A stretch of 64,000 nt of DNA from Flavobacteriales bacterium (GTDB lineage Bacteria > Bacteroidota > Bacteroidia > Flavobacteriales_E > Vicingaceae), in NCBI GenBank assembly GCA_018608405.1, contig JABAZP010000032.1, forward strand, positions 17,956 through 81,955. Reading direction: 5' to 3'. This document shows, piece by piece, positions 1 to 64,000 of this stretch. How positions within the stretch are numbered: position 1 is the stretch's first letter; the number at the start of each line of letters is the position of its first letter. Under the pieces are notes generated by a model. The model was given only the letters and a program-made list of their open reading frames with translations, was not told where the DNA came from and did no database searches. The position numbers and the translations under genes were made by a program.

Positions 1-953
1 TTATTTTGGTCTGCTAACATTTTCTTAAAAGTTTCGGCATATTCGTCTAACATTGAAATAGTAGCATTTTTTTCTACCTGTTTCAACGGTAAAAAACTAA
101 TACGGACTACAATTTCGTTAGAGTTTGACGAAATATCACTAAACTCTGAATTATTCATCTCATAAGCATAACCAATTCCGAATGGTCCTAGATCAAAGCC
201 AAGACCAAAGTTTAAGTTATTTGTAGATTGGTAACCAACCTGAGCCCATATTTTTTTCTTGTATTCACCTTTTAGCAACACATCAAAACGGTTATCAATT
301 ACAGGTAAGTTTTGATAAATTACAAGAGGAGTTACAGAAAAGTCAGAGTTTTCGATGTTATACTTGTATGATGCAGTTCCTACAATATGCTCCGAAAGGG
401 CCTCTCCTCCTATAACTAAACTTGGAGCACTAAGCCCAAATTGAAAGGTGCTATAGTCATAAACCAATCCAACCCCTGCAATAAATTTTGTTTCGTCGTA
501 AAAACCACTAGCTAGTGTAGGGTCTGCCTGGTCTAAGAACTCAGAGTTTTGAATACTTGCTGAATTTAGCATTCTCCGCACCGCTCCAGCTGAGATACCA
601 AAACGTAAGTCAGAGTTTTGGTCAAACTGGATTTGATAGCTATACGCTACATCGTATTTTGTTACTTCATACGCTCCTCTTTCATCAGAGACAATTCGTG
701 CTCCAATTCCCTGCGCACTTTTAATAGGGGCATGTATTCCAAACATGGTATTTCTCGGGGCATCGCTAAAACCTGCAGCATAGGTTTTAGTATTTAAAAT
801 AGCCGAAATGTTCCCATTGTTACCGGCAAAAGCAGGATTCATGTTAAAACGATTCATAACGTAATTATAGTAGCCATAAGAAAGCTCTTGCGCGTGAATA
901 CTTGCAACACTCATGAGCGCTAAACCAAGGGTAAGTAGTTTTATGTTTTTCAT
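1..953 (-). CDS. PorP/SprF-family type IX secretion membrane protein (3' end runs off the left edge)
   Basis: Absent from the ORF track because no stop lies in the window. Reading the minus strand from ATG at 953..951 gives MKNIKLLTLGLALMSVASIHA|QELSYGYYNYVMNRFNMNPAFAG... This is a signal peptide followed by the NPxxAG-type motif typical of PorP/SprF proteins. The rest is G/Y/F-rich and beta-barrel-like. The frame stays open to position 1. It lies directly downstream of a type B CTD cargo gene. Confidence 0.75.
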   Translation of the reverse strand, partial: MKNIKLLTLGLALMSVASIHAQELSYGYYNYVMNRFNMNPAFAGNNGNISAILNTKTYAAGFSDAPRNTMFGIHAPIKSAQGIGARIVSDERGAYEVTKYDVAYSYQIQFDQNSDLRFGISAGAVRRMLNSASIQNSEFLDQADPTLASGFYDETKFIAGVGLVYDYSTFQFGLSAPSLVIGGEALSEHIVGTASYKYNIENSDFSVTPLVIYQNLPVIDNRFDVLLKGEYKKKIWAQVGYQSTNNLNFGLGFDLGPFGIGYAYEMNNSEFSDISSNSNEIVVRISFLPLKQVEKNATISMLDEYAETFKKMLADQN

Positions 954-980
954 TATCTTCAATTTAATAAGGGGTAGGGT

Positions 981-3900
981 TTATCTTTTTAAAGTAATTA
1001 CTCCTTTAAAAATTTGGCTTGAGTTATTTGGATTTTCTAACAAGTAATAATAAATTCCTTCAGGCAACACAGTGCCATTAAAGGTACCTCCCCAATCATT
1101 GTTATAATTGTTTGGTACCTCATAAACAATTTCACCTGAAACACTGAATATTTTTAAACTGAAATCTGAATACAGTTCAACATTTTGAATTTTCCATTCG
1201 TCATTCCTTCCATCACCGTTAGGTGAAAAATAACCTGCGGTTGGTAAACTTCCTTCTATTAAGTCTAATACTTCGATGTTTATGGAAGCAGTATCTTTCA
1301 ACCCTCCTAAATCTGTAACTTCAATTTCAATATAATATGAAGTATTGATTTCGTAATTGAAAGTTCTGGAAGAGGTCAATTCTGCAGTCGAATCGTTAAT
1401 TCCAAAATCTATTTGGCTTCCGAGAATGCGAAAAGTAAACATTTCGTTTGCATCTAGATCCGTTGCAGTTACAAAGCCAATAGATGTGTTTGGGGAGCTG
1501 TTTTCAGAGATGGCAAAAAACTGATTTTCAATTATTGGATTTTCGTTGCCATTAGTTAATGCAATATTGAATACTTTCTCTAAGCTCCCTCCTTGATTAT
1601 CTACTGTTCTAATCCTAATAGAATAAGACATTTGAGTTTCAAAATCAAATGTGCTATTGGTCTTTAGTTCATTCCCGTCTATAGTAAAACTTGAATTCCC
1701 GGAATCACCGGAACCTGCAACTAGATCGTACGTAAAGTTACTTGTTGGATCTTCATCAACACTAGTGATGATAGCTACTCTTGAGCCAATAGCAGCATTT
1801 TCATTTACCATGGTATCAGAAAGTAATATATTACTTGGCAAGTCATTTTGATTAACTACTCTGATTATAAAGCTACTTTGCAACGTTCTTCCACCTTTGT
1901 CTGTAGTTTCAATTCTAATGTTTCTTGTTCGTGCATTATTAAAGTTAAGCACAGAGTCAACCTCTAATAAACTACCATTGATTCTGAAAAGGGCATTATC
2001 GCTTGAGCCTTGACCTGCAACCAAGGTGTAGGTAAAATTATCTGTAGCATCAGTATCTATGGTATTTAAGTCTGCTACAAAAGTTCCTATTGCGGATTTT
2101 TCTAATATACTATCAGCTGATATTGTTAAAGCAGTTGGGGCGTCATTACTATCCGTTACATTAACAGTTAATTGACGGCTGAAAGTAGCTCCCGTAAGGT
2201 CTCTCGTCTGAACTTCTATAACATAAAGGTTTTTTGTTTCAAAATCGAAACTACTTCCCGTTCTTAATTCATTTCCTGAAATAATAAAAGATGCATTATC
2301 ATTTGTTCCTTGATTGACAAACGAGTAACTAAAAGTGTCTGAAGTATCCTTATCAACAGTTGTAAATGCACCAATGAATGAACTTTGAGGTAGATTCTCC
2401 TTAAAGTTTCCTGGAGTTAAATTGATGTCAGTTGGGGCATCGTTACTGTTGCTAATATTAATGGTGAATATTTCTTGGTAAACCCCTCCAAATCCATCAT
2501 CCGCTTGAAGTCTTACAGTATAGTTACTTTTTATATTCACATCAAAGGTTGCGTTAGTCAATAGTTTATCGGCAGAAATAGAGAATGATGTGTTGTTAGT
2601 GTCTCCAATTCCTGCTACTAACGAATAAGTATGTCCGTCACCTGTATCCGCATCAGTAGTAGTAATTGATCCTACTTCTGTTCCAATAATTATATTTTCA
2701 GGAATAATGTTGTTAGAAAGTACCATGTCGGTTGGAACATTGTTTACATCTTTCACAAAAATGGTGAAGGCTTTTGCGAAGGTTCCGGAATTACCATCGT
2801 TTGTTTCTATTCTGACAGTGTGAGTAGCTTGAGTATTTAAGTCTAATACTTGGCTAGTAAAAATAGAATCATTTTGAATACTGAAGTTTCCATTATCAGC
2901 ATCACCAACACCATTTACCAAAGTGTAAGTGAAAGAGGTGTTGGCATCTTGATCTGTCGTTATCATTTCACCAACAAAAGTTCCGGCAGGTCTATTTTCG
3001 TTCACACTTGCGTTTGAAAGTTGCAAATCTGAAGGAGCATCATTCGCGTCAATTACTCTTATTGTTAGTTGTTTCGTATAAGTTCCTCCGTTCAAATCAT
3101 TTGTTTGTACATAAATGAAATAAATATTTGTATTCTCAAAGTCAAATATTTGTCTTGCTCTTAGTTGATTTCCAACAATATTAAAATCTGCATTATTATT
3201 TCCTGGTACATTGTCAAAGCTATATGCAAAAGTTTGACCAGCATCTTGGTCAGTTGTTGTTAACGTCGCTACAACGGTATTGATTGGTAAGTTTTCTAAT
3301 ACTGAATCTGAATTTAGTATAACATCTGTTGGAGCATCGTTTATGTCATTAACGGTTATTTTAAATGTGTCAACAAATAAGTTATTAGCTTTATCAGCAA
3401 CCTGTAGTCTAACATTGTAAGTTGATTTCGTCTCAAAGTCGAACGAAGTATTTGTTCTAAGGACGTTTCCATTTAAACTGAACGAACTATTGTCAGAGCC
3501 TCCAGCACCAGAGACAAAAGAGTACGTAAATATTTCATTCGCATCAGTATCGACAGGAGTTAATGCACCAATGGTATCATTTGCTAGCCCATTTTCATTA
3601 ATTAGGTTGTTCGATAAGGTTAAACCGGTAGGAGCATCATTTACATCTTTGACAAAAATAGTAATGGGTGCTTCATAAGTACAGCCAAGATTATCTGTGG
3701 TTCTTAACCTAATTGCATAACTTGATTTTGTTTCAAAATCTGGCACAAAGTTCGCGATCAAGTTCGCTCCTGAAACACTAAACAACCCATTATTTGTGCT
3801 ACCCGTTCCGCTTACTAAGCTGTATGTATGCGTTTGTCCTGCATCAGAATCAGTTGTTGAAAATGTTCCAACAGTAGCTCCAATTGCTTGATTTTCTAAT

Positions 3901-4340
3901 AGGGTGTCCGAACTAATTGAAATTAAGTTTGGTTGCGCATTGCTTCGAATTGCTAAAGGGTTTACAGGACTTCCAAAAATAGCATTGTCTTGGAAAGCAA
4001 TGGTATCAACACTTATGTAAATAGAGTCAGAAGACAATTCGTAGAATCTGAAACTCACCTGCTCTCCATTTACTAAGTCACTATAAATGACCATGCTTGT
4101 TTCATATCTGCCTCCAATCACTGTCGATGAAAAAGCTGTACCTCTAAGGGAATCTCCTACAAAAGCTCCTACTTGATTAGAAGGGCTTTGAAGTTCATTA
4201 CAGTTTAAATCTAACACAGCAGTTACGGTCATGCTGTACTGAAAACGGTTGGGGTTAACTGACCAGCTTGGAGCCTGAGCACTTATAAAACCTGAAACTA
4301 ATAGTAAAAAGGTTAATGCTAAAGAATTGAGGGTTTTCAT
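981..4340 (-). CDS. Cadherin-repeat surface adhesin with type B T9SS C-terminal domain
   Basis: 1119-aa ORF with signal peptide MKTLNSLALTFLLLVSGFISA|QAPS. It has nine ~100-aa repeats joined by DxNDxP calcium-type linkers (VKDVNDAPT, VNDINDAPT, VIDANDAPS, VTDSNDAPT...), each with a FDFE(T/N)K motif. The C-terminus YFSPNGDGRNDEWKI...GIYYYLL...KGVITLKR matches the gliding-motility (type B) CTD. Confidence 0.9.
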   Translation of the reverse strand: MKTLNSLALTFLLLVSGFISAQAPSWSVNPNRFQYSMTVTAVLDLNCNELQSPSNQVGAFVGDSLRGTAFSSTVIGGRYETSMVIYSDLVNGEQVSFRFYELSSDSIYISVDTIAFQDNAIFGSPVNPLAIRSNAQPNLISISSDTLLENQAIGATVGTFSTTDSDAGQTHTYSLVSGTGSTNNGLFSVSGANLIANFVPDFETKSSYAIRLRTTDNLGCTYEAPITIFVKDVNDAPTGLTLSNNLINENGLANDTIGALTPVDTDANEIFTYSFVSGAGGSDNSSFSLNGNVLRTNTSFDFETKSTYNVRLQVADKANNLFVDTFKITVNDINDAPTDVILNSDSVLENLPINTVVATLTTTDQDAGQTFAYSFDNVPGNNNADFNIVGNQLRARQIFDFENTNIYFIYVQTNDLNGGTYTKQLTIRVIDANDAPSDLQLSNASVNENRPAGTFVGEMITTDQDANTSFTYTLVNGVGDADNGNFSIQNDSIFTSQVLDLNTQATHTVRIETNDGNSGTFAKAFTIFVKDVNNVPTDMVLSNNIIPENIIIGTEVGSITTTDADTGDGHTYSLVAGIGDTNNTSFSISADKLLTNATFDVNIKSNYTVRLQADDGFGGVYQEIFTINISNSNDAPTDINLTPGNFKENLPQSSFIGAFTTVDKDTSDTFSYSFVNQGTNDNASFIISGNELRTGSSFDFETKNLYVIEVQTRDLTGATFSRQLTVNVTDSNDAPTALTISADSILEKSAIGTFVADLNTIDTDATDNFTYTLVAGQGSSDNALFRINGSLLEVDSVLNFNNARTRNIRIETTDKGGRTLQSSFIIRVVNQNDLPSNILLSDTMVNENAAIGSRVAIITSVDEDPTSNFTYDLVAGSGDSGNSSFTIDGNELKTNSTFDFETQMSYSIRIRTVDNQGGSLEKVFNIALTNGNENPIIENQFFAISENSSPNTSIGFVTATDLDANEMFTFRILGSQIDFGINDSTAELTSSRTFNYEINTSYYIEIEVTDLGGLKDTASINIEVLDLIEGSLPTAGYFSPNGDGRNDEWKIQNVELYSDFSLKIFSVSGEIVYEVPNNYNNDWGGTFNGTVLPEGIYYYLLENPNNSSQIFKGVITLKR
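984..1247 (-). other. Type B T9SS C-terminal sorting domain (last 88 aa of the cadherin-repeat protein)
   Basis: FSPNGDGxND-W motif plus a terminal beta-sandwich-like sequence. Confidence 0.75.
1248..3938 (-). repeat. Nine in-frame tandem cadherin-like repeats (~300 bp period) inside CDS 981..4340
   Basis: Residues ~135-1031 divide into nine units of ~100 aa with recurring L.EN...G..VG......D.D......Y.......N..F.I.....L.T....DFE......I.V...D and DxNDxP linkers. Confidence 0.8.
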
Positions 4341-4450
4341 AATTTAATTCTAGTTGAATGATTGTTACGCTTAGGAAACGTTATAATTAAGTTTATTCTA
4401 AAATTTTGCTGTGAACTACATTTTAATTTTGTGTAATTATAGTTAAGAAA

Positions 4451-7400
4451 TTACTTTATTCGAACTAATTTCTCATTAATGATAGTATCACCATCAGTAA
4501 ATTTCACCGTGTATACCCCATTTGACAAGAAATATAGTTCAGCGCCATTTAAGTGCCATTTTCTGTTGTCATCAACACTTGCGTTGAAAACTACTCTTCC
4601 GTTTTTATCTATGATTTCTAATTGACCGTTTTCGGATATTTCGTTCGGAACAACAATTGTTACAAAACCTGAAAATGGATTGGGGTAGCTGTAATTTTCA
4701 TTATCTGCGATTGATTCTTTTTTGAATTGATCACAATCAACTGCTGTAAAAAGGTTAAATCGCAAAGGATTATTCACGGCTCCTTGCACTTTATTCTTTT
4801 CAAAGTCAAGTTTTGCGTCAACCATCATTTGCTCGCCTGTTGCTTGGTTAATCATTTTAAATGAGTAGGTTTCATTTCCTTCACCAAAAACAGTAATAAA
4901 GTACTGGTAACCAACATCTGAATTAATGAACCTAGTTGAGCTTACCCAACCTCTTAATTCTTCATTTTTGAATGCAGCTAATGCCCAATCCTTGTTTTCT
5001 AACACTTCTTCGCAAGTATTAATTTTAACAATTGCGTTCGTGCTTGCTTCGAATTGATTTGGGTTAAGGGAGTATAAAGTTGGAAGCGTTTCGTCTAACT
5101 TTTCTTGCACTGGCTCTTCCTTAATTCTAAGCAAGCCTCTTCTTGGGTAAACAAAAGTTGCACTATTAGCAGCTTGTAAAAGATACCCTTCAGTTGGTTC
5201 TAAAGTTGTTAAACTTCCAATCCAACCTAAAGTTGACAAGTAAACTGCAAACGCTTGTTGAGATTTAATCAAATCTCCGTCAGTTGCGTTATAGTTTGCT
5301 AAAGCAGAATTAATTTCGATGTTCTTTGTTGAAACAAATCCAATTCTATTCCATCCTTGAGATACAGTAATTGGCACGGTATCAGGATCGATAGCCAAAC
5401 CTTTATACTCCAAGGTGTCTGTTGCAGAAATATAAATTAGGTAAGATTGATCGTTGTTTAAACCATTTCTAGTTAAACTACCAGACCACCCTAAAGTTGG
5501 GCCACCGTATTGAGAAACCGAGTTAGTTCCAATCGTTTTAACAACGTCTCCTGAGTTAAAATTCATTCCTTGAAAGAAGTAATACAAACTACTCATCTTG
5601 ACATCAGTTAATGGGAAAGAAACCCAATTCCAGCCGGCATTAAGAACAATTGGTTTGGATAGGTTATTTACCGCATCGAAGATTTGAGGGCTTAAAATAC
5701 TTCCTATCAAAGAATTCTCCACGAAATAAAGATCAGGGGTTACATTTTCATGTAACTCCCCTTCTGATGCATTCCAAACTTTAAACTTAATTGAGTCAGC
5801 ATTATTACTGTAAACATCTAAGAAACCGATATACTTATCCAAACTAGGAACGTACTGTAAGTTCGTTTTACCTCTTATCTCATTGTTGATATAAGCAACC
5901 AATATATCCTCGTCGTTTACGCTGATATTCCCATTTATTGAAATTTGACCAATTACATTCATGCTTTTAGCGTAAAGGCTTGGATCAAATACAAAGTTAG
6001 GTGCTGCTTTTCTAACTTTAAGGTTAACATTAAGTTTTTCAGGATAACCGAAGTCGGTTGTTAATAGTAAATCTTCAACGTAATTGCCAATATTTAAGGC
6101 TGGGTTCACGGTAAATTTAATTACTTCGGTACTTTGAGGAGCAATAGTTCCACTTGAAGGAGTAACCGTCAGCCATGCAGGGATATTACTAATAGAGTAA
6201 TTCTTTACTTGTCCACCACTATTAATAACCCTAGTTGAGAATGTCAAGGTATCATTAAACTCTTTTGAAAGGGTTTTCTCATCATCTTGCCATTTCACTT
6301 GGTTTTTATTGATGTATGCTATCCATGTTTTAGGAGATTGCATTTTATTGCCATGTAAATCCTTAATATTTCTTACTGAAATATTAAGCGTAACATTTTC
6401 TATATTACTTGGGTCTTCGTTAGTATTTATAACAATTTTGTCATTGTTTACAATCCATGTAAAATTGATGTTCTTCACAGGCCTTTGTAAAGCAATAGCC
6501 GGTGATTGAGCAGAAGTCACAAATGCCCCATTTTGTGGAACTAAGTCTAATAAACTAAGCGATCCATCTTTAAAGTTAGGCGTTAAGGTTGGAGCTCCTA
6601 ATTCCAATTTGTAGTTTTCAAAAGGATAATACACTAATAATCCAAATTCGTCACCCTTCAATCTATTAAACATGTCTAAATCAATGTTATCTTTTAACCT
6701 AGCTGAATTCCAAATCCGAACCTCATCGATTGAACCGTTATAGTATTGATCATACGTTTCAATTGCTCCGTTGATTGAATAACGAGCACCAATTGCAAGT
6801 CTAGGTGCGCCAAAACCGTAAAAATTGTCAGCGCTTAAGGTGTTCTGTTGAATACCGTCAATATATGCAGTAGCGTTAGCTGCGCGATTAACTACTAATG
6901 CAAAATGATGCCATTTGTTATCGGCAAAGTTTGCTGAAACCGCCGTAAAATCTGTACTATCATTTTTTACATGAATTGTGTTGTCTGCTGCTATTTCAAT
7001 GTTCCATCCATTTCTGTTTGACCCGTTAGGAGTGAATCTTCCACCACCGTTAGAAAGCATCGACATGGCAGACCCACCTGCAGTTTTAAACCAAAATTCT
7101 ATGGTTAGGTCCATTTCAAAGGATACAGCGACTGTTCCTGCACTATCTAGTAAAGCAAAGTCATCGGTTCCATCAAAAGTGGCACTGCTACTTTTTGGGC
7201 TTATTTCCCATTGAGCATTTACCTCTGCATTTCTAGCTCTAGCTTTATCTTCTGCAAGGGTTCCTCTGCCTTCTTCCATTGGCCAATAGCCCACTAATCC
7301 CGGCTCTCTTCCTGTAAGGTTAATATTTAATCTACTTGATATTATAGAACTACTAAGTGCTCTATTCCAAATTCTAATTTGATGCGCACTACCATTGAAG

Positions 7401-10400
7401 AATTCTGAATTAGTTTGGGAGTTTTTACCAAAGTAAGTTTTACCTCCGCTCGTGAATGAAGAGAAGAAGTTATTGTTGGTACTTGAAAGCGTAGTTGAAC
7501 TTGATCGGTCAAAAATATCTAAATTCAAATTTGGCTTATCGTAAACAATCGAATAGTGATGCCAAGTACTATCATCTAAAACAGCAAAGGTAGAAGCGTA
7601 TGTTTGATTTCCAACTGTAACCTCTACATTATTTGAAGTGTTAAAGCCAACTGCAAATAAATTGTTAGAAGTATTACCTTGCGAAACAATAACTTGGGAT
7701 GTTCCTAAAACGTCTCGTTTCGCCCAGAATTCAATTGTGAAACTACCTGAAGCAAAGTCAAATCCGTTTGCTACTTGAAGGTATCCTGTTGCACCATCAA
7801 AAGAAACAGTCTTATCATGCCTCACTTCTTGTCCATTTACAACACCCGATAATTGGAAGTTTTCTATGGTAAGAGAACCAGCCTCAACAGGTTCGTTAAA
7901 CTGAATAGAAATATCATCGTTTGGATCTAAAACTCCGTCTGCGGGAGAAGGGGTTCCAAATGGTTGCGGATTAACTCTATCAGCAATTCCACCAATAACT
8001 GTTGAAAACTCATCTTTATCTGGATTCCCAGGAATTTTACAAGTAGCTATTGCTCTTAACTGATAAGGTTGATCTATTAATTGAATCATATCAAAATCAT
8101 AAGTGATATATGATTGATTTCTTGGGATTAAGAATGGCGCAGGATGGTTAGGATTATTAAATCTAAACGCAGTTTGCGTTTTTGATAGATTGGTATCAAC
8201 AAAAGAAGTATCGACAAACCATTCTTCAGCTACGGTTACCCACGAAGCCTGTGCAGATGGTTTATATTGAATCCCGATTTTTTCAAAACCTCCATAATTA
8301 ATATCGTAACCAGAGAGTAATAGTGGTAAAGTATCATTAAAACTATTATTTAATACAAATTGATCTTCGGGGTTAGTAATATTCACTTCGGTACAAGAAG
8401 GTAAAAATTGAACTGATACGTAAACGGTATCTGCAATATCTGGAGCATTTGCGGTACCAAATGAATACTGACATTGAGAATGGAAAACTAACCCAATACT
8501 ATCATAAATAATATGATTAGGTCCCTTTTCAATTTCAAGTTGCTTTGAAATCGAAGTCCCTGCAGGCACGGCAAATGATCTATTTGGTCCAATTCCGTCA
8601 ATTTTAAGCTTTGCTCCATTTGGATTTGTAGTTTCTAAAACTTTTAAGTCATATACTTGATCTACTAAACCATCGTTAATTAAATTAACTGTAAAGACTC
8701 CAGCTGATTGCGCCGGTACATTGAATAAAATAGCCGGTGATGCTGTTATTCTAGGCTGTTCCAGTTGAATTGTCGCTTGGTCTAGTATTGTATTTGGGCG
8801 AAAGTATTTGGTTCTGGTTTCTCCTTGGTATGGGCAAGCCGTTTGCCCTCCTCTGGTTTTAAATATTGGACCGTATCCATCTTTCGAGTCAAAAACATCT
8901 ACAGTGAATTCGTCACCACCATCAGAGTCATCTATAGTGTAGCTAAATGTAGTTGAGGTTGACTTGGTAGTCGCATTGGATGTAGTGTGAGAATAGTTCA
9001 TATTCAACCCTGTTTCTATTTCTACCCCATTACCCCCAATTTCGAAGCCAAATGTTAACGCTAACTCTTCACTAATGCTAAAATTAATAGCCAAGGATTC
9101 TGTTTCTTCTCTAGAACTTGAGTTAGTGTAAGTCAAACTTGGACCTGCCTGATAAGAAATATTTCTATCTAAATTAGATGAATTGGAAAGTACTTTTTCT
9201 TGTTCATTTCTAGCAATCGCGTCTTCCCAAAGCTTTATTTGTTGGTTGTACCACCAAACGCTATCTATACCTGTTGTTAATCGTAAAGTTTTAGTAATAG
9301 GAATAAGTCCACCTTCAGGAATACCAGTAATCGTTGTGTCCACTGTTCTGTATCCTGTATAGGCATAACTAACCCCAGCTGAATCTTGAACTGTATTTTT
9401 TTGATAATCTGGGGTTGGACCAACACCACGACCTACAAAATCAGGGTGATCATTACTTTTACCGTAATCTGTGTCATTAGGTTGTAATCTAGAAATATAT
9501 TTAGGGTTAGTTGCTAAAAGTTGATTCCTTAATGCCAGTAATTTTGGAATAACAGACTCTTCAATACCAGCTTGTGTAAATACGAACTCTGTGCCATAGC
9601 CTCCTGGAACTGTAAACATGGTTTTTGTTGATCCAATTTTAAACCCTTTACCACCATAAAGCAGTGTGTTTCCAAAGCAGTCACTATTTCCGTTACCACA
9701 AAGTGCAGTATCGATTAGAGTAATTACTTGTGATAATCCAAAGTCCATATTCATAGAACGACCAAAAAACACATCAGCCCCTGGGCCTACAAAATCAGGG
9801 TCACTGCTAGTTGCCAGTGCTACAGACCGACTAACAGATTCGACTAATTCATTTGAGCCTGTTATACTAGTTTCAACTGTAGTAGAGGTTTTGGCTGAAA
9901 CTTCTATTTCTGTCTCAGTAGTATAACCTAAACCAATTGAGAACTTAGTTCCTAATTTTACTTCAGTACCTAAGCTAACGCCAATTCCACCAGAATTTTC
10001 ATAAGTACTTATTGCCGTGCTTGTCACATCTTTCTCCCAGGAAGAGGAACTATTAGAGCCTGGAGGGTCTCTCAAAATCATAGTCACAACTTGTGGCCCT
10101 GAAGTGGCGAAAGAGTTTCCAAGTGCTCTACCACCAAAGATAACTCCTCTAAAAAATGGCGAAGGAGTCCCATCTCCCGTGTTAGGAGCCCATGAAACTA
10201 CAGCGTTTGGAGTACGTAGTCTTAATTCAAACGTTTTAGAAAAACTGTATACAGGTGTAGTGGCATCTTGGGCGGTATTTGCTTGTCCTGCATTAAATCG
10301 ATAAACCTGAGTTCCACTAAAATTATCTTGAGGCCTTATCGTAAATTCCGCTGTAGGTTCACTGGATAGGTTGTTGGTAATGAAAAACTTACCGTTTGTA

Positions 10401-13400
10401 ACAGGAACACTATCATAAACCCAAGTTATTGAATCTTTATTTGTGTATACTTCATTGGCTTGTAATTGCCAAGTGTACAATTCATTTTCTTCAAAAATTG
10501 GATATCTCAAACTTAAGGCAGCGGAAGGTATTACCATATTTGTGTCTATCAACTTAATACGAATGCTGTCCGAGCCATATTTAGTATCAAAATTTTCACC
10601 CAAAACATTTATTATTGGTGTCTGAAAATGGATAAAATCTAAAACCTTATTGTAATTTGCAGAATCAATTCTAACAATTTTCTGAACACCAACTGAGTCT
10701 TCAAATAATGTATCTATTTCAGTTTGTATAGGTGGCGTTAATGAAAGGTCAAGTAAGGGGTTGTCTGTAAATCCAATTCCATTGTCTGAAGTAATAGTAA
10801 AGTTTGGAATAATAAACTTCATCGGAGGTAAGCTAATTTCATATTCGCCTGTGTTTGGATCTGTAGTTACAGTTGTATCCATACAACCTCCACCTTGTTG
10901 CGAAGTAAACCTAATTGTAGCTTGCCCAATGTTGTTTGTGCCTCTGCCAAGAGCGCTAGGAAGGTTCTGTTGAATTCCTCCACCGGCTACTCTTCCAACC
11001 ACCTTAAACAAGCTGTTGTCAATAAATGATCCTAGCACTTCGTTTTGTTGGAAGTTATAGTTTCCAGAGGCAGGGAAACGACCTAGAGAAAAGGTGTGAT
11101 TTGATTTACTTGCAGTTATAACATGAGGCCCAATTGGCACTTGCAAAGAGTATTGGCCATTTGCATCTGTTTGCACCGGCACTCCATTTTGGATTACAAC
11201 CTCTCCATCAACGAGAATAAAAATGTCTTTAACAAAACAAGTAGAGTTTTCAAATTTTACCGAACCTGTAACATTAAAAGACGAATTATCGATGAAATTA
11301 ACATTGTTAAAGTTTGGGGTAGATCCACCAATAAAAAGAGTAGTGGTTGCAGGTGTAAATGTATGTGTTCCAAATGCTGGTGTTATAATAAAATTATCAC
11401 CATTGCCTAAGAACGGAATAAAGGGGATAAAATAACTACCTCTCTTATCCGTATAAGCACCTGCAGTTAGCTGACTTGTAGATGGTTTGCTAGAGCTAAA
11501 TGGAACGTTTATTAGCGCTGCGTGATTTTTATTTGGGGTAAGTAAAGTTTTGGAGTAGTCATAAGCATTGTTACCAAATCCTTCGTCAAATCTCCAGTAG
11601 CCCACCAATCCATTTTGAGAAGGGTTGATATAAACGTCAAAACTTTTTCTAATCTCGTCGTCGGTTAATGCTCTATTATAGAAACGCATTTCATCTATTT
11701 GACCTCTAAAGAAATTACCAGTTGCCGACTTTCCAATTAAAAAGTCAGAAGTGGTATTGGTTGAAAGTTGATTAGAAACATCCACAGTCAAAAGAACTCC
11801 ATTTGCATATAACCTCACTGAATCACCTGAAACAGATGCACCAACAGAGGCCCAATTGTTGGCAACAATAAATGAGGATGTGCCAGTAATTGTTTTTGTG
11901 CCTGTAGTAAATGTCAATATCGACCCATTCAAGAAAAACTCCCATCCAGTTGTTCCAGTTAATTTTGATGCGATTACTTTTTTGCCAGTTAAGTTTTCAG
12001 GCCTTATGAAACTTGTAATCGTCATTGAATCGGTTTGCAAATCTGCAGGGTTCTGAGCGTTTGCATAACTTGTAGTCCCATTAAAGTCTCCAGAAAAGCC
12101 ACTAGCTCCAGAAGCAGACTCAGCTGTTACCTTAACATCTTCGACAGCGGTTCCTCCATCGTAAGTGACTTGTCCATTTGCAGTTCCAAATGCAAGTCTA
12201 AATCCTACATCTTTTGTCGTGTTGGACAATATTGTATTTCCTGCACAATCACTAACCCCCTCAATGAGGTATTCATACAATGTGTTTGCATTTGAAGAAA
12301 CGTCTGAATAAAACCTCGAGCTCCCATTAACTGAGGCTACAAATGTTGTGTCAGGGATTAAAGGGTTTATGCGATAAATATACCAATCGTCAACCTGTCT
12401 TGTAGGGGACTTCCATTTTACTTCAATTCGATCTCCAAATTCTCCATCAGAAGCGTCTACTTTATTTTGAGTAGTATTAAAAACATTGGCAATATCAGCC
12501 GGAATATAAGCGGTTTGAGAATTTGTTGAAATTACACCAGTGGTTCTGCAAGAGTTAAAAACTTTAACAGAATAGGTCAAATTGGCGCAGATATCTGCTG
12601 TCTTATCTACGTAACTTGTTATGTTTTCTGCAACGTCAAATTCAACTTGGCCGTTGGGCCCTTGTCTAACCACTTTAAAACCCTCCTCCATTTCCGAGTT
12701 GTCTGTCCAAGTTAAAGTAACTTCTTTATTCGTAATATTTGGCGTTATTCCGGTAGTAACTGTTGCAGCCGGAACCCCCAAACCTACTCTTGACTCTATA
12801 TCAGAATAGGCGGAAAAAAGTGGATTTCCTGGTGCATTTGGACAAGTAGCCGTGGCTCTCACCCTATAGTAATATTTTGTACCAGAAACAGAATTATTGT
12901 CTCTGTATGCCCTATCTGAACCTGAAAGTTGAATGGTTGCCAATCCTGTAGTAAAGCTTGAATCAGTTGCTTTATATACCTGAAAGTTATTAGGGTTATT
13001 TGAGTTTGACCAATTCCAGTTTACATCTAATTCCCCGTTGCAATTTGCTTGATCAATAAAAACACCAGAAGGATCACCTGCAACCCCAATTTTACGACCA
13101 TTTACTTGAGCGCCTTGGGTAATGGCAGTTCTTGCACCTCCTCCCGGGTAAAGCATCTTTGTTTTAATTTTATACTCTTGTTCAACACCGGCAGGGGCGC
13201 TTGCATCAGCATATGATGTAGAATTGCCGGATATATTAGTTGCTACGTTAGTAAATACGCCGGTGGTATTAGCCGTTCTCCTTGAAACTTCATACCGTAA
13301 AACTGGCGATCCAGCACCTAGTCCTGGAGGATCCCAATTGAGAAGAACATTTGCGCAAGATTGGTCATACCCGGCATTTACTGATTGAGGATCATCTACT

Positions 13401-13798
13401 TTTGTAAAGATGGGAATAGGGATAGTAAATGGTATAAGAGTGCTAGTACATGAACTATAGCTATTACCAAATCTTCCTTCAAATGTAAGGTTTACAGGAT
13501 TCGTGAAAAATTCGCCTGGAAGATTCGTGATTGTCTGAGGACTTCCCGCAGTAGAACCTCCACTAGTATTATCAAATATGACCCGTGTAGTTGCGGAACC
13601 TATTTTATACGATAACTTTTCGTCAACACCGTAATTTTTGCATCTACTTGTCCCTGCAACGTCTGTCCAAGATATTGTCATGGAGCCATTTTGATAATCT
13701 ACGCTTACCTGAACATCTGCGGAGGTAAATTGCGCTTGGCTTTCAAAAGTTGAGCAAGCGAAAAGTAAAATCAAGAAATAGAAAACTGACTTATTCAT
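4451..13798 (-). CDS. Giant (~3115 aa) secreted multidomain adhesin-like protein: FN3-like repeats, three LamG/ConA-like domains, type A T9SS CTD
   Basis: One uninterrupted 9.4-kb ORF. The track begins at TTG 13834; ATG at 13798 gives a canonical signal peptide MNKSVFYFLILLFACSTFESQA|QFTS. The N-terminal ~550 aa have FN3-like signatures (ISWTDV, LNWDPPG, VNWNWS, LTWTDNS, VKWKSP). Three LamG-type domains lie at ~11590..12110, ~7265..7810 and ~6620..7190, ending DEMRFYNRAL, HQIRIWNRAL and DEVRIWNSARL. A CarboxypepD_reg-like segment is present (VTGSVKFENS...TDANGQYSLQVPIGPHVI). The Por_Secre_tail ends YPNPFSG...GVYTVKF...LVRIK. Confidence 0.9.
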   Translation of the reverse strand: MNKSVFYFLILLFACSTFESQAQFTSADVQVSVDYQNGSMTISWTDVAGTSRCKNYGVDEKLSYKIGSATTRVIFDNTSGGSTAGSPQTITNLPGEFFTNPVNLTFEGRFGNSYSSCTSTLIPFTIPIPIFTKVDDPQSVNAGYDQSCANVLLNWDPPGLGAGSPVLRYEVSRRTANTTGVFTNVATNISGNSTSYADASAPAGVEQEYKIKTKMLYPGGGARTAITQGAQVNGRKIGVAGDPSGVFIDQANCNGELDVNWNWSNSNNPNNFQVYKATDSSFTTGLATIQLSGSDRAYRDNNSVSGTKYYYRVRATATCPNAPGNPLFSAYSDIESRVGLGVPAATVTTGITPNITNKEVTLTWTDNSEMEEGFKVVRQGPNGQVEFDVAENITSYVDKTADICANLTYSVKVFNSCRTTGVISTNSQTAYIPADIANVFNTTQNKVDASDGEFGDRIEVKWKSPTRQVDDWYIYRINPLIPDTTFVASVNGSSRFYSDVSSNANTLYEYLIEGVSDCAGNTILSNTTKDVGFRLAFGTANGQVTYDGGTAVEDVKVTAESASGASGFSGDFNGTTSYANAQNPADLQTDSMTITSFIRPENLTGKKVIASKLTGTTGWEFFLNGSILTFTTGTKTITGTSSFIVANNWASVGASVSGDSVRLYANGVLLTVDVSNQLSTNTTSDFLIGKSATGNFFRGQIDEMRFYNRALTDDEIRKSFDVYINPSQNGLVGYWRFDEGFGNNAYDYSKTLLTPNKNHAALINVPFSSSKPSTSQLTAGAYTDKRGSYFIPFIPFLGNGDNFIITPAFGTHTFTPATTTLFIGGSTPNFNNVNFIDNSSFNVTGSVKFENSTCFVKDIFILVDGEVVIQNGVPVQTDANGQYSLQVPIGPHVITASKSNHTFSLGRFPASGNYNFQQNEVLGSFIDNSLFKVVGRVAGGGIQQNLPSALGRGTNNIGQATIRFTSQQGGGCMDTTVTTDPNTGEYEISLPPMKFIIPNFTITSDNGIGFTDNPLLDLSLTPPIQTEIDTLFEDSVGVQKIVRIDSANYNKVLDFIHFQTPIINVLGENFDTKYGSDSIRIKLIDTNMVIPSAALSLRYPIFEENELYTWQLQANEVYTNKDSITWVYDSVPVTNGKFFITNNLSSEPTAEFTIRPQDNFSGTQVYRFNAGQANTAQDATTPVYSFSKTFELRLRTPNAVVSWAPNTGDGTPSPFFRGVIFGGRALGNSFATSGPQVVTMILRDPPGSNSSSSWEKDVTSTAISTYENSGGIGVSLGTEVKLGTKFSIGLGYTTETEIEVSAKTSTTVETSITGSNELVESVSRSVALATSSDPDFVGPGADVFFGRSMNMDFGLSQVITLIDTALCGNGNSDCFGNTLLYGGKGFKIGSTKTMFTVPGGYGTEFVFTQAGIEESVIPKLLALRNQLLATNPKYISRLQPNDTDYGKSNDHPDFVGRGVGPTPDYQKNTVQDSAGVSYAYTGYRTVDTTITGIPEGGLIPITKTLRLTTGIDSVWWYNQQIKLWEDAIARNEQEKVLSNSSNLDRNISYQAGPSLTYTNSSSREETESLAINFSISEELALTFGFEIGGNGVEIETGLNMNYSHTTSNATTKSTSTTFSYTIDDSDGGDEFTVDVFDSKDGYGPIFKTRGGQTACPYQGETRTKYFRPNTILDQATIQLEQPRITASPAILFNVPAQSAGVFTVNLINDGLVDQVYDLKVLETTNPNGAKLKIDGIGPNRSFAVPAGTSISKQLEIEKGPNHIIYDSIGLVFHSQCQYSFGTANAPDIADTVYVSVQFLPSCTEVNITNPEDQFVLNNSFNDTLPLLLSGYDINYGGFEKIGIQYKPSAQASWVTVAEEWFVDTSFVDTNLSKTQTAFRFNNPNHPAPFLIPRNQSYITYDFDMIQLIDQPYQLRAIATCKIPGNPDKDEFSTVIGGIADRVNPQPFGTPSPADGVLDPNDDISIQFNEPVEAGSLTIENFQLSGVVNGQEVRHDKTVSFDGATGYLQVANGFDFASGSFTIEFWAKRDVLGTSQVIVSQGNTSNNLFAVGFNTSNNVEVTVGNQTYASTFAVLDDSTWHHYSIVYDKPNLNLDIFDRSSSTTLSSTNNNFFSSFTSGGKTYFGKNSQTNSEFFNGSAHQIRIWNRALSSSIISSRLNINLTGREPGLVGYWPMEEGRGTLAEDKARARNAEVNAQWEISPKSSSATFDGTDDFALLDSAGTVAVSFEMDLTIEFWFKTAGGSAMSMLSNGGGRFTPNGSNRNGWNIEIAADNTIHVKNDSTDFTAVSANFADNKWHHFALVVNRAANATAYIDGIQQNTLSADNFYGFGAPRLAIGARYSINGAIETYDQYYNGSIDEVRIWNSARLKDNIDLDMFNRLKGDEFGLLVYYPFENYKLELGAPTLTPNFKDGSLSLLDLVPQNGAFVTSAQSPAIALQRPVKNINFTWIVNNDKIVINTNEDPSNIENVTLNISVRNIKDLHGNKMQSPKTWIAYINKNQVKWQDDEKTLSKEFNDTLTFSTRVINSGGQVKNYSISNIPAWLTVTPSSGTIAPQSTEVIKFTVNPALNIGNYVEDLLLTTDFGYPEKLNVNLKVRKAAPNFVFDPSLYAKSMNVIGQISINGNISVNDEDILVAYINNEIRGKTNLQYVPSLDKYIGFLDVYSNNADSIKFKVWNASEGELHENVTPDLYFVENSLIGSILSPQIFDAVNNLSKPIVLNAGWNWVSFPLTDVKMSSLYYFFQGMNFNSGDVVKTIGTNSVSQYGGPTLGWSGSLTRNGLNNDQSYLIYISATDTLEYKGLAIDPDTVPITVSQGWNRIGFVSTKNIEINSALANYNATDGDLIKSQQAFAVYLSTLGWIGSLTTLEPTEGYLLQAANSATFVYPRRGLLRIKEEPVQEKLDETLPTLYSLNPNQFEASTNAIVKINTCEEVLENKDWALAAFKNEELRGWVSSTRFINSDVGYQYFITVFGEGNETYSFKMINQATGEQMMVDAKLDFEKNKVQGAVNNPLRFNLFTAVDCDQFKKESIADNENYSYPNPFSGFVTIVVPNEISENGQLEIIDKNGRVVFNASVDDNRKWHLNGAELYFLSNGVYTVKFTDGDTIINEKLVRIK
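4454..4693 (-). other. Type A T9SS C-terminal sorting domain (last 80 aa of the giant protein)
   Basis: YSYPNPFSGFVTIVV...LEIIDKNGRVV...GVYTVKFTDGDTIINEKLVRIK. Confidence 0.8.
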
Positions 13799-13910
13799 AA
13801 TGGTGTAAATGAGGGGATTCAAGTTTTTTAACAAAAGTTAAGAATCCAAATGTAGTTATTTTATTTTTCGCAAAAAAATGTTTTGAATTGCGCAAAATAT
13901 TCATATAATG

Positions 13911-13918
13911 TACTTTTG
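13911..13918 (+). promoter_or_regulatory. Candidate Bacteroidota -7 promoter box (TACTTTTG = TAnnTTTG) ahead of the biosynthetic locus
   Basis: Exact TAnnTTTG match ~95 nt upstream of the first locus gene. TTG triplets lie at 13883..13890 in the -33 position range. Confidence 0.35.
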
Positions 13919-14011
13919 TTTTGAGAGTTACTGCTAAAATATATAAGTTTGAACTTCCTTCACAAGGAGATAAATATATCTGCGTGTTAAGTAATTATTA
14001 AATCTACAAGA

Positions 14012-14242
14012 GTGTCGAGCGAATTAAACTTTTTAAGTTTTACATCAAAGGAGTTTCAAGTTGAAGTCGGATCATTGAGTTTGCAAACTGAGTATAGGAA
14101 TTTGCCAAACTGGAGTTCATTGAATGCGTTAATCTTTATTTCTGCTATTAATGATGAATATAATGTCTTGATATCTTCTACTGACCTATCTATGTCAAAA
14201 ACACTTGGCGATTTGTTCACTATTATTCAAAGCTCAAATTAG
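14012..14242 (+). CDS. Acyl/peptidyl carrier protein-like (phosphopantetheine-binding)
   Basis: 76-aa ORF from the track. Ser35/Ser36 in YRNLPNWSSLNALIFISAINDEY sit at the position and W-x-S-L context of carrier-protein attachment serines. The stop overlaps the GTG start of the KAS III gene. The start is uncertain: I could not reproduce the first ~10 track codons when reading the bases by eye. Confidence 0.55.
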   Translation: MSSELNFLSFTSKEFQVEVGSLSLQTEYRNLPNWSSLNALIFISAINDEYNVLISSTDLSMSKTLGDLFTIIQSSN

Positions 14243-15237
14243 TGGCATTTTCGAAAATAATTGGAACTAAAATCAGTGGGATTGCGACAGTGTTGTCTTC
14301 TAACAAAGAGGACAACCTAGAACTTCCTGCGCTGAACCTAAAGCAAAAAGAAGAATTAATAAAACACACAGGCATTAGGTTTAGGCATGTCGCTAAAGAG
14401 AAGGCGCAATCGGGCAAGGTTCTTTTTAAGTCGGGAATTGAGAAACTTTTGGAGTTATTGACATGGGATAAGAGTTCTGTAGACATATTGATAATTGTAA
14501 CCCAAACTGCACAATCGCCAATTCCATCTTTGGCCTGTCAAATTCACGGAGAAATGAATTTTCCTACCACTACTTTGGCATACGATATTAATTCAGGTTG
14601 TTCTGGTTTTGTATATGGCTTGCACACCGCAAGTCAATTATTAGCTTCTTTAGATCAAGAAGGCAAAAGAGCTATTTTGTGCTGTGGTGATGTATCAACA
14701 AGTTTAACTGAAGAAGGTGATATGGCTGTGAAGCCTATATTTTCTGACGCAGTTTCAGCTATTGGAATAGAGGGTTGTAAAAACAGGGAAAGCTTCTTTA
14801 ATTTAGAAACTTTTGGGAAAGGGCAAAATGCCATTTCTATGGTAAAAAATGAAACTGGAGACTGGATGCGAATGGACGGAGTCGATGTGTTTAATTATGC
14901 TGTTAAGTATGTACCAAATAATATTAAAAAGTTACTTGAAAAATATTCTAATGAGAGCAATACTCCCAAAATGTATGTTTTTCATCAAGCGAACCTTTTA
15001 ATTAATAATTCAATAATGAAAGCAATAGGAGCAGATAAGGGTGAGGTGCCAAATTCATTGTATGAATATGGAAATACTGCATCCGCAAGCATTCCTCTTA
15101 CGTTAAGCCTTAATTGTAAACCTGAGAACTCCAATTGGGCTGTACTCTCAGGTTTTGGAGTTGGCTTTTCAATTGCTTCGGCCTTGGTAAAAATTGATGC
15201 AGTGAAAATAGCGAAGCCTACATTTATTAATATCTAA
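14242..15237 (+). CDS. 3-oxoacyl-ACP synthase III (FabH-like KAS III)
   Basis: Cys-His-Asn triad contexts are present: DINSGCSGFVYG, VFHQANLLI, YGNTASASIPL. Length 331 aa. Coupled to the upstream ACP-like ORF. Confidence 0.85.
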   Translation: MAFSKIIGTKISGIATVLSSNKEDNLELPALNLKQKEELIKHTGIRFRHVAKEKAQSGKVLFKSGIEKLLELLTWDKSSVDILIIVTQTAQSPIPSLACQIHGEMNFPTTTLAYDINSGCSGFVYGLHTASQLLASLDQEGKRAILCCGDVSTSLTEEGDMAVKPIFSDAVSAIGIEGCKNRESFFNLETFGKGQNAISMVKNETGDWMRMDGVDVFNYAVKYVPNNIKKLLEKYSNESNTPKMYVFHQANLLINNSIMKAIGADKGEVPNSLYEYGNTASASIPLTLSLNCKPENSNWAVLSGFGVGFSIASALVKIDAVKIAKPTFINI

Positions 15238-15245
15238 TTGAGAAA

Positions 15246-16160
15246 ATGGTTGAATTAGATATAGTTATACCGCTTTATAATTCGAAGAAAATACTCCCAA
15301 AATTGGTGAGGCGCTTAAATGAATGGAAAAACTCCATCGATTTTAGTTTTAATGTAATTTTTGTTGAAGATGGAGATGTTGAAAGCAGCAAAAGTATTTT
15401 AGTAAAAGCAGCTGCAATTTTTCCTCATCGATTTGTAAGGTTGTCAAAAAATTATGGACAGCATACTGCCACTGCAATTGGGTTAAGTTATTGCACGGCT
15501 CCACTTATCGCGACAATTGATGATGACTTACAGCACGATCCATTTGAAATTGAGAAGTTAATTACTTGTTTAAATGAAACTGAATCAGATTTGGTATTTG
15601 GAACTTTTGAGAAGAAGGAACACTCGTTTTTTAGAAATTTGGGAAGCACAGTATTGCAATTGATTTTTAGCTATGAAAAAGTTGATTACTCATCTATCAC
15701 TGCTTTTCGTTTAATGCGTTCAAATGTAGCAGCCTCTTTTAAGAAGAGTAAAAAACCAATTGTATTTATTGAAGAGTACTTGCTCAGAAATGCCAGTAAG
15801 AAGTCAACGTGTATTGTGAACCATTCAAAAAGAGAAGGCGAATCCTCTAGTTATTCTTTTTGGAGTTTATTCAAATTTGCATTAAAAATAATAGTTTTTC
15901 ATTCTTCATTTTTATTGAATTTTATAATTCGATTTGGAGTTGTAACAGCCGTTACTTGTTTTTTTGTAGGGTGTTATTTTATCTATAAAAAAGTTGTTTA
16001 TGATTCTAATGAGGGGTTCTCAGCTCTAATTGTTTCTATCTTTTTTTCCACAGGAATTCTACTAATGACGTTAGGGGTGATTGGGGAATACATTCGAAGA
16101 ATTTGGATCAATCAAAATGAGTTAGACCAAATTATGATTGCAGAAGATGAGCAGCTATGA
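15246..16160 (+). CDS. GT2 polyprenyl-phosphate glycosyltransferase (GtrB/ArnC/DPM1-like)
   Basis: GT-A N-terminus (DIVIPLYNS, DDDLQHDP), two C-terminal TM helices and the family-typical LGVIGEYIRRI motif. Confidence 0.85.
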   Translation: MVELDIVIPLYNSKKILPKLVRRLNEWKNSIDFSFNVIFVEDGDVESSKSILVKAAAIFPHRFVRLSKNYGQHTATAIGLSYCTAPLIATIDDDLQHDPFEIEKLITCLNETESDLVFGTFEKKEHSFFRNLGSTVLQLIFSYEKVDYSSITAFRLMRSNVAASFKKSKKPIVFIEEYLLRNASKKSTCIVNHSKREGESSSYSFWSLFKFALKIIVFHSSFLLNFIIRFGVVTAVTCFFVGCYFIYKKVVYDSNEGFSALIVSIFFSTGILLMTLGVIGEYIRRIWINQNELDQIMIAEDEQL

Positions 16161-16678
16161 TTGAAAAATTTGGAATTTGCTTAGAACCTTTAACACTTGA
16201 GACAGCGATGCTTGTTCGAGAGTGGAGAAATTCTCCAAAGGTTAATCACTATATGGATTTTAAAGCGCAAATTACCAAAGAGCAACAAGAAAAGTGGTTT
16301 GAAACGACGTTAACATCTGCCAATGTTTATTTTACAATCCGAAAAGGCTCAACTCCAATAGGGTTAATTCATCTAGATCGGTTTGATGCCAAAAAAAAAA
16401 CGGCTTATGCAGGTCTTTTTATTGGCAACGAAGAATTTGAAGGAACAGGCATTGCTTTTAAAGCTTCAGTTGCGCTTTTGGAATATGCTTTTGAAGAGCT
16501 GAAGTTGGAAATGGTTTATGCAAAAGTGCATGAAGATAATACAGTAGCCATTGCTTATAATAAAAACCTAGGATTTGAAGATGATGGAGAAGAGTCTGGC
16601 CCCTTTCTAAGACTAAAAATTCACTCTATTGCCTTTTATACTAGGCGGACTTATTTGCTGAATTTATTAGCGTTGTAA
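16157..16678 (+). CDS. GNAT family N-acetyltransferase (PseH/RimL-like)
   Basis: LEPLTLETAMLVREWRNSPKVNHYM start typical of PseH-like GNATs. Acetyl-CoA loop EFEGTGIAFKA. ATGA overlap with the GT2 gene. Contains an A10 tract at 16391..16400. Confidence 0.75.
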   Translation: MIEKFGICLEPLTLETAMLVREWRNSPKVNHYMDFKAQITKEQQEKWFETTLTSANVYFTIRKGSTPIGLIHLDRFDAKKKTAYAGLFIGNEEFEGTGIAFKASVALLEYAFEELKLEMVYAKVHEDNTVAIAYNKNLGFEDDGEESGPFLRLKIHSIAFYTRRTYLLNLLAL

Positions 16679-17575
16679 AATCCGCCATCGAATTTCGTCG
16701 AGTTTTAATTTTGCCTTTTGCAAGCTGCTTTTTCCTTCCAAGTTTAAATAGTCTACTGTAAAAATACTCGGATTTAATATCCATTTAATTAATCGGGTAA
16801 GCTTTTTTTCGTCCTCGTATGGAAATTTGGTTATGTCAAATTTGTTTTTTATTTCCGGATGAATTTTAGTGAAGTATGTCGTCTTATTGTGAAAATAATA
16901 GTCGTCTTTTTTAAATCCTAGAACATTCATTCCAATATGAAAGCTAAGATGCTTGTCGAATATTATTTTTGGATTTTCTGCCACCGCTAATAAATTATGT
17001 AAAAGGCTAACTTCTAAAAAAGGAACCCCAATACAAATACCGTTTAAATGCAATTTTTCAAGTAAGGGTTGCTTGAATATAAAACAGTCAAAACCAGGGT
17101 GAGATTTGCCTAGTTCTGCATACATTTTTGGAAGTTGCTCAACAGCGTTATATTTATTTTCTAATCTTCGGCGGTTAATTGTAATAAAATCGTGGCCCTC
17201 TTTTATGTATTCGTGAATAGTATTATAGAAAAAGGGCATTAATGCAATGTCTACATTGGTGTAAATGATGTAATCATTGTTCTCAATTTCGTTGGTTTTC
17301 AAGAGGATATCTTTTATTAGAGGGAGCTTACGTCCGTTTAATTTGGAATTCACTTCTTTTATAGACCTTTTTAAGTTGCTTAACTTTTTGAAATAAGTAG
17401 GAACTACATCCTCATCTTCGGAGTATTGCGTGGAGCATAGAGTTAGTTCGAAATCAGAAAGGTTAGCCTGCTCTTTTGCCACCTTCATGCTTTCGAAAGT
17501 GATAAGTTGAGCCGAAAACAATTCGTTACTTTTAGCTACTTTTACTGGGTTTACAATGTGGGTAATCTTTAACAA
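16667..17575 (-). CDS. Hypothetical protein, possibly GT-A-like; the only minus-strand gene in the locus
   Basis: 302-aa ORF with no motif I can name confidently. YIIYTNVDIALMPFF...FITINRR resembles a nucleotide-sugar transferase core. Its 3' end overlaps the GNAT gene convergently by 12 bp. Confidence 0.5.
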   Translation of the reverse strand: MLKITHIVNPVKVAKSNELFSAQLITFESMKVAKEQANLSDFELTLCSTQYSEDEDVVPTYFKKLSNLKRSIKEVNSKLNGRKLPLIKDILLKTNEIENNDYIIYTNVDIALMPFFYNTIHEYIKEGHDFITINRRRLENKYNAVEQLPKMYAELGKSHPGFDCFIFKQPLLEKLHLNGICIGVPFLEVSLLHNLLAVAENPKIIFDKHLSFHIGMNVLGFKKDDYYFHNKTTYFTKIHPEIKNKFDITKFPYEDEKKLTRLIKWILNPSIFTVDYLNLEGKSSLQKAKLKLDEIRWRILQR

Positions 17576-17667
17576 TAGCGTCGATTTAAATACTTTTTTG
17601 GTAAAAGTAAATTTTATAAATCAAATTAAACAACCCCAATTTTAGGTAGCAAGAACCGATTTTAAAC

Positions 17668-18492
17668 ATGCATACTAGAAAGTCAACTATCTACACTTCT
17701 GGTCGTGATTCGTTAAAAACTGCGATCATAAAAGTATGGGAGCATAAGAATTTGATATGGGTTTTTGCAAAAAGAGACATTCAGGTAAAATATTCACAAA
17801 CGTATCTCGGAATAATATGGAGTTTTTTTAAACCGCTGTTAAGTTTATTTATTTACGTTCTTTTTTTCGGAATTGTTTTAAAGTGGCAGACAGGAGAAGT
17901 TCCTTATGCCGTTTATGTTTTGAGCGGGTTAATAGGTTGGAATTTATTTAGCTATATAGTCAATAACGGGGTGGTATCTGTACATGAATCTTCAGATATT
18001 ATAAAGAAAATTTACTTTCCAAAAAGCATTTTGCCTTTTTCTAAAATGTTAGTAGGTATTGTAGATGCATTAATAAGTTTGGTGTTACTACTCCCTCTTA
18101 TGCTCTATTATGAAGTTGGAATGACTTGGAAAATAATTTTTATGCCTCTGGTTTTATTATTTAATGCAATTTGTGGCTTGTCCATTTCATTTTTAATAGC
18201 TGCAATCTCTATAAAAAAGAGAGATATTCTGCAAGTATTGCCTTTTTTAATTCACATGGCGATTTGGTTCACACCCGTATTCCTGTCTACAGATGTTTTT
18301 CCGGAACAACTTCACTTCTTTTTTTCAATAAACCCAATAGCAAACGTTATAGAATTGTGGCGCTGGGTTTTGTTTGATGGAGTTACTTTTCAGTGGGTTT
18401 GGGTGATTAACTTTTTTACTACTGCTATTTTACTTTTAATTGGATTTTATTTTTACACCTATCGAGAAGATAAATTTGCTGATTTTATATGA
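17668..18492 (+). CDS. wzm: ABC-2 type polysaccharide export permease (Wzm/TagG/KpsM family)
   Basis: FAKRDIQVKYSQTYLGIIWSFFKPLL N-terminal signature and six hydrophobic helices. Its stop overlaps the start of the ATPase gene. Confidence 0.85.
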   Translation: MHTRKSTIYTSGRDSLKTAIIKVWEHKNLIWVFAKRDIQVKYSQTYLGIIWSFFKPLLSLFIYVLFFGIVLKWQTGEVPYAVYVLSGLIGWNLFSYIVNNGVVSVHESSDIIKKIYFPKSILPFSKMLVGIVDALISLVLLLPLMLYYEVGMTWKIIFMPLVLLFNAICGLSISFLIAAISIKKRDILQVLPFLIHMAIWFTPVFLSTDVFPEQLHFFFSINPIANVIELWRWVLFDGVTFQWVWVINFFTTAILLLIGFYFYTYREDKFADFI

Positions 18493-19772
18493 ATAATCAA
18501 GTTGCCATATCAGTATCAGGTCTTTCAAAGAGTTACCCTTTGCGCAGTTCGGGTATTGGGGTTAATCAAAACAGAAAGGAAGTTTTTCATGCTTTAAAAA
18601 ACATCTCGTTTGACATCAATAAGGGTGAAAATATAGTAATTATTGGAGCAAACGGAAGCGGTAAAAGTACTTTGTTAAAAATTTTAGCAGGTGTTACAAA
18701 ACCAGGCTCAGGTATTGTCCAAATTCGAGGGAAAGTTGCTAGTATCTTAGATATTGGAGCAGGTTTTCATCCAGAATTAAATGGGCTGGAAAATATTTAT
18801 TTAAATGGGCAACTTTTAGGATTTACAAAAGCAGATATTAAACCAAAAGTTGAAGCAATAATTGAATTTAGTGGAATTGGTCATTTTATAAATGAACCAG
18901 TAAAAAGCTATTCAAGTGGAATGTTTTTACGTTTGGCTTTTAGTATTGTAGTTCATCTAGATTTTGATGTTTACCTGTTTGATGAAGTGCTGAGTGTTGG
19001 GGATGCTGAATTTTTGAAAAAGACTCAACAGTTTATTGCCGAGTTGAATAGTGATCAAAATAGAACAATTGTTTCAGTAACCCATAACATGAACGAAGTT
19101 CATTTCGATAATAAAGTATTTGTGTTAGATCAAGGGAGTTTAGAGACTGGAGATCCTAAATTTCTTTTAGAAAAATATTTCCAAGAAAAAACCATTGACA
19201 AAAATTTTGCAAATTTGGTCACTCATAATTCTAGAGTTAAACAATTTGAAATTGAAACAAATAGTAAGTATATAGAACTACTTGACGTTGAAATATGGCA
19301 AGAAGAGGGAATAAAGAACTTTAGGACAGATTTACCAATTGAAATAAGTTTTACATACAAGAAAAAGTCGAATGAGTTTTATATTGACCCAATGGTTTCA
19401 ATTTCTAATTTCTCAGGAAGAATTATATTAACCACTGCACCATTTGTTAAGGGAGATTTTGACTCAAGTTTAGGCCCCGGGGTAGTAAAGCAAGCAGTTG
19501 TTTTTCCTGCATATTTCTTTAATTCTCAAATTTATTTTATCAGTGTATATTTCATCAGAAACGCTCAAGTTATTTTTAATAATATCTTCGACGAAGAAAC
19601 GGACAATTTAGATGAAATAAAGAAAACTCAAGTTTTCTTGAGCCTTACTAATTTTATTCCTTTCAAATTATTATTGTCAGGCGCCAATACCAATGCTGAC
19701 ATTTCAAACATTGATATAAGTGGGGCTTTATTGGCGGGTTTACATTGGGAAGAAAAGGAGGAAGCTACATGA
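18489..19772 (+). CDS. wzt: Polysaccharide ABC transporter ATP-binding protein with ~190-aa C-terminal extension (Wzt-like)
   Basis: Walker A GANGSGKST, signature YSSGMFLRLAFS, Walker B VYLFDEVLSVGD, H-loop VTHNM. Residues ~235-427 form an extra beta-rich domain where Wzt proteins carry their glycan-terminus-binding module. Confidence 0.9.
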   Translation: MNNQVAISVSGLSKSYPLRSSGIGVNQNRKEVFHALKNISFDINKGENIVIIGANGSGKSTLLKILAGVTKPGSGIVQIRGKVASILDIGAGFHPELNGLENIYLNGQLLGFTKADIKPKVEAIIEFSGIGHFINEPVKSYSSGMFLRLAFSIVVHLDFDVYLFDEVLSVGDAEFLKKTQQFIAELNSDQNRTIVSVTHNMNEVHFDNKVFVLDQGSLETGDPKFLLEKYFQEKTIDKNFANLVTHNSRVKQFEIETNSKYIELLDVEIWQEEGIKNFRTDLPIEISFTYKKKSNEFYIDPMVSISNFSGRIILTTAPFVKGDFDSSLGPGVVKQAVVFPAYFFNSQIYFISVYFIRNAQVIFNNIFDEETDNLDEIKKTQVFLSLTNFIPFKLLLSGANTNADISNIDISGALLAGLHWEEKEEAT

Positions 19773-20473
19773 ATTTAGAATTCACAAAATCTATTCTTGA
19801 TTATATAAAAAGTCCTTCAGACGTAGATAGCTTAACTAAGTTTGAAGAGCTGATTTATAATAAAGAAAGGCTTACGTTGATTGAAAGAAGCTTTTACGAT
19901 AAGTTCATTGTTTTTCTAATTTACAACGATATATCAAAAGTACAAGGAGATGTGGTTAATGTTGGAATATTTAGAGGAGGGTTTTCTCTTTTCTTAAAAG
20001 CTTTCTTTTCAGACTTGCACATTACCTGTCATTTTTGGTTATTCGATTCCTTCATAGGGTTTGAGAACTTGAACCCTGATAGTAAATTAGAGAAGGAGTC
20101 TTTATTGTGGTTTAATTCATACCTAGAAAAAATAAAATTTCCATCTCATCAATCAGTTTCAGAGCTTTTTGAAAAATTTAATATGACTGAAAGTCTTTCA
20201 ATTATTGAAGGGGATATAGAAGAAACATACCGACACTTTGACGGGGATAGTATAAGTATTCTGCATATAGATGTTGATTTTTATTCGCCAACATATAATA
20301 GTTTAAAATTCTTCTATGATTTGGTTTCTATCGGCGGCATAATTGTAATTGATGATTATTATTTAGAGCAAACCAATTGTAAAGAAGCAGTGGATAGTTT
20401 TAGAATAGAAAAAAATATCCAATCACCGTTGATTAAATTGGGTAACTACCAAGTAGGGTGGGTAAAAAGTTAA
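19769..20473 (+). CDS. TylF/MycF-family class I SAM-dependent O-methyltransferase (copy 1)
   Basis: VVNVGIFRGGFSLFL (SAM loop) and LHIDVDFYSPTYNSLKFFYDLVSIGGIIVIDDYY. ATG 19769 forms an ATGA overlap with the wzt stop. The track start 19745 lies inside wzt. Confidence 0.8.
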   Translation: MNLEFTKSILDYIKSPSDVDSLTKFEELIYNKERLTLIERSFYDKFIVFLIYNDISKVQGDVVNVGIFRGGFSLFLKAFFSDLHITCHFWLFDSFIGFENLNPDSKLEKESLLWFNSYLEKIKFPSHQSVSELFEKFNMTESLSIIEGDIEETYRHFDGDSISILHIDVDFYSPTYNSLKFFYDLVSIGGIIVIDDYYLEQTNCKEAVDSFRIEKNIQSPLIKLGNYQVGWVKS

Positions 20474-20474
20474 T

Positions 20475-21341
20475 ATGCAAAAGTTAAAAGACGAATTATC
20501 TAAAATTTATACATCTAAGGTGTTTCAAGATTTTTTGATCAGAAATAATCGTTTAGTTCAATACCATTCAGAGTCTTATAAAGAGTATTTTGGATTCAAT
20601 ATTAATCGTGGGAAAGCTGAAAACATAAAATTTTATATAACTTATTTAAGGCACCTAAGCGAAAAGGAGCTGGTTCAGTTATTAGGATTTAATCCTCCCA
20701 TAAATCTAAAAAAGGCATTCCAAGAGAGGAGTAATAATTATGACCCTAAAAAAGGTGGTACGGGGACAACTTTTACATTTAAATATGATGTTGGAGCAAA
20801 TCGTTTTACAATTGGGGTCTATTTTTTAATAAATAATAGTAAAGGGTGGAATATAGATGATTATCCGTTTTTAGTTAATTATAAAGAACAAACAGGTGAA
20901 GGTGTCGAGTTAAGCAGTGAGTACTTGTTGTATTATGAGTTTGACACTAACCACGAAATGTTAAATACAAGAATCCACTGCTACTCAAAATCCAAAAAAT
21001 TATTCAGTTTTTTAGAAAAAAAGTATGATCAAGTTATACAGCCTTTTACGCATGAGTTAGAAATTTATTTTGATAGAAAATCAATGAATAAGTCTAAGGT
21101 AAATTTATTAATGGACTTAGTAATGTTCAGAGGGCCATATCAAGAGACTAGGTCAGGGAGAGAAATTTCTAATTTTATCAAACGCAACTCCTTTTTAAAT
21201 AAGTTTTTACCTGTTTGCCCAGGTTTTTATAGTGATAGTAGTATTCTGTCAATTTACTTCATGAACCTTACGGCGGAAATAGATAGTCCAATTCACACCT
21301 TTGAAAATTTATTTAATGTATTAAATTATGAATATCAGTAG
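20475..21341 (+). CDS. Hypothetical 288-aa protein with five-fold beta-hairpin periodicity (see findings)
   Basis: Compactly packed ORF (2-bp gap upstream, 14-bp overlap downstream). No signal peptide, no TM helix, no named motif. Confidence 0.6.
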   Translation: MQKLKDELSKIYTSKVFQDFLIRNNRLVQYHSESYKEYFGFNINRGKAENIKFYITYLRHLSEKELVQLLGFNPPINLKKAFQERSNNYDPKKGGTGTTFTFKYDVGANRFTIGVYFLINNSKGWNIDDYPFLVNYKEQTGEGVELSSEYLLYYEFDTNHEMLNTRIHCYSKSKKLFSFLEKKYDQVIQPFTHELEIYFDRKSMNKSKVNLLMDLVMFRGPYQETRSGREISNFIKRNSFLNKFLPVCPGFYSDSSILSIYFMNLTAEIDSPIHTFENLFNVLNYEYQ

Positions 21342-22035
21342 TTTAAGCACAGTTGTAAATAGTATTAAGTTTATCCCTGAGGAGGTATCCGAATTTGACT
21401 TAGGAGATTTTCTTTATTCGGAAGATATCGACATTTTACTGCATAAATCTCAGTTAAATCATTTCTTAGATATTTTAGAATTACACAATGCATATGAAAT
21501 AGAAGGAGATATTGTGGAATGCGGTGTTTGGAGAGGAGCATCTGCTGCCATTCTCAAATCAAGTGTAAATGCAATATCCCCTAGCAAAAAAATGTTTTTG
21601 TTTGATTTTTTTGGCGAAGACGTAACTTTAAATCTCGATAAATTAACGGTCAAAGAAAAGTTATTAATCAATAGGGTTGATGGTAAAAAAATTAAGCTAC
21701 CGAACTTGGAGAGTGTTAAACAACAACTAGAAAAGTTTAAGTTGCTAGATGATTCGGTATATTTTGTTCAAGGTGACGTAATTGAAACCACCCGGAAAAG
21801 CCAACTGGGTAAAATCTCGCTTCTACATCTTGATTTAGATTTTTCTTACACAACAGACTTTGTTTTAAACCAACTTTATGACAGAGTTGCAAAAGGGGGA
21901 ATAATTGTAATTAATGATTATAACATGCAAAGTTTAGATTGTAAGAGAGCTGTGGATGAATTTATGAATCAGCATCAAATTAAAAATAAACTCATCGAAG
22001 TGGGCAGTCATCTTGCTTATTGGATAAAGGATTAA
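21328..22035 (+). CDS. TylF/MycF-family O-methyltransferase (copy 2)
   Basis: IVECGVWRGASAAILK and LHLDLDFSYTTDFVLNQLYDRVAKGGIIVINDYN. Confidence 0.8.
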   Translation: MNISSLSTVVNSIKFIPEEVSEFDLGDFLYSEDIDILLHKSQLNHFLDILELHNAYEIEGDIVECGVWRGASAAILKSSVNAISPSKKMFLFDFFGEDVTLNLDKLTVKEKLLINRVDGKKIKLPNLESVKQQLEKFKLLDDSVYFVQGDVIETTRKSQLGKISLLHLDLDFSYTTDFVLNQLYDRVAKGGIIVINDYNMQSLDCKRAVDEFMNQHQIKNKLIEVGSHLAYWIKD

Positions 22036-22038
22036 AAT

Positions 22039-23616
22039 ATGCAGGTTCCAATAGCATTCTTTATTTACAAAAGACCTGAGTTAACCAAAGCGGTTTTCCA
22101 GCAAATTATTGCATCTCAATTAAAAGACGTATTTGTGTTTGCTGATGGACCAATTAATGACTTAGAAAAAGAGAAGTGCGAAGAAACTAGGGCAATTATA
22201 GACCAGTTTCAAGACGGTAAAATGCGACTCCACAAACATTACCAAGAAGACAACATTGGGCTGTATGAAAACATCAAGCAAGGATTGAGTTTAGTATTCA
22301 CTCAATTCGATCAAGTAATAATTTTAGAGGATGATTGTATGCCTCATCAATCGTTTTTTACATTCTGTTTAAAGAATTTAGAAAAGTTTAGATACGATCA
22401 TCACATAATGCAAATTAGCGGAACTTCATTGTTGAATGATAGTGATGGAGGCTTTAAGTCACTAGAGTCAAAGTATAGTTTGCCAAATTGGGGTTGGGCT
22501 ACTTGGAAAAGAGCTTGGGAAAAATTTAATCCAGAATTTACCACCTTCAAAACGAACGAGGACTTTTTTACAAAAAAATTAATTAATGACGATAGTTTAC
22601 CAATAATTAAAGCGTTAAGCTCATTAAGTTATGGAAATAGAAATTCTTGGGATGTTCAATGGATGGCTGATTTGTGGATAAATGGTGGACATACGATCCT
22701 ACCAAGCACTAATTTGATAACTAACCTGGGTAATGGTGAGGGCTCTAGTTATATGCCTGAGTCAAGCCCTTTCTGCATTCCAACTCCCAACCAGGAATTG
22801 GAACTCGTTTCGAATATATATGAGAAAATTTCTATTGAGCAAGAGTCAAGGATTGAAAGTTCCGTAGCAGACCTTATTGATGGATTTATTAGTGCAAGTC
22901 AAGATGTTTTTTCTCTTACAAAGCAAATTATAAAACACATAGAGCCAAGAGGATATAAAGAAAAATATAGTTCATTAGAGGAGCTAAAAGAGGATTTGAT
23001 TCCTTTACCAAAATTCACCTTATTACCTAAGTCTTTTTTCAATTTGTTTTTAGAAAAATATTCTAAAAAGGATCCTATTTTTAATGGAAACTGGGTTCAA
23101 GTTGGTTGTTGGAAAGGCGGGAGTTCTTTATTCTTAGCCTCCTTGAGGGAAGAAGCTAGAGCAGCGGGAAAATTATTTATAATTGATACATTTGGAGATA
23201 TACCTACGAGTAATCTGCATTGGGAAAAGGATATTGCCTTTGTAAATTATTTTCAAATGAATTCTCCAATTTCAAGTTACAAATTAGAAGTCGAAAGCCT
23301 TTTAAGAAAATATGACTTACTTGAAGCTTCGAGAATAATAGATACTACAATTGAATCTTTATTACCTGAGCAATTACCAGAACAAATAAGTTTTGTTTTT
23401 ATAGACTTAGATTTTTACGAACCAACTTTGTTAAGTCTAGAGAAACTATATAATTCAATTGTGAAAAATGGCGTTATATTAATCGATGATTATTATTCAC
23501 CATTCTTTAATTGCAGAGAGGCGGTTGATCACTTTTTTACCGTAAAAAGGGAAAAAAGAGAAGTAAGTTTTGAGCAGTTTTCGAGTAATATTTTAATGAT
23601 TCACAAACATGGTTAA
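22039..23616 (+). CDS. Bifunctional fusion: GT-A (GNT-I/HlpA-like) glycosyltransferase domain plus TylF-type methyltransferase domain (copy 3)
   Basis: The N-terminal half (VPIAFFIYKRPELT...FADGP...ILEDDCMP...LPNWGWATWKRAW) is paralogous to the next gene. The C-terminal half has WVQVGCWKGGSSLFL and VFIDLDFYEPTLLSLEKLYNSIVKNGVILIDDYY. Confidence 0.75.
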   Translation: MQVPIAFFIYKRPELTKAVFQQIIASQLKDVFVFADGPINDLEKEKCEETRAIIDQFQDGKMRLHKHYQEDNIGLYENIKQGLSLVFTQFDQVIILEDDCMPHQSFFTFCLKNLEKFRYDHHIMQISGTSLLNDSDGGFKSLESKYSLPNWGWATWKRAWEKFNPEFTTFKTNEDFFTKKLINDDSLPIIKALSSLSYGNRNSWDVQWMADLWINGGHTILPSTNLITNLGNGEGSSYMPESSPFCIPTPNQELELVSNIYEKISIEQESRIESSVADLIDGFISASQDVFSLTKQIIKHIEPRGYKEKYSSLEELKEDLIPLPKFTLLPKSFFNLFLEKYSKKDPIFNGNWVQVGCWKGGSSLFLASLREEARAAGKLFIIDTFGDIPTSNLHWEKDIAFVNYFQMNSPISSYKLEVESLLRKYDLLEASRIIDTTIESLLPEQLPEQISFVFIDLDFYEPTLLSLEKLYNSIVKNGVILIDDYYSPFFNCREAVDHFFTVKREKREVSFEQFSSNILMIHKHG

Positions 23617-24466
23617 CACTCCAGTAGTAATTTTTTTATACAAGAAATTGGCTTCTGTTGAGATAATTTTAAATAAGCTTTGTAAAAGCGCTCCATCAAC
23701 GGTTTACATTGTAATGGATGGGCCTGAAGACCTTAAAACTAGAGAAAGGCAGAACGAAATAATGGAGGTAATTAGCATATTTAACTTTACCGTCCCTTTT
23801 CAAATTATTCGTCCAAAAGTTCATTTGGGAATCAGAACAATCATTCAATTTGGATTAAACAAGGTTTTCGAAACTGAAGAGCGCGCAATAATTCTAGAAG
23901 ATGACACTTTACCTTCACCCCTGTTTTTCAACTTTTGTGAAAAGATGTTGAACCAATTCGAGAATGAATCAACCGTTGGCTGTATAAACGGATCTAATCT
24001 AGGAATTGAAGCAGGGAAACAACACTACTTTATGTCCAAGTTAAGTCTGCCCTTTTGGGGCTGGGCAACTTGGAAAAACCGATGGGAACAATTTCCAGAG
24101 AAGTATGATTTTTGGTTGAAATTTAGGGCACAACAATCAAATCATGAGATATTTGAAGAAAGCACTCTCGCTATATTTGATCGCTTTGTGAAGAAAGATA
24201 AATCGTGGGATGTAAAGTGGGCGATGTATTTATTAGCTAGTTCTTTAAGAACTGTTTTCCCGGGTGAAAATTTAATTTCAAACGTAGGGTTTACCGGCGA
24301 AGCAACTTTTACGAACATTTCTAACTCTAGTTTTTCCAATTTGGCTGCAGAAGAATCTACCTTTGGAGAAGAAGATTTTAAGGAAGAAAAACAGTTGGAA
24401 GATAAATATTTATTAAAAACTAAAGAACTTATTCAGGAAATGGCAAGAAGAGATACCAAACTATGA
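23609..24466 (+). CDS. GT-A fold glycosyltransferase-like protein (GNT-I/HlpA-like), paralog of the N-terminal half of 22039..23616
   Basis: TPVVIFLYKK...VMDGP...IILEDDTLP...LPFWGWATWKNRW...SWDVKW aligns with the upstream fusion protein. Confidence 0.7.
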   Translation: MVNTPVVIFLYKKLASVEIILNKLCKSAPSTVYIVMDGPEDLKTRERQNEIMEVISIFNFTVPFQIIRPKVHLGIRTIIQFGLNKVFETEERAIILEDDTLPSPLFFNFCEKMLNQFENESTVGCINGSNLGIEAGKQHYFMSKLSLPFWGWATWKNRWEQFPEKYDFWLKFRAQQSNHEIFEESTLAIFDRFVKKDKSWDVKWAMYLLASSLRTVFPGENLISNVGFTGEATFTNISNSSFSNLAAEESTFGEEDFKEEKQLEDKYLLKTKELIQEMARRDTKL

Positions 24467-25335
24467 AACGACCAATTTTTAAGAATCAAGAACACGACAA
24501 GCTATATTTAAGGAATGGATATATCCAGTCGAATTTACTTTCGTCTAAGCAAGTTGAGTATCTCTTGGGAAAAATTTTAGAACTTAAACCTGACGATAAT
24601 TTTTCGCCAGATCGGAAGGGAGCTTCGAACTATCATTGTTCCTTTTTAGATACAAATGAAGAATATAAAAAAGCATCTAACAGGCTATTCAAATCTGTTT
24701 TTAATCCAATAGTTGATACCCTTTTCCACAACTACGAAATTTGGAATGCCAATCTATATGTAAAACAACCCGGCAAAGGGAAGTTTGAGATTCATCAGAA
24801 CTGGACTCATGTGGAAAAAGAAGAACAGACAACATTTACGATTTGGTGCCCATTAGTTGATACATCAATTGAAAACGGAACATTAGCTTTGGTAGAAGGT
24901 AGCCATAAGATAATAGCTGACCTTGCAACATTGAATGTTCCTTATTATTTTAAAAACTTCGAAGCTAAACTTTTAGAGAAATATCTTAAGCCAATGCCTT
25001 GTTCAGCAGGAGATGCTATAATTTTTGAAGATGGAGTGATTCATTATTCAGATGTAAATAAATCTGATAAGCCTAGGTATGCATTACAAATATTGATTGG
25101 ACCTAAAGAAGTGAACCCTGTCTACTATTATTTTGATGAGAGTAAAAACGAATTTGAAGTATTTGAGATTAATGAAGATTTTTTCTTGAAAAATAATTAC
25201 ACGACTTTTCATAAAAGACCTGCAGATCATGTTTCAAAAGGAAGCATAAAGAATGAAAATAGGTTAATTGAAGAAGAAGGATTTGTTGAGGCTTTGAAAA
25301 ATGGAAATCTAAGAAGAGAAACTCTTTATTCATAG
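24463..25335 (+). CDS. PhyH-like Fe(II)/2-oxoglutarate dioxygenase homolog with HxN in place of HxD
   Basis: Aligns by eye with the two paralogs at 34751 and 35838: FEIHQNWTHVE vs MLHQDWNVVDE, ENGTLALVEGSHK vs RNGCIQVLKGSHK, GDAIIFEDGVIH vs GDAIVFRHSVIH. Confidence 0.65.
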   Translation: MKRPIFKNQEHDKLYLRNGYIQSNLLSSKQVEYLLGKILELKPDDNFSPDRKGASNYHCSFLDTNEEYKKASNRLFKSVFNPIVDTLFHNYEIWNANLYVKQPGKGKFEIHQNWTHVEKEEQTTFTIWCPLVDTSIENGTLALVEGSHKIIADLATLNVPYYFKNFEAKLLEKYLKPMPCSAGDAIIFEDGVIHYSDVNKSDKPRYALQILIGPKEVNPVYYYFDESKNEFEVFEINEDFFLKNNYTTFHKRPADHVSKGSIKNENRLIEEEGFVEALKNGNLRRETLYS

Positions 25336-25367
25336 TTTGGTCTTAATTAAAGCAAAATAGGTGCTTA

Positions 25368-27524
25368 ATGAGTAAGGTATTAAATATTACAAACGCAGAT
25401 TTTTTGCAGAACCCTTATATTACTTATGGGTCGCTTAGAAAATTAGGCGCCGTTCATTTTTTGCCAGAAAACAATACGTGGTTGGTCGTTGACTTTGAGG
25501 AGATCAAACAAATCCTGGATAATCCTAGCTTGTTCTCATCTGAAGGCGAAAATGGATTTGATCCGATTTTGCTAAATTGTGACCCTCCGAAACATACACA
25601 TCACAGAAAGATACTAACTGGTGATGGAGCACCTTTCTCTTCTAAGCGAATCTCAAAATTGGAAACAGACAATAGAGAAATTGCACAAGCCCTGCTACAA
25701 CCATTGCTTGAAAATACTAGTATCGAAGTTTTAAGTGACTTTGCACTTCCATTCTCCTCTTTAGTGATTCTAAATTTGTTGGGAATAAACACTCAAAATA
25801 ACGCGGCACTAAAAGCTTGGTCTCAGTCAGTAGTGGCAAATAAACCGAATAGTAAATCTGATTTTGCCGAGCAAAAATGGGAACAGTTGAAACCAATTGT
25901 GAAACAATGGATTAACGATGCAAATAAAAACCCTGAAGGCGAAGGGTTAAGTGAAATCATTTTTCACTCCTTTTCTCAAAAAAATTTTACAGACGAGGAT
26001 ACTCTTAACCTAGTCAAGGTATTGTTGCTCGGAGGTAACGAGACAACACCAAATTTAATTTCTTCTGCCTTGTTGATTTTGTTGAATAATAGTGAACTGC
26101 TTAACGAGGTAAGAAACAATTATGACTTAATTGATGCGGTCATAAACGAAACGCTGAGGTTGGAAACTCCAACCCAAATTATTCATCGTACAACAAGAGA
26201 AAATGTTACTATTGGAAAGAAGCTAATTCCAAAAGGTAGCCTAGTAAGTTTAGCTCTAGGAGCTGCAAATAGAGATCCTAAAGTTTTTGAGAACCCTCAT
26301 AAATTTGATATTAATAGTAAAGAAAGAAAAATACTTTCTTTCGGTTTTGGTCCTCATTATTGTTTGGGTGCTCATTTGGCAAAGCAAGAAGCACAAATTA
26401 CGCTGGAATTGTTATTGAAGAGTTTTCCAGATCTGCGCTTGGATAAACAGGAGCATTTAGTGTATAAGTCTTCTAGCTTTGTGCGAGGGTTGGAAAGATT
26501 AACTATTAAGCTTTCTGAAAATAAGTTTCATAAGCCTATTTCAACAGTTAAAAAAGAGGCAGTAGAGTTGTTGAAGAATTCAACATTGCCAAACGGAGAA
26601 TTTCCAACTTATGAGTATTATCCAAACACTGAAGAGTTAAGGCCAAAAGGATGGCACATTACAGCACCGTCTCCTTTTGTGCACGCCAATGTAGTTTTAT
26701 CATTGATTAATTTGAAGAATATAGGATTGGAATCAGTCATTGTGAAAGGAACTGAATTTATTCAATCTCAAAAAGAATACGGTGACGTTTGGCGGTTTTG
26801 GCAATTTGGCTCTGCTGCCAACAACGTTCCACCAGATGCGGACGATACGGCAATTTGCTCTGCAGTATTGGAGTCGGTTGGGAAGAAACTAGAGAATAGA
26901 AAGTTATTGGAAGCTAATATTGAAGCCAATGGAGTTCTAAAAACATGGATCTCTCCTAAGCTCAGTGATTTTTTTATGAGACCAAGGCTGAGCTACAAAT
27001 GGTGGAGAGAAAAGCAATATTACCAGCCAACGGTTGATGCCAATTTGTTGAATTTAAATGATTTTGAGTTGGGAGTTATGGCGAATACTCTCCTGTATTT
27101 AGGTGAAAATAGCATTACAAAACCAAGCGTTGAACTTTGTATAGATTTATGGAAGGATAACAAGGGTACCAATCATTTCTACAATAACGATATGGTTATT
27201 GCCTATCATATAGCCAGGGCCTATAAACGAGGAATAGCTTCTTTTGAGAAACTGTCAGCAGATATTTTGGAACGAATTGAAATTCGGTTCAACACCCTAT
27301 CTTTTCCGGAATTACTATTAGCAGGCTTGTGTATTAAATACTTTAAGTTAACTACTAACATGGGAAATCGAATTGCTGATAGAGTTAAAAGTAGTGTTGT
27401 TGAAGAAGACTTTGTATTTCCGCACTTTGGGTATTTTACTTCAAAAGATAGAAATTATGTGGCAGGTTCGCCCATGTTATTGGTATGTTGGTTTTTAGAG
27501 TTAAGCGAAGAATGGGACTGTTAA
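25368..27524 (+). CDS. Cytochrome P450 fused to a C-terminal squalene-hopene-cyclase-like (class II terpene cyclase-like) domain
   Basis: P450 signatures: I-helix LLLGGNETTPN, ExxR in NETLRLE, heme loop FGFGPHYCLGAHLA (Cys codon 26361..26363). After residue ~395 the helical-repeat domain carries a QW-like KGTEFIQSQKEYGDVW motif and PPDADDTAICSAVL (DADDTA at 26835..26852). Confidence 0.8.
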   Translation: MSKVLNITNADFLQNPYITYGSLRKLGAVHFLPENNTWLVVDFEEIKQILDNPSLFSSEGENGFDPILLNCDPPKHTHHRKILTGDGAPFSSKRISKLETDNREIAQALLQPLLENTSIEVLSDFALPFSSLVILNLLGINTQNNAALKAWSQSVVANKPNSKSDFAEQKWEQLKPIVKQWINDANKNPEGEGLSEIIFHSFSQKNFTDEDTLNLVKVLLLGGNETTPNLISSALLILLNNSELLNEVRNNYDLIDAVINETLRLETPTQIIHRTTRENVTIGKKLIPKGSLVSLALGAANRDPKVFENPHKFDINSKERKILSFGFGPHYCLGAHLAKQEAQITLELLLKSFPDLRLDKQEHLVYKSSSFVRGLERLTIKLSENKFHKPISTVKKEAVELLKNSTLPNGEFPTYEYYPNTEELRPKGWHITAPSPFVHANVVLSLINLKNIGLESVIVKGTEFIQSQKEYGDVWRFWQFGSAANNVPPDADDTAICSAVLESVGKKLENRKLLEANIEANGVLKTWISPKLSDFFMRPRLSYKWWREKQYYQPTVDANLLNLNDFELGVMANTLLYLGENSITKPSVELCIDLWKDNKGTNHFYNNDMVIAYHIARAYKRGIASFEKLSADILERIEIRFNTLSFPELLLAGLCIKYFKLTTNMGNRIADRVKSSVVEEDFVFPHFGYFTSKDRNYVAGSPMLLVCWFLELSEEWDC

Positions 27525-28564
27525 ACGAAATTTTTACAAGGCTTCGGTCTTTTCTGCTCTATCACAGCATGTTGTTTATCAATTACATTCTGTTGATTTA
27601 TTTTCTGAAATCTATTCCTGTTGATTTTGAGGTTCTGGGCTCGTTAGTTTTAAGTTATATTCTAACAGGTGTTGGGGCCTTTTTGCTAAACGATTATTAT
27701 GATAAGAAAGTAGATTTAAAAGCAGGGAAGTCAAATTTAGCAGAGAAAGCAAATTCTTATTTTATTGGATTTATAGTCTTGTTGGGTTTTTCTGTTTCGT
27801 TTTTTTTAGTGAATAGAATTTCAGAAAATGCAGGTATTTTGCTGTTGGTGCAATTTGCGGCGCTCTTAGCATATTCCCATCCAAGGATTAGATTAAAATC
27901 AAAACCAATTTTCGGAATTATTGCGGATTCAATTTATGCTTATATAATTCCGGTGCTCTTGTTATTTGTCGTTTATAAAATTGAAATAGCGGATCCAAAA
28001 TACCTCGCCTTTTTACTTTTTAACTTTAGCATCGGGCTTAGAGACATTCTGCTTCACCAGAAGAAAGATGAATTGAACGACCTAAAATCTGGGATCAATT
28101 CATTTGCTATTCGATATAAAAGTAAGGTAAACACATTAGTTTATATTTCAGAATTTACGGCTAGTTTGAGTTTGTGCTTTTTTCTAATGTTTGGTTTTTG
28201 GAAACTGGAAAGTCAGACTTACGTATTAGGAATAGGGGTGGCATATTTATTTCTATTATTGTTCGAAATTTTTAGAGTTCAAAAATCAATAGAGAACAAC
28301 TACTTAATACGATTTTATATTGTTATCAGTACATTCATTTTGGGTTATTGGCTTTTGAATGAAAACCTATATGCCTATTTAATACTACTAATTCATCCTT
28401 ATCTATATCAGTTTGTTGTTCAAATTTTTCAACTTATAAATCAATTAAAAATTATGATTTCCGTTGTAGTGAATTATTCATTGTATTATTCATTTAAATT
28501 AATGGGCAGAGATTTAAAAAAGAAACCATTGTATAAAAAACATGAGAAGAAAAATTCTAATTAG
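27485..28564 (+). CDS. UbiA-superfamily membrane prenyltransferase
   Basis: Eight to nine TM helices. First Asp-rich motif LLNDYYDKKVDLKAGK (27689..27715, NDxxDxxxD) and second motif HQKKDELNDLKSG. An alternative start at ATG 27512 would overlap the P450 stop by 13 bp. Confidence 0.75.
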   Translation: MLVFRVKRRMGLLNEIFTRLRSFLLYHSMLFINYILLIYFLKSIPVDFEVLGSLVLSYILTGVGAFLLNDYYDKKVDLKAGKSNLAEKANSYFIGFIVLLGFSVSFFLVNRISENAGILLLVQFAALLAYSHPRIRLKSKPIFGIIADSIYAYIIPVLLLFVVYKIEIADPKYLAFLLFNFSIGLRDILLHQKKDELNDLKSGINSFAIRYKSKVNTLVYISEFTASLSLCFFLMFGFWKLESQTYVLGIGVAYLFLLLFEIFRVQKSIENNYLIRFYIVISTFILGYWLLNENLYAYLILLIHPYLYQFVVQIFQLINQLKIMISVVVNYSLYYSFKLMGRDLKKKPLYKKHEKKNSN

Positions 28565-29528
28565 CTGGCTTTTTTCTATGCTCGTAATTTTCGTTTCTTG
28601 TGAAAAACACAATGAATTAAAAATTAACGATGAAGTTGTTTTAAAACGTTGTACTATTCAGCTTTTTCAAAAAGATAAATTTGCAACAAATTTTGGATCA
28701 ATTGATTTTGTCTATACCGGAGATACTATAAAAAGGAATGTGGATTTAGATTCGAAAGACTTATTAGCGCAATTGAATAACGAATTAAAAAACTTTGACA
28801 CGCTAGACGTGAACAACAAAACTGTTTTATACTTGAAGTCTTTATTCTTGGCCAATTTTGTGCATGCTGCATTTAGTCATCAATTTTTGGGAACAGAATT
28901 AGGTTTGGCTAACGATAGCTTAATTCGAAGTAATTGGGAGGACTATTCATTGGAAGAACAATTTGATTTTGGTAACAAAAATGAAGTGGCTTTTTCATGT
29001 TGGACTAGAACAAAATTTTATTTACAATTGACTCATATGTTACTAGAGCTAAAAGGTAGAGACACTTCCATTGAAAATGTACATACCTATCCGATACTCA
29101 ATATATATGGTTCTGAATATTTAGTAGATCCGTCTGATCCAGCTGTGTTTATAAGTTCTACAACTAATAAAATCATAAAATTCAATGAATTAAAAAGAAG
29201 CTCGGATGTTGTTATTTATAAATTGAATTACAACTTTGGAACTTCTCACTTTATTTTTTCAAATAGTTTTATGAATCGTATTCAACCAGAAGGGAATAAT
29301 TTGAAAGATCAAATTTTAGGGTATTTAGCTCTTAATCAAGAATTAGTGTTAAATAAGGTCCCTGCCTGCTTTAACCCGCACTACAAAAAGAGATGGGAAA
29401 TTTCATATTTAGATGGCAAAAACAATGCGCTAGCTGTTTCGTTATTTGGCAGAAATCTTGGAACGTTTTTGACTCCACAAAATTTTAAGGAAACCTATTT
29501 TGGAGCCAATTGTAATAGCTTGAATTAA
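28542..29528 (+). CDS. Predicted lipoprotein of unknown function
   Basis: MRRKILISWLFSMLVIFVSC with a lipobox-like VSC. 328 aa with no recognisable catalytic motif. Overlaps the UbiA gene end by 23 bp. Confidence 0.55.
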   Translation: MRRKILISWLFSMLVIFVSCEKHNELKINDEVVLKRCTIQLFQKDKFATNFGSIDFVYTGDTIKRNVDLDSKDLLAQLNNELKNFDTLDVNNKTVLYLKSLFLANFVHAAFSHQFLGTELGLANDSLIRSNWEDYSLEEQFDFGNKNEVAFSCWTRTKFYLQLTHMLLELKGRDTSIENVHTYPILNIYGSEYLVDPSDPAVFISSTTNKIIKFNELKRSSDVVIYKLNYNFGTSHFIFSNSFMNRIQPEGNNLKDQILGYLALNQELVLNKVPACFNPHYKKRWEISYLDGKNNALAVSLFGRNLGTFLTPQNFKETYFGANCNSLN

Positions 29529-29534
29529 AGTATT

Positions 29535-31319
29535 ATGTGTGGAATTGTAGGACATATTAAAAGAGACGGAAAAGTTGACCAAGATATTTTTCGCAAAATG
29601 CTCAAAACCATTGAGCATAGAGGCCCTGACGGTGAAGGGGTCTTTATTTCGTCTGATAGTAAAAGAGCATTGGGCCACCGAAGGTTATCCTTCTTAGACC
29701 TTTCAGAATTGGGAAAACAACCTATGAGTAATTCTGAGGCAACCGTTTGGGTAAGTTTCAATGGGGAAATTTACAATTATCTTGAACTAAAAGAAGAACT
29801 GAGAAACGGCTATGAATTTATTACGGGAAGTGATACGGAGGTAATTTTGGCGGCATATCAAGCGTGGGGGATGGATTTTGTGAATCGCTTAAAAGGTATG
29901 TTTGCCATAGCATTACTTGACGAGAAGAAAGAGTTGTTGCATTTGATTCGAGATCGATTTGGGATAAAGCCACTGTATTATGGCGTTCAAAATAACGAGC
30001 TTGTTTTTGCTTCAGAATTGAAAGCAATTATGGAGTCAAAAGTATTCCCTAAAGAGCTGAACAAAAGTGCAATTTCGGATTATTTTGTCTATCGGTATAT
30101 TCCTTCTCCTAAAACCATTTGGGAGGGAATAAATAAACTTCCTCCTGCAAATTATATCACTATTGATTTAAATGACTTGTCTGAGACGACGGTTTGCTAT
30201 TGGGAATTAACATCTTCGAATGAAAAAGCGGAGATTAAAAGTTTAGCAATTGAAACAGAAGAGATTTTAAAAAATTCGGTAAAACAGCATGCACGAGCTG
30301 ATGTTCCTATTGGTTCTTTTTTAAGTGGAGGGTATGACAGTAGTGCTTTGGCATTGTGGATGAAGGAAGAAGGGAAAGCTCCAAATACTTTTTCAATAGG
30401 GTTTGAAAATTGGGAGAAAAGCGAGCATTATTATGCTAAAACAGTTGCTGATTTTTTGGCGTTAGAGAATAACGCTGTTGTTGCTACTGCAGAGAGTCTG
30501 AATTTATTGAAACGAATGCCTGAGGTATATGACGAACCGATTGCAGATATTTCAATTGTACCAACATACATGGTGAGCGCTTTGGCTAGAAAAGAGGTAA
30601 AGGCAGTGTTTAGTGGCGAAGGAGCCGATGAAATTTTTGGCGGCTATACGTGGCAACATGATTTTTTTAATAAAACATACAATAACGGTTTATTGCAGAA
30701 GGTTAAAAATATTTTTAAACCAAAGAATCCTGTTGATTTTTATGCACAATCAATGGCAATGGGTTGGTTCGATTCGCAAGAGTTAAAAAAAATGTTACAT
30801 CCAGATTTACATGTATCAATTCCAAAAGATGTGCATTGGTTTTATAGGCAAAACTTCAGAAAGGATTTAAGTCCTTTTAAAGCCATACAACACATGGACA
30901 TCAAATGTTTTATGGGAGAATTGGTGCTTACGAAAGTGGACCGAGCCAGCATGGCAAACTCATTAGAAGTGAGAGTGCCTTTTTTGGACCATCAACTTTA
31001 TGAGAAAATATTCAGTATCGAAGAGAACCATTACATTGACCAAAATCAGACAAAGAAGGTGCTTTTTGAAACATTGAAAGATAATTTACCAAGTGAAATA
31101 ATAGAACGCAAAAAGCAAGGTTTTGTAGGGCCGGATCAATATTACATGAATATTGAATTTTACAGGAAAGAACTAGGAGAGAGCAACCTCGTGAAGCAAA
31201 ACATTATTCGCAAAGAGTATATAGACGAATTACTGCAAGAATCCTATAATTGGAAGCTCTGGAAAATAGTTGTTTTTGAAAAATGGTTTACCCATTGGGT
31301 TGTGAACTTTGAAGAATAA
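29535..31319 (+). CDS. Asparagine synthase (glutamine-hydrolysing) family amidotransferase (AsnB/WbpS-like)
   Basis: N-terminal nucleophile MCGIVG, GATase class II domain, PP-loop SFLSGGYDSSALA. 594 aa. Confidence 0.9.
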   Translation: MCGIVGHIKRDGKVDQDIFRKMLKTIEHRGPDGEGVFISSDSKRALGHRRLSFLDLSELGKQPMSNSEATVWVSFNGEIYNYLELKEELRNGYEFITGSDTEVILAAYQAWGMDFVNRLKGMFAIALLDEKKELLHLIRDRFGIKPLYYGVQNNELVFASELKAIMESKVFPKELNKSAISDYFVYRYIPSPKTIWEGINKLPPANYITIDLNDLSETTVCYWELTSSNEKAEIKSLAIETEEILKNSVKQHARADVPIGSFLSGGYDSSALALWMKEEGKAPNTFSIGFENWEKSEHYYAKTVADFLALENNAVVATAESLNLLKRMPEVYDEPIADISIVPTYMVSALARKEVKAVFSGEGADEIFGGYTWQHDFFNKTYNNGLLQKVKNIFKPKNPVDFYAQSMAMGWFDSQELKKMLHPDLHVSIPKDVHWFYRQNFRKDLSPFKAIQHMDIKCFMGELVLTKVDRASMANSLEVRVPFLDHQLYEKIFSIEENHYIDQNQTKKVLFETLKDNLPSEIIERKKQGFVGPDQYYMNIEFYRKELGESNLVKQNIIRKEYIDELLQESYNWKLWKIVVFEKWFTHWVVNFEE

Positions 31320-31381
31320 AGGTGTTCAAATAGTTAAATTAGCCCTCCAAAGAAATCAGCATTTCTGATAAAAAGCAACAA

Positions 31382-32560
31382 ATGAGCAATGAAGTTTATG
31401 TTTTTGTAGTTTGTGGAAGCAGCGAGCATATCGATACGCTGCAACTTTCATTAAAAGCGCTCCGATCTTTCTCTAAAAAAGATATTCTTGTTTTAACAGA
31501 TAAAACAAGAAATGATATAGAAATCCTTCACGATGCTATTATCGACGTTCAAACACCAAAAGAGTATAACCATCATCAAGCGAGTATTTATTTGAAAACA
31601 GGAATTCACCAATTTCTTCCCAAAGGTAATTTGTATTGCTATTTGGATACAGATATAATTGCCTTGGATCATTCTTGCGACGAAATTTTCAAAGAGTATA
31701 TTTCACCGATTAGGTTTGCACCTGATCATTGTAAAATAAAAGCATTTAGTGCTTATGCAATTAATTGCGGGTGTATAGATAAATGTTCCGAAGACAGAGA
31801 AGCATATTTTAAGAGTGTTGAAAAGCACGATAAGAATTCAGAGCTAACAGGCACAGTTGCCCGGACCGCTCAAAAGAAGGTTGAGGATTGGTATGGGGAA
31901 CTCCAAAAGTCAATTCTAACAAAGGGTTTTTATACTTTTCGTTATTACATGAGTTTTCCAAAATTTTGGTTAGACAAAGACATTTATTTTGATAAAAAAA
32001 GAAAATTGTGGTCAACAAAAGATGGAGAAATTGTAAAGTATGAGATAGATATAAAAAGCATTGCGAAAGAGGCCAATTTGAAATATACCCTTTGGTTCAA
32101 TGAGTGGAGAAACAAAAAAGGGGAGAATATATTTAAAACCGATTGCAATCATTTAACCGAGTCAATTCACAATACTTTTCAAGTTGATGTGAAAGAGAAA
32201 AATTGGCAACACTGGAATGGCGGTGTATTTCTTTTCGACGATGCTAGTCATAAATTTTTGTCTGAATGGCACAAAAAGAGCGTTCAAATATTCAATAATC
32301 CCAATTGGAAGACTAGAGACCAGGGAACCTTAATTGCAACGGTTTGGGAGTTTGCTTTGCAAGACCATCCAACATTATCAAAAGAATGGAATTTTATTGC
32401 AGATTTTCACAACAACCAATTAGTGGTTAGCAAAGAGACGGATGAAATGTCAGATGACCTATTTAAGTCAACGTACAGGCCAAAATTTGTTCATGTATTT
32501 CATGAATGGGGAAATGAAAAGTGGGCAGTTTGGAATTGGATAAAATCGAAGATTGTGTAA
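31382..32560 (+). CDS. Hypothetical protein, possible nucleotide-diphospho-sugar transferase fold
   Basis: VYVFVVCGSSEHI...LYCYLDTDIIAL (DxD-like DTD) resembles GT8-type cores. Otherwise unrecognised. Confidence 0.5.
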   Translation: MSNEVYVFVVCGSSEHIDTLQLSLKALRSFSKKDILVLTDKTRNDIEILHDAIIDVQTPKEYNHHQASIYLKTGIHQFLPKGNLYCYLDTDIIALDHSCDEIFKEYISPIRFAPDHCKIKAFSAYAINCGCIDKCSEDREAYFKSVEKHDKNSELTGTVARTAQKKVEDWYGELQKSILTKGFYTFRYYMSFPKFWLDKDIYFDKKRKLWSTKDGEIVKYEIDIKSIAKEANLKYTLWFNEWRNKKGENIFKTDCNHLTESIHNTFQVDVKEKNWQHWNGGVFLFDDASHKFLSEWHKKSVQIFNNPNWKTRDQGTLIATVWEFALQDHPTLSKEWNFIADFHNNQLVVSKETDEMSDDLFKSTYRPKFVHVFHEWGNEKWAVWNWIKSKIV

Positions 32561-33004
32561 ATGGGTAATAGGTACAAGAAATTTTTAGAATGGGGAATTT
32601 CAACTTTTGGAGTTGCACTGCTCTATATTATAGGAGTGCTATTATTTAATGAGACCCATCCATTTTCGCGGTTTCCCATGTACAGTAATTTCCCAAATTG
32701 GTCGTATAGTTTTTATTTAACTGACGAAGCCAATGAGATTATTCCATTTTCCAGTTTAGAAACAACCGGAAGCTCTGTTGGACACTTATATGGTAGTGTA
32801 TCTGATGAATTAAATATTCCATACGGAAGCTTTAGAGAATCTGAAGAAGAATTGCAACAAATTGGCGATCGAATGATGTTTGTTTTATTAGAATCAAATG
32901 AGTTAAAATATAAATATATCAACCTGTACCGGAAAGGGTTTTATTACCAAAACGATTCTATCCACGATTTAACAGTTTTAATGACCTCTTATGAACGTCA
33001 TTAA
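32561..33004 (+). CDS. Small single-pass membrane protein, unknown function
   Basis: 147 aa with one N-terminal TM (FGVALLYIIGVLLF). The start abuts the stop of the upstream gene, and the ORF overlaps the next gene by 14 bp. Confidence 0.5.
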   Translation: MGNRYKKFLEWGISTFGVALLYIIGVLLFNETHPFSRFPMYSNFPNWSYSFYLTDEANEIIPFSSLETTGSSVGHLYGSVSDELNIPYGSFRESEEELQQIGDRMMFVLLESNELKYKYINLYRKGFYYQNDSIHDLTVLMTSYERH

Positions 33005-33872
33005 AAATATAAGAATAAGAGGGCTAGATAAAGAATGGATTTTTTTAAAGATCCCATTAATTTGTTTTTGGTTTGGCATTTTTCGTCATATTTTATCTAA
33101 AAATTACAAGGTGCCAATACCTTCGGGAATTTGTAAAATAGTTAATTGCGCTAATCTTATAGAAGGCCATGGGCTATTCTTTATGATCGTGGCAAGCTCT
33201 CTTTTATGCATCATGTATTTACTTGACTTTAAAATGAAATGGACCACTTTGGGTTTGTTTTCTTTGTCAGTTATTGTTTTCACAAGTGAGGATTCTAGCG
33301 GAATCTTAAATCGCAGCGGAACTTTCTCTTTTATATTCCTTGCCCAGTCATTTGCATATTGGATCAATGGGTCGAATCTTTTAAAATTAAAATACTCCAG
33401 AATTCAATATTCGATACAAGCAGTTGTTGTTGGTTATTTTCTTTCAGGTTGCTCTAAACTATTAGATTCGGGTTTAAGTTGGCCTTCAGATGGATCTAGG
33501 ATCACCCTTCAAGTATTAAAGTCATTTTATTACCATTATTATACAACACTTGACAGCACAGAGCTTGTAAAAGCCTATGAAATTGTACAATTTTTAACAG
33601 AATCTCAAAACATTTTGGTTGTTCTTTTAGCTGGTTCTTTAACATTAGAATTGTTTGCATTAACAGCAGCTGTTAATAAGAGTTATGCAAGATTTTATGG
33701 TATTGCTTTGCTTCTTATGCATATAGGAATCTATTATTTTATGGATATACTCATAGTGTCATTTGCTGTTCCGATGGTTTTTGTAATGATTAATCCATTT
33801 TATTTAGCTGTATTTTTATACGACAAAATGTTGAAGAAACCAACATTTCCACATACGTTAAAATCAATGTAA
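32991..33872 (+). CDS. Polytopic membrane protein, unknown function (weak HTTM/DoxX-like feel)
   Basis: 293 aa with ~7 hydrophobic helices. VVGYFLSGCSKLLDSGLSW resembles the G..K(L) helix of DoxX/HTTM-type proteins, but I cannot verify this. Confidence 0.5.
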   Translation: MNVIKNIRIRGLDKEWIFLKIPLICFWFGIFRHILSKNYKVPIPSGICKIVNCANLIEGHGLFFMIVASSLLCIMYLLDFKMKWTTLGLFSLSVIVFTSEDSSGILNRSGTFSFIFLAQSFAYWINGSNLLKLKYSRIQYSIQAVVVGYFLSGCSKLLDSGLSWPSDGSRITLQVLKSFYYHYYTTLDSTELVKAYEIVQFLTESQNILVVLLAGSLTLELFALTAAVNKSYARFYGIALLLMHIGIYYFMDILIVSFAVPMVFVMINPFYLAVFLYDKMLKKPTFPHTLKSM

Positions 33873-33876
33873 TCAT

Positions 33877-34743
33877 TTGGCTATTTTTTGCACCATATCA
33901 ACTCAATCTCATCTCTTTAAAACGTATGCTTTAGCAGATAGCATACAACAATTTGGAGGTCAATTAAAAGTGTTGCTTGTGGATTCAGATGAAGTAAAGA
34001 ATGTTGATAGTATTCCGTCGAATATTGAATTTCATCACTTAGGACAAATAAGTTCTGAACGAATAGAACAAACCAGTAGAATCTATAAAAAAGACAAGCT
34101 TCGTTGGGCTTTAAAACCTGCGTATTTATTGTATTTACTTCCTAATTATCACGCATTAATTTATGTAGATAACGATGTCTTTTTTTATAATGATTTCAAT
34201 TTTTTGTTTGAAGAATTGCAAATCTCTGACGTGCTTTTAACACCTCACTTTTATCCTAGTTCTCCTAAAAACGAGCAAACGTGGTTAGAAGCAAACTTCA
34301 GACTCGGAATGTACAATGCGGGTTTTATTGGGGTGAATGAAAATGCTAAAAATGCTTTAGAATGGTGGTCGGACTGTTGCTTGTACGAAATGAGGAGATC
34401 CTATTGGAGAGGACTTTTTGATGATCAAAAGTATTTAGATTTACTACCGGTGTTATTTGAAAATGTGAAAATTATTAAGAATAGAGGATGCAATTTTGCA
34501 GGATGGAATTCACAGTTAAACATTGATATTAAGCAGATTGTTTTTGTTCATTTTAATTCTTTTACGTCCAAAATATTTAATGAAGAAACCAATAAATATT
34601 TCCCATTAATTAAAAATTACACAAAGCAGCTCAAATTATATAACCCTACTTTTAAGAACAGTAGTAGAGGCTTAGATTTATTCAAATTACAAAATGGCCT
34701 TTATTTTATAAAATGGAAACTGGCACGATTGCTTAATAAATAG
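33877..34743 (+). CDS. GT-A glycosyltransferase (GT8 / nucleotide-diphospho-sugar transferase-like)
   Basis: IFCTISTQSHLFKTYALADS..., LIYVDNDVFFYNDF (DxD), YNAGFIGVN. TTG start per the track, so the start is uncertain. Confidence 0.65.
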   Translation: MAIFCTISTQSHLFKTYALADSIQQFGGQLKVLLVDSDEVKNVDSIPSNIEFHHLGQISSERIEQTSRIYKKDKLRWALKPAYLLYLLPNYHALIYVDNDVFFYNDFNFLFEELQISDVLLTPHFYPSSPKNEQTWLEANFRLGMYNAGFIGVNENAKNALEWWSDCCLYEMRRSYWRGLFDDQKYLDLLPVLFENVKIIKNRGCNFAGWNSQLNIDIKQIVFVHFNSFTSKIFNEETNKYFPLIKNYTKQLKLYNPTFKNSSRGLDLFKLQNGLYFIKWKLARLLNK

Positions 34744-34750
34744 TATAGTA

Positions 34751-35605
34751 ATGAGATTAAAGTCAACAGAGTTACAGTCTGAATTTGATGAAATTGGAGC
34801 AATCAAAATACCCAAATTCTTACAAAAAGATGCACTCGAGGAAATAAAAGAATTATACAATGAATTAGGTTTAATAGACCTAAAACATACCTATACTAAC
34901 GTAAAAGATAAAAGTGCGGAATTCAATAATAAGGTAAATCAAATAATTACTGGTTTAAGTAAGGAGTCTATCGCAAATCATTTCATGGATTATCAAATTA
35001 GTGGAGGAGCTTTTTTAATAAAAGGAATTGGGGAAGAAAGTCATGCGATGTTGCATCAAGATTGGAACGTGGTAGATGAAAGCAAATTTCAATCAGCAGT
35101 AATTTTTTGTGCTATTCACGACATCGATGAGAGAAATGGCTGTATTCAAGTGTTAAAAGGAAGCCATAAATGGTTTAATAATATTAGAGGGCTCAATAAT
35201 CCATCACCAATAATGGAGTTTAGCAAGGCAAAAAAAGGTTTAATATCTTTTCCGCTAAAAGCCGGAGATGCTATTGTGTTCAGGCATAGCGTAATTCATG
35301 GCTCGAAACCTAATTTTACCAATCAAAATCGAATTGCAACGATGGTAAGTATTGCATCTAAAGATGCTGATTATATTAATTATGTAAAAGAGGAAAATGA
35401 ATTTAAAGTTCTTAAGGTAAGTGCGAATTTTTTCAATCAAGATTTTTCAAGACTATGGTCCAATAAAAGTATTGATGAGATTGTTTTGGATCGGTTTAAA
35501 ATTAAAGACGGAATGAGTTTAGTAGCATCGGATTATCTTGAAGCGTATAATAATAGATACCCCTTAAGTACTTTAGATAAAGTTAAAAAGATGTTTAATC
35601 GCTAA
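34751..35605 (+). CDS. PhyH-family Fe(II)/2-oxoglutarate dioxygenase (paralog A)
   Basis: HxD in MLHQDWNVVDE and distal His in FRHSVIHGSKPN. 284 aa. Confidence 0.8.
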   Translation: MRLKSTELQSEFDEIGAIKIPKFLQKDALEEIKELYNELGLIDLKHTYTNVKDKSAEFNNKVNQIITGLSKESIANHFMDYQISGGAFLIKGIGEESHAMLHQDWNVVDESKFQSAVIFCAIHDIDERNGCIQVLKGSHKWFNNIRGLNNPSPIMEFSKAKKGLISFPLKAGDAIVFRHSVIHGSKPNFTNQNRIATMVSIASKDADYINYVKEENEFKVLKVSANFFNQDFSRLWSNKSIDEIVLDRFKIKDGMSLVASDYLEAYNNRYPLSTLDKVKKMFNR

Positions 35606-35837
35606 GTTGATAAGCCAAATAGGATGGCTTTTAGTGTAGCCTTTGTTTTTAGCAGTGCTATTTTTAATGACCACGAATCTATATTTTGCAATTTTTACCT
35701 TCTATTTTGGTGTGTTTAAAAAAATAAACCAAGCTGTAAACTGAAAGAAAGGCAATTCGATAATTTTAAAATGCGGAATACCCTAAATTGTTATTAGAGA
35801 AAATTGTAAGGATGTTGAAAAAAGAAAAGGTAAACAC

Positions 35838-36695
35838 ATGAAATTGAAATCAGCGGAGCTAGAAAAGGAATTCCAAGAAGTTGGTGCGATTCGGATACCT
35901 AACTTTTTGAATAACGAGGATCTGCTGCGAATAAAGGAATTATACAATGAGCTTGGACTTTCTGATTTGAATGGAATTTATAGCAATGTCAACAATAAAA
36001 GTTCAGAGTACAATACAAAGGTAGATGTGATTTTTCAAGAAATTTACAAACCGTCAATTGAAAAGTACTTTGAAGGTCATCAAATTGGTGGAGGCGCTTT
36101 TTTGATAAAAGGAACTGGCAATGAGAGCCATTCTTCCTTACACCAAGATTGGAACATTGTAGATGAGAAGAAGTATCAATCTGCAGCAATTTTCTGTCCA
36201 ATTGAAGATGTTAATGAGAAAAATGGATGCTTACAAGTGCTAAAAGGCAGTCATAAATGGTTTCAAAATATTCGATCTTTTCACACCCCAACTCCATTTT
36301 TTAATTTTAATCAAGTTGAAAAGGGGCTAGTTGCTTTTCCTGCTAAGGCCGGCGATGCAATTGTTTTTCGACACAATGTTATTCATGGTTCGAAGCCAAA
36401 TTTAACAGCCAATATTAGAGTTGCAGCGATGGTTAGCGTAGCTTCTAAGTCTGCTAATTATTTGCATTATATGAAAGAAGGTCAGAAGTTTAAGGTACTG
36501 AAAGCGGACAATGATTTTTACAATAAGGAACTATCTAAATTATACTCAAAAAACAATATTAATGTAGAGGAAATAGATCTGATTGAAATTGAACCAGGTA
36601 TGGTGTTAGAGTTTTCTGATTTTGAGCAAAAATACAAACAAGAATTTCCAGATTCGTTTTTATGTCGGATAGGTAAATTGTTCAAAAGAGGCTAA
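35838..36695 (+). CDS. PhyH-family Fe(II)/2-oxoglutarate dioxygenase (paralog B)
   Basis: SLHQDWNIVDE and FRHNVIHGSKPN. 36 of the first 60 residues are identical to paralog A when counted by eye. Confidence 0.8.
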   Translation: MKLKSAELEKEFQEVGAIRIPNFLNNEDLLRIKELYNELGLSDLNGIYSNVNNKSSEYNTKVDVIFQEIYKPSIEKYFEGHQIGGGAFLIKGTGNESHSSLHQDWNIVDEKKYQSAAIFCPIEDVNEKNGCLQVLKGSHKWFQNIRSFHTPTPFFNFNQVEKGLVAFPAKAGDAIVFRHNVIHGSKPNLTANIRVAAMVSVASKSANYLHYMKEGQKFKVLKADNDFYNKELSKLYSKNNINVEEIDLIEIEPGMVLEFSDFEQKYKQEFPDSFLCRIGKLFKRG

Positions 36696-39173
36696 ATGAA
36701 AAATTGGAACTTCCTCTTCCTTTTTGTAGTGACACTTTTGGTTTTTGGGAATACTTTGTCCAATGGATATAATATGGATGATGAGTTAGTAACCAAAAAT
36801 CATCCGCTAACGAACCCTAATACAAAAGCTAGTTTAAGTGCCATTTTCTCTTCTTCTTATCAGGACGAAGAAGGGTTAAAATCAGGATACAGACCGGTAA
36901 CTATTGCTAGTTTTTATTTGGAGCATGCTTTCTTCGGTGAATCGGTTAGGGTAAGTCACACAGTCAATTTGATTTTGTATTTAGCAATTGTATTGTTGTT
37001 ATATCTATTCTTAGCCCTAATCTTTAGAGACACAAATCCATATATTCTGCTGTTTATTGCACTACTGTTTAGTTTGCATCCTGTTCATTCTGAGGTTATC
37101 GCAAGTTTGAAAAATAGAGATGAATTGTTGAGTTTGATCTTTTTTCTCTTGTCGGCGATATCTGTAATCAAATGGATCAGCAGACAGAATCCCATTTATT
37201 TGGCGTCAACAATAGTGCTCGTTTCACTTTCAATTTTATCGAAAAAAAGCACATTGCCGATTATCGCTTTACTTCCCATTCTTCTTTTGGTTAACCAAAA
37301 TCTACAAGTTTCGAAATTTATAAAAATTGGTTTGGCCTTTTCTATTCCAATCGGGCTGTTTGCTTTTAACCTTCAATTAATTCCTAGCTTAGTCACTTTT
37401 ACGGTTTTAAGTGTATTCTATCTTATCGTTTTTTACCTTCCGATATTTTGGGAAAGTAAATCACTCCCCAAACCTAGTATATTCGAAGTCTTTATTCTAG
37501 TGTTAATTTTTTCAACTACCTTAATTGGAGTCTACTTTCAGCAGCTGTACTTGTTAATTGCAGGTCAATTACTATTATTGAATGGTGTTAAAAAGCACTT
37601 TAATGTGGTTCTGGTGTTAAGTGCAGTTATATCGCTAATGGGCTATTTCTCATTTTACAAGTCAGAAATATTAGTCTATTTAATCATGCTTTTATCGGCA
37701 GCGGCATTAGTTAATAGGCAGACGGTTAAATTGAACCCTAAATTTTTACTCGGGTTGCTACCACTGCTGCTTTTAATAGCCTATCAAAGGCAAGATTATA
37801 AACAAATATTGATTCAGTTAAGCCCACTGTTAATTTTTTCAACTGTCCTAATTCGTCTTTATATCCCGTTAGTTATATCGCTTATCGCGATAATGGTCAG
37901 CGCGTATTTCAATGCGTTAAGTTATTTCCAATTAGGGGTTTTGCTGTTTTCTATTTTGGCGCTATCTAAAACAGAGGTAATAAAATTGAAAAAGATATAT
38001 TTAGCCGGGTGGCTTTGCATAGCTTTTTTGTTCATCGGAGTAAGCTACCCCAACCAAGTAAATAAATTTCACTTTAATTCAAACGCAACTAGAATAATAG
38101 AAGACACTGAAGATTTCGAGTTAAAAGAAGGCAGAAAACTTGAATTTGTTGAAAATACATTGGTAGATCAGCACTCGTTGGACCAACGTTTTGCTACGGG
38201 ATTAGCAGTTATGGGATCTTATTTAGAGCTAATGTTTTTTCCTAAAGATCTTTCATTCTATTACGGATATGCAAAGATTAAAACGACAAACTTTAGGGAT
38301 TATAAAGTTTGGATAAGCCTACTATGTTATCTGTTATTGTTTTATTGCGCTATTTATTTTTTCAGAAGACAACCACTTATTTCAATCGGAGCCATTTGGT
38401 TTACCTCTAGCATTTTAATCTTTAGTAATCTGCCTGTTTTGGTTGCCGGTATGGTTGGAGAACGTTTAGCTTTTTCAGCTTCTGTGGGGTTTTGTATTAT
38501 GATTGGAGGAGTTTTCAATTGGATAAAACCTCAGTTCGAGTACAAAAAAATTCGAGGCTTGGAAGCTCTTTCTATAGTTGTATTACTCGCTTTGTCAGTA
38601 AGAACTTTCGTTCGAAACGAAAAATGGGAGTCCCCAACGATATTAATGCGCAACGATATTGAACATTTAGGTAATTCTGCACAGGCAAACTATCTTCTTG
38701 GTGTTCATTCCATAAAAGAGAACTTGAAAAGCTACAATGGTAGCGAGTCTGATTTGCAAAAAGTGAATGAATCGATTAATTATTTTAAAAAGGCTATTGA
38801 AATTTATCCGAAGCATTACAATTTTCATATTGCTTTGGGTAAGGCCTATTTGGTGTTAGATCAGAATAAACTTGCTAAAAAATCTTTTTTAATGGCGGAT
38901 GCGATAGTGCCAAATGCAGCAATCGGTTTATTTGAATTAGCGAAAGTTAGCTTTACTCTGAAAGATTACAATGAGGTGATTAACTATTCTAAATTGTACT
39001 TAGGGTGGAGTAAATCAAACCCGACAATGTTTGAGTTGGCTGCATTTAGCGCATACTATTTAAACGATTATTCATTAGCAATGCGTTTCACTGAAGAAGG
39101 ATTAAGGCAATTCCCTTCAAATCAAGTATTAATAGAATTGCTCTCTGATCTGCAAAGGCGAATGCAGAAGTAG
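36696..39173 (+). CDS. GT-C fold polyprenyl-phosphate-sugar-dependent glycosyltransferase (PMT/TMTC-like) with C-terminal TPR repeats
   Basis: 825 aa. The first-loop acidic motif NGYNMDDELVTKN follows TM1, as in PMT/TMTC/ArnT-type enzymes. There are >12 TM helices, and the last ~190 aa are TPR-like (AIEIYPKHYNFHIALGKAY..., ALRQFPSNQ). Confidence 0.75.
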   Translation: MKNWNFLFLFVVTLLVFGNTLSNGYNMDDELVTKNHPLTNPNTKASLSAIFSSSYQDEEGLKSGYRPVTIASFYLEHAFFGESVRVSHTVNLILYLAIVLLLYLFLALIFRDTNPYILLFIALLFSLHPVHSEVIASLKNRDELLSLIFFLLSAISVIKWISRQNPIYLASTIVLVSLSILSKKSTLPIIALLPILLLVNQNLQVSKFIKIGLAFSIPIGLFAFNLQLIPSLVTFTVLSVFYLIVFYLPIFWESKSLPKPSIFEVFILVLIFSTTLIGVYFQQLYLLIAGQLLLLNGVKKHFNVVLVLSAVISLMGYFSFYKSEILVYLIMLLSAAALVNRQTVKLNPKFLLGLLPLLLLIAYQRQDYKQILIQLSPLLIFSTVLIRLYIPLVISLIAIMVSAYFNALSYFQLGVLLFSILALSKTEVIKLKKIYLAGWLCIAFLFIGVSYPNQVNKFHFNSNATRIIEDTEDFELKEGRKLEFVENTLVDQHSLDQRFATGLAVMGSYLELMFFPKDLSFYYGYAKIKTTNFRDYKVWISLLCYLLLFYCAIYFFRRQPLISIGAIWFTSSILIFSNLPVLVAGMVGERLAFSASVGFCIMIGGVFNWIKPQFEYKKIRGLEALSIVVLLALSVRTFVRNEKWESPTILMRNDIEHLGNSAQANYLLGVHSIKENLKSYNGSESDLQKVNESINYFKKAIEIYPKHYNFHIALGKAYLVLDQNKLAKKSFLMADAIVPNAAIGLFELAKVSFTLKDYNEVINYSKLYLGWSKSNPTMFELAAFSAYYLNDYSLAMRFTEEGLRQFPSNQVLIELLSDLQRRMQK

Positions 39174-39243
39174 AATCATTACAAAAACGAAGGAGAGCAA
39201 AAAAATTTAACAAACTTTTAATCTAAATAGATGTATATACATG

Positions 39244-39251
39244 TATTTTTG
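39244..39251 (+). promoter_or_regulatory. Candidate -7 box TATTTTTG (TAnnTTTG) immediately upstream of the pirin start
   Basis: Exact motif match 8 nt before ATG 39259. This implies a very short or absent leader if functional. Confidence 0.3.
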
Positions 39252-39258
39252 TGGTGTT

Positions 39259-40131
39259 ATGAAAAGAAAAGATTTTTTAAAACGCGCTTTACTTGGAGGA
39301 GCAGCTGCGGCCATTAGCCCAACGCTTGCTTTTTCAAATGTAAAAAGTACTTCTACCTATGACAAATTAATGGAGCGAGTGGGATTTAACCATTTGCCAA
39401 ATAAAGAATTAAAAACAATGAAAACAGTATTACACAAAGCAGCAACAAGAGGGCACGCAAACCATGGCTGGCTAGATTCACATCACACATTTAGTTTCGC
39501 CAATTATCACAATCCGGAGCGAATGAATTTTGGTGTATTGCGTGTGTTAAATGACGACCAAGTACATAAAGGGATGGGATTCGGAACACACCCTCATGAT
39601 AATATGGAAATTGTTTCCATTCCCTTGGAAGGAGATTTAGAGCATAAAGACAGCATGGGCAACACTACGGTGATAAAAAGTGGAGACGTGCAAGTAATGA
39701 GTGCAGGAACAGGCATTCAACATTCAGAGTACAACAGAAGTAAAGATCAACAAGTGAAATTTCTACAGATTTGGTTGTTTCCAAAGCAACGAAATGTGTC
39801 ACCTCGGTATGATCAAATCTCCATTCAAGACATTAAAAAGAAAAACGAATTGTATCAAATACTTTCTCCGAATGAAAATGATGAGGGAGTTTGGATTCAC
39901 CAAGATGCTTGGTTCCATTTAGGAGAGTTTGACAACGAAACAGCTTCTGCGTATCAAGTAAAAAAGGAAGGAAACGGGGTTTATTTTTTCATCTTAGAAG
40001 GGAATGTGGAAATACATGGAGAAAGTTTAAACAAAAGAGACGGCTTTGGGGTTTGGAATACCAATTCCATAGCCTTTAAAGCACAAAAAGATGCCAGATT
40101 TTTGGCAATGGAAGTACCAATGAATATATAA
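39259..40131 (+). CDS. Pirin-family protein with Tat-like signal peptide
   Basis: Cupin metal motif GFGTHPHDNMEIVS and the pirin N-terminal block HANHGWLDSHHTFSFANY. The N-terminus from ATG 39259 is MKRKDFLKRALLGGAAAAISPTLAFS. The track start at 39241 adds MYFCGV. Confidence 0.85.
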   Translation: MKRKDFLKRALLGGAAAAISPTLAFSNVKSTSTYDKLMERVGFNHLPNKELKTMKTVLHKAATRGHANHGWLDSHHTFSFANYHNPERMNFGVLRVLNDDQVHKGMGFGTHPHDNMEIVSIPLEGDLEHKDSMGNTTVIKSGDVQVMSAGTGIQHSEYNRSKDQQVKFLQIWLFPKQRNVSPRYDQISIQDIKKKNELYQILSPNENDEGVWIHQDAWFHLGEFDNETASAYQVKKEGNGVYFFILEGNVEIHGESLNKRDGFGVWNTNSIAFKAQKDARFLAMEVPMNI

Positions 40132-40140
40132 ATAAGAAAA

Positions 40141-40770
40141 ATGGGATTTATAGAAGATCAAAAATGGCGTTATGCAACTAAAAAGTTTGACGCATCTAAA
40201 AAAGTTAGCAATAAGGATTTAGGAGAGTTGCAAGAGGCAATACAATTAGCTGCAACTTCTTATGGATTGCAGTTGTTTAAAGTGTTAGTTGTTGAGAACA
40301 AAAACAAAAGAGACCTTTTGAAGCCTGCTTCCTGGGGGCAAGCTCAAATTACAGATGCATCTCACTTATTAGTTTTTTGCAACTACACCGAGGTAAAAGA
40401 AGAGCATTTAAATCACTATGCAGGTTTGAAGGCAAAAGCAAGCAATATTCCTGTAGAAAGCTTATCAGGATATATGGAGTTTATTCAAAGTGCGCTATCA
40501 GCAAGAACGCCAGAGCAAATTGACAACTGGACGGCAAAGCAAACCTATATTGGCCTAGCCAATTTGATGAGCGCTGCGGCAGAGTTAAAAATTGACACCT
40601 GTCCAATGGAAGGTTTTGATGCGGCCAAATATGATGAGATTCTAGGACTATCTGAAAAAGGATTAGCTGCAGCTGTGGTTTGCCCAATTGGATATCGCTC
40701 TGAAGAAGATGACTCGCAAAACGCGCCTAAAGTTAGAAAGTCAGTAGAAGACTTATTCGAAGTGGTGTAA
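40141..40770 (+). CDS. NAD(P)H nitroreductase family protein
   Basis: 209 aa. The WRYATKKFD N-terminal motif and overall pattern match oxygen-insensitive nitroreductases. Confidence 0.8.
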   Translation: MGFIEDQKWRYATKKFDASKKVSNKDLGELQEAIQLAATSYGLQLFKVLVVENKNKRDLLKPASWGQAQITDASHLLVFCNYTEVKEEHLNHYAGLKAKASNIPVESLSGYMEFIQSALSARTPEQIDNWTAKQTYIGLANLMSAAAELKIDTCPMEGFDAAKYDEILGLSEKGLAAAVVCPIGYRSEEDDSQNAPKVRKSVEDLFEVV

Positions 40771-40793
40771 TAAGTTAGATAAGTACATAAAAA

Positions 40794-40828
40794 AACCTCT
40801 AGATTCAATTTGAGCCTAGAGGTTTTTT
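40794..40828 (+). terminator. Rho-independent terminator after the nitroreductase gene
   Basis: AACCTCTAG (40794..40802) pairs with CTAGAGGTT (40816..40824). A T-run follows and an A-run precedes it. Confidence 0.7.
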
Positions 40829-40917
40829 CGTTTAACTGGTCTATGCTATAAAAAGGTTGTTCCCCCGTTCATCCGTTTTTGCTTGCGGATTTTGATTGAA
40901 CTACTTAACTTATTACT

Positions 40918-41544
40918 ATGGCAGGAGGTGGAGGTGGTTCAATATTAGCGATGATCGTAGCACTGAGGAATAATAAAAATCTCCTCAGCAAAAGAACGTC
41001 TTTTTTTAACCGAAAACGGAGCAACATCCGTTTGAAAACATCAGCTAAAAAGAGAATGACATCCTTTCTGGATAGAAAACCTCTTTCAGAAGAACAAATT
41101 AAAACAATTCAGAAGCAGTTTAAAGCGAGAAAGAGAGTATACTTTGCTTTAACAATCCTTACTTCGGCAATTTGTCTGACACTAGTTGTATTTGGCTTTC
41201 ATACGATTTTAGAATCTAGAAGTACGTATCCAGCTTATAAAGAAGAGATTCAAACTATAACATATTCAAAGTTAAAACCCCAACCTTTCAGAGACCACAT
41301 GAAATTAGGGTTGCTGAAACTAAAGGACAAGGATTATTTTATGGCGGCGGGAAGTTTTGAGCGAGCGTTGAAACACAAGCCGAAGAATTTAATGGCAGAG
41401 TATTATTTGACTAAGTCTTATTGCATGCTTTGTTATTACAGAAATCAAGCTTGCAGTGAAGCAAGGGCAAAAGTATTGAAGAATCAAAATCAATTTCCTT
41501 TAGAATACAAATTTGAATATTTGGAAAGGGCTTACTTGAAGTAG
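40918..41544 (+). CDS. Hypothetical single-pass membrane protein with TPR-like C-terminal region
   Basis: 208-aa ORF with a basic N-terminal region, one TM (VYFALTILTSAICLTLVVFGF) and FERALKHKPKNLMAEYYL. Confidence 0.5.
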   Translation: MAGGGGGSILAMIVALRNNKNLLSKRTSFFNRKRSNIRLKTSAKKRMTSFLDRKPLSEEQIKTIQKQFKARKRVYFALTILTSAICLTLVVFGFHTILESRSTYPAYKEEIQTITYSKLKPQPFRDHMKLGLLKLKDKDYFMAAGSFERALKHKPKNLMAEYYLTKSYCMLCYYRNQACSEARAKVLKNQNQFPLEYKFEYLERAYLK

Positions 41545-41641
41545 TGAAGTAAAATTTGATTAAAGCAATCCCCGCTCATCAAATATTACTTGAGATTAAG
41601 ATCTTTTGGTTTTAACTTGGGTGAAAATAATATATAGAACC

Positions 41642-41854
41642 ATGAACCAACCATTAAGATTCAGCTGCCCCAAATGCAGCAACGTGACCTACAATAAAGG
41701 TGAAATAAGAGCAACAGGAGGTATTTTTAGTAAAATTTTCGACGTTCAGAATAAAAAATTCTCATACGTTTCTTGTGATCGATGCACCTATACCGAGTTT
41801 TATAAATCCAAGAGCAGCGCGCTCGGTAATGTATTTGACTTCTTTACCGGTTAA
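41642..41854 (+). CDS. Zinc-ribbon domain protein
   Basis: Two CxxC pairs (CPKCSN...CDRCTY) in ~70 aa, starting at ATG 41642 (MNQPLRF). Confidence 0.6.
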   Translation: MNQPLRFSCPKCSNVTYNKGEIRATGGIFSKIFDVQNKKFSYVSCDRCTYTEFYKSKSSALGNVFDFFTG

Positions 41855-41966
41855 TTAATGCTGTAAAAAGTTTGTTTTGAGATATTCGAGGACTTTGACT
41901 TTAAAGTGTTATTTCTTGATTAAAATCTAGATAAAACTAAAACGAGGAATCGACTGTTAATCTTCT

Positions 41967-42971
41967 ATGCCCCTCTTACAATTCACTGAAAAAGGTATTT
42001 ACTGCAAACGAGCGAATGTTTACATCGACCCCTGGAAACCGGTCGATTATGCTATCATTACGCACGCACACGCAGATCACTCTCGTTGGGGGAACAAATT
42101 TTATTTGAGTCACCACCTATCAAAGCCTATTATTCAACATCGTTTAGGACAAGATATTTCCATTGAAAGCATGGAATATGGAGAAAGTCGAACTATAAAT
42201 GGAGTTAACTTTTCATTTTACCCTGCCGGTCACATCATAGGTTCGGCCCAAGTTCGGGTGGAATACAAAGGTGAGATTTGGGTGGCAAGTGGAGATTATA
42301 AACTAGAAGACGATGGGTTTTGCGCCCCTTTTGAACCTGTAAAGTGTAATGTTTTTATTACCGAGTGCACTTTTGGTCTGCCTGTGTTTAAATGGAAGCC
42401 ACAAGCAGAAGTGTTTGCCGAAATTAACGCTTGGTGGCGAAAAAACAAAGCGGAAGGGAAAGCAACTGTTTTGGCAGGTTATTCTTTAGGAAAGGCACAA
42501 CGTATTTTACAAGGAATTGATCCTTCCATAGGGAAAGTGTTTAACCACGGAGCGATTGAAAAAACGAACGAAATCATTCGCAACATGGGAGTTTCACTAA
42601 ACGAAACCATCTACGTGGAGCCGAAAATGAAGAAGAAGGACTTTGAGGGCAGTTTAATAATTGCACCACCCGGAGCTTTGGGTTCTTCTTGGCAAAAGAA
42701 ATTTCCTGCTTACGAAGTGGGCATGGCATCTGGTTGGATGAAGGTGCGAGGAACAAGGAGACGAGAATCATTAGATCGAGGGTTTGTGCTTTCTGATCAC
42801 GCTGATTGGGGTGGTTTAAATACCGCCATAAAAGCAACCGAATGCCAAAAAGTAATTGTTACCCATGGTTACACCGATATTTTTAGCAAATGGTTAAACA
42901 ACCAAGGAATAGAAACAACGGTGGAGAGCACAGAGTTTGAAGGGGAGATGAATGAAACTGCAAACGATTAG
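41967..42971 (+). CDS. Ligase-associated DNA damage response exonuclease (metallo-beta-lactamase fold)
   Basis: ITHAHADHSRWG (HxHxDH) motif, 334 aa, directly coupled to an ATP-dependent DNA ligase gene. Confidence 0.8.
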   Translation: MPLLQFTEKGIYCKRANVYIDPWKPVDYAIITHAHADHSRWGNKFYLSHHLSKPIIQHRLGQDISIESMEYGESRTINGVNFSFYPAGHIIGSAQVRVEYKGEIWVASGDYKLEDDGFCAPFEPVKCNVFITECTFGLPVFKWKPQAEVFAEINAWWRKNKAEGKATVLAGYSLGKAQRILQGIDPSIGKVFNHGAIEKTNEIIRNMGVSLNETIYVEPKMKKKDFEGSLIIAPPGALGSSWQKKFPAYEVGMASGWMKVRGTRRRESLDRGFVLSDHADWGGLNTAIKATECQKVIVTHGYTDIFSKWLNNQGIETTVESTEFEGEMNETAND

Positions 42972-42975
42972 CTCA

Positions 42976-44565
42976 ATGAAAGACTTCGTCCAACTATTTG
43001 AGCAACTCGACCAAACCACCAAAACCAATAAAAAGGTGGCGGCGTTAAAAAGCTATTTTGATGCTGCTGACGACATGGACAAGTTATGGACCATCGCCAT
43101 ATTAAGTCACAGAAGGCCAAAAAGAAGTGTTCGAACAGCTTTACTAAGAGAATGGGCGTCTGAAGCAGCAAATTTACCACTTTGGTTGTTTGAAGAATCC
43201 TATCACATTGTAGGAGATTTAGCCGAAACGATTGCCCTAATTCATCCCAATTTAGAATCTAAAAACGACAAATCTCTTTCCGAATGGGTTCAATTTATAA
43301 TTGATTTAAAACCGCTAAGCGACGAGGAACAGAAAGAAAAAGTATTGTGGGTGTGGAATAATCTGAATGAAAAAGAACGCTTTGTTTTTAACAAGCTACT
43401 TACAGGCGGCTGGCGAGTTGGCCTTTCTCAAAAGCTAATGACAAGGGCATTGGCGCAACATGCCGAAGTCGAAGAAAATAGTTTAACGCACCGTTTAATG
43501 GGCAATTGGCGTGCGGAAACAACAACTTACCATGAGTTAATTGAATCAAGTGATCCGGCGGATCAATATTCCAAACCGTACCCCTTTTACCTGGCTTATG
43601 CTTTGGAAGGAGAACCACAAAATTTAGGGGATGTGAGCGAATGGCAAGCAGAATGGAAGTGGGATGGAATTCGAGGGCAAATCATTATTCGGAATAACGA
43701 ATTATTTGTCTGGAGCAGGGGCGAAGAGTTGATGACAGACAAGTTTCCGGAGTTTCAGGAGTTGGTTGAAGCCTTGCCCAACGGAACGGTTTTAGACGGT
43801 GAAATTATTCCCTTTAAAGACGGTAAACCGCTGAATTTTGCAACCATGCAGACTCGAATTTCGAGAAAGAATGTGAGTAAAGCTATTTTAAAATCCGCTC
43901 CCATTGTCATGATCGTCTATGATATTTTAGAATTTGAAGGGAAAGACCTTCGAGAAACACCGATGAAGGAAAGAAGACAAATTTTGGAACGAATGGTAAA
44001 AAAACAAAAATCCGGTACCCTGATGCTTTCGAAAGTATTGGAACTAGATTCTTGGAATAAGTTAATCGAAGTTCGAACTACTTCAAGAGAAAACAACGCG
44101 GAAGGATTGATGCTAAAACGCAAAGATTCTACCTATAAAATTGGTCGAAAAAAAGGAGATTGGTGGAAGTGGAAAGTAGACCCATTGACAATTGACGCGG
44201 TTATGATTTACGCTATGCGAGGCCATGGACGGCGGGCAAATTTATATACCGATTACACTTTTGCTGTTTGGGACGGAGAGAAGTTAGTTCCCTTCGCCAA
44301 AGCCTACTCTGGTTTAACTGATAAAGAGATTAAACGTGTAGATGCCTTTGTAAAAAAGAATACGGTAGATAAGTTTGGACCCGTTCGGAGTGTAAGTCCT
44401 GAATTGGTGTTTGAAGTAGCTTTTGAAGGAATTGCCAAGTCGAGTCGACACAAGTCGGGTGTTGCATTGAGGTTTCCGAGAATACACAGATGGCGAGAAG
44501 ATAAACCAGCAGCAGAAGCGAATACGAAAGAGGACCTTATGCGGATGTTAGATGATTTTGGTTAA
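42976..44565 (+). CDS. ATP-dependent DNA ligase
   Basis: Adenylation motif I AEWKWDGIRGQ (KxDG), motif IV EGLMLKRKDS, motif V DWWKWKVD. The track start 42952 overlaps the exonuclease gene. ATG 42976 (MKDFVQLFEQLDQTTKTNKKVAAL) looks like the usual N-terminus. Confidence 0.88.
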   Translation: MKDFVQLFEQLDQTTKTNKKVAALKSYFDAADDMDKLWTIAILSHRRPKRSVRTALLREWASEAANLPLWLFEESYHIVGDLAETIALIHPNLESKNDKSLSEWVQFIIDLKPLSDEEQKEKVLWVWNNLNEKERFVFNKLLTGGWRVGLSQKLMTRALAQHAEVEENSLTHRLMGNWRAETTTYHELIESSDPADQYSKPYPFYLAYALEGEPQNLGDVSEWQAEWKWDGIRGQIIIRNNELFVWSRGEELMTDKFPEFQELVEALPNGTVLDGEIIPFKDGKPLNFATMQTRISRKNVSKAILKSAPIVMIVYDILEFEGKDLRETPMKERRQILERMVKKQKSGTLMLSKVLELDSWNKLIEVRTTSRENNAEGLMLKRKDSTYKIGRKKGDWWKWKVDPLTIDAVMIYAMRGHGRRANLYTDYTFAVWDGEKLVPFAKAYSGLTDKEIKRVDAFVKKNTVDKFGPVRSVSPELVFEVAFEGIAKSSRHKSGVALRFPRIHRWREDKPAAEANTKEDLMRMLDDFG

Positions 44566-44752
44566 ATAATTACGAATTGTAAATCTGGGAATTACGAAAA
44601 CGGAAGAAATAAAAAGAATAGTCGATTGTAAAAGACGTTGGTTAAGGTAGTAAAATTCGCAATTAAAAAAATCGTAATTCGTAATTTTAGAATGTTAAAA
44701 GAGAATTCTAACAGTTAAAAACACAATAAAAGTTTATAAAAAAACACTAGAG

Positions 44753-45736
44753 ATGGAATACAAAAATTTAGGAAAATCGGGATTGAAAGTTAGTCGTTTA
44801 TCACTAGGATCGTGGCTAACCTTTGGGAAACAAATTGAGAATAACATCGCTTCAGACTTAATGGACTTGGCTTACGACAAGGGTGTAAACTTCTTTGATA
44901 ATGCAGAGATTTATGCAAGAGGTGAGTCGGAACGAGTGATGGGAGAAATTTTAAGCAAAAGAGACTGGCAAAGAGATTCTTACATTGTCTCTTCCAAGGC
45001 CTTTTTTGGACGAGGCGGCGAATTGCCTACGCAGAAAGGACTAAGTAGAAAGCATTTAGTAGAAGCTTGTGAAGCTGCATTACAGCGTATGAAGCTAGAC
45101 TATTTAGATTTATACTATTGCCATCGGCCCGATAAGGAAACGCCAATTTCGGAAACGGTTTGGACGATGCACAATTTAATTCAACAAGGAAAAATTTTGT
45201 ACTGGGGAACTTCTGAGTGGAGCGCGCAAGAAATTATGGAAGCACACATGGTGGCAGAACGTTATAACTTGATTGGCCCGACCATGGAGCAACCACAATA
45301 CAACATGTTGCACAGAGACAAAGTGGAAGTAGAGTTCGACCAAATTTATAAAACAGTAGAATTGGGAACTACCATTTGGAGTCCTTTAGGCAGTGGAATT
45401 TTAACCGGTAAATACAACGAAGGAATGGCTGAGAAGACCAGACTTTCCATGGATGGAATGGAATGGTTGAAAGATAAGAGTCTAGTAGAAGAAAATTTAG
45501 AAAAAGTTAGAAAGTTAACGGGTTTAGCGAAAGAAATTGGAACGACCATGCCGAAATTGGCAATTGCTTGGTGTTTGAAAAACGAAAATGTTTCTACAGC
45601 AATATTAGGAGCTTCAAAAGTGAGTCAGTTAGAAGAAACACTAACAGCAATAGATGATGTTCAACTGTTAACCGCTGAGGTGATGGAAAAAGTCAACGGC
45701 ATTTTAGACAACGAACCAGTGAGACCAGCTTTTTAA
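44753..45736 (+). CDS. Aldo/keto reductase, Kv-beta-subunit-like subfamily
   Basis: MEYKNLGKSGLKVSRLSLGSW, DNAEIYARGESE, LDYLDLYYCHRPD. Confidence 0.88.
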   Translation: MEYKNLGKSGLKVSRLSLGSWLTFGKQIENNIASDLMDLAYDKGVNFFDNAEIYARGESERVMGEILSKRDWQRDSYIVSSKAFFGRGGELPTQKGLSRKHLVEACEAALQRMKLDYLDLYYCHRPDKETPISETVWTMHNLIQQGKILYWGTSEWSAQEIMEAHMVAERYNLIGPTMEQPQYNMLHRDKVEVEFDQIYKTVELGTTIWSPLGSGILTGKYNEGMAEKTRLSMDGMEWLKDKSLVEENLEKVRKLTGLAKEIGTTMPKLAIAWCLKNENVSTAILGASKVSQLEETLTAIDDVQLLTAEVMEKVNGILDNEPVRPAF

Positions 45737-45754
45737 AATGAAAGCAAATACTAA

Positions 45755-45788
45755 TTTAACCGAGATAATAAAAATGAATTCGGTTAAA
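45755..45788. terminator. Weak AT-rich hairpin between the convergent AKR and gpsA genes
   Basis: TTTAACCGA (45755..45763) pairs with TCGGTTAAA (45780..45788) around a 16-nt loop. Confidence 0.3.
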
Positions 45789-45821
45789 AGTAAACCCTAG
45801 CTTAGCTAGTTGAGGTTAAGC

Positions 45822-46817
45822 TTAAACGAGTTTGTCTGCTAAAATTCTCATTTCAACAGCTGGAGAAATTCCTTCGTAAAGTACTCTATAAACCGCATCA
45901 GCAATAGGAATATTCACTTTGAACTTTTCGTTGATTTTGATAATGCTTTTGGCAGCGTAATATCCCTCTGCTGTCATGTTCATTTCCATTTGAGCTGACA
46001 TTACGGAATAACCTTTACCCACCATGGCACCAAAAGTTCTATTTCTAGAAAAGTTAGAGTAAGCAGTCACCAATAAATCACCTAAATAGGCTGATGATTT
46101 CACATCTCGATGTACTGGGTTTAATTCATCTACGAAGCGTTCAATTTCTTGAACTGCATTGGAAATCAAAACAGCTTGGAAGTTATCGCCATAACCTAAA
46201 CCATGAAATATACCTGCAGCAACGGCGTAAATATTTTTTAGAATAGCAGAAATTTCAGTTCCAAAAAGGTCTTCGGATAAGTGCGTTTTAATGTACCTAC
46301 ACTCGAGTAAATCCGCTAATGCCTTGGCATTATCTGGATTTTGACAAGCAATGGTTAAGTAACTCAAACGCTCCAATGCGACCTCTTCAGCGTGGCAAGG
46401 ACCACTTATGATTCCAATATTTTCGTAAGGCGTTCCAAAACGTTTATGAAAAAACCGTGCAGGAATCTGGTGAACTTCAGGCACAATACCTTTTACGGCA
46501 GAATAAACTGTTTTCGATTTTAAGTCTGAGTTGTCTCGCTCTCCAAAAACATCCATCAAAAATGCCGATGGCGTTGCGATAACAACGTACTCTGATGCAG
46601 CAATAATTTCGTCCAAATCATTACTCACTCTGATTTTTTCCCGATCAAATTGAACAGAAGAGAGGTAACGGGGATTGTGCATGAATTTGTTGATGTACTT
46701 AGCCTTATTGGCATCTCGCATCCACCAATGCACCTTTTCTGCGTTGTTACTTAGCATTTTTACAATTGCTGTAGCCCAACTACCGCCTCCGATTACTGAA
46801 ATTTCTTTTACTTCCAA
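45822..46817 (-). CDS. gpsA: NAD(P)H-dependent glycerol-3-phosphate dehydrogenase
   Basis: VIGGGSWATAIVKML Rossmann start. Length 331 aa and family-typical blocks (SGPCHAEEV, NRTFG). Confidence 0.9.
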   Translation of the reverse strand: MEVKEISVIGGGSWATAIVKMLSNNAEKVHWWMRDANKAKYINKFMHNPRYLSSVQFDREKIRVSNDLDEIIAASEYVVIATPSAFLMDVFGERDNSDLKSKTVYSAVKGIVPEVHQIPARFFHKRFGTPYENIGIISGPCHAEEVALERLSYLTIACQNPDNAKALADLLECRYIKTHLSEDLFGTEISAILKNIYAVAAGIFHGLGYGDNFQAVLISNAVQEIERFVDELNPVHRDVKSSAYLGDLLVTAYSNFSRNRTFGAMVGKGYSVMSAQMEMNMTAEGYYAAKSIIKINEKFKVNIPIADAVYRVLYEGISPAVEMRILADKLV

Positions 46818-46880
46818 ATCTTACTTTTTGTTGAAACGAATGTGAAATATACCAATAAATAACCCGGTCAAGAAATGCTA

Positions 46881-48041
46881 TTAATGCTCTATCCAGCTCT
46901 TGTAATACTTGCCATCGTCTAATTTCATGGCATTTTCAGTAACCATTAAAGGCTTAAAGGTATCTACCATTACTGCAAGCTCCTCTGTTTTAGTTTGTCC
47001 CACACTTCTTTCATAGGCGCCTGGGTGCGGTCCATGAGGTATTCCTGCTTGGTGCAAGGTAATTTGCCCTTGATCAATATCGTTTCGGCTCATAAAATCG
47101 CCATCAACATAGTACAGCACTTCGTCAGAATCTATGTTAGAGTGATTATAAGGTGCTGGAATTGACTCCGGGTGATAATCGTATAAACGAGGCACGAAGG
47201 AGCAAATCACAAAACCTGCTGCTTCAAAGGTTTGATGAACTGGTGGAGGTTGATGAACTCTTCCTGTAATAGGCTCAAAATCGTGAATAGAAAAAGCGTA
47301 GGGATAATTGAAACCATCCCAACCAACTACATCAAATGGATGAGAAGCATATACATAGTCGTGAAGGATACCTTCTTTTTTAATTTTTATAACGAAATCT
47401 CCCATTTCATCATGGGTTTCTAAGTTCTCCGGAGTTCTGAAGTCTCTTTCACAATAAGGCGAGTGTTCTAATAGTTGCCCAAACCAATTACGATAACGTT
47501 TTGGAGTGTAAATTGGAGAATATGATTCTACAACAAAATGTCGATTCTCTTCCGTATAGAATGAGATCTGATAAATCATACCTCTTGGAATCACCAAGTA
47601 GTCACCGTATTTGAATTCGATATTCCCAAGAAAAGTTCGTAGTGTTCCACTTCCTTTGTGAATGAAAATTACCTCATCGGCATCTGTGTTTTTATAGAAA
47701 TACTCTGTCATTGACTTTTTTGGAGCAGCAAGAGCAACTAACAGGTCACTGTTGCAAAGCATAGGCTCTCTACTTTCTAAATAGTCATCCTGAGGTTTCA
47801 CATCAAAACCAATTAACCTTCTCGATTTAAAGTTTTTTTCCACCTCTATTTTTGGGCTTACATCTTTAGATCCCAAATATTCCTTTACTTGAGTCGGTCG
47901 ATGCAAGTGGTATAATAGGCTAGACATACCATCGAATCCTACAGTTCCAAACAGTTCTTCATAATGAAGGCCGCCGTCTTCTTTTTTAAAGGTGGTGTGT
48001 CTTTTATGTGGTATTTTTCCTAGTTCTCTGTAAAAGGGCAT
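46881..48041 (-). CDS. hmgA: Homogentisate 1,2-dioxygenase
   Basis: MPFYRELGKIPHKRHTTF...FGTVGFDGMSSLLYHLHRPT is typical of the Bacteroidota-type HGD. 386 aa. Confidence 0.85.
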   Translation of the reverse strand: MPFYRELGKIPHKRHTTFKKEDGGLHYEELFGTVGFDGMSSLLYHLHRPTQVKEYLGSKDVSPKIEVEKNFKSRRLIGFDVKPQDDYLESREPMLCNSDLLVALAAPKKSMTEYFYKNTDADEVIFIHKGSGTLRTFLGNIEFKYGDYLVIPRGMIYQISFYTEENRHFVVESYSPIYTPKRYRNWFGQLLEHSPYCERDFRTPENLETHDEMGDFVIKIKKEGILHDYVYASHPFDVVGWDGFNYPYAFSIHDFEPITGRVHQPPPVHQTFEAAGFVICSFVPRLYDYHPESIPAPYNHSNIDSDEVLYYVDGDFMSRNDIDQGQITLHQAGIPHGPHPGAYERSVGQTKTEELAVMVDTFKPLMVTENAMKLDDGKYYKSWIEH

Positions 48042-48085
48042 TTTATAATGTTTTAATTAATTCTCTAATGTAACAATTACAATTG

Positions 48086-49126
48086 TTAATTGTCAATTTT
48101 TTGATTCAACTTCGGCCTCAGTCTGCTTTTATAAACAGAATGTGCATCGGGCTTTTCTTTTCCCTTTCTTATTTCCCTTTGCATCTCTACCGGCATGTTC
48201 GCAATTTCTTGACATTCTGGAGTGCAAGCTCCGTCCATTTTTTCAGCACATTCAGCGCATTGAATAAATAGCAGATGGCAATCGTCGTTGGAGCAATTGG
48301 TGTGGTCATCACATGGTTTACCACATTGATGGCATTCCGAAATAATTTCTTCTGAAATCCGCTCCCCCAATCGCTCATCAAAAACAAAGTTTTTGCCTTT
48401 GAATTTATTGTCGAGTTTTTCCGCTTTGATCTGCCGCACGTAATCGATTATTCCACCGTGCAATTGATTTACATCTTGGATTCCTTTGTGTTTAAGATAA
48501 GCACTGGCTTTCTCGCAACGAATTCCACCTGTACAATATAACAGCACTTTTTTGTCTTCGTTTCCTTTTAGGATTTCTTCTACCTGTGGCAACTCTTCTC
48601 GAAAAGTATCTGCATCTGGGCAAAGCGCACCTTCAAAATGACCCACTTCACTTTCGTAGTGATTCCGCATGTCGATGACCAATGAATTGGGATCAGCCAA
48701 TGCTTCGTTGAATTCCTTTGCCGTGAGGTGCTTTCCTACATTGGTAACGTCAAAATCTCCGTCGTTTAAACCATCTGCCACGATTTTGTTTCGCACCTTT
48801 ACCTTTAGCTTGTAAAATGACTTTCCATCATCTTCTACAGCAATTTTAAACGGGATATTTTTAAAGTATTCTCTTGCGTGAACTTTTTGGACAAATTCAT
48901 ACCAATTTTCTTCTGGAACGGACATCTGCGCATTGATGCCCTCCTTGGCTAAATACGTTCTACCAAATGCATTTAATTCACTCCATTCTTGATAGAGTTC
49001 GTCTCTCAATTCAAGTGGGTTTTCGATAATTACATAACGATAAAAAGAAACGGTTACCCTTTTAAAAGGCTCCTCCATTAATTTCTTTTTCAGGATGTTC
49101 TTATCTTCTAAATTGTACAATTGCAT
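48086..49126 (-). CDS. trhO: Rhodanese-domain tRNA uridine(34) hydroxylase (TrhO/YceA, UPF0176)
   Basis: Rhodanese active loop [13 protein letters not shown] and a C-terminal Cys-rich tail. I prefer ATG 49126 (MQLYNLEDK) because a minus-strand TAnnTTTG box lies at 49151..49158, inside the longer track ORF. Confidence 0.8.
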
Positions 49127-49150
49127 GTTATACTTTTTTATAAGATATAG

Positions 49151-49158
49151 CAAAGTTA
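49151..49158 (-). promoter_or_regulatory. Candidate -7 box for trhO (TAACTTTG on the minus strand)
   Basis: The plus strand reads CAAAGTTA, the reverse complement of TAnnTTTG, 25 nt upstream of ATG 49126. Confidence 0.4.
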
Positions 49159-49213
49159 ACAAAAGAGATTACGCTAGAGAATGATAATTGTCATGCGCTT
49201 GAAAGCCTTTTAT

Positions 49214-49221
49214 TATTTTTG
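49214..49221 (+). promoter_or_regulatory. Candidate -7 box TATTTTTG for the divergent SDR gene
   Basis: Exact TAnnTTTG 22 nt upstream of ATG 49244, with TTG at 49188..49190 in the -33 range. Confidence 0.4.
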
Positions 49222-49243
49222 ATTTATAATTAATACGAGACAA

Positions 49244-50164
49244 ATGATTTTAGTTTTAGGTGCCGGCGGGCAAGTGGGAAGTGAGTTGGTAGAAAAGTTA
49301 AGAGCGAAGCATGGGAACGACAAAGTGTTAGCTACCGATGTAAGGGAATTAGAAAATCAAAGCGGACCTTCTGAAGTGCTCAATGTATTAGATAAAGAAA
49401 AGTTGCATGATATCGTTGAGCGTTATAAAATTGAAGAAGTGTATCATTTAGTGGCTTTGCTTTCTGCAACAGCAGAGAAAAACCCTGAATTTGGATGGAA
49501 GCTGAACATGGAGACATTGTTTACCGTGCTAGATTTGGCGAAAGACAAAAGGATAAAGAAGGTTTTTTGGCCAAGCTCCATTGCTGTTTTTGGGCCTAAT
49601 ACTCCTCGTCAAGAGACTCCACAACATACCGTTACTGACCCAACAACGGTCTACGGCATTTCTAAGCTTGCAGGCGAACGTTGGTGTGAGTATTATGCAA
49701 AAAACTATGGAGTAGACGTACGAAGTATCCGTTATCCAGGGTTAATTGGCTATAAAAGCTTGCCAGGTGGAGGCACCACAGATTATGCAGTTGACATTTA
49801 TCATAAAGCATTAGAAAATGGAGAATATGAATGCTTTTTACAAAAAGGAACCTACCTTCCAATGATGTATATGGAGGATGCCATTCGAGCTACCATTGAG
49901 TTAATGGAAGCGCCGGAGGGAAATGTTAAAATCAAATCAAGTTATAATCTCGGGGGGATTTCTTTTGCACCAGAAGACATCGCAAGTGAGATAAAAAAGT
50001 ACCTTCCTAATTTTAAAATTAGCTATGCTCCTGATTTTCGGCAAAAAATTGCAGAAAGTTGGCCCGGAAGTATTGATGATTCTGCTGCGCAGGAAGATTG
50101 GGGTTGGAAGCTCGAATATGACATGGCAAAAATGACAGAAGACATGCTTAAGAACTTGGGTTAA
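49244..50164 (+). CDS. NAD-dependent epimerase/dehydratase family SDR (SDR-type L-threonine 3-dehydrogenase-like)
   Basis: MILVLGAGGQVGSEL glycine-rich loop and YGISKLAGE (YxxxK). The 306-aa length and sequence resemble GalE-like threonine dehydrogenases. Confidence 0.7.
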   Translation: MILVLGAGGQVGSELVEKLRAKHGNDKVLATDVRELENQSGPSEVLNVLDKEKLHDIVERYKIEEVYHLVALLSATAEKNPEFGWKLNMETLFTVLDLAKDKRIKKVFWPSSIAVFGPNTPRQETPQHTVTDPTTVYGISKLAGERWCEYYAKNYGVDVRSIRYPGLIGYKSLPGGGTTDYAVDIYHKALENGEYECFLQKGTYLPMMYMEDAIRATIELMEAPEGNVKIKSSYNLGGISFAPEDIASEIKKYLPNFKISYAPDFRQKIAESWPGSIDDSAAQEDWGWKLEYDMAKMTEDMLKNLG

Positions 50165-50207
50165 ATCTAAAAATCTTTTCCTAATTTTAATGGCTAATTT
50201 CATACGC

Positions 50208-51107
50208 ATGAAGTTTTTAAGTACAATAATCGTTTTACTGCTTTATTCTTGGAATGCTGCGTCGCAGTCTTTTGAATTAAATGGAACGGATACAATCAAT
50301 AAAATTGATATCAGTAAAAAGAGACAAGGTTATTGGATGATTAAAGCAAAACCACCAAAATTTAGTGAGTACCCCGTTGGTAATTTAGTAGAAGAAGGGA
50401 GTTATGTAAATAGCAGGAAAGAGGGGCTTTGGAAAAAATACTTCCCGTCAACAAAATTGAAAAGTTAAATTACCTATAAAGGAAGCCGACCATACGGAAA
50501 ATACACATTGTATTACGAGAACGGAAATGTAGAAGAATCGGGGAATTGGGCTAGAACTAAGAATACGGGAGAGTTTAAGCGATATCACGAAAATGGACAA
50601 GTTTCCCAAAGTTTTACGTTTACAGAAGGGGGAAAAAGGTCAGGAAAGCAGGTTTACTATTACCCTAACGGTAAATTGAGATTGGAAGGAACATGGAATG
50701 AAGGGTTAGAAACAGGAGAACAAAAAGAATACTATGAAAATGGAGACTTAATGTCTGTTAAAAACTTTAATGGAGGAACTCTAGACCCGGCTAGTTTTGA
50801 AACATACGCACCCAAAAGTCCGGTGGAAGACGCAGTGACTAAAATGGTAAAAGAAAGCAAATCTGTAAAAGTAACCGCGGCCAAAGAGGACAATCCTAAC
50901 CAAGGAGGGTTTGATGGGAATGGCTACCACAAATTGTTTAACAAGAATAAGCAGATCTCAAAAGATGGAGTTTTTAAGGATTATCGTTTAATTGACGGGA
51001 AGTATTACAAATACGATGAGAACGGAATATTATTTCTAATTATGATTTTTAAAGACGGAAGATATATCGGTAACGGTGTAATTGAAAAGGATATGCAAAA
51101 CGATTAA
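50208..51107 (+). pseudogene. Secreted MORN-variant repeat (YwqK-like) protein gene interrupted by one in-frame TAA
   Basis: Track ORFs 50190..50468 and 50508..51107 are in the same frame. The only stop between them is TAA 50466..50468, and the reading continues ...KKYFPSTKLKS*ITYKGSRPYGKYTLYYENG. The 'start' of the second ORF is a TTG Leu inside a repeat. Confidence 0.7.
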
Positions 51108-51116
51108 AAGAAACGT

Positions 51117-51165
51117 AAAAAGCCTTAAACCAATCGAATTATTCGGAAAGTTTGAGGCTTTTTTG
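51117..51165 (+). terminator. Rho-independent terminator after the MORN-repeat gene
   Basis: AAAAGCCTTAAAC (51117..51130) pairs with GTTTGAGGCTTTT (51150..51163), with one G-T wobble. A T-run follows. Confidence 0.6.
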
Positions 51166-51218
51166 TGCCATGGCCTAGCATTTTATTGCTTTTCTTTGTA
51201 AAAATTTAAAAGCACGAA

Positions 51219-52697
51219 ATGGATTCCAAATTAGTAGTATATAATACGCTAACCCGAAAGAAAGAGGCATTCAAACCAATTGACAAAGAGGTAGTAGGGA
51301 TGTATGTTTGTGGTCCGACGGTTTATGGGAATGCGCATTTGGGTCACGCCAAATCGTATGTTTCTTTCGATTTAATTTATAGGTACTTATCCCATATTTT
51401 CCCAAGAGTTAAGTACGTTCAAAATATAACGGATGTGGGTCACTTGACTGATGATGCAGACGAAGGAGACGACAAAATAGCAAGGCAATCGCGACTAGAA
51501 AAGGTTGATCCGATGGCGGTAGTTGAACGCTATATGTTCAATTATTTCCGAGATATGGATACGCTGAATGTAAAGAGAGCTGATATTTATCCTCGTCCTT
51601 CAGGTCACATCCCTGAGCAAATTGAAATTATCGAAGACTTGATTTCGAAAGGTTTTGCGTATGAAGTAAATGGCTCTGTGTACTTCAATGTTGCGAAGTA
51701 CGATGAAAAGTTTGACTATGGAAAATTATCTGGCAGGTCGGTAGAAGAAATGATGGAAGGAGCGGCTAATCGAACTCTTTCAGCACAATCGGATAAGAAG
51801 AATGGGTTTGATTTTGCGCTTTGGAAAAAAGCGGACCCGTCGCACTTAATGCAATGGAATTCTCCTTGGGGAAAGGGATTTCCCGGGTGGCACATCGAAT
51901 GCACAGTGATGAGCCAAAAGTACTTAGGAGAAAACTTTGACATTCACGGAGGCGGGTTAGAGAATCAGTTCCCGCATCACGAGTGTGAAATTGCTCAAGC
52001 CGAAGCGCATACAGGAAAACCATTTGCCAACTACTGGTTGCATAATAATATGGTAACCATTAATGGACAAAAAATGGGAAAGTCGTTAGGGAATGGAATT
52101 TTTTGCGCGGAACTTTTTACAGGAGATAATTTTCAGTTGGAAAGAGCTTATTCGCCAATGACCGTTCGCTTTTTTATCTTGCAATCACATTATCGAAGTA
52201 CGCTTGACTTTTCAAACGATGCCTTAGAGGCTGCTTCAAATGGATTTAATCGTTTACAAAAAGGCTTAAGCCGAATTAATGAATTAGAAACATCAGATAA
52301 GTCAACTCTTGATATATCATCTTTAAAAGATTCGCTTTATCACGCCATGAACGATGATTTTAATTCTCCAATAGCAATTTCTAAATTATTTGATAGTTTG
52401 AAGATGGTTGCAGCTATTGAAGCCGGTGAAGAAAAAATCTCGTTACAAGATTTGGAAAGATTTAAAGAGCTTTTCGATGCATTCTTTTTTGATATTCTTG
52501 GGTTAGAAGTAGAAGAGGCCGGGGTGCAGTCGAATGAGATTACAGATGAGTTGATGGAATTGATATTGGATTTCAGAAAAGCTGCGAAAGAACAAAGAGA
52601 TTGGGGAACGGCAGATAAGATTCGAGATAAATTAAAGGAATTAAACATTGGAATTAAAGATGGGAAAGATGGCGCAATTTGGGAGTTCGAGAGCTAG
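51219..52697 (+). CDS. cysS: Cysteine--tRNA ligase
   Basis: HIGH-type NAHLGHAKSY, KMSKS-type KMGKSLGN, zinc and Cys-binding blocks. 492 aa. Confidence 0.95.
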   Translation: MDSKLVVYNTLTRKKEAFKPIDKEVVGMYVCGPTVYGNAHLGHAKSYVSFDLIYRYLSHIFPRVKYVQNITDVGHLTDDADEGDDKIARQSRLEKVDPMAVVERYMFNYFRDMDTLNVKRADIYPRPSGHIPEQIEIIEDLISKGFAYEVNGSVYFNVAKYDEKFDYGKLSGRSVEEMMEGAANRTLSAQSDKKNGFDFALWKKADPSHLMQWNSPWGKGFPGWHIECTVMSQKYLGENFDIHGGGLENQFPHHECEIAQAEAHTGKPFANYWLHNNMVTINGQKMGKSLGNGIFCAELFTGDNFQLERAYSPMTVRFFILQSHYRSTLDFSNDALEAASNGFNRLQKGLSRINELETSDKSTLDISSLKDSLYHAMNDDFNSPIAISKLFDSLKMVAAIEAGEEKISLQDLERFKELFDAFFFDILGLEVEEAGVQSNEITDELMELILDFRKAAKEQRDWGTADKIRDKLKELNIGIKDGKDGAIWEFES

Positions 52698-53658
52698 GTG
52701 TTTATTCATTTGTAGTGTAGTTTTTTTATTCTCTTGTGGTGAAGATAAAAAGCCACCTTCAACTAAAAAAGTAGAAGAGCGGGAAAGGGCAGTGCGACCT
52801 AATTTTGATGCTGATTCAGCTTATAATTTCGTTCAAACACAAGTTGATTTTGGACCAAGAGTACCAAATACAGCTGCACATGTTACAGCCGGAAATTATT
52901 TAGCAGCTCAATTAAATCGATTTGGGTTTGAAGTAACCGAGCAAGAAGCACAGGTTATTGCATTTGACAAGACAAAACTGAACATAAAAAACATTATTGG
53001 TGCTTATAAACCGGAGCTTAATAATAGAGTATTGTTATTTGCTCATTGGGACACTAGACCAAATGCTGACCAAGACGAAGAAAGAACGTCAGAACCAATA
53101 ATGGGCGCAAATGATGGCGCAAGCGGGGTTGGGGTGCTATTAGAAATTGCTCGTCAACTGCAACTTGTACAACCAAATATTGGAGTAGATATTATATTTT
53201 TTGATGCCGAGGATTATGTAGGAGTGAATGGAACTACAGAAGACTACTGCTTGGGAAGTCAGTATTGGGCGAATAACATGCACAAAATAGGCTATAGCGC
53301 AAACTTTGGAATTCTGTTGGATATGGTTGGTGCTAGGGGTGCTATGTTTGCGAAAGAATATCATTCTATGACTCACGCCTCGGCTTACGTTCATCATGTT
53401 TGGAACATCGCAAAAGATCTAGGTTATGATAACTTCTTTAACAATCGTCCTACGCGACATGTTGGCATTGATGATCATGTGTATGTAAACACAGTAGCAA
53501 AAATTCCAAGTATTGATATTATTCAGTATGACCCGGAAACAAGATCATTTGCACCGCATTGGCACACTCACGAAGACAATATGGATGTTATTGATAAAGA
53601 GACACTCAAGGCGGTGGGAGAAACTGTTTTGGCCACTGTATTAATGGAGGTGAATTAG
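52660..53658 (+). CDS. Glutaminyl-peptide cyclotransferase (M28-fold, animal-type QC), lipoprotein
   Basis: Lipobox VVFLFSCG. Blocks FDADSAYNFVQTQVDFGPRVPNT, HWDTRP, DGASGVGVLLEIAR, FFDAEDY, CLGSQYW, ILLDMVGA and HWHTHEDNM..IDKETLKAVGETV match my memory of Porphyromonas-type QC. The start is ambiguous (TTG 52648, ATG 52660 or 52669) and overlaps the cysS end. Confidence 0.75.
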   Translation: MGKMAQFGSSRARCLFICSVVFLFSCGEDKKPPSTKKVEERERAVRPNFDADSAYNFVQTQVDFGPRVPNTAAHVTAGNYLAAQLNRFGFEVTEQEAQVIAFDKTKLNIKNIIGAYKPELNNRVLLFAHWDTRPNADQDEERTSEPIMGANDGASGVGVLLEIARQLQLVQPNIGVDIIFFDAEDYVGVNGTTEDYCLGSQYWANNMHKIGYSANFGILLDMVGARGAMFAKEYHSMTHASAYVHHVWNIAKDLGYDNFFNNRPTRHVGIDDHVYVNTVAKIPSIDIIQYDPETRSFAPHWHTHEDNMDVIDKETLKAVGETVLATVLMEVN

Positions 53659-53726
53659 TTTTAGTTTCTTTCTTTTTTCATTCTGGTTTTTCTTACCTTC
53701 AAGCCCGAATAAAATTTCACTTTTGC

Positions 53727-56540
53727 ATGTCAGACGATAACAAAACACTATGGCTTCTAGATGCTTATGCGCTAATCTATAGAGCGCATTTTGCCTTTAG
53801 TCAAAATCAAATGATTAATTCTAAGGGATTAAATACCTCGGCGATTTACGGTTTTACATCAACCTTATTTGATGTGCTGAATACACACAACCCCACACAC
53901 ATTGCTGTGGTTTTTGATACTAGCGCTCCAACAGCTCGGCACGTTGAATTTCCGGCTTACAAGGCCAACCGGGAAGAAACTCCAGATGATATTAAATTAG
54001 CTGTACCATACATCAAGAAAATTATTAAAGGATTCAATATTCCAACTTTATATTCTGACGGATTTGAAGCAGATGATGTAATAGGGACCTTAGCAAAGAA
54101 AGCTGAAAAGGAGGGATATAAAACTTACATGATGACTCCCGATAAGGATTTTGGGCAGTTGGTTAGTGAAAATATATTCATGTATAAACCTGCTCGAATG
54201 GGCAACAAGGCAGAAATATGGGGCATAGATGAGGTTTGTAAACGATTTGAAATTACTGACCCCCTCCAAGTGATAGATTACTTAGGAATGTGTGGAGACG
54301 CGGTAGATAATATTCCCGGAATTCCCGGTGTTGGAGATAAGACGGCAAAAAAGTTTTTGAAACAATACGGTAGTATTGAAGGGTTGTTGGAAAACACGGC
54401 CGATTTAAAAGGTAAAATGAAGGAAAAAGTTGAGGCTTCTTCGGAAATAGCTCTGCTTTCTAAAAAATTAGCAACAATCATTATAGATGTTCCTATTGAG
54501 TTCGACCCGAATGACTTAAAACGCGACCCATTAAATAAAAAGGAACTGGAACAAGTTTTTGCTGACGTAGAATTTAGAACACTGAGCAAAAGAATCTTAG
54601 GTGAAGAAGTTAGCATTGCCCCTTCTAATGACGGTCAGATGGACTTGTTTAGCGCAGGAGCGTCAAACGATAGCAGCAATAGCAGCACAAGTTCAGCTAA
54701 TGAAAATGATTCTGAACCAAGAGAATTCAAGACGCTAGAGAATACTAAGCACAAGTATGAACTAATTGATTCTAAGTCAAAAATTGAAAGATTGATAGAA
54801 GTGTTAAAGGGGGCACAATCGTATTGTTTCGATACGGAAACAACAAGTGTAGATGCTATGGTAGCAGAATTAGTGGGCTTGGCTTTTTCGATAAAGGCTG
54901 GAGAGGCATTTTATGTGCCCATCTCTGCCAACAAAGAAGAAGCGTTGAAGCAGGTAGCTCAATTCAAGGTCATTCTCGAAGACAATTCTAAAGAAGTTAT
55001 AGCACAAAACTTAAAGTATGACTTAACGGTGCTTAAAAATTATGGTATTCAATTGCAAGGAGTCTTTTTTGATACGATGGTTGCACACTATTTACTAGAG
55101 CCTGACCAAAAGCATGGGATGGATATTTTAGCGGAAACTTATCTGTCATATAAACCTCAATCGATTGTAGAGTTGATTGGGAAAAAGGGCAAAAATCAAG
55201 GCAGTATGCGTGATGTTGAGGTGGAGAAAGTAGTTGAATATGCAGGTGAAGATGCGGACATTACTTTTCAATTGAAGCAAGTTATTGAGAAAGAATTAGG
55301 GAACGGTGAAATTAGAAAACTGTTTGACGAAGTTGAGATGCCTTTGATTCCTGTTTTAGCAGCCATGGAATTTGAAGGGATTAATTTAGACTGTGAGACC
55401 TTGGCTGAGTTTTCTAAGGAACTAGAATTGTCTTTGTCTGACCTAACAAAAGAGATTACTGAATTGGCAACTACTGAGTTTAATATCGACTCGCCAAAGC
55501 AGCTCGGACAAGTCCTTTTCGAGGTATTAAAAATTGATGATAAGGCAAAAAAAACGAAGACTGGTCAATATTCTACCTCAGAGGAAACGTTAGCGAAATT
55601 GACAGAAAAGCATGAAATTGTTCCAAAGGTGTTAGAATACCGGTCGCTTAAAAAGTTAAAATCGACTTACGTAGATAGCTTACCTGATTTAGTAAATCCA
55701 AAAACAGGCCACATTCACACTAACTACATGCAAACTGTCGCTGCAACTGGGCGTTTGAGCTCCAATAGCCCGAATTTGCAGAATATCCCAATTCGAACAG
55801 AAAAGGGAAGAGAAATACGAAAAGCATTTATTCCGAGAACTAAAGATTATCAAATATTAGCTGCAGATTACTCTCAAATTGAACTGCGGATTATTGCGGC
55901 TTTAAGTGGAGACGAAGGAATGATTGAAGCTTTTAAAAATGGAATAGACATTCATGCTGTTACAGCATCTAAAGTATTTGATGTGCCTTTGGAAGAGGTA
56001 GATCGAGACATGCGGAGTAAAGCAAAAACAGTAAACTTTGGAATAATTTATGGTATTTCAGCTTTTGGACTTTCACAACGAATTAACATTCCAAGAAAGG
56101 AAGCCAAAGTGATTATTGACAATTACTTTGAAAAATATCCTGGAATTAAAACCTACATGGATTCAAGTATAGGCTTTGCAAAAGAGCACGGTTACGTAGA
56201 AACGATCATGAAAAGGAGAAGGTACCTAAAGGACATTAATGGTAAAAATGCAATCATGCGTGGCTTTGCAGAAAGGAATGCCATTAATGCTCCAATACAA
56301 GGTTCTGCAGCAGATGTTATTAAAGTAGCGATGATTAATCTTCAGCAAGAGCTATTAAAACAAAAATTTAAATCGAAACTGCTGCTGCAAGTTCATGATG
56401 AATTGGTATTTGATGTGCACAAAGATGAAGTAGAGAAAATTAAATCCCTCATTAAAGATAAAATGGAAAATGCAGTGGAATTAGTTGTTCCGCTTATTGT
56501 AGAAATGGATATAGCCTCAAACTGGTTAGAAGCGCATTAG
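53727..56540 (+). CDS. polA: DNA polymerase I
   Basis: 5'-nuclease N-terminus, 3'-5' exonuclease (CFDTETTS), and pol motifs A LAADYSQIELRI, B RSKAKTVNFGIIYG and C LLQVHDELVF. 937 aa. Confidence 0.95.
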   Translation: MSDDNKTLWLLDAYALIYRAHFAFSQNQMINSKGLNTSAIYGFTSTLFDVLNTHNPTHIAVVFDTSAPTARHVEFPAYKANREETPDDIKLAVPYIKKIIKGFNIPTLYSDGFEADDVIGTLAKKAEKEGYKTYMMTPDKDFGQLVSENIFMYKPARMGNKAEIWGIDEVCKRFEITDPLQVIDYLGMCGDAVDNIPGIPGVGDKTAKKFLKQYGSIEGLLENTADLKGKMKEKVEASSEIALLSKKLATIIIDVPIEFDPNDLKRDPLNKKELEQVFADVEFRTLSKRILGEEVSIAPSNDGQMDLFSAGASNDSSNSSTSSANENDSEPREFKTLENTKHKYELIDSKSKIERLIEVLKGAQSYCFDTETTSVDAMVAELVGLAFSIKAGEAFYVPISANKEEALKQVAQFKVILEDNSKEVIAQNLKYDLTVLKNYGIQLQGVFFDTMVAHYLLEPDQKHGMDILAETYLSYKPQSIVELIGKKGKNQGSMRDVEVEKVVEYAGEDADITFQLKQVIEKELGNGEIRKLFDEVEMPLIPVLAAMEFEGINLDCETLAEFSKELELSLSDLTKEITELATTEFNIDSPKQLGQVLFEVLKIDDKAKKTKTGQYSTSEETLAKLTEKHEIVPKVLEYRSLKKLKSTYVDSLPDLVNPKTGHIHTNYMQTVAATGRLSSNSPNLQNIPIRTEKGREIRKAFIPRTKDYQILAADYSQIELRIIAALSGDEGMIEAFKNGIDIHAVTASKVFDVPLEEVDRDMRSKAKTVNFGIIYGISAFGLSQRINIPRKEAKVIIDNYFEKYPGIKTYMDSSIGFAKEHGYVETIMKRRRYLKDINGKNAIMRGFAERNAINAPIQGSAADVIKVAMINLQQELLKQKFKSKLLLQVHDELVFDVHKDEVEKIKSLIKDKMENAVELVVPLIVEMDIASNWLEAH

Positions 56541-56646
56541 TGGGCAAACACAGATTCCCGTAAAAGGAATGTTGTTCAAATTACGTTCCTATTTTTGAAG
56601 CATATTTTTTGCCATTTTCTAATAGAAGAGGAGTAAAAGGCAAAAT

Positions 56647-56674
56647 AAAGCCCAATGATTAATCATTGGGCTTT
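56647..56674. terminator. Perfect 28-bp palindrome acting as a likely bidirectional terminator between convergent polA and the protease gene
   Basis: AAAGCCCAATGATT|AATCATTGGGCTTT, flanked by an A-run on the left and T-rich sequence on the right. Confidence 0.65.
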
Positions 56675-56699
56675 ATCACTTATTCTATGTTTTTTAAAC

Positions 56700-58853
56700 T
56701 TATTGGACAATAATTTTTCTTGTAATATTCTGACTCTCTGTTCTAAGAGTAATAAAATAAATACCGGAAGAAAAATTGTTTGTATTTATCTTAAAGCTAT
56801 ATGGGTCGCTGTTCAACGCACCAGTATATACTTCCTCTACCTGTTGTCCTAGCATATTTGTTATATACAATCTTGCATTGTCGGAAGCCTTGTCAACCAT
56901 AAAGTTGATGTTTAGTTGACCTTCCGTTATTGGGTTAGGGAAAGCGCTGAAACTGTTATCCAACAAGTCATTATCGCTTATACCTACGGCTGAAGCTCCG
57001 TCTACTCTAAAGTCATCAATATAAATATTGTTACCGCCACCAGATTTGAACTCGAATCTAAAAAGTACATTAGTACTGCTGCGCATAGCTGCAGTAGTGG
57101 TAATGAAAAACGTTCTCCAATCTGCGGCCGATGATGGTCTAAAATATACATTATTTAGCGTTCCAGTGCTGAGAGAAGACGCTGAGATAACACCTCTTGT
57201 AGTCCAAGTAATCCCGCAATCTGTTGAGATAGAACACCACAATTGGTCGCTAGATCCAGTTTGATTCTTAAAGGCAACATCAAATGCAAATCTTGGATTT
57301 ACGACTTGCGTCAAATCAATTTGCGGGGAGATTAAGAAGTCAGATTCATTACTACCAAGTGAATAGCTTTGCAAAAATACTGAGGAGTTTCCGGTCAAAG
57401 ATCCCGTTTGTGTTCTTGTCCAGCTAAAACCTCCAGTTGGGTCAAAAACAATCCAATCATTATTAAATCCTGTGAACGATTCAAAACCATCACTGTAGCC
57501 AAATCCGTTGTAGGCAACAGCTGGGTCTTTTACATTAACGTAGTCTTGCATGACAAGAGTATCAGAACCTCCATTATTAGTAACAATAAGTGTTACATCG
57601 TGCTCTCCTGCTGTTGAGTAAGTAACAGTTGGATTTGCTAATGTTGATGTGGAAGGCGTAGCACCTGGGAATGACCAATTGTATGCTGTTATGGTATCTC
57701 CTTGGTAAGAGTCTTCACTAAATGACAGTTGACCACCAACACAGACTAACTTTTGTTGATCATCAATAATGTACGCTTTAGGCGGACAATTTTGAGTTAC
57801 ATAACCATTGTTTGTACCTGTTGCTACAAGATTGCCATTTGTTCTTAAATTATTTAGTTGGCTATATAGACTGAAGGCGGCTAGCATTCTACTTTTTTGA
57901 CCGTTCGTAAACAATGTTTGACAATCATCGTAACTCATGTAGTTTTCTAATTGATCCGGAACATTAGTGCTGTATGGATTTGGGTTTGCAGTACTGCCTC
58001 CTGTAGCATCATTTGAACAAGTGTTATTACTGTAATTACATCCAAAAGTTTGTCCAGATGTAGGAGGAGTATCACATACAAAATCACCACTTCCGTTACA
58101 ACTAGATCCGCAACTGCCTTGAAATGGGTGAAATAATCCAAAACAATGACCCACCTCGTGAGTAGCAGTTCTTCCTCCAGTACCGGCGGCTGTTCCTATG
58201 TTACCCCATTGATCGTTTCGACAAACTAGTCCAAAAGTGCTTAAGTTTCCGGAGTTAGGAAACTGAGCGTAACCTAAAGTAGTTCCATTTCCACTTCCGC
58301 GAATAGAGTTTACCAACCAAACGTTTAAGTATTCATCAGAAGGCCAATAAGAAAGAGCCTTAACCTCATTACGTTTATCATAAGTGAGGAATGAGTTAAT
58401 TCTGTTTACACCCTCAGTACACTGACCATTTGGGTCAAGATTGGCTAATTTAAATTGAATTTGAACATCTGCTGCAATATTTCTAAAAATCGTTCTTGTG
58501 CTTACAGTATCTGCGTTTAACTTCTGAAAATCTTCATTTAAAACACGTATCCCGTCATCAATTTGCTGTTTAGTTATATTTCCTAAGCCATCATAATGAA
58601 TTACATGCACAACTACTGGAACTGTTATGATAGGAGCTTTGTTATTTTGGCCACCTTTGATTGAATTGAGCTGAGAAAGCTCAGATAGTTGTATTTGCTC
58701 TTCCCAAAATGAACTTTCAACAGATGGATTTTCGTTGAAATACTCCTGCAACATTTCATCCGTTGCGCACCATTCTGTTTGCTGAGCAGTTAAATCTTTT
58801 GAGGTTAAAATCAAAAGTGTAATTAGTAATAAATGTGAAATATGTTTTTTCAT
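56700..58853 (-). CDS. Secreted M43 (pappalysin/cytophagalysin-like) zinc metalloprotease with PKD domain and type A T9SS CTD
   Basis: Signal peptide ...SKDLTA|QQTEW. Zinc site HEVGHCFGLFHPF (HExxHxxGxxH). PKD-like FPGATPSTS...YSTAGEHDVTLIVTNNGGSD. C-terminal FPNPITEGQLNINF...GIYFITLRTESQNITRKIIVQ. Confidence 0.85.
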   Translation of the reverse strand: MKKHISHLLLITLLILTSKDLTAQQTEWCATDEMLQEYFNENPSVESSFWEEQIQLSELSQLNSIKGGQNNKAPIITVPVVVHVIHYDGLGNITKQQIDDGIRVLNEDFQKLNADTVSTRTIFRNIAADVQIQFKLANLDPNGQCTEGVNRINSFLTYDKRNEVKALSYWPSDEYLNVWLVNSIRGSGNGTTLGYAQFPNSGNLSTFGLVCRNDQWGNIGTAAGTGGRTATHEVGHCFGLFHPFQGSCGSSCNGSGDFVCDTPPTSGQTFGCNYSNNTCSNDATGGSTANPNPYSTNVPDQLENYMSYDDCQTLFTNGQKSRMLAAFSLYSQLNNLRTNGNLVATGTNNGYVTQNCPPKAYIIDDQQKLVCVGGQLSFSEDSYQGDTITAYNWSFPGATPSTSTLANPTVTYSTAGEHDVTLIVTNNGGSDTLVMQDYVNVKDPAVAYNGFGYSDGFESFTGFNNDWIVFDPTGGFSWTRTQTGSLTGNSSVFLQSYSLGSNESDFLISPQIDLTQVVNPRFAFDVAFKNQTGSSDQLWCSISTDCGITWTTRGVISASSLSTGTLNNVYFRPSSAADWRTFFITTTAAMRSSTNVLFRFEFKSGGGNNIYIDDFRVDGASAVGISDNDLLDNSFSAFPNPITEGQLNINFMVDKASDNARLYITNMLGQQVEEVYTGALNSDPYSFKINTNNFSSGIYFITLRTESQNITRKIIVQ
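56703..56951 (-). other. Type A T9SS C-terminal sorting domain of the M43 protease
   Basis: The last ~83 aa carry the PNP...G.Y motifs of Por_Secre_tail. Confidence 0.75.
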
Positions 58854-58996
58854 GTTGAACTATTATAATGGCTGATAAAGTTACTCAAACTAAGATTTAC
58901 TTTTATGTGAATTAACATTAAATAGCATAGATCTTTAGCCTGAAAGACAATCTTTTCTATAATAAGACGACAATTAAGTGTAAAAAGTTGTTCAAT

Positions 58997-60157
58997 TCAT
59001 ACCGATTTTAATGCAGAATCTAGGTCTTCAATTAAATCATGAATATCTTCTATACCCACACTAAGCCGTATTAATGATTCAACAATACCTAATTTCTCTC
59101 GTTCTTCTGCGGGAATAGAGGTATGAGTCATTGTCGCGGGATGACATGTTAAACTTTCAACACCGCCTAGTGACTCTGCTAACATAAAAATTTTGAAAGT
59201 GGACATTACTTTAAACGCATCATCCTTACTATTCCCTTTTAGTGAAAACGATATCATTCCGCCGTAATCTCTCATTTGGCTTCTAGCAATGCTGTGGTTT
59301 GGATGCTCTTTGAAACCAGGCCAATAAACGTTTTCAACCTTTGGGTGTTCAGTTAAAAACTGGGCAATTTTTTTCCCATTTTCACTGTGCCGCTGCATTC
59401 TCAGATGCAATGTTTTGGTTCCTCTGAGTGCTAAAAAACTATCTTGTGGACCACAAACAGCCCCACTACTTTTTTGAATAAAATACAATCGCTCCGCCAA
59501 AGCATCGTCTTTGCAGATTAAGGCTCCCATGATAACATCGGAGTGGCCCGCGAGATACTTTGTGACTGAATGCATCACGATATCGGCTCCTAAATCTAAG
59601 GGGTTTTGTAAAAAAGGCGTTGCAAACGTATTGTCGACTGCCAATAAAATGTTGTGCTTTTTAGCCACTTTGGATACTGAAATAATGTCGATGATGTTCA
59701 TCATCGGGTTAGTTGGCGTTTCAACCCAAATGAGCTTTGTCGCGCCGGTGATTGCCTCTTCAATCACTGTCATATCGTTCATTGGAACAAATTTGAAAAG
59801 GATTCCCAGTTGCGCAAAAACCTGAGCAAATAGACGATAGGAGCCGCCATATAAGTCATTTGTTGCAATTACTTCATCTCCGGTTTTCAAAAGCTTTAGC
59901 ACTGCATCAATAGCAGCTACGCCACTGCCAAAACAAAGCCCATACTTGCCATTTTCCAAGACAGCTAAATTATCTTCTAGTGCCTTTCTTGTTGGGTTAC
60001 TAGATCTAGAATATTCATAGCCTTTATGCTTCCCGGGGGCTTTTTGTTGGTAGGTAGACGTTTGATAAATCGGAGTCATTACCGCTCCAGTTGAAGGGTC
60101 AGGCTTCAAACCGGCGTGAATAACCTTTGTTCCAAATCTCATTCCCTTTTTTTTCAT
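58997..60157 (-). CDS. PLP-dependent transsulfuration enzyme (cystathionine gamma-synthase / gamma- or beta-lyase family)
   Basis: TKVIHAG, YSRSSNPTR, PLP lysine in HSVTKYLAGHSD, C-terminal IRLSVGIED. 386 aa. Confidence 0.85.
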   Translation of the reverse strand: MKKKGMRFGTKVIHAGLKPDPSTGAVMTPIYQTSTYQQKAPGKHKGYEYSRSSNPTRKALEDNLAVLENGKYGLCFGSGVAAIDAVLKLLKTGDEVIATNDLYGGSYRLFAQVFAQLGILFKFVPMNDMTVIEEAITGATKLIWVETPTNPMMNIIDIISVSKVAKKHNILLAVDNTFATPFLQNPLDLGADIVMHSVTKYLAGHSDVIMGALICKDDALAERLYFIQKSSGAVCGPQDSFLALRGTKTLHLRMQRHSENGKKIAQFLTEHPKVENVYWPGFKEHPNHSIARSQMRDYGGMISFSLKGNSKDDAFKVMSTFKIFMLAESLGGVESLTCHPATMTHTSIPAEEREKLGIVESLIRLSVGIEDIHDLIEDLDSALKSV

Positions 60158-60217
60158 GGCGATATTAGATAATTGTTCTAGGCTAAATTAACCAAGCAAG
60201 AATTTAAATGGATGAGT

Positions 60218-61270
60218 TTAGTCCTTTTTAGCAGAATGAGTTCTCTTTACCCATCGAGGCAAGATTATTGCTCCTATGAATAAGTAAGGGTAGTAGCTAA
60301 TTAATCGCCAAATGAACGCTAATGTTCCAACAAAACCGATTGGAATAAATACTTTTAAAAACCCATCAAAAGCAAACTCCGCTACCCCAACTCCTCCCGG
60401 GGTTGGGCTTATTAGCAAAATCACCCACATTACTAGTTGGCGAGCGTAAATAAGGAGGTGACTATCTACAGAAATGAACGCAAGAATAATAAAATTTACC
60501 ACCCAGAATCGCGCTGTCCACGAAACGAAAGTTGCCCCAAATGCTTTTAACCAAAAAGAAAAAGGTTTGTGCCTCAATTCCTTAGATGTTATCATGATTT
60601 CATCTCCCGTTTCGCCAGCTTGTACCCTCCACTTTTTTAGAAAAGGAAGGCTAAAAACCTTTAGTAGAAGCCATTTGAAGCCTCGAGGCCGAAAGAATAT
60701 AGCGTAGCAAATAAAAGAGGTTAAAAATAAGATGAACCCATAACCTAAAACAAACACGTCTTTTGTTCCCCAAGTCATTCCAAAAATTTCTGTTTGCAAT
60801 CCTTCGGGGAATAGTTGTGAAACACCAATAACACCAACTATGGTTGGAACCATTATGATGTAAAAAAGCTCATCTAAAAAAGCTGAAGACAAAACTACCG
60901 CTGTGCTTCGTCCTAAGCCTACACCTTCTTTGTTTACAATGTAAATGGCAACTCCTGAACCACCAACAACTGAAGGTGTAATCGCAGATGCAAATTCCCA
61001 CAGCATAATTGTGTCAAAACTATTTCGCCAAGAAATCTTATAGTCAGTTAAAATTCGAATGCGCGCCATATAAGCGAAATCTCTAAGGGCAATCATTAGC
61101 ACTGCTATTGAAATCCAAAGAGTTGCTGTCCACGACCAGCTTAAATTTTCAAAGTTTTTAGGGTCGTATTCTTGGTACATGAGGTAACTAGCAACCATCA
61201 ATCCAATGAAAATGGTAACCCAAATTCTTGTTGGGGAAAATAGTTTAAGTGCTTTCAGATTTTGGCTCAT
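60218..61270 (-). CDS. Polytopic membrane protein, flippase-like / lysyl-phosphatidylglycerol-synthase TM-region (UPF0104)-like
   Basis: 350 aa with ~8 TM helices. The family assignment comes from overall resemblance only. Confidence 0.5.
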   Translation of the reverse strand: MSQNLKALKLFSPTRIWVTIFIGLMVASYLMYQEYDPKNFENLSWSWTATLWISIAVLMIALRDFAYMARIRILTDYKISWRNSFDTIMLWEFASAITPSVVGGSGVAIYIVNKEGVGLGRSTAVVLSSAFLDELFYIIMVPTIVGVIGVSQLFPEGLQTEIFGMTWGTKDVFVLGYGFILFLTSFICYAIFFRPRGFKWLLLKVFSLPFLKKWRVQAGETGDEIMITSKELRHKPFSFWLKAFGATFVSWTARFWVVNFIILAFISVDSHLLIYARQLVMWVILLISPTPGGVGVAEFAFDGFLKVFIPIGFVGTLAFIWRLISYYPYLFIGAIILPRWVKRTHSAKKD

Positions 61271-61313
61271 TGCGGAGAGAATTCCCTTTATTTTTGTACT
61301 TCAAATTATCACT

Positions 61314-61664
61314 ATGAAAAAGGCATATTACTTATCTACCTGTTCCACATGTCAAAAGATTTTAGCTCAAATAAAAGCTCCGGAATCTTTTCAAATGCAA
61401 GATATTAAAACTAGCCCAATTACCTTAGCTCAATTGGAAGAAATGCGAGAATTGGCAGGTAATTATGAATCTCTTTTTAGCCGAAGAGCTTTAAAATATA
61501 GAAGTATGAGACTGAATGAGCAAAAGTTAGTAGAAGATGATTACAAGAATTGGATCTTAAAAGAGTACACTTTTCTAAAAAGGCCTGTTTTCATTGTCAA
61601 TGACAAAATATTTATAGGCAATTCAAAAAAGGTGGTTGAAGCATTTCTATCCGAAATTCAATAA
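61314..61664 (+). CDS. ArsC/Spx/YffB-family thioredoxin-fold protein
   Basis: From ATG 61314: MKKAYYLSTCSTCQKIL... with the N-terminal Cys motif and ~116-aa size of this family. The longer track ORF (61206) would overlap the divergent gene. Confidence 0.6.
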   Translation: MKKAYYLSTCSTCQKILAQIKAPESFQMQDIKTSPITLAQLEEMRELAGNYESLFSRRALKYRSMRLNEQKLVEDDYKNWILKEYTFLKRPVFIVNDKIFIGNSKKVVEAFLSEIQ

Positions 61665-62564
61665 GTGTTGGGAAAAAAGTTTTGGGCGCACGCCGCTATA
61701 TTAGGAGCAAACATTATTTATGGATTAAACTATTCCATTGCAAAAGATGTAATGCCTGAGTTTATCCAGCCTTTTGGTTTTATATTTTGTAGGGTGTCTG
61801 GTGCATTATTATTGTTTTGGATGTTTGCTCAATTTGCAGAAAAAGAGAAAGTTTCAGAGAGAGATTTAGCCTTGATGGCCGTTTGTGGAGCTTTTGGTGT
61901 TGCATCCAATCAGCTGATGTTTTTTTATGGACTGAATTTAACTAGTCCAATTAATGCTGCTATAATTTTAACCTGTAACCCGATTTTAGTTTTGCTTATT
62001 TCAGCTGTAGTCATAAGAGAAAGAATTACCTCCAGAAAAATAATAGGAATAGGACTAGGCTTAACTGGAGCAGTTGGGTTAATACTATTTAAAGGACTCT
62101 CTGCATTGAGCTCTGACGGGTTTATTGGCGATTTGTTCGTTTTCTTAAATGCGACTTCCTACGCCATCTATTTAGTTTTGGTTAAACCTTTGATGCAAAA
62201 ATATAAACCCATGACAGTAATCAAGTGGGTATTTTTATTTGGATTTATTTACGTTTTGCCTTTTGGATGGACTCAATTCCAAGAAATAGAGTGGGCAACG
62301 TTTACTACTAATATCTGGTGGGCCTTTGGATTTGTGGTGGTAGGGACTACTTTTTTAGCCTATTTGTTTAATATTTTTGGCTTGAAGGAACTTAGCCCTT
62401 CAGTGGTAAGTATATACATTTATTCTCAACCGCTAATTGCGAGCATTACGGCCATCGCATTGCAAAAAGATGAATTGAGTATAGAGAAAATCCTTGCAGC
62501 CCTCTTTATATTTTCAGGAGTATATCTGGTGAGCACTAAAAAATCAGTCAAAAAGATCGCTTAA
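61665..62564 (+). CDS. EamA/DMT-family transporter
   Basis: Ten hydrophobic helices arranged as two EamA-like halves. 299 aa, GTG start per the track. Confidence 0.8.
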   Translation: MLGKKFWAHAAILGANIIYGLNYSIAKDVMPEFIQPFGFIFCRVSGALLLFWMFAQFAEKEKVSERDLALMAVCGAFGVASNQLMFFYGLNLTSPINAAIILTCNPILVLLISAVVIRERITSRKIIGIGLGLTGAVGLILFKGLSALSSDGFIGDLFVFLNATSYAIYLVLVKPLMQKYKPMTVIKWVFLFGFIYVLPFGWTQFQEIEWATFTTNIWWAFGFVVVGTTFLAYLFNIFGLKELSPSVVSIYIYSQPLIASITAIALQKDELSIEKILAALFIFSGVYLVSTKKSVKKIA

Positions 62565-63170
62565 CCTCATGTCCTCAGTCAAATGAAAAGTGTTGATTCC
62601 AAAGGATTCAGCACCAACAAGGTGTTTTTCTGTGTCATCAATAAAAAGCGTTTCTTCTGCTTTCAAATTATTTGATTCTAATACAAGTTTGAAAATGTCT
62701 TCATTGGGTTTTCGCTTTCCAATTTCATGAGAGAGGTAGACTTTCTCAAAAAATCCATTTAAATTAGACAACCCTTTCGTAGACTCCAACTGCTTGTAAA
62801 TAAAATCTATGTGTAATTTATTGGTATTACTTAAACAGAAGGTTCGATACTTCTCTTTTGCCTTGTTCAGAATCTTATAATTTTCCTCGGGGATATTCAA
62901 AAGCATTGCATTCCAAGCATTCTTTATTTCATCAAAACTAATGTCCTCGTCGTAGCTTGCTAATTCGTTTAAAAAAGTTTGAGTAGATATACTGCCTGTT
63001 TCGAACTTCTTAAATATTTTACGCTCCTTCAAATCTGCCATTACTGATTTGTATTCAGGGCCATACAAGAATTTAAAATCTTGCTTGGTTGCTTCGGTAT
63101 CTAAATCTAAAACTACATTTCCAAGATCGAAAATGATGTTTTTGATACCTTCTATGTTTTTTAACTTCAT
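62544..63170 (-). CDS. HAD-superfamily hydrolase (subfamily IA)
   Basis: Motif I IIFDLGNVVLD, motif II CLSNTN, motif IV LFIDDTEKH. 208 aa. Confidence 0.8.
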   Translation of the reverse strand: MKLKNIEGIKNIIFDLGNVVLDLDTEATKQDFKFLYGPEYKSVMADLKERKIFKKFETGSISTQTFLNELASYDEDISFDEIKNAWNAMLLNIPEENYKILNKAKEKYRTFCLSNTNKLHIDFIYKQLESTKGLSNLNGFFEKVYLSHEIGKRKPNEDIFKLVLESNNLKAEETLFIDDTEKHLVGAESFGINTFHLTEDMRLSDLFD

Positions 63171-63201
63171 GATAAATGTTGGCTGAAAATTTTAAGCCTA
63201 T

Positions 63202-64000
63202 TTAGGTATGTAAGATTAAAGTATTTTCTGCTACAAATTGTTCAATAGTTTTGAAAAAGTCTATTATTTCTTTTTCTGAATTATCTGAGTTAATGGTGAC
63301 CAAGCGAATAAAATGGTGATCTCCAAAACTACCATGACTGACCATTAATTGAGAGTGCAGATACAATTCTTTACTCAACATTTTGGCCGGGATGTTCTTG
63401 TAATTAAAACAAATGGAGACGGAGTCGTTAAAACTAAACAATGTGTAATCTTTGTTGGAACGAATATAGTTTCTAGCTACCTCTGCTAATTCAAATTGAT
63501 GGTCTATAAGCTTTTCTAGCCCTTTCGTTCCTACGGACTTCCAAAGGGTCCACAATTTGAGGGCGTCATTTCTTCTTCCACATTGAAAGGAAGATTTTCC
63601 CGGGTTAAAATCGTCTTTTTCTGATTGAAATAAGTAACTAGCATCGCTGCAAAATGACTCGTACAATTGTTCTTTATGCTGCGTTACAAAAACCGAGCAA
63701 GATAGAGGGGTTCCAAGCATCTTATGAGCGCTTAAACTAAACGAATCTGAGAGTTCTACCCCTTTCAAAAAGTGCTTGTATTTTTTACTAAAAATAACCG
63801 ACCCGCAATAGGCGCCATCAACATGTAACCACAGTTGGTGTTTTTTACAAATTTTTGAGGCTTCAGCAATTGAGTCAAAGGCACCCAACACTGTGGTTCC
63901 TGAAGTGACATTGACAAAAAACGGAACGTTACCGCTCTCTACGTCACTTAAAATGGCAGCTTCTAAAAGCTCCATTTCCATTTCGCCAGCATTGTTAGTA
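63202..64000 (-). CDS. Group II PLP-dependent amino-acid decarboxylase (5' end beyond the right edge)
   Basis: PFFVNVTSGTTVLGAFD and the PLP-lysine block SLSAHKMLGTPLSCS. The frame stays open upstream of the track Met through position 64000 (...TNNAGEMEME), so the gene is truncated by the window. Confidence 0.85.
   Translation of the reverse strand, partial: TNNAGEMEMELLEAAILSDVESGNVPFFVNVTSGTTVLGAFDSIAEASKICKKHQLWLHVDGAYCGSVIFSKKYKHFLKGVELSDSFSLSAHKMLGTPLSCSVFVTQHKEQLYESFCSDASYLFQSEKDDFNPGKSSFQCGRRNDALKLWTLWKSVGTKGLEKLIDHQFELAEVARNYIRSNKDYTLFSFNDSVSICFNYKNIPAKMLSKELYLHSQLMVSHGSFGDHHFIRLVTINSDNSEKEIIDFFKTIEQFVAENTLILHT

Follow-up and report, generated by a model that had tools for sequence, protein, structure and literature searches.

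A conserved 24-gene block in a marine Vicingaceae bacterium may make and export a terpenoid-bearing envelope glycoconjugate

We describe a tightly packed block of 24 genes, about 25 kb long (positions 14012-39173), from a marine Vicingaceae bacterium; it lies within the window, the whole 64-kb stretch of DNA analysed here. The explanation that we favour, with a probability of about 0.45 for the reading as a whole, is that the genes form one conserved biosynthesis-and-export system of Vicingaceae and related Flavobacteriales, which would make an oxidised and cyclised prenyl lipid, glycosylate and tailor it, export it through Wzm/Wzt and glycosylate it further in the periplasm. The coupling of an O-antigen-type export pump and sugar-building enzymes to a terpene module points to a surface glycolipid of a so far undescribed type that carries a terpenoid. 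The sequence-only reading that preceded this work had set the locus apart from textbook O-antigen and capsule loci and had proposed that its product is a glycoconjugate or glycolipid with heavy tailoring; both points are supported, the latter as the most likely product.

Results

A compact block with a conserved, collinear core

The open reading frame listing and junction table reproduced the operon-like block outlined earlier, with 23/24 genes on the plus strand (Table 1). All of the junctions first reported are real, with overlaps of 4 bp at 16157, 18489, 19769 and 24463, of 8 bp at 23609 and of 14 bp at 21328 and 32991, and direct abutment at 32561 and 36696. Further overlaps occur at 14242 (1 bp), 27512 (13 bp) and 28542 (23 bp), and the widest gaps within the locus measure 92 bp (g5/g6, divergent) and 232 bp (g22/g23). 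The GC content is lower inside the block (31-35%) than in its flanks (36-39%). Scans for sigma-70-type promoters and for terminators were both at chance level and are therefore uninformative about the transcription unit.

A collinear core recurs in loci L007-L024, from about 17 species-level genomes of uncultured Bacteroidota. It comprises Wzm/Wzt, PhyH, P450-cyclase, UbiA, AsnB, a GT8-like glycosyltransferase, the g19/g20 membrane pair, the TMTC/PMT-type GT-C and the ArnC-like GT2. The shared gene direction, the overlapping or abutting junctions and this collinear core lead us to treat the block as a single unit. Comparison of related genomes did not bear out the island-like presence and absence that had been put up for testing: unlike a variable O-antigen island, the block is conserved with its genes in collinear order, and in L009 it occupies the same chromosomal site, beside the same giant gene. 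Only the TylF/GNT-I block (g8-g12) is variable, being gained and lost among relatives. In none of the close relatives is it known as a characterised O-antigen or capsule locus; the relatives are all MAGs, whose annotations read 'hypothetical' or 'cytochrome P450', and a literature search found no paper describing this gene combination.

Table 1. Genes of the block, with positions counted from the first letter of the window
Gene	Position	Strand	Assignment	Match or feature
g1	14012..14242	+	Probable acyl carrier protein, 76 aa	PF00550 exactly at cutoff, E 4.8e-4; weak NCBIfam ACP match
g2	14242..15237	+	KAS III-type ketosynthase	ACP_syn_III, ACP_syn_III_C
g3	15246..16160	+	ArnC/GtrB-like GT2, polyprenyl-phosphate sugar synthase type, two C-terminal TM helices	PF00535
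g4	16157..16678	+	GNAT N-acetyl/acyltransferase, PseH-like	Acetyltransf_3, 2e-20
g5	16667..17575	-	Conserved protein, 302 aa	Sole minus-strand gene
g6	17668..18492	+	Wzm (ABC-2 permease)	PF01061; weak matches to galactan Wzm and VexB models
g7	18489..19772	+	Wzt ATPase, C-terminal extension ~190 aa	PF00005; NCBIfam TagH, galactan Wzt
g8	19769..20473	+	TylF-family O-methyltransferase, variable block	PF05711, 7e-30
g9	20475..21341	+	288-aa protein, variable block	
g10	21328..22035	+	TylF-family O-methyltransferase, variable block	PF05711, 1.6e-32
g11	22039..23616	+	GNT-I-like GT-A N-domain + TylF methyltransferase C-domain fusion	
g12	23609..24466	+	GNT-I-like GT-A glycosyltransferase	L008 orthologue matches PF03071 (GNT-I)
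g13	24463..25335	+	PhyH-family Fe(II)/2-oxoglutarate dioxygenase, core	PF05721, 8e-19
g14	25368..27524	+	P450 (residues ~7-381) + single-domain class II terpene cyclase (~388-718) fusion	
g15	27512..28564	+	UbiA-superfamily membrane prenyltransferase, orphan clade	PF01040
g16	28542..29528	+	Possible lipoprotein	Hydrophobic N-terminus ending in Cys (...LVIFVSC...)
g17	29535..31319	+	AsnB-type glutamine-dependent amidotransferase, core	Asn_synthase 2.6e-74; TIGR01536 5e-145
g18	31382..32560	+	GT-A-fold, GT8-like glycosyltransferase with insertion	AF2 pLDDT 87.7
g19	32561..33004	+	Small protein, g20 partner	One N-terminal TM helix (11-29)
g20	32991..33872	+	Polytopic membrane protein	At least 4 TM helices
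g21	33877..34743	+	Probable GT8-like glycosyltransferase	PF01501 E 0.004, below cutoff
g22	34751..35605	+	PhyH dioxygenase, lineage-specific tandem duplicate of g23	PF05721
g23	35838..36695	+	PhyH dioxygenase, core	PF05721, 7.5e-22
g24	36696..39173	+	GT-C glycosyltransferase, PMT/TMTC type	~18 hydrophobic segments; C-terminal TPR

The terpenoid module

That the product is perhaps prenylated, as first suggested, understates the case: PhyH, P450-cyclase and UbiA are the most conserved core, and the transporter travels with them. Compact loci (L016, L023 and L024) carry only Wzm, Wzt, PhyH, SDR and P450-cyclase genes followed by a UbiA-GT4 fusion; therefore, transporter and glycosyltransferase track the terpenoid module.

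The protein guessed to be P450-cyclase-like is a true fusion. The P450 part of g14 has Pfam and NCBIfam matches, and Foldseek with the AF2 model (pLDDT 91.3) places the C-domain among class II cyclases, with the drimenol synthase AsDMS as the top match (E 4e-9, TM 0.73), followed by class II cyclases; MstE (6sbb) is among the fold matches. Identity of g14 across related loci is 36-71%, and the DxDD (D490-x-D492-D493) is invariant in 19 sequences; the FGxGxHxCxG heme motif and the EXXR are invariant as well. In class II cyclases, the middle Asp of DxDD is the general acid (PMC12232559). P450 and cyclase are separate but adjacent genes in L027, and SDR-P450 fusions exist, from which we conclude that these parts act together. 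In most loci g13 lies immediately upstream of the P450-cyclase gene or of that gene's SDR.

In g15, the NDxxDxxxD motif is invariant and a second Asp-rich motif is present; its PDB profile matches are limited to chlorophyll synthase (2.6e-4) and Rv3806c (0.19), and relatives of the same clade are fused to a GT4 or a GT32-like domain. The two distal PhyH proteins, g22 and g23, share 55% identity; g23 is present in 13 loci, and extended relatives have one g23-like copy at this position. Within the locus there is neither a ferredoxin nor a reductase to serve the P450, nor an acceptor-synthesis or prenyl-diphosphate synthase gene.

Transport, glycan and acyl genes

Pfam and NCBIfam searches of the locus proteins confirmed most of the families named in the sequence-only reading: PP-binding (exactly at cutoff), KAS III, ArnC/GtrB-like GT2, PseH-like GNAT, ABC-2 permease, ABC ATPase, three TylF domains, three PhyH, P450, UbiA, AsnB and the C-terminal TPR. 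Three assignments are softer: GT8 for g21, whose match is sub-threshold; GNT-I, which no window protein matches and which is based on the L008 orthologue of g12 and the paralogy of g12 with the N-half of g11 (31% identity); and GT-C for g24, which is based on orthologue matches and motifs. Three of nine g24 orthologues match PMT_2 (best 8.4e-9) and 3/9 TMTC_DUF1736, and the invariant DD, GYRP and HPxHSE match the TMTC motifs quoted in PMC7801869.

The solved structures nearest to g7 are A. aeolicus Wzt 6amx/8dku (E about 1e-52, residues 32-234 only), with TagH and mycobacterial RfbE following O-antigen Wzt, and its C-domain matched no solved CBM by sequence. For g3, the best NCBIfam matches are the Und-P-Ara4FN transferase (3.8e-34, full length) and PgfS, and the TM segments span residues 223-241 and 261-279. 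The match of g4 to TIGR03585 PseH (1.5e-23) is below that model's cutoff. In related loci g1 always accompanies the KAS III gene; since every NCBIfam FabH family scores g2 below its own cutoff, g2 is not a housekeeping FabH.

Within the variable block, g8 and g10 share 32% identity, and the L001 gene call starts g8 at the ATG at 19769. The TylF domain of g11 covers residues 349-502, with a weak GT2 match at 49-129, and g12 itself has no Pfam match. Elsewhere, g17 is 58-81% identical among loci and g21 is conserved in 11 loci.

At least six proteins had been considered unassignable. One of them, g18, is now assigned to a GT8-like GT-A fold: this most conserved protein of the block has no Pfam or PDB sequence match, its model matches WbbM, glycogenin, UGGT, LARGE1 and XXYLT1 by Foldseek, D89-T-D91 is invariant, and its family of 1085 clusters is annotated 'hypothetical' throughout. 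Five proteins (g5, g9, g16, g19 and g20) are still without family, and none matches a missing standard function. There was no credible match for g5 in Pfam, NCBIfam or PDB, and its orthologues keep position and orientation in 10 related loci (45-76% identity). The same databases gave no match for g9, whose orthologues are limited to L008, L013 and L018; g16, with no family match, occurs in a subset of related loci. Homologues of g19, which has no family match, are fused C-terminally to g20 homologues in ~440-aa proteins, and L026 has three g19/g20 pairs in tandem. None of 316 representatives of the g20 family carries a Pfam domain; K20, R108, K156, K177, E220 and H244 are invariant.

The initiating phosphoglycosyltransferase, Wzx/Wzy, OPX/PCP and nucleotide-sugar genes reported missing from the block were found nowhere in the 64-kb window, where ORFs of at least 150 aa contain no Pfam family of polyprenyl-phosphate phosphoglycosyltransferase, Wzx, Wzy, OPX/PCP or nucleotidyltransferase. 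Absence of the priming enzyme, Wzx/Wzy and OPX/PCP is by itself weak evidence, since any Wzm/Wzt-dependent pathway is expected to lack Wzx/Wzy and OPX/PCP, and the WecA that initiates such pathways often has its gene at another site (PMC11127046). The lack of sugar-precursor genes holds for this locus but not for related loci, which carry DegT aminotransferase, NAD epimerase/dehydratases and SDR within the block.

Discussion

Proposed pathway

The pathway is built on folds, motifs, synteny and gene fusions, from which we infer every chemical step. The cyclase domain of g14 would cyclise a prenyl chain by protonating its terminal double bond, with D492 as general acid, acting either on a prenyl diphosphate or on a prenyl group already transferred. 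At the cytoplasmic face of the membrane, g15 would join the prenyl unit to an acceptor, giving a lipid primer, and the terpenoid would be oxidised by the fused P450 and the dioxygenases g13, g22 and g23 (plus SDR in relatives). The GT-A enzymes g18, g21, g12 and the g11 N-domain may then assemble a glycan on the terpenoid lipid, which would replace WecA/WbaP-type priming. TylF enzymes would O-methylate this glycan, AsnB would amidate a carboxyl group that probably belongs to a uronic acid, and ACP, KAS III and GNAT would supply and attach an acyl group. After the lipid-linked product has crossed the inner membrane via Wzm/Wzt, g24 could glycosylate further in the periplasm, using a polyprenyl-phosphate sugar made by g3. 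The terpenoid part may be an anchor, a cap or a side decoration, as the sequence is compatible with each. Several points count against this reading. The locus lacks a redox partner for the P450 and genes for acceptor and prenyl-diphosphate synthesis. In L026 the g18/AsnB/g19-g20 sub-module stands with no P450 or UbiA within 10 kb, so that the glycan genes can function on their own. To our knowledge, the polymers exported by the Wzm/Wzt and TagGH systems characterised to date are all linked to polyprenyl diphosphate, and a phosphoglycosyltransferase could be encoded outside the window.

Alternative explanations

We think it unlikely that the product is a conventional ABC-transporter-dependent polysaccharide, built on Und-PP with a WecA or WbaP from elsewhere, methyl-capped and exported by Wzm/Wzt. 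UbiA and GT-C would then form a side-branch system based on polyprenyl-phosphate pentofuranose, of the kind found in Citrobacter youngae and mycobacteria, and P450-cyclase and PhyH would tailor only something minor or unrelated. O-antigens are known to carry AsnB-type amidation and N-acylation. The Wzt extension resembles that of CBM-bearing Wzt, TylF methyltransferases could be terminators, and DegT and epimerase genes occur in related loci. WecA is commonly encoded outside Wzm/Wzt-type O-polysaccharide loci, and UbiA-family PPPRS, flippase and GT-C are a described three-component system (PMC11127046). However, g15 matches Rv3806c more poorly than chlorophyll synthase, Pfam finds neither a phosphatase (HAD or PAP2) nor a MATE flippase or a DprE-like epimerase in the locus, and g24 is of PMT/TMTC type, partnered by a hexose-type ArnC-like synthase. 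An invariant class II cyclase fused to a P450 would be left without a role, and the compact loci, keeping only transporter, terpenoid genes and UbiA-GT4, would be unexplained.

Equally improbable, in our judgement, is a secondary-metabolite cluster exporting through its ABC-2 transporter a small secreted terpene glycoside with few sugars, oxidised, methylated, acylated and amidated, and not an envelope polymer. The transporter is nearer to O-antigen and teichoic-acid exporters than to DrrA, the locus has five or six glycosyltransferase domains, and the polyprenyl-phosphate-sugar synthase and TPR-bearing GT-C imply that an acceptor bound to the membrane or envelope is glycosylated in the periplasm. 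However, the combination of P450, three PhyH, sugar O-methyltransferases of the TylF family, KAS III and a stand-alone ACP is typical of natural-product tailoring, and phosphoglycolipid antibiotic pathways, that of moenomycin among them, include AsnB-type amidotransferases. The closest solved relatives of the P450 domain include PikC, TamI, EryF and BioI, and the compact loci resemble small biosynthetic clusters, but the block is vertically conserved and keeps its chromosomal site in L009.

Chance adjacency of two or three unrelated clusters (glycan, terpenoid and acyl module) is very improbable: L026 does have the g18/AsnB/g19-g20 sub-module without P450 or UbiA, and the TylF/GNT-I block comes and goes, but gene order is kept in about 17 genomes down to 36-43% identity, overlapping stop/start codons join the modules (g12/g13, g14/g15/g16), and UbiA-GT and P450-cyclase fusions span the supposed borders.

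Comparison with known systems

The block shares features with several known systems. ABC-dependent O-polysaccharide pathways (E. coli O9a, Citrobacter youngae O1/O2, A. aeolicus Wzm-Wzt) share the Wzm/Wzt pair with an extended Wzt C-terminus, an ATPase domain to which that of g7 is closest in A. aeolicus, methyltransferases as possible chain-capping enzymes, a multi-domain protein that joins GT and methyltransferase, and the lack of Wzx/Wzy with the phosphoglycosyltransferase outside the locus (PMC11127046). Unlike them, the present locus has a core terpenoid module, gene content conserved across families and not serotype-variable, no nucleotide-sugar genes in the window and a Wzt C-domain that matches no solved CBM. 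UbiA and GT-C within a Wzm/Wzt locus recall the pentofuranose systems (UbiA-type PPPRS, MATE flippase, GT136 GT-C) and mycobacterial DPA synthesis (PMC11127046), whereas here phosphoribose phosphatase, MATE flippase and DprE-type epimerase are missing, g15 is not detectably nearer to Rv3806c than to other subfamilies, and g24 is of another type. The full-length ArnC/GtrB-like synthase g3 resembles periplasmic modification by GtrA/GtrB/GtrX and ArnC/ArnT, although no GtrA- or ArnE/F-type flippase was recognised here, and g24 shares DD, xYRP and FAVHPIH(T/S)E motifs and C-terminal TPR with eukaryotic TMTC O-mannosyltransferases.

On the terpenoid side, AsDMS (HAD phosphatase + class II cyclase beta domain, from marine Flavobacteriia) is likewise from marine Bacteroidota, with a single beta-domain cyclase, an Asp general-acid motif and a fused downstream-processing domain. 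It differs in its partner domain (HAD phosphatase, not P450), its motif (DxDT versus DxDD) and its context (an FPPS/AraC drimenol cluster versus a glycan-export locus), and sequence identity is only 15-17%. A UbiA prenyltransferase with a monodomain class II cyclase is the layout of MstE-type meroterpenoid pathways, and here too a UbiA-family enzyme stands beside a ~330-aa class II cyclase; in contrast, no aromatic-acceptor biosynthesis gene was identified here, and this UbiA clade is GT-fused in relatives. Moenomycin-type biosynthesis, as generally described, uses another prenyltransferase family, has neither cyclase nor P450 and belongs to Actinobacteria, not Bacteroidota. In moenomycin-type phosphoglycolipids, sugars are added one after another to a prenyl-lipid primer at the membrane, with AsnB-type uronic-acid amidation, methylation and ABC export, a pathway logic that the present block would share.

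Locus layout and gene content

The ORF listing and junction table bore out the 24-gene layout (g1–g24, in order) proposed by the sequence-only reading, with a single gene on the minus strand. The proposed gene overlaps were recovered as 4 bp each at 16157, 18489, 19769 and 24463, 8 bp at 23609, and 14 bp each at 21328 and 32991, as were the direct abutments at 32561 and 36696, and the junction table added further overlaps at 14242, 27512 and 28542. GC content is lower inside the locus (31–35%) than in the flanks (36–39%), whose genes are either housekeeping (polA, cysS, gpsA) or encode type IX secretion system (T9SS) cargo proteins. Counts of sigma-70 promoters and intrinsic terminators equalled those of shuffled controls, under scan models that do not cover Bacteroidota promoters. 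The exact g14 protein was found on 22 contigs across many metagenomes, with identical gene order in all. In the 90%-identity clusters to which the window's PolA and CysS belong, there are Tara Oceans sequences and proteins named Vicingaceae bacterium, and the source is accordingly an uncultured marine member of the Vicingaceae (Flavobacteriales).

Pfam and NCBIfam searches of the locus proteins agreed with the domain content first read from the sequence. Beyond the assignments in the table, they gave three TylF domains, three PhyH dioxygenases (g13, g22 and g23), a P450 (g14), a UbiA protein (g15), an AsnB-type amidotransferase (g17) and a polytopic protein with C-terminal TPR (g24). The reported absence of a phosphoglycosyltransferase (PGT), Wzx, Wzy, OPX/PCP or sugar nucleotidyltransferase held in a scan of all window ORFs of 150 aa or longer, and none of these ORFs across the 64 kb matched the Pfam families of WecA/WbaP-type PGTs. 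For Wzm/Wzt systems, the PGT is frequently encoded elsewhere in the genome (PMC11127046).

Positions and assignments of locus genes, neighbouring genes and features of related loci (L numbers)
Feature	Position (strand)	Assignment	Basis or context
Whole locus	14012–39173	g1–g24	ORF listing, junction table
g1		Probable ACP	Match exactly at the Pfam cutoff
g2		KAS III	Pfam/NCBIfam
g3		ArnC/GtrB-like GT2, two C-terminal TM helices	Pfam/NCBIfam
g4		PseH-like GNAT	Pfam/NCBIfam
g5	16667–17575 (−)		Only minus-strand gene of the locus
g6/g7		ABC-2 permease and Wzt/TagH-type ATPase	Pfam/NCBIfam
g22/g23 region	34751–36695	PhyH	Single-copy in extended relatives
Window, upstream	981–4340 (−)	T9SS cargo, 1119 aa, five cadherin repeats and CHU_C signal	Divergent
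Window, upstream	4451–13834 (−)	Giant T9SS cargo, 3127 aa, Laminin_G_3 domains and Por_Secre_tail	Divergent
Window, downstream	39241–40770	Pirin/quercetinase-like and nitroreductase genes	After g24, same strand, 67-bp gap
Window, downstream	41967–44565	Metallo-beta-lactamase-fold gene; ATP-dependent DNA ligase (N, adenylation, OB domains)	20-bp overlap with the ligase start
Window, downstream	46881–48041 (−)	Homogentisate-1,2-dioxygenase-like	Divergent, 7.7 kb from the locus
Window, downstream	49244–50164	NAD epimerase	
L016	14065–16329	UbiA–GT4 fusion	754–758 aa in the three compact loci
L023	12188–14464	UbiA–GT4 fusion	As L016
L024	~6303–8546	UbiA–GT4 fusion	As L016
L023	16808–18013	Homogentisate-1,2-dioxygenase-like, 63% identical to the window copy	Just downstream of the compact cluster
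L026 (GCA_020635995.1)	3042–8961	Three tandem g19/g20 pairs	See text
L027 (GCA_964529175.1)	1–18005	Split P450 and cyclase genes	See text

Conservation across related genomes

With each GTDB species represented by a single genome, the scan returned 17 loci, to which three contig look-ups added more contexts. The source organisms of the 17 are all uncultured Bacteroidota, namely Vicingaceae, Flavobacteriales, Fluviicola and bins that carry the labels Flavobacterium, Chryseobacterium and Chitinophaga. The BLAST-based synteny matrix revealed a collinear core of g3, g4, g5 (on the opposite strand), g6/g7, g13, g14, g15, g17, g18, g21, g23 and g24, with the ACP and KAS III genes, g16 and g19/g20 present in subsets of the loci. 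Island-like presence and absence, which the sequence-only reading had proposed to look for, gave way to a conserved core, a pattern contrary to that of a hypervariable O-antigen island. The only block gained, lost or replaced among the loci is g8–g12 (TylF, GNT-I-like GT-A and g9), in place of which one relative, L007, has a CMAS-type methyltransferase. The second PhyH gene, g22, stems from a lineage-specific duplication of g23 (55% identity), and the 232-bp gap between them is the largest in the locus. In L009, the giant gene upstream is the same as that of the window (70% identity), indicating that the block occupies the same chromosomal site in close relatives.

The noted lack of nucleotide-sugar synthesis genes is true of the window but not of the relatives, which carry sugar-precursor genes within the cluster, namely a DegT aminotransferase gene ahead of Wzm and, following AsnB, genes for NAD epimerase/dehydratases. 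The NAD epimerase downstream in the window, the sole epimerase near the locus, is not a relocated orthologue of the relatives' cluster-linked epimerase, the identity being 19–25%.

g14 as a P450 fused to a predicted class II terpene cyclase

Residues 7–381 of g14 align full-length to the NCBIfam P450 models, leaving about 330 residues over, and this C-domain has no useful Pfam match or PDB sequence match. About 60 full-length homologues (cluster representatives, 36–100% identity) were found, all in Bacteroidota metagenome bins. In an alignment of 19 family members (35–74% identity), the motifs FGFGPHYCLG, ETLR and GGNETT vary little or not at all and match the P450 Cys-ligand loop FxxGxHxCxG, EXXR and the I-helix acid–alcohol pair. 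The invariant motifs of the C-domain in the same alignment are N-V-P-x-D490-x-D492-D493, R-F-W and Y-F-T-S-K-D-R; in class II cyclases, the general acid is supplied by the middle Asp of DxDD (PMC12232559).

The AlphaFold (AF2) model of the C-domain (pLDDT 91.3, pTM 0.91) has an alpha/alpha-barrel beta-domain fold. In the PDB, Foldseek matched it best to AsDMS, a drimenol synthase of the marine flavobacterium Aquimarina spongiae, through the class II cyclase domain of that enzyme (TM 0.69–0.73, E 4e-9 to 6e-8). Next came monodomain squalene-hopene-cyclase-like proteins, SHC, copalyl diphosphate synthases (CPS), MstE, Rv3377c and a Streptomyces drimenyl diphosphate synthase. On the predicted fold, the invariant DxDD and the P450 models, g14 is a P450 joined to a single-beta-domain class II terpene cyclase, with cyclase activity predicted. 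We ruled out that g14 is a HAD-TCbeta drimenol synthase, because its N-domain is a P450 rather than a HAD-like phosphatase, so that the cyclase fold alone is common to the two families. In L027, P450 and cyclase are separate adjoining genes; SDR–P450 fusions also occur in the g14 family, and several relatives have an SDR gene immediately before g14, which together suggests that these activities are tied together.

Transporter, UbiA and glycosyltransferase assignments

The adjoining genes g6 (PF01061) and g7 (PF00005) match NCBIfam TagH and galactan Wzt, and the closest PDB match of g7 is the A. aeolicus Wzt (E about 1e-52), followed by TarH/TagH and mycobacterial RfbE. The pair is an ABC-2 permease and a Wzt/TagH-type ATPase, predicted to form a Wzm/Wzt-type glycan exporter. 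Wzm/Wzt export can involve a carbohydrate-binding module at the Wzt C-terminus that is coupled to a chain terminator. The C-terminal extension of g7, about 190 aa, has no sequence match beyond residue 234; TylF methyltransferases are also encoded in the locus.

In g15 (PF01040, at least eight TM segments), N60, D61, D64 and D68 (NDxxDxxxD) and D178, D186 and D190 (DxxxD) are invariant, and by these motifs it is a bona fide UbiA-superfamily protein of an orphan clade. A UbiA profile search from g15 returned a closed family of 31 matches. Against the PDB, the g15 profile reached chlorophyll synthase at 2.6e-4 and Rv3806c weakly at 0.19, and a search of the PDB with the g15 sequence alone gave nothing useful. 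Pfam and NCBIfam found no HAD, PAP2 or MatE domain in g1–g24, and NCBIfam gave no DPPRS match for g15. The candidate assignment of g15 as an Rv3806c-like PPPRS was downgraded on the missing DPPRS match, the Rv3806c E value and the lack of a phosphatase or MATE protein.

At least six proteins had been called unassignable at first reading; of these, g18 now has a fold assignment, while g5, g9 and g16 are still without a family. The g18 family comprises 1085 clusters, all named "hypothetical", and a PDB sequence search gave nothing useful. In Foldseek, the g18 model (pLDDT 87.7) matched WbbM, glycogenin, UGGT, LARGE1 and XXYLT1 (E 1.5e-5 to 7e-4), the low TM scores (0.2–0.43) being due to a large insertion, and D89-T-D91, a DxD motif, is invariant. 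Taken together, the model matches and this motif identify g18 as a GT-A enzyme of GT8-like type that carries a large insertion and whose activity is predicted. The g12 protein is a paralogue of the g11 N-domain, and its orthologue in L008 matches GNT-I.

PMT_2 was detected in three of nine g24 orthologues (best 8.4e-9) and TMTC_DUF1736 likewise in three (best 0.0072); the window protein reached 0.045 for DUF1736, and its C-terminal TPR is clear. D28-D29, G64-Y65-R66-P67 and H131/E133 are invariant in the nine, and the segment LLFAVHPIHSE is likewise invariant. TMTC proteins have the motifs M1 (DD, first extracytoplasmic loop) and M2 (xYRP) and a FAVHPIH(T/S)E segment, LLFAVHPIHT in TMTC3 (PMC7801869), to which the DD, GYRP and LLFAVHPIHSE of g24 correspond; by these motifs, g24 is a predicted GT-C glycosyltransferase of the PMT/TMTC type. 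With the GT2 protein g3, g24 forms a putative polyprenyl-phosphate-sugar-dependent periplasmic glycosylation pair.

For g5, g9, g16, g19 and g20 and their orthologues, Pfam returned noise only at E up to 1, and PDB sequence searches with g9 and g5 gave nothing useful. By sequence pattern, g9 is a suspected candidate ABBA-type prenyltransferase and g20 a suspected HTTM/LMF1-like protein, neither of which we claim. A full HMMER scan placed g20 in a family of 316 representatives, all unannotated. The small membrane proteins g19 and g20 are fused, in the order g20–g19, in proteins of about 440 aa, which marks them as a functional pair; in two proteins some 760 aa long, the partner of g20 is a core that weakly resembles a transglutaminase.

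Compact and split variants

Three compact loci (L016, L023 and L024) consist of (SDR), Wzm, Wzt, several PhyH, SDR and the P450–cyclase, followed by a UbiA–GT4 fusion. The UbiA domain of the fusion, a homologue of g15 (E 1e-16), occupies the position of g15, and another g15-clade protein, P0320, is fused to a GT32-like DXD domain. These Rosetta-stone fusions indicate that the UbiA enzyme and a nucleotide-sugar glycosyltransferase probably share one membrane substrate. In the compact loci, where AsnB, g18, g21 and GT-C are missing, Wzm/Wzt still accompanies the terpenoid genes, which indicates that transporter and terpenoid module go together. In L016, an LMF1-domain membrane protein is encoded between the P450–cyclase and the fusion.

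The tandem g19/g20 pairs of L026 have as neighbours the genes for AsnB, g18, an Asp/Arg hydroxylase, PhyH, two TauD proteins and a Wzt-like ATPase. Neither a P450 nor a UbiA gene lies within 10 kb, which suggests that the glycan sub-module can stand alone. The split locus L027 holds two g18 paralogues, a carbamoyltransferase and SxtJ-like and DUF5989 small genes; genes for an NTP-transferase and a Wzx-like flippase (PF01943) lie close by.

Neighbouring genes

Two giant T9SS cargo genes lie upstream of the locus, and a 3830-aa CHU_C protein adjoins the L007 cluster. Cadherins are O-mannosylated by eukaryotic TMTC enzymes. In Porphyromonas, T9SS cargo is tethered via an amidated, N-acylated glucuronamide sugar (PMC7468200). 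A functional link between the locus and these cargo genes is pure speculation. The idea that a terpenoid-anchored glycolipid might serve the giant T9SS adhesins as surface anchor or partner is also speculative.

Downstream, the homogentisate-1,2-dioxygenase-like gene recurs beside L023, and some UbiA-family prenyltransferases accept homogentisate; this neighbour may reflect conserved housekeeping synteny. The metallo-beta-lactamase and ligase genes appear to form a ligase-associated repair pair that has nothing to do with the locus. No homologue of the pirin/quercetinase-like or nitroreductase gene was found in the fetched related loci, most of which end near g24.

A working model for the locus

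From the folds, motifs, gene order, conservation and fusions, we infer with a probability of roughly 0.45 that one system makes and exports a terpenoid-bearing glycoconjugate, its chemistry being predicted throughout. The cyclase domain of g14 would cyclise a prenyl unit, which g15 would couple to an acceptor and the P450 and PhyH enzymes would oxidise. GT-A enzymes would then build a glycan on the oxidised prenyl lipid, to be tailored by TylF methylation, AsnB amidation and acylation through ACP, KAS III and GNAT, and the product would be exported by Wzm/Wzt, with a further sugar added in the periplasm by g3 and g24. Such a system would account for the missing PGT, for the UbiA–GT fusions and for a transporter that travels with terpenoid genes.

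A conventional Und-PP-linked polysaccharide, with the PGT encoded elsewhere and UbiA and GT-C forming a pentofuranose side-branch system (cf. PMC11127046), is unlikely: the locus holds neither phosphatase nor MATE flippase, g15 shows no clear specific similarity to DPPRS, the GT-C is by its motifs of the PMT/TMTC type, and the cyclase would be left without a role. Equally unlikely is a secreted small terpene glycoside: the tailoring set would suit it, the Wzt-type exporter and a glycosylation by GT-C in the periplasm less so. Chance adjacency of unrelated clusters is highly improbable, being contradicted by the conserved order, the overlapping junctions and the cross-module fusions. Within the terpenoid-bearing glycoconjugate that we favour, a narrower version is doubtful, namely a new class of envelope glycolipid or lipoglycan anchored on a dedicated cyclised and oxidised prenyl lipid (from UbiA and the P450–class II cyclase), primed by a Leloir glycosyltransferase without a PGT and exported by Wzm/Wzt.

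Relation to known systems

Full-text literature searches returned nothing relevant on this gene combination, on Bacteroidetes P450–class II cyclase fusions or on Vicingaceae clusters. The individual families are already known; new relative to the literature searched are the P450–cyclase architecture, the UbiA–GT fusions and the conserved association between Wzm/Wzt-dependent glycan assembly and a terpenoid module. If terpenoid and glycan are parts of the same molecule, the locus would represent the first Wzm/Wzt-type system with a substrate that carries a purpose-made cyclic terpenoid or is built on one. Such a system would widen the substrate scope of Wzm/Wzt transporters and of ABC-dependent glycan assembly and would reveal an undescribed envelope component in marine Flavobacteriales, which are abundant. 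Whether or not the model holds, the P450–class II cyclase, UbiA–GT4 and UbiA–GT32-like fusions and the g18 and g19/g20 families are uncharacterised enzyme architectures, whose genomic context leads to directly testable functions. Published marine drimenol clusters are without P450s, glycosyltransferases and transporters.

Follow-up and report, generated by a model that had tools for sequence, protein, structure and literature searches.

In the window, the 64,000-nucleotide stretch of DNA from a Flavobacteriales bacterium that we analysed, a cytochrome P450 and a predicted class II terpene-cyclase-like domain are encoded by a single gene (Table 1). An initial annotation of this DNA had described one uninterrupted 718-codon reading frame; we re-read the frame, and it is open, with all motifs at the positions given in Table 1. 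The fusion gene lies between genes for a PhyH-type dioxygenase and a UbiA-family prenyltransferase, in a locus that also encodes a Wzm/Wzt glycan exporter. The locus encodes no prenyl diphosphate synthase and no flavin epoxidase, and the window has no tRNA genes. A promoter and terminator scan from 13.5 to 33 kb found no more sites than in shuffled sequence, and has no bearing on operon structure.

Table 1. Features of the locus, with their positions in the window.
Feature	Position	Strand	Basis or remark
Wzm (ABC-2 permease) and Wzt (ATPase with C-terminal extension), glycan ABC exporter	17668..19772	+	
PhyH-type Fe(II)/2-oxoglutarate dioxygenase, immediately upstream of fusion gene	24463..25335	+	Pfam PhyH
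Fusion gene: P450, linker, predicted mono-beta class II terpene cyclase	25368..27524	+	single ORF, 718 codons plus stop
Cytochrome P450 domain, soluble class I CYP107/109-like, aa 1-385	25368..26522	+	Pfam PF00067 at 1e-30
I-helix oxygen-activation motif GGNETT, aa 222-227	26031..26048	+	nearly invariant among fusions
K-helix ExxR (ETLR), aa 261-264	26148..26159	+	E261, R264 conserved in fusions
Heme-binding loop FGFGPHYCLG, aa 325-334	26340..26369	+	Cys332 codon TGT 26361..26363
Interdomain linker, aa 384-387, predicted flexible	26517..26528	+	pLDDT <50 in full-length AF2 model
Predicted class II terpene cyclase beta domain (alpha/alpha barrel), aa 389-718, uncurated family	26532..27521	+	AF2, Foldseek, family profile
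Degenerate QW-like element KGTEFIQSQKEYGDVW, aa 460-475	26745..26792	+	family consensus comparison
DADDTA, predicted general-acid motif, aa 490-495 (D490, D492, D493, T494)	26835..26852	+	aligns with AsDMS DLDTT
Second acidic pair D565-F-E567	27060..27068	+	about 90% D/E in family
UbiA-family prenyltransferase, 8 TM-like segments	27485..28564	+	Pfam UbiA; overlaps fusion gene end
Predicted lipoprotein, function unknown	28542..29528	+	signal peptide with lipobox; orthologs in L001-L004
AsnB-type glutamine amidotransferase, recurrent neighbour of cyclase-UbiA pair	29535..31319	+	
Polytopic membrane protein, TPRs at its C-terminus (GT-C candidate); final gene of locus	36696..39173	+	

The N-terminal domain is an intact P450. 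Its sequence contains the heme-thiolate signature FxxGxxxCxG, the I-helix pattern [AG]Gx[DE]T[TS] and ExxR, and it scores 107.3 bits against PF00067, for which the cut-off is 22.8. The earlier statement that residues 1 to ~385 carry all P450 hallmarks is therefore correct. The best match in the PDB is 5ofq (E = 3e-53), followed by 4rm4, PikC, BioI and Vdh, and 272 P450 sequences there match at E <1e-20. C332 is nearly invariant across the fusions. There are no ferredoxin or ferredoxin reductase genes between 14.2 and 48 kb of the window; the redox partners of the P450 are presumably encoded elsewhere.

The C-terminal domain, which had been described as unrelated to P450, matches nothing in Pfam, NCBIfam or the PDB when searched alone, and profiles were needed to place it. 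The AF2 model of residues 389-718 (pLDDT 85.5, pTM 0.89) is an all-helical barrel of about 14 helices. Its top Foldseek match is the beta domain of the cyclase AsDMS (TM 0.72, E = 2e-9), followed by mono-domain SHC-like cyclases, MstE, SHC, CPS and SsDMS, and all matches with E <1e-3 are class II cyclases or prenylcyclases. Modelling and fold comparison, which the initial annotation had put forward as a check, thus point to a class II cyclase. Profile searches of the PDB agree: a four-sequence profile matched AsDMS at 9e-6, and a profile of 114 family members matched AsDMS at 1.7e-26, SHC at 4.6e-15, AstC at 1.5e-9, CPS at 7e-6 and MstE at 6e-4. Pfam SQHop_cyclase_C (PF13243) is matched by 60 of 114 standalone members; the window protein matches no curated cyclase model.

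The motif DADDTA, part of a longer stretch, PPDADDTAICSAVL, that spans 26829..26870, had been read as the DxDD(T)A general-acid motif. In the profile alignment, D490-x-D492-D493-T494 falls on the D-x-D-T-T motif of AsDMS, the middle Asp of which is a proven general acid (PMC12232559). D492 is hence the predicted proton donor. Among 154 relatives in an unbiased set, D490 is conserved in 96%, D492 in 97%, D493 in 92% and T494 in 82%, and DxDD is kept both in standalone proteins and in fusions without a P450. Many aromatic residues are also conserved, giving the family an aromatic-rich core, and the acid residues would be expected to line an enclosed hydrophobic cavity. Upstream of DxDD there is indeed a QW-like element, as had been suggested, in a degenerate form that is found family-wide (consensus [KR][AG]xxFLxx[EQ]xExxGxWR[YF]W); the strict QW pattern occurs in 21 of the 154 members but not in the window protein. 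Together, fold, profile and motif alignment support the central claim of the initial annotation, that nature has joined a P450 and a class II terpene-cyclase-like domain in one protein.

According to the initial annotation, the class II cyclases characterised so far use a beta-gamma didomain. That view is out of date, since a single beta domain suffices for catalysis in AsDMS, MstE and the Sorangium mono-beta cyclase TC-beta (PMC12232559; 10.1101/2025.09.20.677545). Of the options it offered, a minimal or new cyclase architecture or a binding module, a minimal cyclase is favoured, but the minimal architecture is not new in itself.

By profile and fold, the closest relatives are the HAD-TC-beta drimenol synthases, AsDMS of Aquimarina spongiae and the fungal AstC. 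They share with the window protein a single beta domain without a gamma domain, an acid motif at the same position, and a flexible linker to a fused enzyme that processes the cyclase product; AsDMS and the window protein both come from marine Bacteroidota. In contrast, their N-terminal partner is a HAD-like phosphatase and not a P450 monooxygenase, their motif is DxDTT where the window protein has the canonical DxDDT, and identity is only about 15-17%. The drimenol cluster contains FPPS, AraC and ABM genes (10.1101/2025.09.20.677545), whereas the window locus has UbiA, PhyH, Wzm/Wzt and glycosyltransferases. Few terpene cyclases fused to a product-processing enzyme are known (10.64898/2026.08.29.748031), and in the literature that could be searched we came across no fusion between a P450 and a class II cyclase.

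Other known cyclases resemble the window protein in different ways. The mono-beta sesquiterpene synthase of Sorangium cellulosum (WP_129572421) is standalone, with DxDVT at a similar position; its size is presumably similar to that of the ~340-aa standalone members of our family. We looked for a link between the family and this enzyme through members with DxDVT, of which there are two, and through cluster names, and found no accession or name that connects them. The Sorangium enzyme needs no partner domain to cyclise FPP (10.1101/2025.09.20.677545), proof that such a domain can catalyse on its own. MstE of Scytonema is likewise a beta-only class II cyclase, of meroterpenoids, and its substrate is made by a UbiA-type prenyltransferase (PMC12232559; PMC12414744), a gene pairing that the window locus shares. 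However, it is far more distant than AsDMS (Foldseek E = 2e-3, TM 0.57; profile E = 6e-4), uses a DxD variant of the motif (PMC12414744), and has neither a P450 fusion nor a glycan-export context.

An exhaustive HMMER search shows that the domain belongs to a family of 1,478 cluster representatives at 50% identity. A word-indexed homolog search had returned four proteins, and the near-uniqueness that this implied was a sensitivity artefact. Most members are standalone proteins of ~340 aa labelled “hypothetical”, and others are named simply “cytochrome P450”; the family is large and has no name in any curated model. The module is spread over Bacteroidota, Acidobacteriota, Verrucomicrobiota, Planctomycetota, Actinomycetota and Alphaproteobacteria, and over Cyanobacteria, Gemmatimonadota, Armatimonadota, Chloroflexota and Saccharimonadales. 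The P450-TC architecture recurs in Bacteroidota, as a survey for the same fusion, proposed earlier, established: it is found in four other Bacteroidota genomes (L001-L004) and in at least nine further cluster representatives from genomes and metagenomes, at 33-71% identity and with an alignable linker (among them P0005, P0007, P0008, P0009, P0014, P0021, P0028 and P0031). Relatives from several phyla have other fusions, namely TC-P450, GT4-TC-P450, TC-UbiA, UbiA-TC, UbiA-TC-PhyH, UbiA-TC-TPR, PhyH-TC and acyltransferase-TC; PhyH is fused to the cyclase in P0027, P0079, P0045 and P0047. These independent fusions in both orders, and a tandem array of three cyclase/P450 units (L032), show that the cyclase and its partners are functionally coupled.

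The gene neighbourhood is similarly conserved. At 29 other loci, we counted genes within 5 kb of the cyclase gene and found UbiA at 21, P450 at 12, PhyH at 9 and Wzt at 9, with UbiA fused to the cyclase in four cases; an AsnB-type glutamine amidotransferase is present at 6 of the loci. In six further neighbourhoods, drawn from a motif-unbiased representative set, UbiA adjoins the cyclase gene every time; the standalone members in that set are accompanied by Wzt in all three cases and also by Wzm in two. Glycosyltransferases recur at cyclase loci, those of the three standalone members included, and in four loci (L034, L035, L008 and L011) the cyclase gene is directly downstream of wzt. Hence, a position next to UbiA in a glycan-export locus, which the initial annotation considered unexpected, is a conserved property of the whole family. 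There are variations: a kinase-like gene separates cyclase and UbiA in L035, and some loci have no glycan genes within the sequence available, such as the P0023 contig, where the order is MT-TC-UbiA-AsnB. We found no further unknown gene that is universally conserved in the module, since one candidate, unk285, proved to be a GT2-like paralog, and another, the lipoprotein, is conserved only in Bacteroidota fusion loci. TPR modules, present in the last gene of the window locus, are also fused to UbiA-TC proteins elsewhere, and L034 encodes an 858-aa TPR protein.

What is the function of the fusion protein? We think it probable that it is a bifunctional class II cyclase and monooxygenase that acts with UbiA on an isoprenoid destined for an exported glycoconjugate. 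D492 would start ring closure by protonating either the terminal C=C bond or an epoxide of an isoprenoid chain that sits in the aromatic-lined barrel. The class I P450, on its short flexible linker, would oxygenate the same molecule, either by hydroxylating the cyclised product or by preparing the chain for cyclisation, for example by epoxidation. The full-length AF2 model (pLDDT 82.5, pTM 0.57), built to see whether the P450 covers the active site of the cyclase in the manner of a gamma or HAD domain, places no confident interface between the two domains, so channelling between P450 and cyclase is at most a possibility. The fusion enzyme would form a working unit with the translationally coupled UbiA prenyltransferase, in which both Asp-rich motifs are conserved and whose nearest types are chlorophyll synthase, homogentisate phytyltransferase and DGGGPS; the upstream PhyH dioxygenase would be part of the same unit. 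UbiA would join a prenyl diphosphate of the C15-C20 type to an acceptor, following the bacterial meroterpenoid logic of “prenylate, then cyclise”. In this scheme, fold, homology, motif conservation, fusions and neighbourhood are observed, whereas catalysis, step order, chain length and the glycan connection are inferred.

There is precedent for UbiA acting before a class II cyclase in the atolypene pathway (PMC11600129). The atolypene (AtoE/AtoD), brasilicardin, phenalinolactone, tiancilactone and longestin clusters combine a class II cyclase, UbiA and an oxygenase, in some cases with a polyprenyl synthase, as does the module described here, and several of their end products are glycosylated terpenoids. 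Cyclisation in clusters of this type follows prenyl transfer (PMC11600129). Unlike the window protein, with its DxDDT, AtoE-like cyclases have a non-canonical xxxE(T/S)xE motif and protonate epoxides made by flavin epoxidases (PMC11600129), and they are found in actinomycete natural-product clusters rather than in Wzm/Wzt glycan loci.

In many phyla the module adjoins Wzm/Wzt and glycosyltransferase genes, and for this reason the most likely fate of the oxidised cyclic terpenoid is to become part of an exported glycoconjugate, as an aglycone or anchor or as a chain-end cap, a link drawn solely from gene neighbourhood. As a cap, it could terminate the chain and be read by the C-terminal domain of Wzt, analogous to the methyl-phosphate cap that WbdD makes on ABC-transporter-dependent O-antigen. 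As in E. coli O9a, which has a WbdD-type chain terminator, a modifying module comes right after wzt; the parallel extends only to position and logic, as WbdD has no sequence relationship to the cyclase module, and we offer the comparison as a hypothesis and not as a classification. To our knowledge, a terpenoid glycan cap has never been described. Alternatively, the glycan could be assembled on the terpenoid, which would then serve as a dedicated cyclic aglycone or anchor. The broader proposal, that cyclase, P450, UbiA and sometimes PhyH constitute widespread, unrecognised machinery for putting an oxidised cyclic terpenoid on Wzm/Wzt-exported glycans, is tentative, and we regard it as possible rather than probable.

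An alternative to prenylation before cyclisation is the reverse order, which we consider unlikely. The cyclase would act first, on free FPP or GGPP, to give a bicyclic diphosphate as AsDMS and SsDMS do; UbiA would use this cyclic diphosphate as prenyl donor, or ionise it like the UbiA-type synthase PtmT1, and the P450 would hydroxylate the product. Indeed, AsDMS, AstC and Sorangium TC-beta, to which the family is closest among characterised enzymes, each cyclise FPP (PMC12232559; 10.1101/2025.09.20.677545), and in L010 a polyprenyl synthase gene lies directly upstream of the cyclase gene, overlapping its start. In AsDMS, the diphosphate of FPP is contacted by R370, a diphosphate-binding residue, and by R415, Y416 and R503 (PMC12232559). 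Our alignment of the 114-member profile, which replaced a first mapping of R370 taken from the edge of the four-sequence profile alignment, puts R370 on a conserved Asp, D565, and R415 on a variable position that is H603 in the window protein, both of which argue against the reverse order. AsDMS Y416/Y417 align with the aromatics F604/Y605, and R503 corresponds roughly to R695, a position that is R/K in only 46% of the family. Some family members nonetheless retain basic residues close to where AsDMS holds the diphosphate (column 143, R/K in 62%; column 308, R/K in 46%; the window protein has K531 and R695), and Mg2+ could link diphosphate to the conserved acidic pair D565/E567, as it does to acidic residues in beta-gamma cyclases. 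With the AsDMS contacts only partly conserved, and R370 replaced by Asp, the substrate and step order proposed above are provisional. However, in the best-studied bacterial pathway with UbiA and a class II cyclase, cyclisation comes after prenyl transfer (PMC11600129), and the same is true of MstE (PMC12232559). TC-UbiA fusions are compatible with either order.

We consider it very unlikely that the C-terminal domain is a non-catalytic module that binds an isoprenoid or polyprenyl lipid and presents it to the fused P450, as the initial annotation had suggested for its second option. Such a role could account for the lack of a match between the domain alone and any curated cyclase family, a tethered oxygenase needs a hydrophobic substrate, and alpha/alpha toroids also serve as binding domains (cf. 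the weak TED_complement matches seen in the Pfam search of family members). Nevertheless, the 92-97% conservation of DxDD in roughly 150 divergent members, including those that are standalone or fused to partners other than a P450, is expected of a catalytic acid and not of a binding site. Furthermore, the conserved aromatic-rich core is typical of carbocation chemistry, and the nearest relatives are active cyclases.

It is more improbable still that UbiA is the polyprenyl-phosphate phosphoribosyltransferase (PPPRS) of a “three-component” pentofuranose side-chain system, consisting of a UbiA-type PPPRS, a flippase and a GT-C, with the P450-cyclase an unrelated neighbour or a modifier of the polyprenyl carrier lipid. 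UbiA-type PPPRS enzymes do occur in O-antigen loci (PMC11127046), and the genes of the window locus include a GT-C candidate that carries TPRs and a GtrB-like GT2. Yet no MATE, SMR or GtrA-type flippase was found in the window locus, and in many lineages UbiA and the cyclase domain form one polypeptide, which means that they are not adjacent by chance. With a profile of the UbiA orthologs, chlorophyll synthase is matched at 7e-8 and DPPRS at only 0.01, and 13 of 17 orthologs hit the NCBIfam model for ChlG but just one of 17 that for DPPRS, whereas true PPPRS enzymes share about 31% identity with DPPRS (PMC11127046). On these profile and model scores we rejected UbiA as a PPPRS or DPPR synthase. 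Lastly, that a missed stop codon or frameshift merged two genes is effectively refuted. We found no support for it; P450 and cyclase domains are separate adjacent genes in some lineages. The identical protein is found on 22 independent public contigs, and the fusion is kept at 33-71% identity, with an alignable linker, across many genomes and metagenomes.

With UbiA, oxygenases, glycosyltransferases and Wzm/Wzt as its constant companions, the cyclase family points to isoprenoid chemistry inside the surface-polysaccharide loci of many phyla, and so suggests an undescribed link between terpenoids and cell-surface glycans. Such chemistry has no place in the standard models of how ABC-transporter-dependent glycans are assembled. 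If the proposed terpenoid-on-glycan machinery is real, its products would be a new class of bacterial surface glycoconjugate. Work on these enzymes may lead to new terpenoid scaffolds, to cyclase-oxygenase biocatalysts that are compact and self-contained, and perhaps to a new glycan cap or lipid anchor.

The initial annotation had read the protein as a P450 fused to a class II terpene cyclase-like domain. Our analysis confirms the observation and supports this interpretation, with evidence from fold, acid motif, profile homology and fusions; by the first three of these, the C-terminal domain (TC) belongs to the class II terpene cyclase superfamily. Residues 389–718, searched alone against Pfam, NCBIfam and PDB sequences, gave zero matches. 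An AlphaFold model of the domain, with four homologs as input, is confident and all-helical (pLDDT 85.5, pTM 0.89), and its top ten Foldseek matches in the PDB are the cyclase β domain of AsDMS, the HAD-TC-β drimenol synthase of Aquimarina spongiae (TM 0.72, E 2e-9). Next come 345-aa SHC-like mono-domain cyclases, MstE (a Scytonema monodomain meroterpenoid cyclase), squalene-hopene cyclase, Rv3377c, ent-CPS and SsDMS; hence, class II terpene cyclases make up essentially all of the matches listed. A four-sequence profile of the domain finds AsDMS at E 9e-6, and a 114-member profile finds AsDMS (1.7e-26), SHC (4.6e-15), the fungal relative AstC (1.5e-9), CPS (7e-6) and MstE (6e-4). Pfam SQHop_cyclase_C is matched by 60 of the 114 standalone relatives. 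The suggestion that characterised class II cyclases use a βγ didomain does not hold generally: the mono-β enzymes MstE, AsDMS and Sorangium TC-β, the last of which cyclises FPP, are catalytically self-sufficient (PMC12232559; 10.1101/2025.09.20.677545). Hence, ~330 residues suffice for an active cyclase.

The acid motif is indeed of the DxDD general-acid type, as proposed. In profile alignments, D490-A-D492-D493-T494 aligns exactly with D-L-D-T-T of AsDMS, where experiments support the middle Asp (AsDMS D323) as the general acid (PMC12232559). Among the best 154 family members, chosen without reference to the motif, conservation is 96% for D490, 97% for D492, 92% for D493 and 82% for T494, and the motif is kept in every domain architecture of the family. 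The same sample conserves R617 (99%), a second acidic pair, D565/E567 (~90%), and the aromatic residues F412, F437, F464, W475, W478, W527, Y577, Y605, Y613, Y689 and F690. The reported QW-like element is real but degenerate; its strict pattern occurs in 21 of the 154 members and is absent from the window protein.

Coordinates of features in the window and in other loci (L031, L032, L034)
Feature	Position	Strand	Remarks
Surface protein	981..4340	-	1,119 aa; cadherin repeats, CHU_C
Surface protein	4451..13834	-	3,127 aa; laminin-G/ConA-like domains, Por_Secre_tail
Glycan locus	~14.2-39.2 kb		
GtrB-like GT2	15246..16160		C-terminal TM helices as in GtrB-type polyprenyl-phosphate sugar synthases
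ORF	16667..17575	-	302 aa
Three TylF-type O-methyltransferase domains	19745..23616		directly after wzt
Protein with fused TylF and GT2-like domains	22039..23616		525 aa
GT2-like paralog	23609..24466		
PhyH-type Fe(II)/2OG dioxygenase	24463..25335		
P450-TC fusion ORF	25368..27524	+	718 codons and stop
GGNETT	26031..26048	+	P450 motif
ETLR	26148..26159	+	P450 motif
FGFGPHYCLG	26340..26369	+	P450 motif; Cys332 codon TGT, 26361..26363
KGTEFIQSQKEYGDVW	26745..26792	+	QW-like element
DADDTA	26835..26852	+	cyclase acid motif
PhyH-type dioxygenase	34751..35605		
PhyH-type dioxygenase	35838..36695		
Polytopic TPR protein	36696..39173		825 aa
ATP-dependent DNA ligase with preceding ORF	41967..44565		ligase 537 aa; preceded by overlapping 334-aa ORF without family match
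B12-binding rSAM and cyclase P0004	L031:74-3848		
Tandem cyclase/P450 units	L032:3675-12340		metagenomic
rSAM gene near cyclase P0154	L034:12851-13975		

The fusion ORF is single and unbroken, and all motif coordinates first assigned to it were correct on re-check. Residues 1–385 are a P450, as claimed (Pfam PF00067, 107 bits against a cut-off of 22.8), and among solved structures it comes closest to soluble, CYP107/109-type P450s of class I, such as 5ofq, 4rm4, PikC, BioI and Vdh. A frameshift or stop artefact can be dismissed: the same exact protein is found on 22 public contigs, and the architecture recurs. A survey for the same fusion found the P450-then-cyclase order in four other Bacteroidota genomes, from a member of the Vicingaceae (L001), of the Flavobacteriales (L002), of Flavobacterium (L003) and of the Bacteroidia (L004), and at least eight more cluster representatives, 33–71% identical, have the P450-cyclase architecture. 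In the full-length model both domains are well folded (pLDDT 82.5), linker residues 384–387 have a pLDDT below 50, and the pTM of 0.57 lends no support to a fixed P450-cyclase interface. The model suggests tethered domains of the kind found in AsDMS, whose covalent linkage nonetheless confers a kinetic advantage (10.64898/2026.08.29.748031).

When 1.84 billion representatives were searched exhaustively with HMMER, 1,478 proteins reached E ≤ 1e-3 and 267 reached E ≤ 1e-30, whereas a word-indexed search had returned only four cyclase-domain proteins. At the level of sequence, this shows that the predicted cyclase domain defines a large family. A P450 is fused to 18 of the 154 members. Fusions in relatives, from N- to C-terminus, include TC-P450 (P0051, P0078, P0086, P0102), GT4-TC-P450 (P0080, P0145 and probably P0124; loci L025, L026, L033), UbiA-TC-PhyH (P0045, and P0047 with an extra TPR), UbiA-TC-TPR (P0053), TC-UbiA (P0087, P0111, P0143, and P0116 with an extra TPR), PhyH-TC (P0027, P0079), and TC with a FabD-like acyltransferase in both orders (P0152, P0138). 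These predicted fusions point again and again to the same set of partner enzymes. P0089 and P0101 add two further fusion contexts: a 1,619-aa, apparently secreted protein whose repeats are of the He_PIG, Big_9 and Golvesin_C types, and a GDSL lipase.

The genomic position of the fusion had been called unexpected. It is instead the family's conserved home, and the window locus matches the family pattern. In 29 other loci, from a genome scan seeded on the motif, the genes at most 5 kb from the cyclase include UbiA in 21 (fused in 4), P450 in 12 (fused in 6), PhyH in 9 (fused in 1), Wzt in 9 and AsnB in 6 (neither ever fused). Because the scan was motif-seeded, we added neighbourhoods from the unbiased representative set, and UbiA is present in all six. 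Gene orders include Wzm-Wzt-TC-PhyH-UbiA(+GT)-...-TPR protein (L034), Wzt (weak Wzt_C match)-TC-kinase-like-UbiA-GT4-GT4 (L035), GT2 ... TC-UbiA ... Wzt-Wzm-GT4-GT4-GT2-GT4 (L036), GT2-GT4-GT4-TC-P450-TC-P450-...-TC-P450 fusion-UbiA-MBOAT (L032), GT4-TC-P450, P450, unknown gene, UbiA (L033), and MT-TC-UbiA-AsnB (the P0023 contig). Edaphobacter (L010) has a gene for a polyprenyl diphosphate synthase that extends into the start of the cyclase gene, with PhyH, UbiA, Wzm/Wzt and GT4 after it.

The third of the three tandem units in L032 is the TC-P450 fusion, and a sulfotransferase gene lies between units. The first two cyclases, with DADDS and DADDT motifs, are mutually 41% identical and of a more distant type that the family HMM missed. 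Such tandem units may perform iterative or multi-site cyclisation and oxidation. The radical SAM (rSAM) gene in L031 is upstream of P0004, a standalone cyclase like P0154; downstream of P0004, a small gene of unknown function is a homolog of unk260 in L032.

The window's glycan locus lies on one strand, apart from the 302-aa ORF, which has a weak, sub-threshold Phage_ssDNA_bind match and is kept at 73–76% identity in L001 and L002. The locus begins with KAS III-like, GtrB-like GT2, GNAT acetyltransferase, Wzm and Wzt (the glycan ABC exporter) genes, continues with three TylF methyltransferase domains, GT2-like proteins, PhyH, P450-TC and UbiA, and ends with a lipoprotein, AsnB, putative GT-A proteins, two adjacent PhyH paralogs of the first and a polytopic TPR protein. 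PhyH also occurs joined to the cyclase domain in other phyla. The GT2-like part of the 525-aa fusion protein has its paralog in the next gene. Chain-end methylation systems exist for ABC-transporter-dependent O-antigens, and the TylF arrangement after wzt is reminiscent of them. With at least 12 TM segments, YNMDDE in an early loop and TPRs at its C-terminus, the polytopic protein is a candidate GT-C of the TMTC/PMT-like kind; in other loci, UbiA-TC proteins carry fused TPR modules as well. The two surface proteins encoded directly upstream of the locus carry type IX secretion C-terminal sorting domains and so confirm that the host belongs to the Bacteroidota. Some Bacteroidota anchor T9SS cargo to surface glycan. 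Downstream of the locus are genes for pirin, nitroreductase, aldo-keto reductase, GpsA and an HgmA-like dioxygenase, as well as the DNA ligase.

What might the UbiA protein contribute? PRPP-dependent polyprenyl-phosphoribose synthases are known from O-antigen “three-component” systems (PMC11127046). The UbiA ortholog profile argues against such a function, since DPPRS is matched only at 0.01, after chlorophyll synthase (7e-8) and DGGGP synthase (1e-4). Of the 17 orthologs, 13 match the NCBIfam model for ChlG, 13 that for “prenyltransferase”, 10 that for homogentisate phytyltransferase and 1 that for DPPRS. The two Asp-rich motifs, N69-D70-xx-D73-xxx-D77 and D195-xxx-D199, persist in all 17. 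Together, these results argue for a putative transferase of a C15–C20-type prenyl diphosphate to an O- or C-nucleophile.

From homology, fold, motif conservation, fusions and synteny, we infer a pathway in which UbiA would join a prenyl chain to an acceptor, D492 would protonate the distal double bond, and at least one ring would close in the aromatic barrel. The tethered P450 and a PhyH dioxygenase would then oxygenate the terpenoid; alternatively, the P450 might pre-oxidise the chain. Glycosyltransferases, one of which is fused directly to TC-P450 in some lineages, would tie the product into sugar chemistry, and its export would fall to Wzm/Wzt. MstE and the atolypene pathway are precedents for prenylation before cyclisation (PMC12232559; PMC11600129), and this order fits the conserved D565 at the position of the diphosphate-binding R370 of AsDMS. 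Less probably, the cyclase would act before UbiA, with FPP or GGPP as substrate in the manner of AsDMS: some basic residues remain near the head-group site, and D565/E567 could bind diphosphate via Mg2+.

The HAD-TC-β drimenol synthases are the nearest characterised relatives of the window cyclase, which lies outside their family because it lacks the HAD domain and has another motif variant and other head-group residues. It also differs from MstE-type and AtoE-type cyclases in sequence or motif. In the literature searched, beyond which subscription journals may hold prior work, neither a P450-class II cyclase fusion nor this cyclase family nor a terpene cyclase module within Wzm/Wzt loci is described. 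We regard the fusion as a new domain architecture and its cyclase as a subfamily, so far without a name, of a known class of enzymes. That these loci make a new type of terpenoid-modified surface glycoconjugate is a tentative proposal, a realistic possibility though less likely than not. The link of the module to glycans is strong as a genomic association, and the predicted terpenoid could serve the glycan as a cap, an anchor or an aglycone.

Follow-up and report, generated by a model that had tools for sequence, protein, structure and literature searches.

Gene organization of the locus

The window (the whole 64,000-nt stretch of Flavobacteriales DNA that was analysed) carried a gene for a UbiA-superfamily intramembrane prenyltransferase (27512–28564, + strand, 350 aa; identified by Pfam PF01040, AF2/Foldseek and a conserved ATG), preceded by a gene (25368–27524, +; Pfam p450, heme motif and AF2/Foldseek) encoding a cytochrome P450 fused to a class II terpene cyclase beta domain. 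The P450 part (residues about 1–385, Pfam p450) contained the heme motif FGFGPHYCLG (26340–26369), and the cyclase domain (about 26523–27521, AF2 and Foldseek) contained DADDT (D490, D492, D493 and T494; 26835–26849), a general-acid motif of the DxDD type. An AF2 model of the cyclase domain (pLDDT 85.8, pTM 0.89) matched best the beta domain of drimenol synthase AsDMS (Foldseek E = 2.4e-10, TMq 0.72), the next matches being monodomain SHC-like proteins, MstE (6sbb, E = 5.8e-4) and SHC. D492 was aligned with the catalytic D333 of AsDMS (N in a D333N mutant chain), and DADDT did not vary among five fusion homologues or in P0173, a free-standing homologue. In its C-terminal half the upstream gene thus encodes a true beta domain of the class II terpene cyclase type, catalytic Asp included.

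The original prediction gave an ORF of 359 aa on the + strand from the first ATG (27485–28564), overlapping the end of the fusion gene by 13 or 40 bp. Both values were right, depending on the start chosen: the fusion gene ended with TAA at 27522–27524, so the overlap was 40 nt from the ATG at 27485 and 13 nt (27512–27524) from that at 27512. An ATG with exactly the 13-nt overlap onto the upstream stop occurred in six distinct Bacteroidota loci (the window and related loci L001, L003, L012, L013 and L015), and in L001 and L013 it was the sole possible start; elsewhere the spacing was −8, −1 or +1 to +7 nt. The N-terminal segment RLRSF following this start was conserved in an alignment of 22 homologues. 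Because both this ATG and RLRSF were kept, 27512 is most likely the true start instead of 27485.

Downstream, a conserved lipoprotein-like gene (28542–29528, +; signal peptide then Cys, from the ORF table), overlapping the UbiA stop by 23 nt and syntenic in most related loci, had no Pfam or NCBIfam match; it was followed by a gene for an AsnB-type glutamine-dependent amidotransferase (29535–31319, +; Pfam, NCBIfam). The cluster also contained a Wzm/Wzt-type ABC-2 exporter pair (17668–19772, +; Pfam ABC2_membrane and ABC_tran; permease 17668–18492, ATPase 18489–19772), a PhyH-family Fe/2-oxoglutarate dioxygenase gene (24463–25335, +) with two further PhyH genes (34751–35605 and 35838–36695; all Pfam PhyH), methyltransferases, several GT-A-like proteins and an Arn-like donor module (14242–16678, +; Pfam) of KAS III-like, ArnC/GtrB-type and GNAT acyltransferase genes. 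The ArnC/GtrB-type polyprenyl-phosphate glycosyltransferase (15246–16160, +), with two C-terminal TM segments, matched ArnC over its full length (E = 1.3e-29) and GtrB (E = 3.4e-24). An 825-aa polytopic membrane protein (36696–39173, +; TM profile and TPR matches), with an N-terminal loop motif YNMDDELV and C-terminal TPRs, had orthologues at 31–35% identity bearing Pfam PMT_2, and was probably a PMT_2/ArnT-like GT-C transferase. Apart from the terpenoid genes, the cluster looked like a glycan export locus (Wzm/Wzt, GT-A-like proteins, ArnC-like and GT-C).

The UbiA protein and its Asp-rich motifs

The protein matched Pfam UbiA (PF01040) at E = 3.2e-12 and 46.7 bits (gathering score 34.2 bits), a match that is no chance event. 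The leading Foldseek matches of its AF2 model (pLDDT 85, pTM 0.81) were all membrane enzymes of the UbiA fold, headed by AfUbiA (4tq4 of PDB 4tq3–4tq6; E = 1.3e-4, TMt 0.62), and the structures of AfUbiA, Rv3806c and DGGGPS fitted it with TMt 0.61–0.65. The Foldseek ranking did not set prenyltransferases apart from the phosphoribosyltransferase.

Both predicted Asp-rich motifs were found in the translation: NDYYDKKVD (N69, D70, D73 and D77; 27689–27715, +) and HQKKDELND (H191, Q192, D195 and D199; 28055–28081, +), the latter followed by LKSGINS. D70, D73, D77, D195 and D199 were invariant in 22 homologues and again in 60 family members, in which H191 was also invariant and Q192 nearly so. Such twin invariant Asp-rich motifs are the two-metal arrangement of UbiA enzymes using prenyl diphosphates, and the window protein is a genuine member of the superfamily. 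Two other invariant features marked its clade, an AGKxN-type motif that follows the first Asp-rich motif and an HQ that precedes the second, as did a conserved C-terminal extension of ~60–90 residues ending in GRDLKKKPLY.

Placement within the superfamily

No curated NCBIfam subfamily cutoff (MenA, UbiA, CyoE, DGGGPS or DPPR synthase) was reached, the best equivalog model scoring 27–28 bits against cutoffs of >200. When the clade profile was compared with solved structures, DGGGPS (6m31) was the best match (E = 1.7e-8, nearly full length), followed by AfUbiA (E = 2.5e-7) and ChlG (9sau, E = 8.7e-5); Rv3806c was matched weakly (E about 0.049–0.3) and over the N-terminal half alone. Among 60 clade members, NCBIfam matches were mostly to archaeal-type prenyltransferases (42 and 41 members), ChlG (39) and DGGGPS (12). 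In Bacteroidota genomes the next-nearest UbiA proteins were DGGGPS-like (hhalign probability 99.3%, E = 1.4e-20), the alignment spanning both Asp-rich motifs. The clade itself was found solely in Bacteroidota assemblies, and its profile reached just 3285 of 1.84 billion representative proteins at E ≤ 1e-3, indicating that the large housekeeping UbiA families lie outside its reach.

If the protein were a housekeeping enzyme of quinone or heme prenylation (MenA, UbiA or CyoE/CtaB) whose gene stood beside the cluster by chance, this would account for the general Pfam UbiA match and nothing more. With scores far below the equivalog cutoffs, a clade-specific signature and C-terminal extension, and a conserved operon in place of a quinone or heme locus, this identity was effectively refuted, and the clustering with MenA, UbiA or CyoE that would have told against the original prediction was not seen.

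On these profile comparisons, the window protein belongs to a distinct, uncharacterised UbiA branch, all of its similarities to characterised subfamilies being far below curated cutoffs. Its closest kin are DGGGPS-, ChlG- and AfUbiA-type prenyltransferases, with the similarity to Rv3806c the weakest among the matching families. The fold was shared with DGGGPS (PDB 6m31/7bpu), but DGGGPS has an RP-type motif where the window clade has AGKxN, lacks its invariant HQ and its GRDLKKKPLY segment, and works with a GGGP synthase, a partner not seen here, the window gene lying instead among export genes and next to a terpene cyclase. The YSxPxxRLK region of the window protein resembled YSAPPLKLK of ChlG; identity with AfUbiA and ChlG was, however, only 13–15%, and the pigment context was absent.

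Conserved coupling to the terpene cyclase

The neighbourhood of the P450 fusion was strongly conserved across genomes, as the original prediction required: of 17 assessable distinct loci, with UbiA identities as low as 28%, 14 had a cyclase domain immediately upstream of UbiA. In 11 of these loci and in the window, the UbiA gene overlapped its upstream neighbour by 13, 8 or 1 nt or was separated from it by ≤7 nt. P450 and cyclase were separate genes in L018, L019 and L024, the cyclase still being directly upstream of UbiA; in L007/8 a PhyH gene lay between cyclase and UbiA, in L014 the cyclase gene was on the opposite strand, and in L045 a 707-aa P450 fusion overlapped a more distant UbiA gene. 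Clade members without any cyclase domain also existed (L005/6 and L041–L044), indicating that the cyclase, as a clade-specific partner, is not obligatory.

Almost all loci of the clade also had Wzm/Wzt, even the distant L005, L041, L042 and L045, and the AsnB gene adjoined UbiA or was one gene off (L001–L004, L007–L013, L015–L024, L044 and L045). In the wider clade UbiA was fused to PhyH (P0142, P0144 and P0155), methyltransferase, GT4 or GT32 domains, linking the PhyH, methyltransferase and glycosyltransferase genes of the window to the same substrate stream.

Comparison with phosphoribosyltransferases

The original prediction had offered, as one of two readings, a polyprenyl-phosphate phosphoribosyltransferase (DPPRS/PPPRS-like) that would transfer ribose-5-phosphate from PRPP to polyprenyl phosphate, making a lipid-linked pentofuranose donor for use in the periplasm by the 825-aa GT-C/TPR enzyme. 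Such three-component pentofuranose systems are reported to be widespread (PMC11127046), and those of Rv3806c and PPPRS (PMC10994848, PMC11127046) share with the window the UbiA fold, an NDxxDxxxD motif and the co-occurrence of a GT-C and a glycan ABC transporter. A GT-C-like enzyme accompanied the clade in many loci, including the cyclase-free L005, and SDR or epimerase genes were close by in relatives. The fit of the Rv3806c structure 8j8j to the UbiA model (TMt 0.61) was similar to that of other UbiA folds, and the aromatic residue F66 (F or Y across the family), located three residues ahead of ND, matched Tyr70 of Rv3806c.

The residues that handle PRPP pointed the other way. In Rv3806c a single Mg2+ serves together with a Lys/Arg cluster, and Lys28 contacts the 5′-phosphate and the lipid phosphate and Gln135 the ribose O3 (PMC10994848); the aligned positions were Leu/hydrophobic here, in HMM alignments that were weak in TM1. 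The second DxxxD motif was canonical and invariant, whereas Citrobacter PPPRS has R/E at the equivalent loop-IV positions and stays active when these are changed to alanine (PMC11127046). At E ≤ 0.01 the DPPRS models NF008977 and NF008978 gave no match to the window protein, and they matched only 3/60 and 2/60 clade members. Pfam and NCBIfam revealed no HAD or PAP2 phosphatase, MATE/SMR flippase or DprE1-type oxidase among the cluster genes, and the SDR found between PhyH and P450 in relatives was missing from the window. The cluster's own donor synthase, a full-length ArnC/GtrB-type enzyme, together with GNAT (plus DegT in L045), pairs naturally with an ArnT/PMT_2-like GT-C, which it can supply. 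Nor would a pentose donor explain why the gene is almost always coupled to a terpene cyclase. We consider this reading unlikely, and the terpenoid one was favoured over it.

Order of prenyl transfer and cyclization

The other reading of the original prediction, prenylation in the service of the cyclase/P450 protein, stood in its terpenoid core, given a real class II cyclase with its catalytic Asp and tight coupling to UbiA. Its aromatic, meroterpenoid detail found no such support: no prenyl-diphosphate synthase and no aromatic-precursor or obvious acceptor-making gene was recognisable in the cluster by Pfam or NCBIfam, and the nearest relatives, DGGGPS and ChlG, are O-prenylating. In the strict form of this reading, an aromatic C-prenyltransferase would prenylate a benzoate- or quinone-type acceptor for the monodomain cyclase, as in the Mst (merosterol) pathway, where geranylgeranyl-dihydroxybenzoate is cyclised (PMC9401909; PMC12324236). 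UbiA, monodomain class II cyclase and P450 together recall the MstE system, MstE was among the structural matches of the cyclase domain, the conserved AsnB-type amidotransferase requires a carboxylate that an aromatic acid would supply, and a KAS III-like gene was present. Against this, no chorismate-lyase-type gene was recognised either, models of 4-hydroxybenzoate and DHNA prenyltransferases matched few members (6/60 and 8/60) and weakly, ApUbiA, UBIAD1 and similar aromatic prenyltransferases were missing from the profile-versus-PDB matches, and the rest of the cluster was glycan-export-like. An aromatic C-prenyltransferase of this kind seems unlikely.

EboC of the ebo operon (thallusin pathway), likewise a UbiA-like prenyltransferase, occurring in Bacteroidota and in other phyla, farnesylates a hydroxylated quinoline towards a drimane-type meroterpenoid (bioRxiv 10.64898/2026.05.21.724671). 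Its model NF035940 was not among the NCBIfam matches of the window protein; eboA, B, D, E and F were absent here, and the dedicated cyclase found here has no counterpart in the ebo pathway.

Alternatively, the protein might be a UbiA-type (class I-like) terpene synthase, ionising a bicyclic diphosphate made by the cyclase from GGPP or another prenyl diphosphate and finishing the cyclisation or quenching it with water, before the P450 oxidises the scaffold. There are documented cases of UbiA-type diterpene synthases that follow a class II CPS, e.g. in the platencin pathway, where PtmT2 is followed by a UbiA-type ent-atiserene synthase (PMC10301674); the likeness is one of architecture (class II cyclase, UbiA-fold enzyme ionising a cyclised diphosphate, P450 tailoring), and that system differs in that it is actinobacterial, its class II enzyme has two domains and glycan-export genes are not part of its context. 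The order and tight coupling of the class II cyclase, UbiA and P450 genes, the use of a prenyl diphosphate (FPP) by AsDMS, the closest solved relative of the cyclase, and the want of a recognised acceptor-forming gene would all agree with such a synthase. The closest sequence kin are transferases, however, and the wider clade includes members without a cyclase and members fused to glycosyltransferase and PhyH domains, which suits a role in lipid anchoring or transfer better than that of a synthase acting by itself. There is perhaps a slim chance that the enzyme is such a synthase.

Proposed function

We favour a prenyltransferase acting in one terpenoid pathway with the P450/cyclase protein and building the lipid part of an exported glycoconjugate, and give this whole explanation a probability of about 0.5. 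The observations beneath it are the family membership, the intact motifs, the fold, the identity of the partner domain, and the conserved synteny and coupling; the donor, acceptor, reaction order and final product that we infer for it are as follows. The UbiA enzyme would most likely bind a prenyl diphosphate via two Mg2+ on its two Asp-rich motifs, ionise it and pass the isoprenoid group on to an acceptor, an oxygen nucleophile being likelier, as in the O-prenylating relatives nearest to it. The class II beta-domain cyclase would fold the isoprenoid chain by protonation. Its substrate might be the prenyl diphosphate, with cyclisation preceding transfer in the manner of drimenol synthase, or the prenylated product, with cyclisation following transfer in the manner of MstE; the fused P450 would oxidise the cyclised isoprenoid. 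Tailoring of the terpenoid product might then fall to the AsnB amidotransferase, the PhyH dioxygenases, the O-methyltransferases and the glycosyltransferases, with export through the Wzm/Wzt ABC-2 transporter, so that the UbiA enzyme would install the isoprenoid (lipid) part of the exported glycoconjugate.

The window cyclase shares its single beta-domain fold with AsDMS, a HAD-TCbeta protein of marine Flavobacteriia, and with MstE; like AsDMS it is joined to a second catalytic domain, and like MstE it would act on prenyl-transfer chemistry. The fusion partner is a HAD phosphatase in AsDMS but a P450 in the window, and the window cyclase is coupled to a UbiA gene within a Wzm/Wzt glycan-type cluster. 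No description of a P450-beta-domain cyclase with UbiA in a Wzm/Wzt cluster was found in the literature searched. An uncharacterised UbiA branch coupled to a P450/cyclase in a sugar-polymer export cluster suggests an undescribed terpenoid-bearing surface glycoconjugate.

An intact UbiA-superfamily gene overlapping its upstream neighbour

The ORF predicted at 27485..28564 (+) was present, and both overlaps given for it with the upstream gene, 40 nt from the ATG at 27485 and 13 nt from the ATG at 27512, were correct (upstream TAA at 27522..27524). An ATG with exactly the 13-nt overlap onto the upstream stop occurred in the window and in the related loci L001, L003, L012, L013 and L015, being the sole available start in L001 and L013, and the "RLRSF" segment behind ATG 27512 was kept among homologues. 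Because this overlap recurred in related loci and the segment was conserved, the gene most likely runs from 27512 to 28564, encoding a predicted protein of 350 aa.

The protein matched Pfam PF01040 with 46.7 bits (gathering score 34.2, E=3.2e-12), and translation placed the two predicted Asp-rich motifs, NDYYDKKVD at 27689..27715 and HQKKDELND at 28055..28081, as claimed. In an alignment of 22 homologues, D70, D73 and D77 were invariant and the preceding N69 nearly so; K82 and N84, the central Y...K motif (Y130, S131, R136 and K138) and H191, Q192, D195 and D199 of the second Asp-rich motif were also invariant. When the set was widened to 60 clade members, the five motif Asp residues were still invariant, and all the listed residues of both Asp-rich motifs and the Y...K motif were invariant or nearly so in the 22 and the 60 sequences. 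The active site therefore looks intact at the level of sequence.

An AF2 model (pLDDT 85, pTM 0.81) had a polytopic all-helical membrane fold with a cytoplasmic cap. Its best Foldseek matches in the PDB were all of UbiA fold (AfUbiA, Rv3806c, DGGGPS and ApUbiA), with TMt of 0.61–0.65 throughout, so that prenyltransferases and phosphoribosyltransferase were not separated. The fold alone is uninformative on function, being shared by enzymes of prenyl transfer, phosphoribosyl transfer and terpene cyclisation.

The upstream gene encodes a P450 fused to a predicted terpene cyclase domain

In the upstream gene (25368..27524, +), Pfam recognised a P450 in the N-terminal half, whose translation had the heme motif FGFGPHYCLG, and gave no match for the C-terminal 333 residues. 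Word-indexed homologue search gave four proteins for this domain, and the AF2 model, confident still with so shallow an alignment, reached pLDDT 85.8 and pTM 0.89. Its top Foldseek match was the beta domain of Aquimarina spongiae drimenol synthase (AsDMS; E=2.4e-10, TMq 0.72), followed by monodomain SHC-like proteins, MstE, drimenyl-diphosphate synthase and squalene-hopene cyclase. Against the PDB, phmmer with the single sequence of either the cyclase domain or the UbiA protein gave no match, and profile searches alone succeeded: a five-sequence cyclase profile matched AsDMS with E=3.9e-6. The invariant D492 of DADDT (26835..26849) aligned with AsDMS D333, which is read as N in the D333N mutant chain. 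By its modelled fold and this aligned catalytic Asp, the C-terminal domain is assigned as a class II terpene cyclase beta domain (TCbeta), which justifies the "cyclase-like" label of the original prediction. The P450 and cyclase halves were separate genes in L014, L018, L019 and L024. No paper on a P450-TCbeta fusion was found in a literature search of limited reach.

Conservation of the UbiA-cyclase pair in Bacteroidota

A genome scan with the 22-homologue alignment gave 29 loci, 16 of which (L025–L040) were merely distant UbiA-superfamily members; the ten of these that were scanned were DGGGPS-like. The clade occurred in Bacteroidota assemblies only, all of them uncultured (Vicingaceae, Flavobacteriales, Flavobacterium, Chitinophaga and unclassified Bacteroidota), bar one MAG labelled Bifidobacterium. 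That MAG, the "uncultured Bifidobacterium sp." of L019 (CAZGVO010000001.1), carried a complete Bacteroidota-type cluster; its label is probably wrong.

Partners were mapped around the UbiA loci by HMM and tblastn. The proposed association of the UbiA gene with the fusion held among relatives: of the 17 distinct loci that could be assessed (L011 was too short), 14 had a cyclase domain directly upstream of it, at UbiA identities as low as 28%. This included L018, L019 and L024, despite the split of P450 and cyclase. A PhyH gene was inserted between cyclase and UbiA in L007/8, the cyclase was a separate gene on the opposite strand in L014, and no cyclase domain was detected by this mapping in L005/6. 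In the more distant L045, a 707-aa P450 fusion overlapped the UbiA gene. In 11 loci and the window, the cyclase and UbiA genes either overlapped, by 13, 8 or 1 nt, or were separated by no more than 7 nt. Relatives also had a short-chain dehydrogenase (SDR) gene between PhyH and the P450 fusion (L001 6934..7794; L003 7021..7842), where the window had a mere 32-nt gap (25335..25368), the SDR having been lost or never gained.

An AsnB-type amidotransferase (29535..31319, + in the window) was the most constant neighbour of the UbiA clade, more so than the cyclase, and was present even in the cyclase-less L044. Between the two genes there was usually a lipoprotein-like ORF, in the window at 28542..29528 (+), without family match and overlapping the UbiA stop by 23 nt. 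The constancy of AsnB implies a carboxylate-bearing intermediate in the pathway.

A separate branch of the UbiA superfamily

On sequence comparison the protein belongs to the UbiA superfamily but to no characterised subfamily. Its best NCBIfam scores were 21–28 bits against cutoffs of >200. A word-indexed search found 22 homologues and no more, and an exhaustive profile search of 1.84 billion proteins gave 3285 representatives at E<=1e-3 and 302 at E<=1e-30. With 3285 matches at E<=1e-3 in so large a set, the large housekeeping families were not reached, indicating a separate clade. The ~300 clusters (50% identity) that represent the clade at E<=1e-30 came almost wholly from uncultured bacteria and had neither informative annotation nor a close solved relative.

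The clade was placed by profile E-values and by model matches of individual members. The 60-member profile matched the DGGGPS structure with E=1.7e-8 over nearly the full length, AfUbiA with E=2.5e-7 and ChlG with E=8.7e-5; clade profiles matched Rv3806c (8j8j) with E=0.31 and, for the 60-member profile, 0.049, in the N-terminal half only. NCBIfam models of archaeal-type prenyltransferases matched 42, 41 and 22 of the 60 members, those of ChlG/BchG 39 and 20, that of DGGGPS 12, and the two DPPR-synthase models (NF008977 and NF008978) 3 and 2. A housekeeping role is extremely improbable. MenA and UbiA models matched 8 and 6 members, all weakly and below threshold, the CyoE model was not among the 25 families listed for the 60 members, and none of the equivalog models of these three matched the window protein at E<=0.01. 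Together with the profile search, which did not reach these families, the sub-cutoff scores led to the rejection of MenA, UbiA and CyoE.

The next-nearest UbiA proteins in Bacteroidota genomes were DGGGPS-like (hhalign to the clade: probability 99.3%, E=1.4e-20). DGGGP synthase thus showed the best remote similarity to the clade, yet there was no equivalog-level match: its models did not match the window protein at E<=0.01, clade members scored below cutoff, and scans of the cluster ORFs gave no PcrB-like GGGP synthase gene. Three signatures marked the clade: AGKxN after the first Asp-rich motif, where other UbiA enzymes seen in the profile-versus-PDB alignments had an RP-type motif; HQ preceding the second Asp-rich motif; and a conserved C-terminal extension of ~60–90 residues ending in GRDLKKKPLY.

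The ebo/EboC system makes thallusin in Bacteroidota (bioRxiv 10.64898/2026.05.21.724671). EboD, EboE and TatD-type genes were not found in the window and the EboC model NF035940 was absent from the matches of the UbiA protein, so this identity was rejected.

The surrounding cluster and fusion proteins of the wider clade

The window cluster extended from about 14242 to 39173 on the + strand. It began with an Arn-like module (14242..16678, +) of KAS III-like, ArnC/GtrB-type GT2 and GNAT genes. The GT2 ORF (15246..16160) matched ArnC over its full length (E=1.3e-29) and GtrB (E=3.4e-24), and had two C-terminal membrane segments. The module was conserved in L045 (1..3234) with an added DegT aminotransferase, and so looks like an Arn-type route supplying a GT-C of ArnT/PMT_2 type. 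The GT-C candidate of the window was an 825-aa protein (36696..39173) with >12 predicted TM segments, C-terminal TPRs and an N-terminal "NGYNMDDELVTKN" loop motif. The window protein itself had TPR matches only; its orthologues (31–35% identity) matched Pfam PMT_2, suggesting that it is probably a GT-C transferase, for which the Arn-like module probably makes a polyprenyl-phosphate N-acyl-aminosugar donor.

Three TylF-type O-methyltransferase domains stood in a row at 19745..23616, one fused to GT2 (525 aa, 22039..23616); an ORF at 20475..21341 had no family match. The cluster further contained Wzm and Wzt exporter genes, a GT-A-like ORF on the − strand, several ORFs with GT-A-like DxD motifs and no family match, three PhyH dioxygenase genes, small membrane protein genes, and the P450-TCbeta fusion, UbiA, lipoprotein-like and AsnB genes. 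Two ORFs at 32561..33872, of 147 aa (single TM) and 293 aa (~6 TM), neither with a family match, recurred in most of the related clusters and may encode a flippase or another membrane partner.

Elsewhere in the window, 981..13834 (−) encoded two very large cargo proteins of type IX secretion: one (3127 aa) had Laminin_G_3 repeats and Por_Secre_tail, the other (1119 aa) cadherin repeats and CHU_C. They confirm that the DNA comes from Bacteroidota. At 41967..44565, the start of a 537-aa ATP-dependent DNA ligase overlapped a 334-aa ORF without Pfam match; the two may be a ligase-associated repair pair.

The UbiA clade was almost always accompanied by the Wzm/Wzt exporter. The distant loci L041 and L042 lacked the cyclase and kept Wzm/Wzt, PhyH and methyltransferase genes, with six PhyH paralogues around Wzm/Wzt in L042; L043 kept a PhyH gene and glycosyltransferases, Wzm/Wzt not being in the stretch retrieved. 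Fusion proteins of the wider clade (P0142, P0144, P0155, P0099, P0100, P0111, P0156, P0039, P0081, P0095, P0098 and P0115) included PhyH-UbiA-TPR, methyltransferase-UbiA-PhyH-PhyH, UbiA-GT4 and UbiA-GT32, and UbiA joined to a second domain of ~8 TM segments with no assigned function. These fusions suggest that PhyH enzymes, methyltransferases and a cytoplasmic glycosyltransferase act on the UbiA substrate or product too, before its export by an ABC-2 transporter.

Comparison with phosphoribosyltransferases

The original prediction had offered, as one of two readings, a PRPP-dependent synthase of a lipid-linked pentose for the GT-C enzyme. In Rv3806c, phosphoribose is contacted by Lys28, Tyr70, Gln135 and Tyr157. 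Prenyl-transferring UbiA enzymes do not conserve these sites, and Rv3806c works with a single Mg2+ and a Lys/Arg cluster instead of two metals (PMC10994848). HMM alignment to 8j8j put L25, in a hydrophobic or small column, at Lys28 (with low confidence in TM1), F66 (F/Y in the family) at Tyr70 and the nearly invariant L127 at Gln135; Tyr157 fell outside the alignable part. The phosphoribose-contacting residues of DPPRS/PPPRS were thus not found in the UbiA protein, on an alignment that is weak in TM1. Characterised DPPRS/PPPRS members are 31–34% identical to Rv3806c or to one another, and neither NF008977 nor NF008978 matched the protein. The Citrobacter PPPRS conserves R366 and E369 in loop IV, and variants with alanine at these positions were still active (PMC11127046); in the UbiA clade DxxxD is invariant.

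Three-component pentofuranose systems require a 5′-phosphatase and a MATE or SMR flippase, and those that change the pentose also need DprE1/E2 or an ORF13-type epimerase (PMC11127046). Pfam and NCBIfam scans recognised no HAD-PRP/PAP2 phosphatase, MATE/SMR flippase, DprE1/E2 or ORF13-type epimerase among the cluster ORFs, several of which had no family match and could be divergent analogues; SDR or epimerase genes were present in the clusters of relatives. A GT-C transferase encoded in the same cluster, as with DPPRS/PPPRS, speaks for the pentose reading: the 825-aa polytopic/TPR protein has orthologues matching PMT_2. However, this enzyme has a more conventional donor source in the ArnC/GtrB-type ORF of its own cluster. 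With the DPPRS models, the hydrophobic contact positions, the failure to recognise companion genes and the invariant DxxxD against it, a PRPP-dependent role was not supported and is improbable. If this holds, a UbiA gene beside a GT-C gene should not be annotated automatically as a mycobacterial-type arabinose or ribose donor pathway.

A model for the UbiA, cyclase and P450 proteins

The model that we favour, prenyl-diphosphate transfer leading to an exported glycoconjugate with TCbeta/P450 tailoring, has as a whole a probability of about 0.5. The UbiA enzyme would bind a prenyl diphosphate through two Mg2+ and pass the isoprenoid to an acceptor, more likely an O-nucleophile because of the DGGGPS/ChlG affinity. 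Its product would be the lipid part of the exported glycoconjugate. In the subclade of the window, the coupled TCbeta would cyclise the isoprenoid chain and the P450 would oxidise it. Cyclisation could come before transfer, on the diphosphate as with AsDMS, or after it, on the prenylated product as with MstE. Against the model are that the clade can exist without a cyclase, that every subfamily similarity is remote, and that no prenyl-diphosphate synthase or acceptor-forming gene was recognised in the cluster.

The same arrangement could be read as a class I terpene synthase of UbiA type that takes up the class II product, for which the step from PtmT2 to a UbiA-type synthase is a precedent (PMC10301674); we regard this as unlikely. 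A classical aromatic meroterpenoid prenyltransferase is about equally unlikely. The Mst-type pathway, as secondary sources describe it, shares an adjacent beta-only class II cyclase with the catalytic Asp; however, among the ORFs scanned at 14242..39173 neither a supply of aromatic-acid acceptor nor a dedicated prenyl-diphosphate synthase, such as that pathway has, was recognised.

Carrying the prenyl-transfer model to a product, we suggest tentatively, with the odds against it, that the locus builds an undescribed envelope molecule: a cyclised terpenoid, oxygenated by P450 and PhyH, joined by UbiA to a sugar or other polar head, modified by glycosylation, methylation and amidation, and exported by Wzm/Wzt. 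Such a terpenoid-anchored surface glycoconjugate would bring together a new UbiA clade and a new P450-TCbeta fusion.

The coupling to the cyclase gene, the fusions with PhyH, methyltransferase and glycosyltransferase domains and the nearly constant Wzm/Wzt exporter together join terpenoid chemistry to ABC-transporter-dependent glycan export, a combination not described in the literature found; a search of limited reach gave no paper on a UbiA/TCbeta pair inside a Wzm/Wzt cluster. If the model is right, it would be relevant to both terpenoid enzymology and Bacteroidota envelope biology, giving a new enzyme trio (UbiA, TCbeta and P450) for terpenoid biocatalysis and a new class of envelope lipid or glycoconjugate in marine Bacteroidota.
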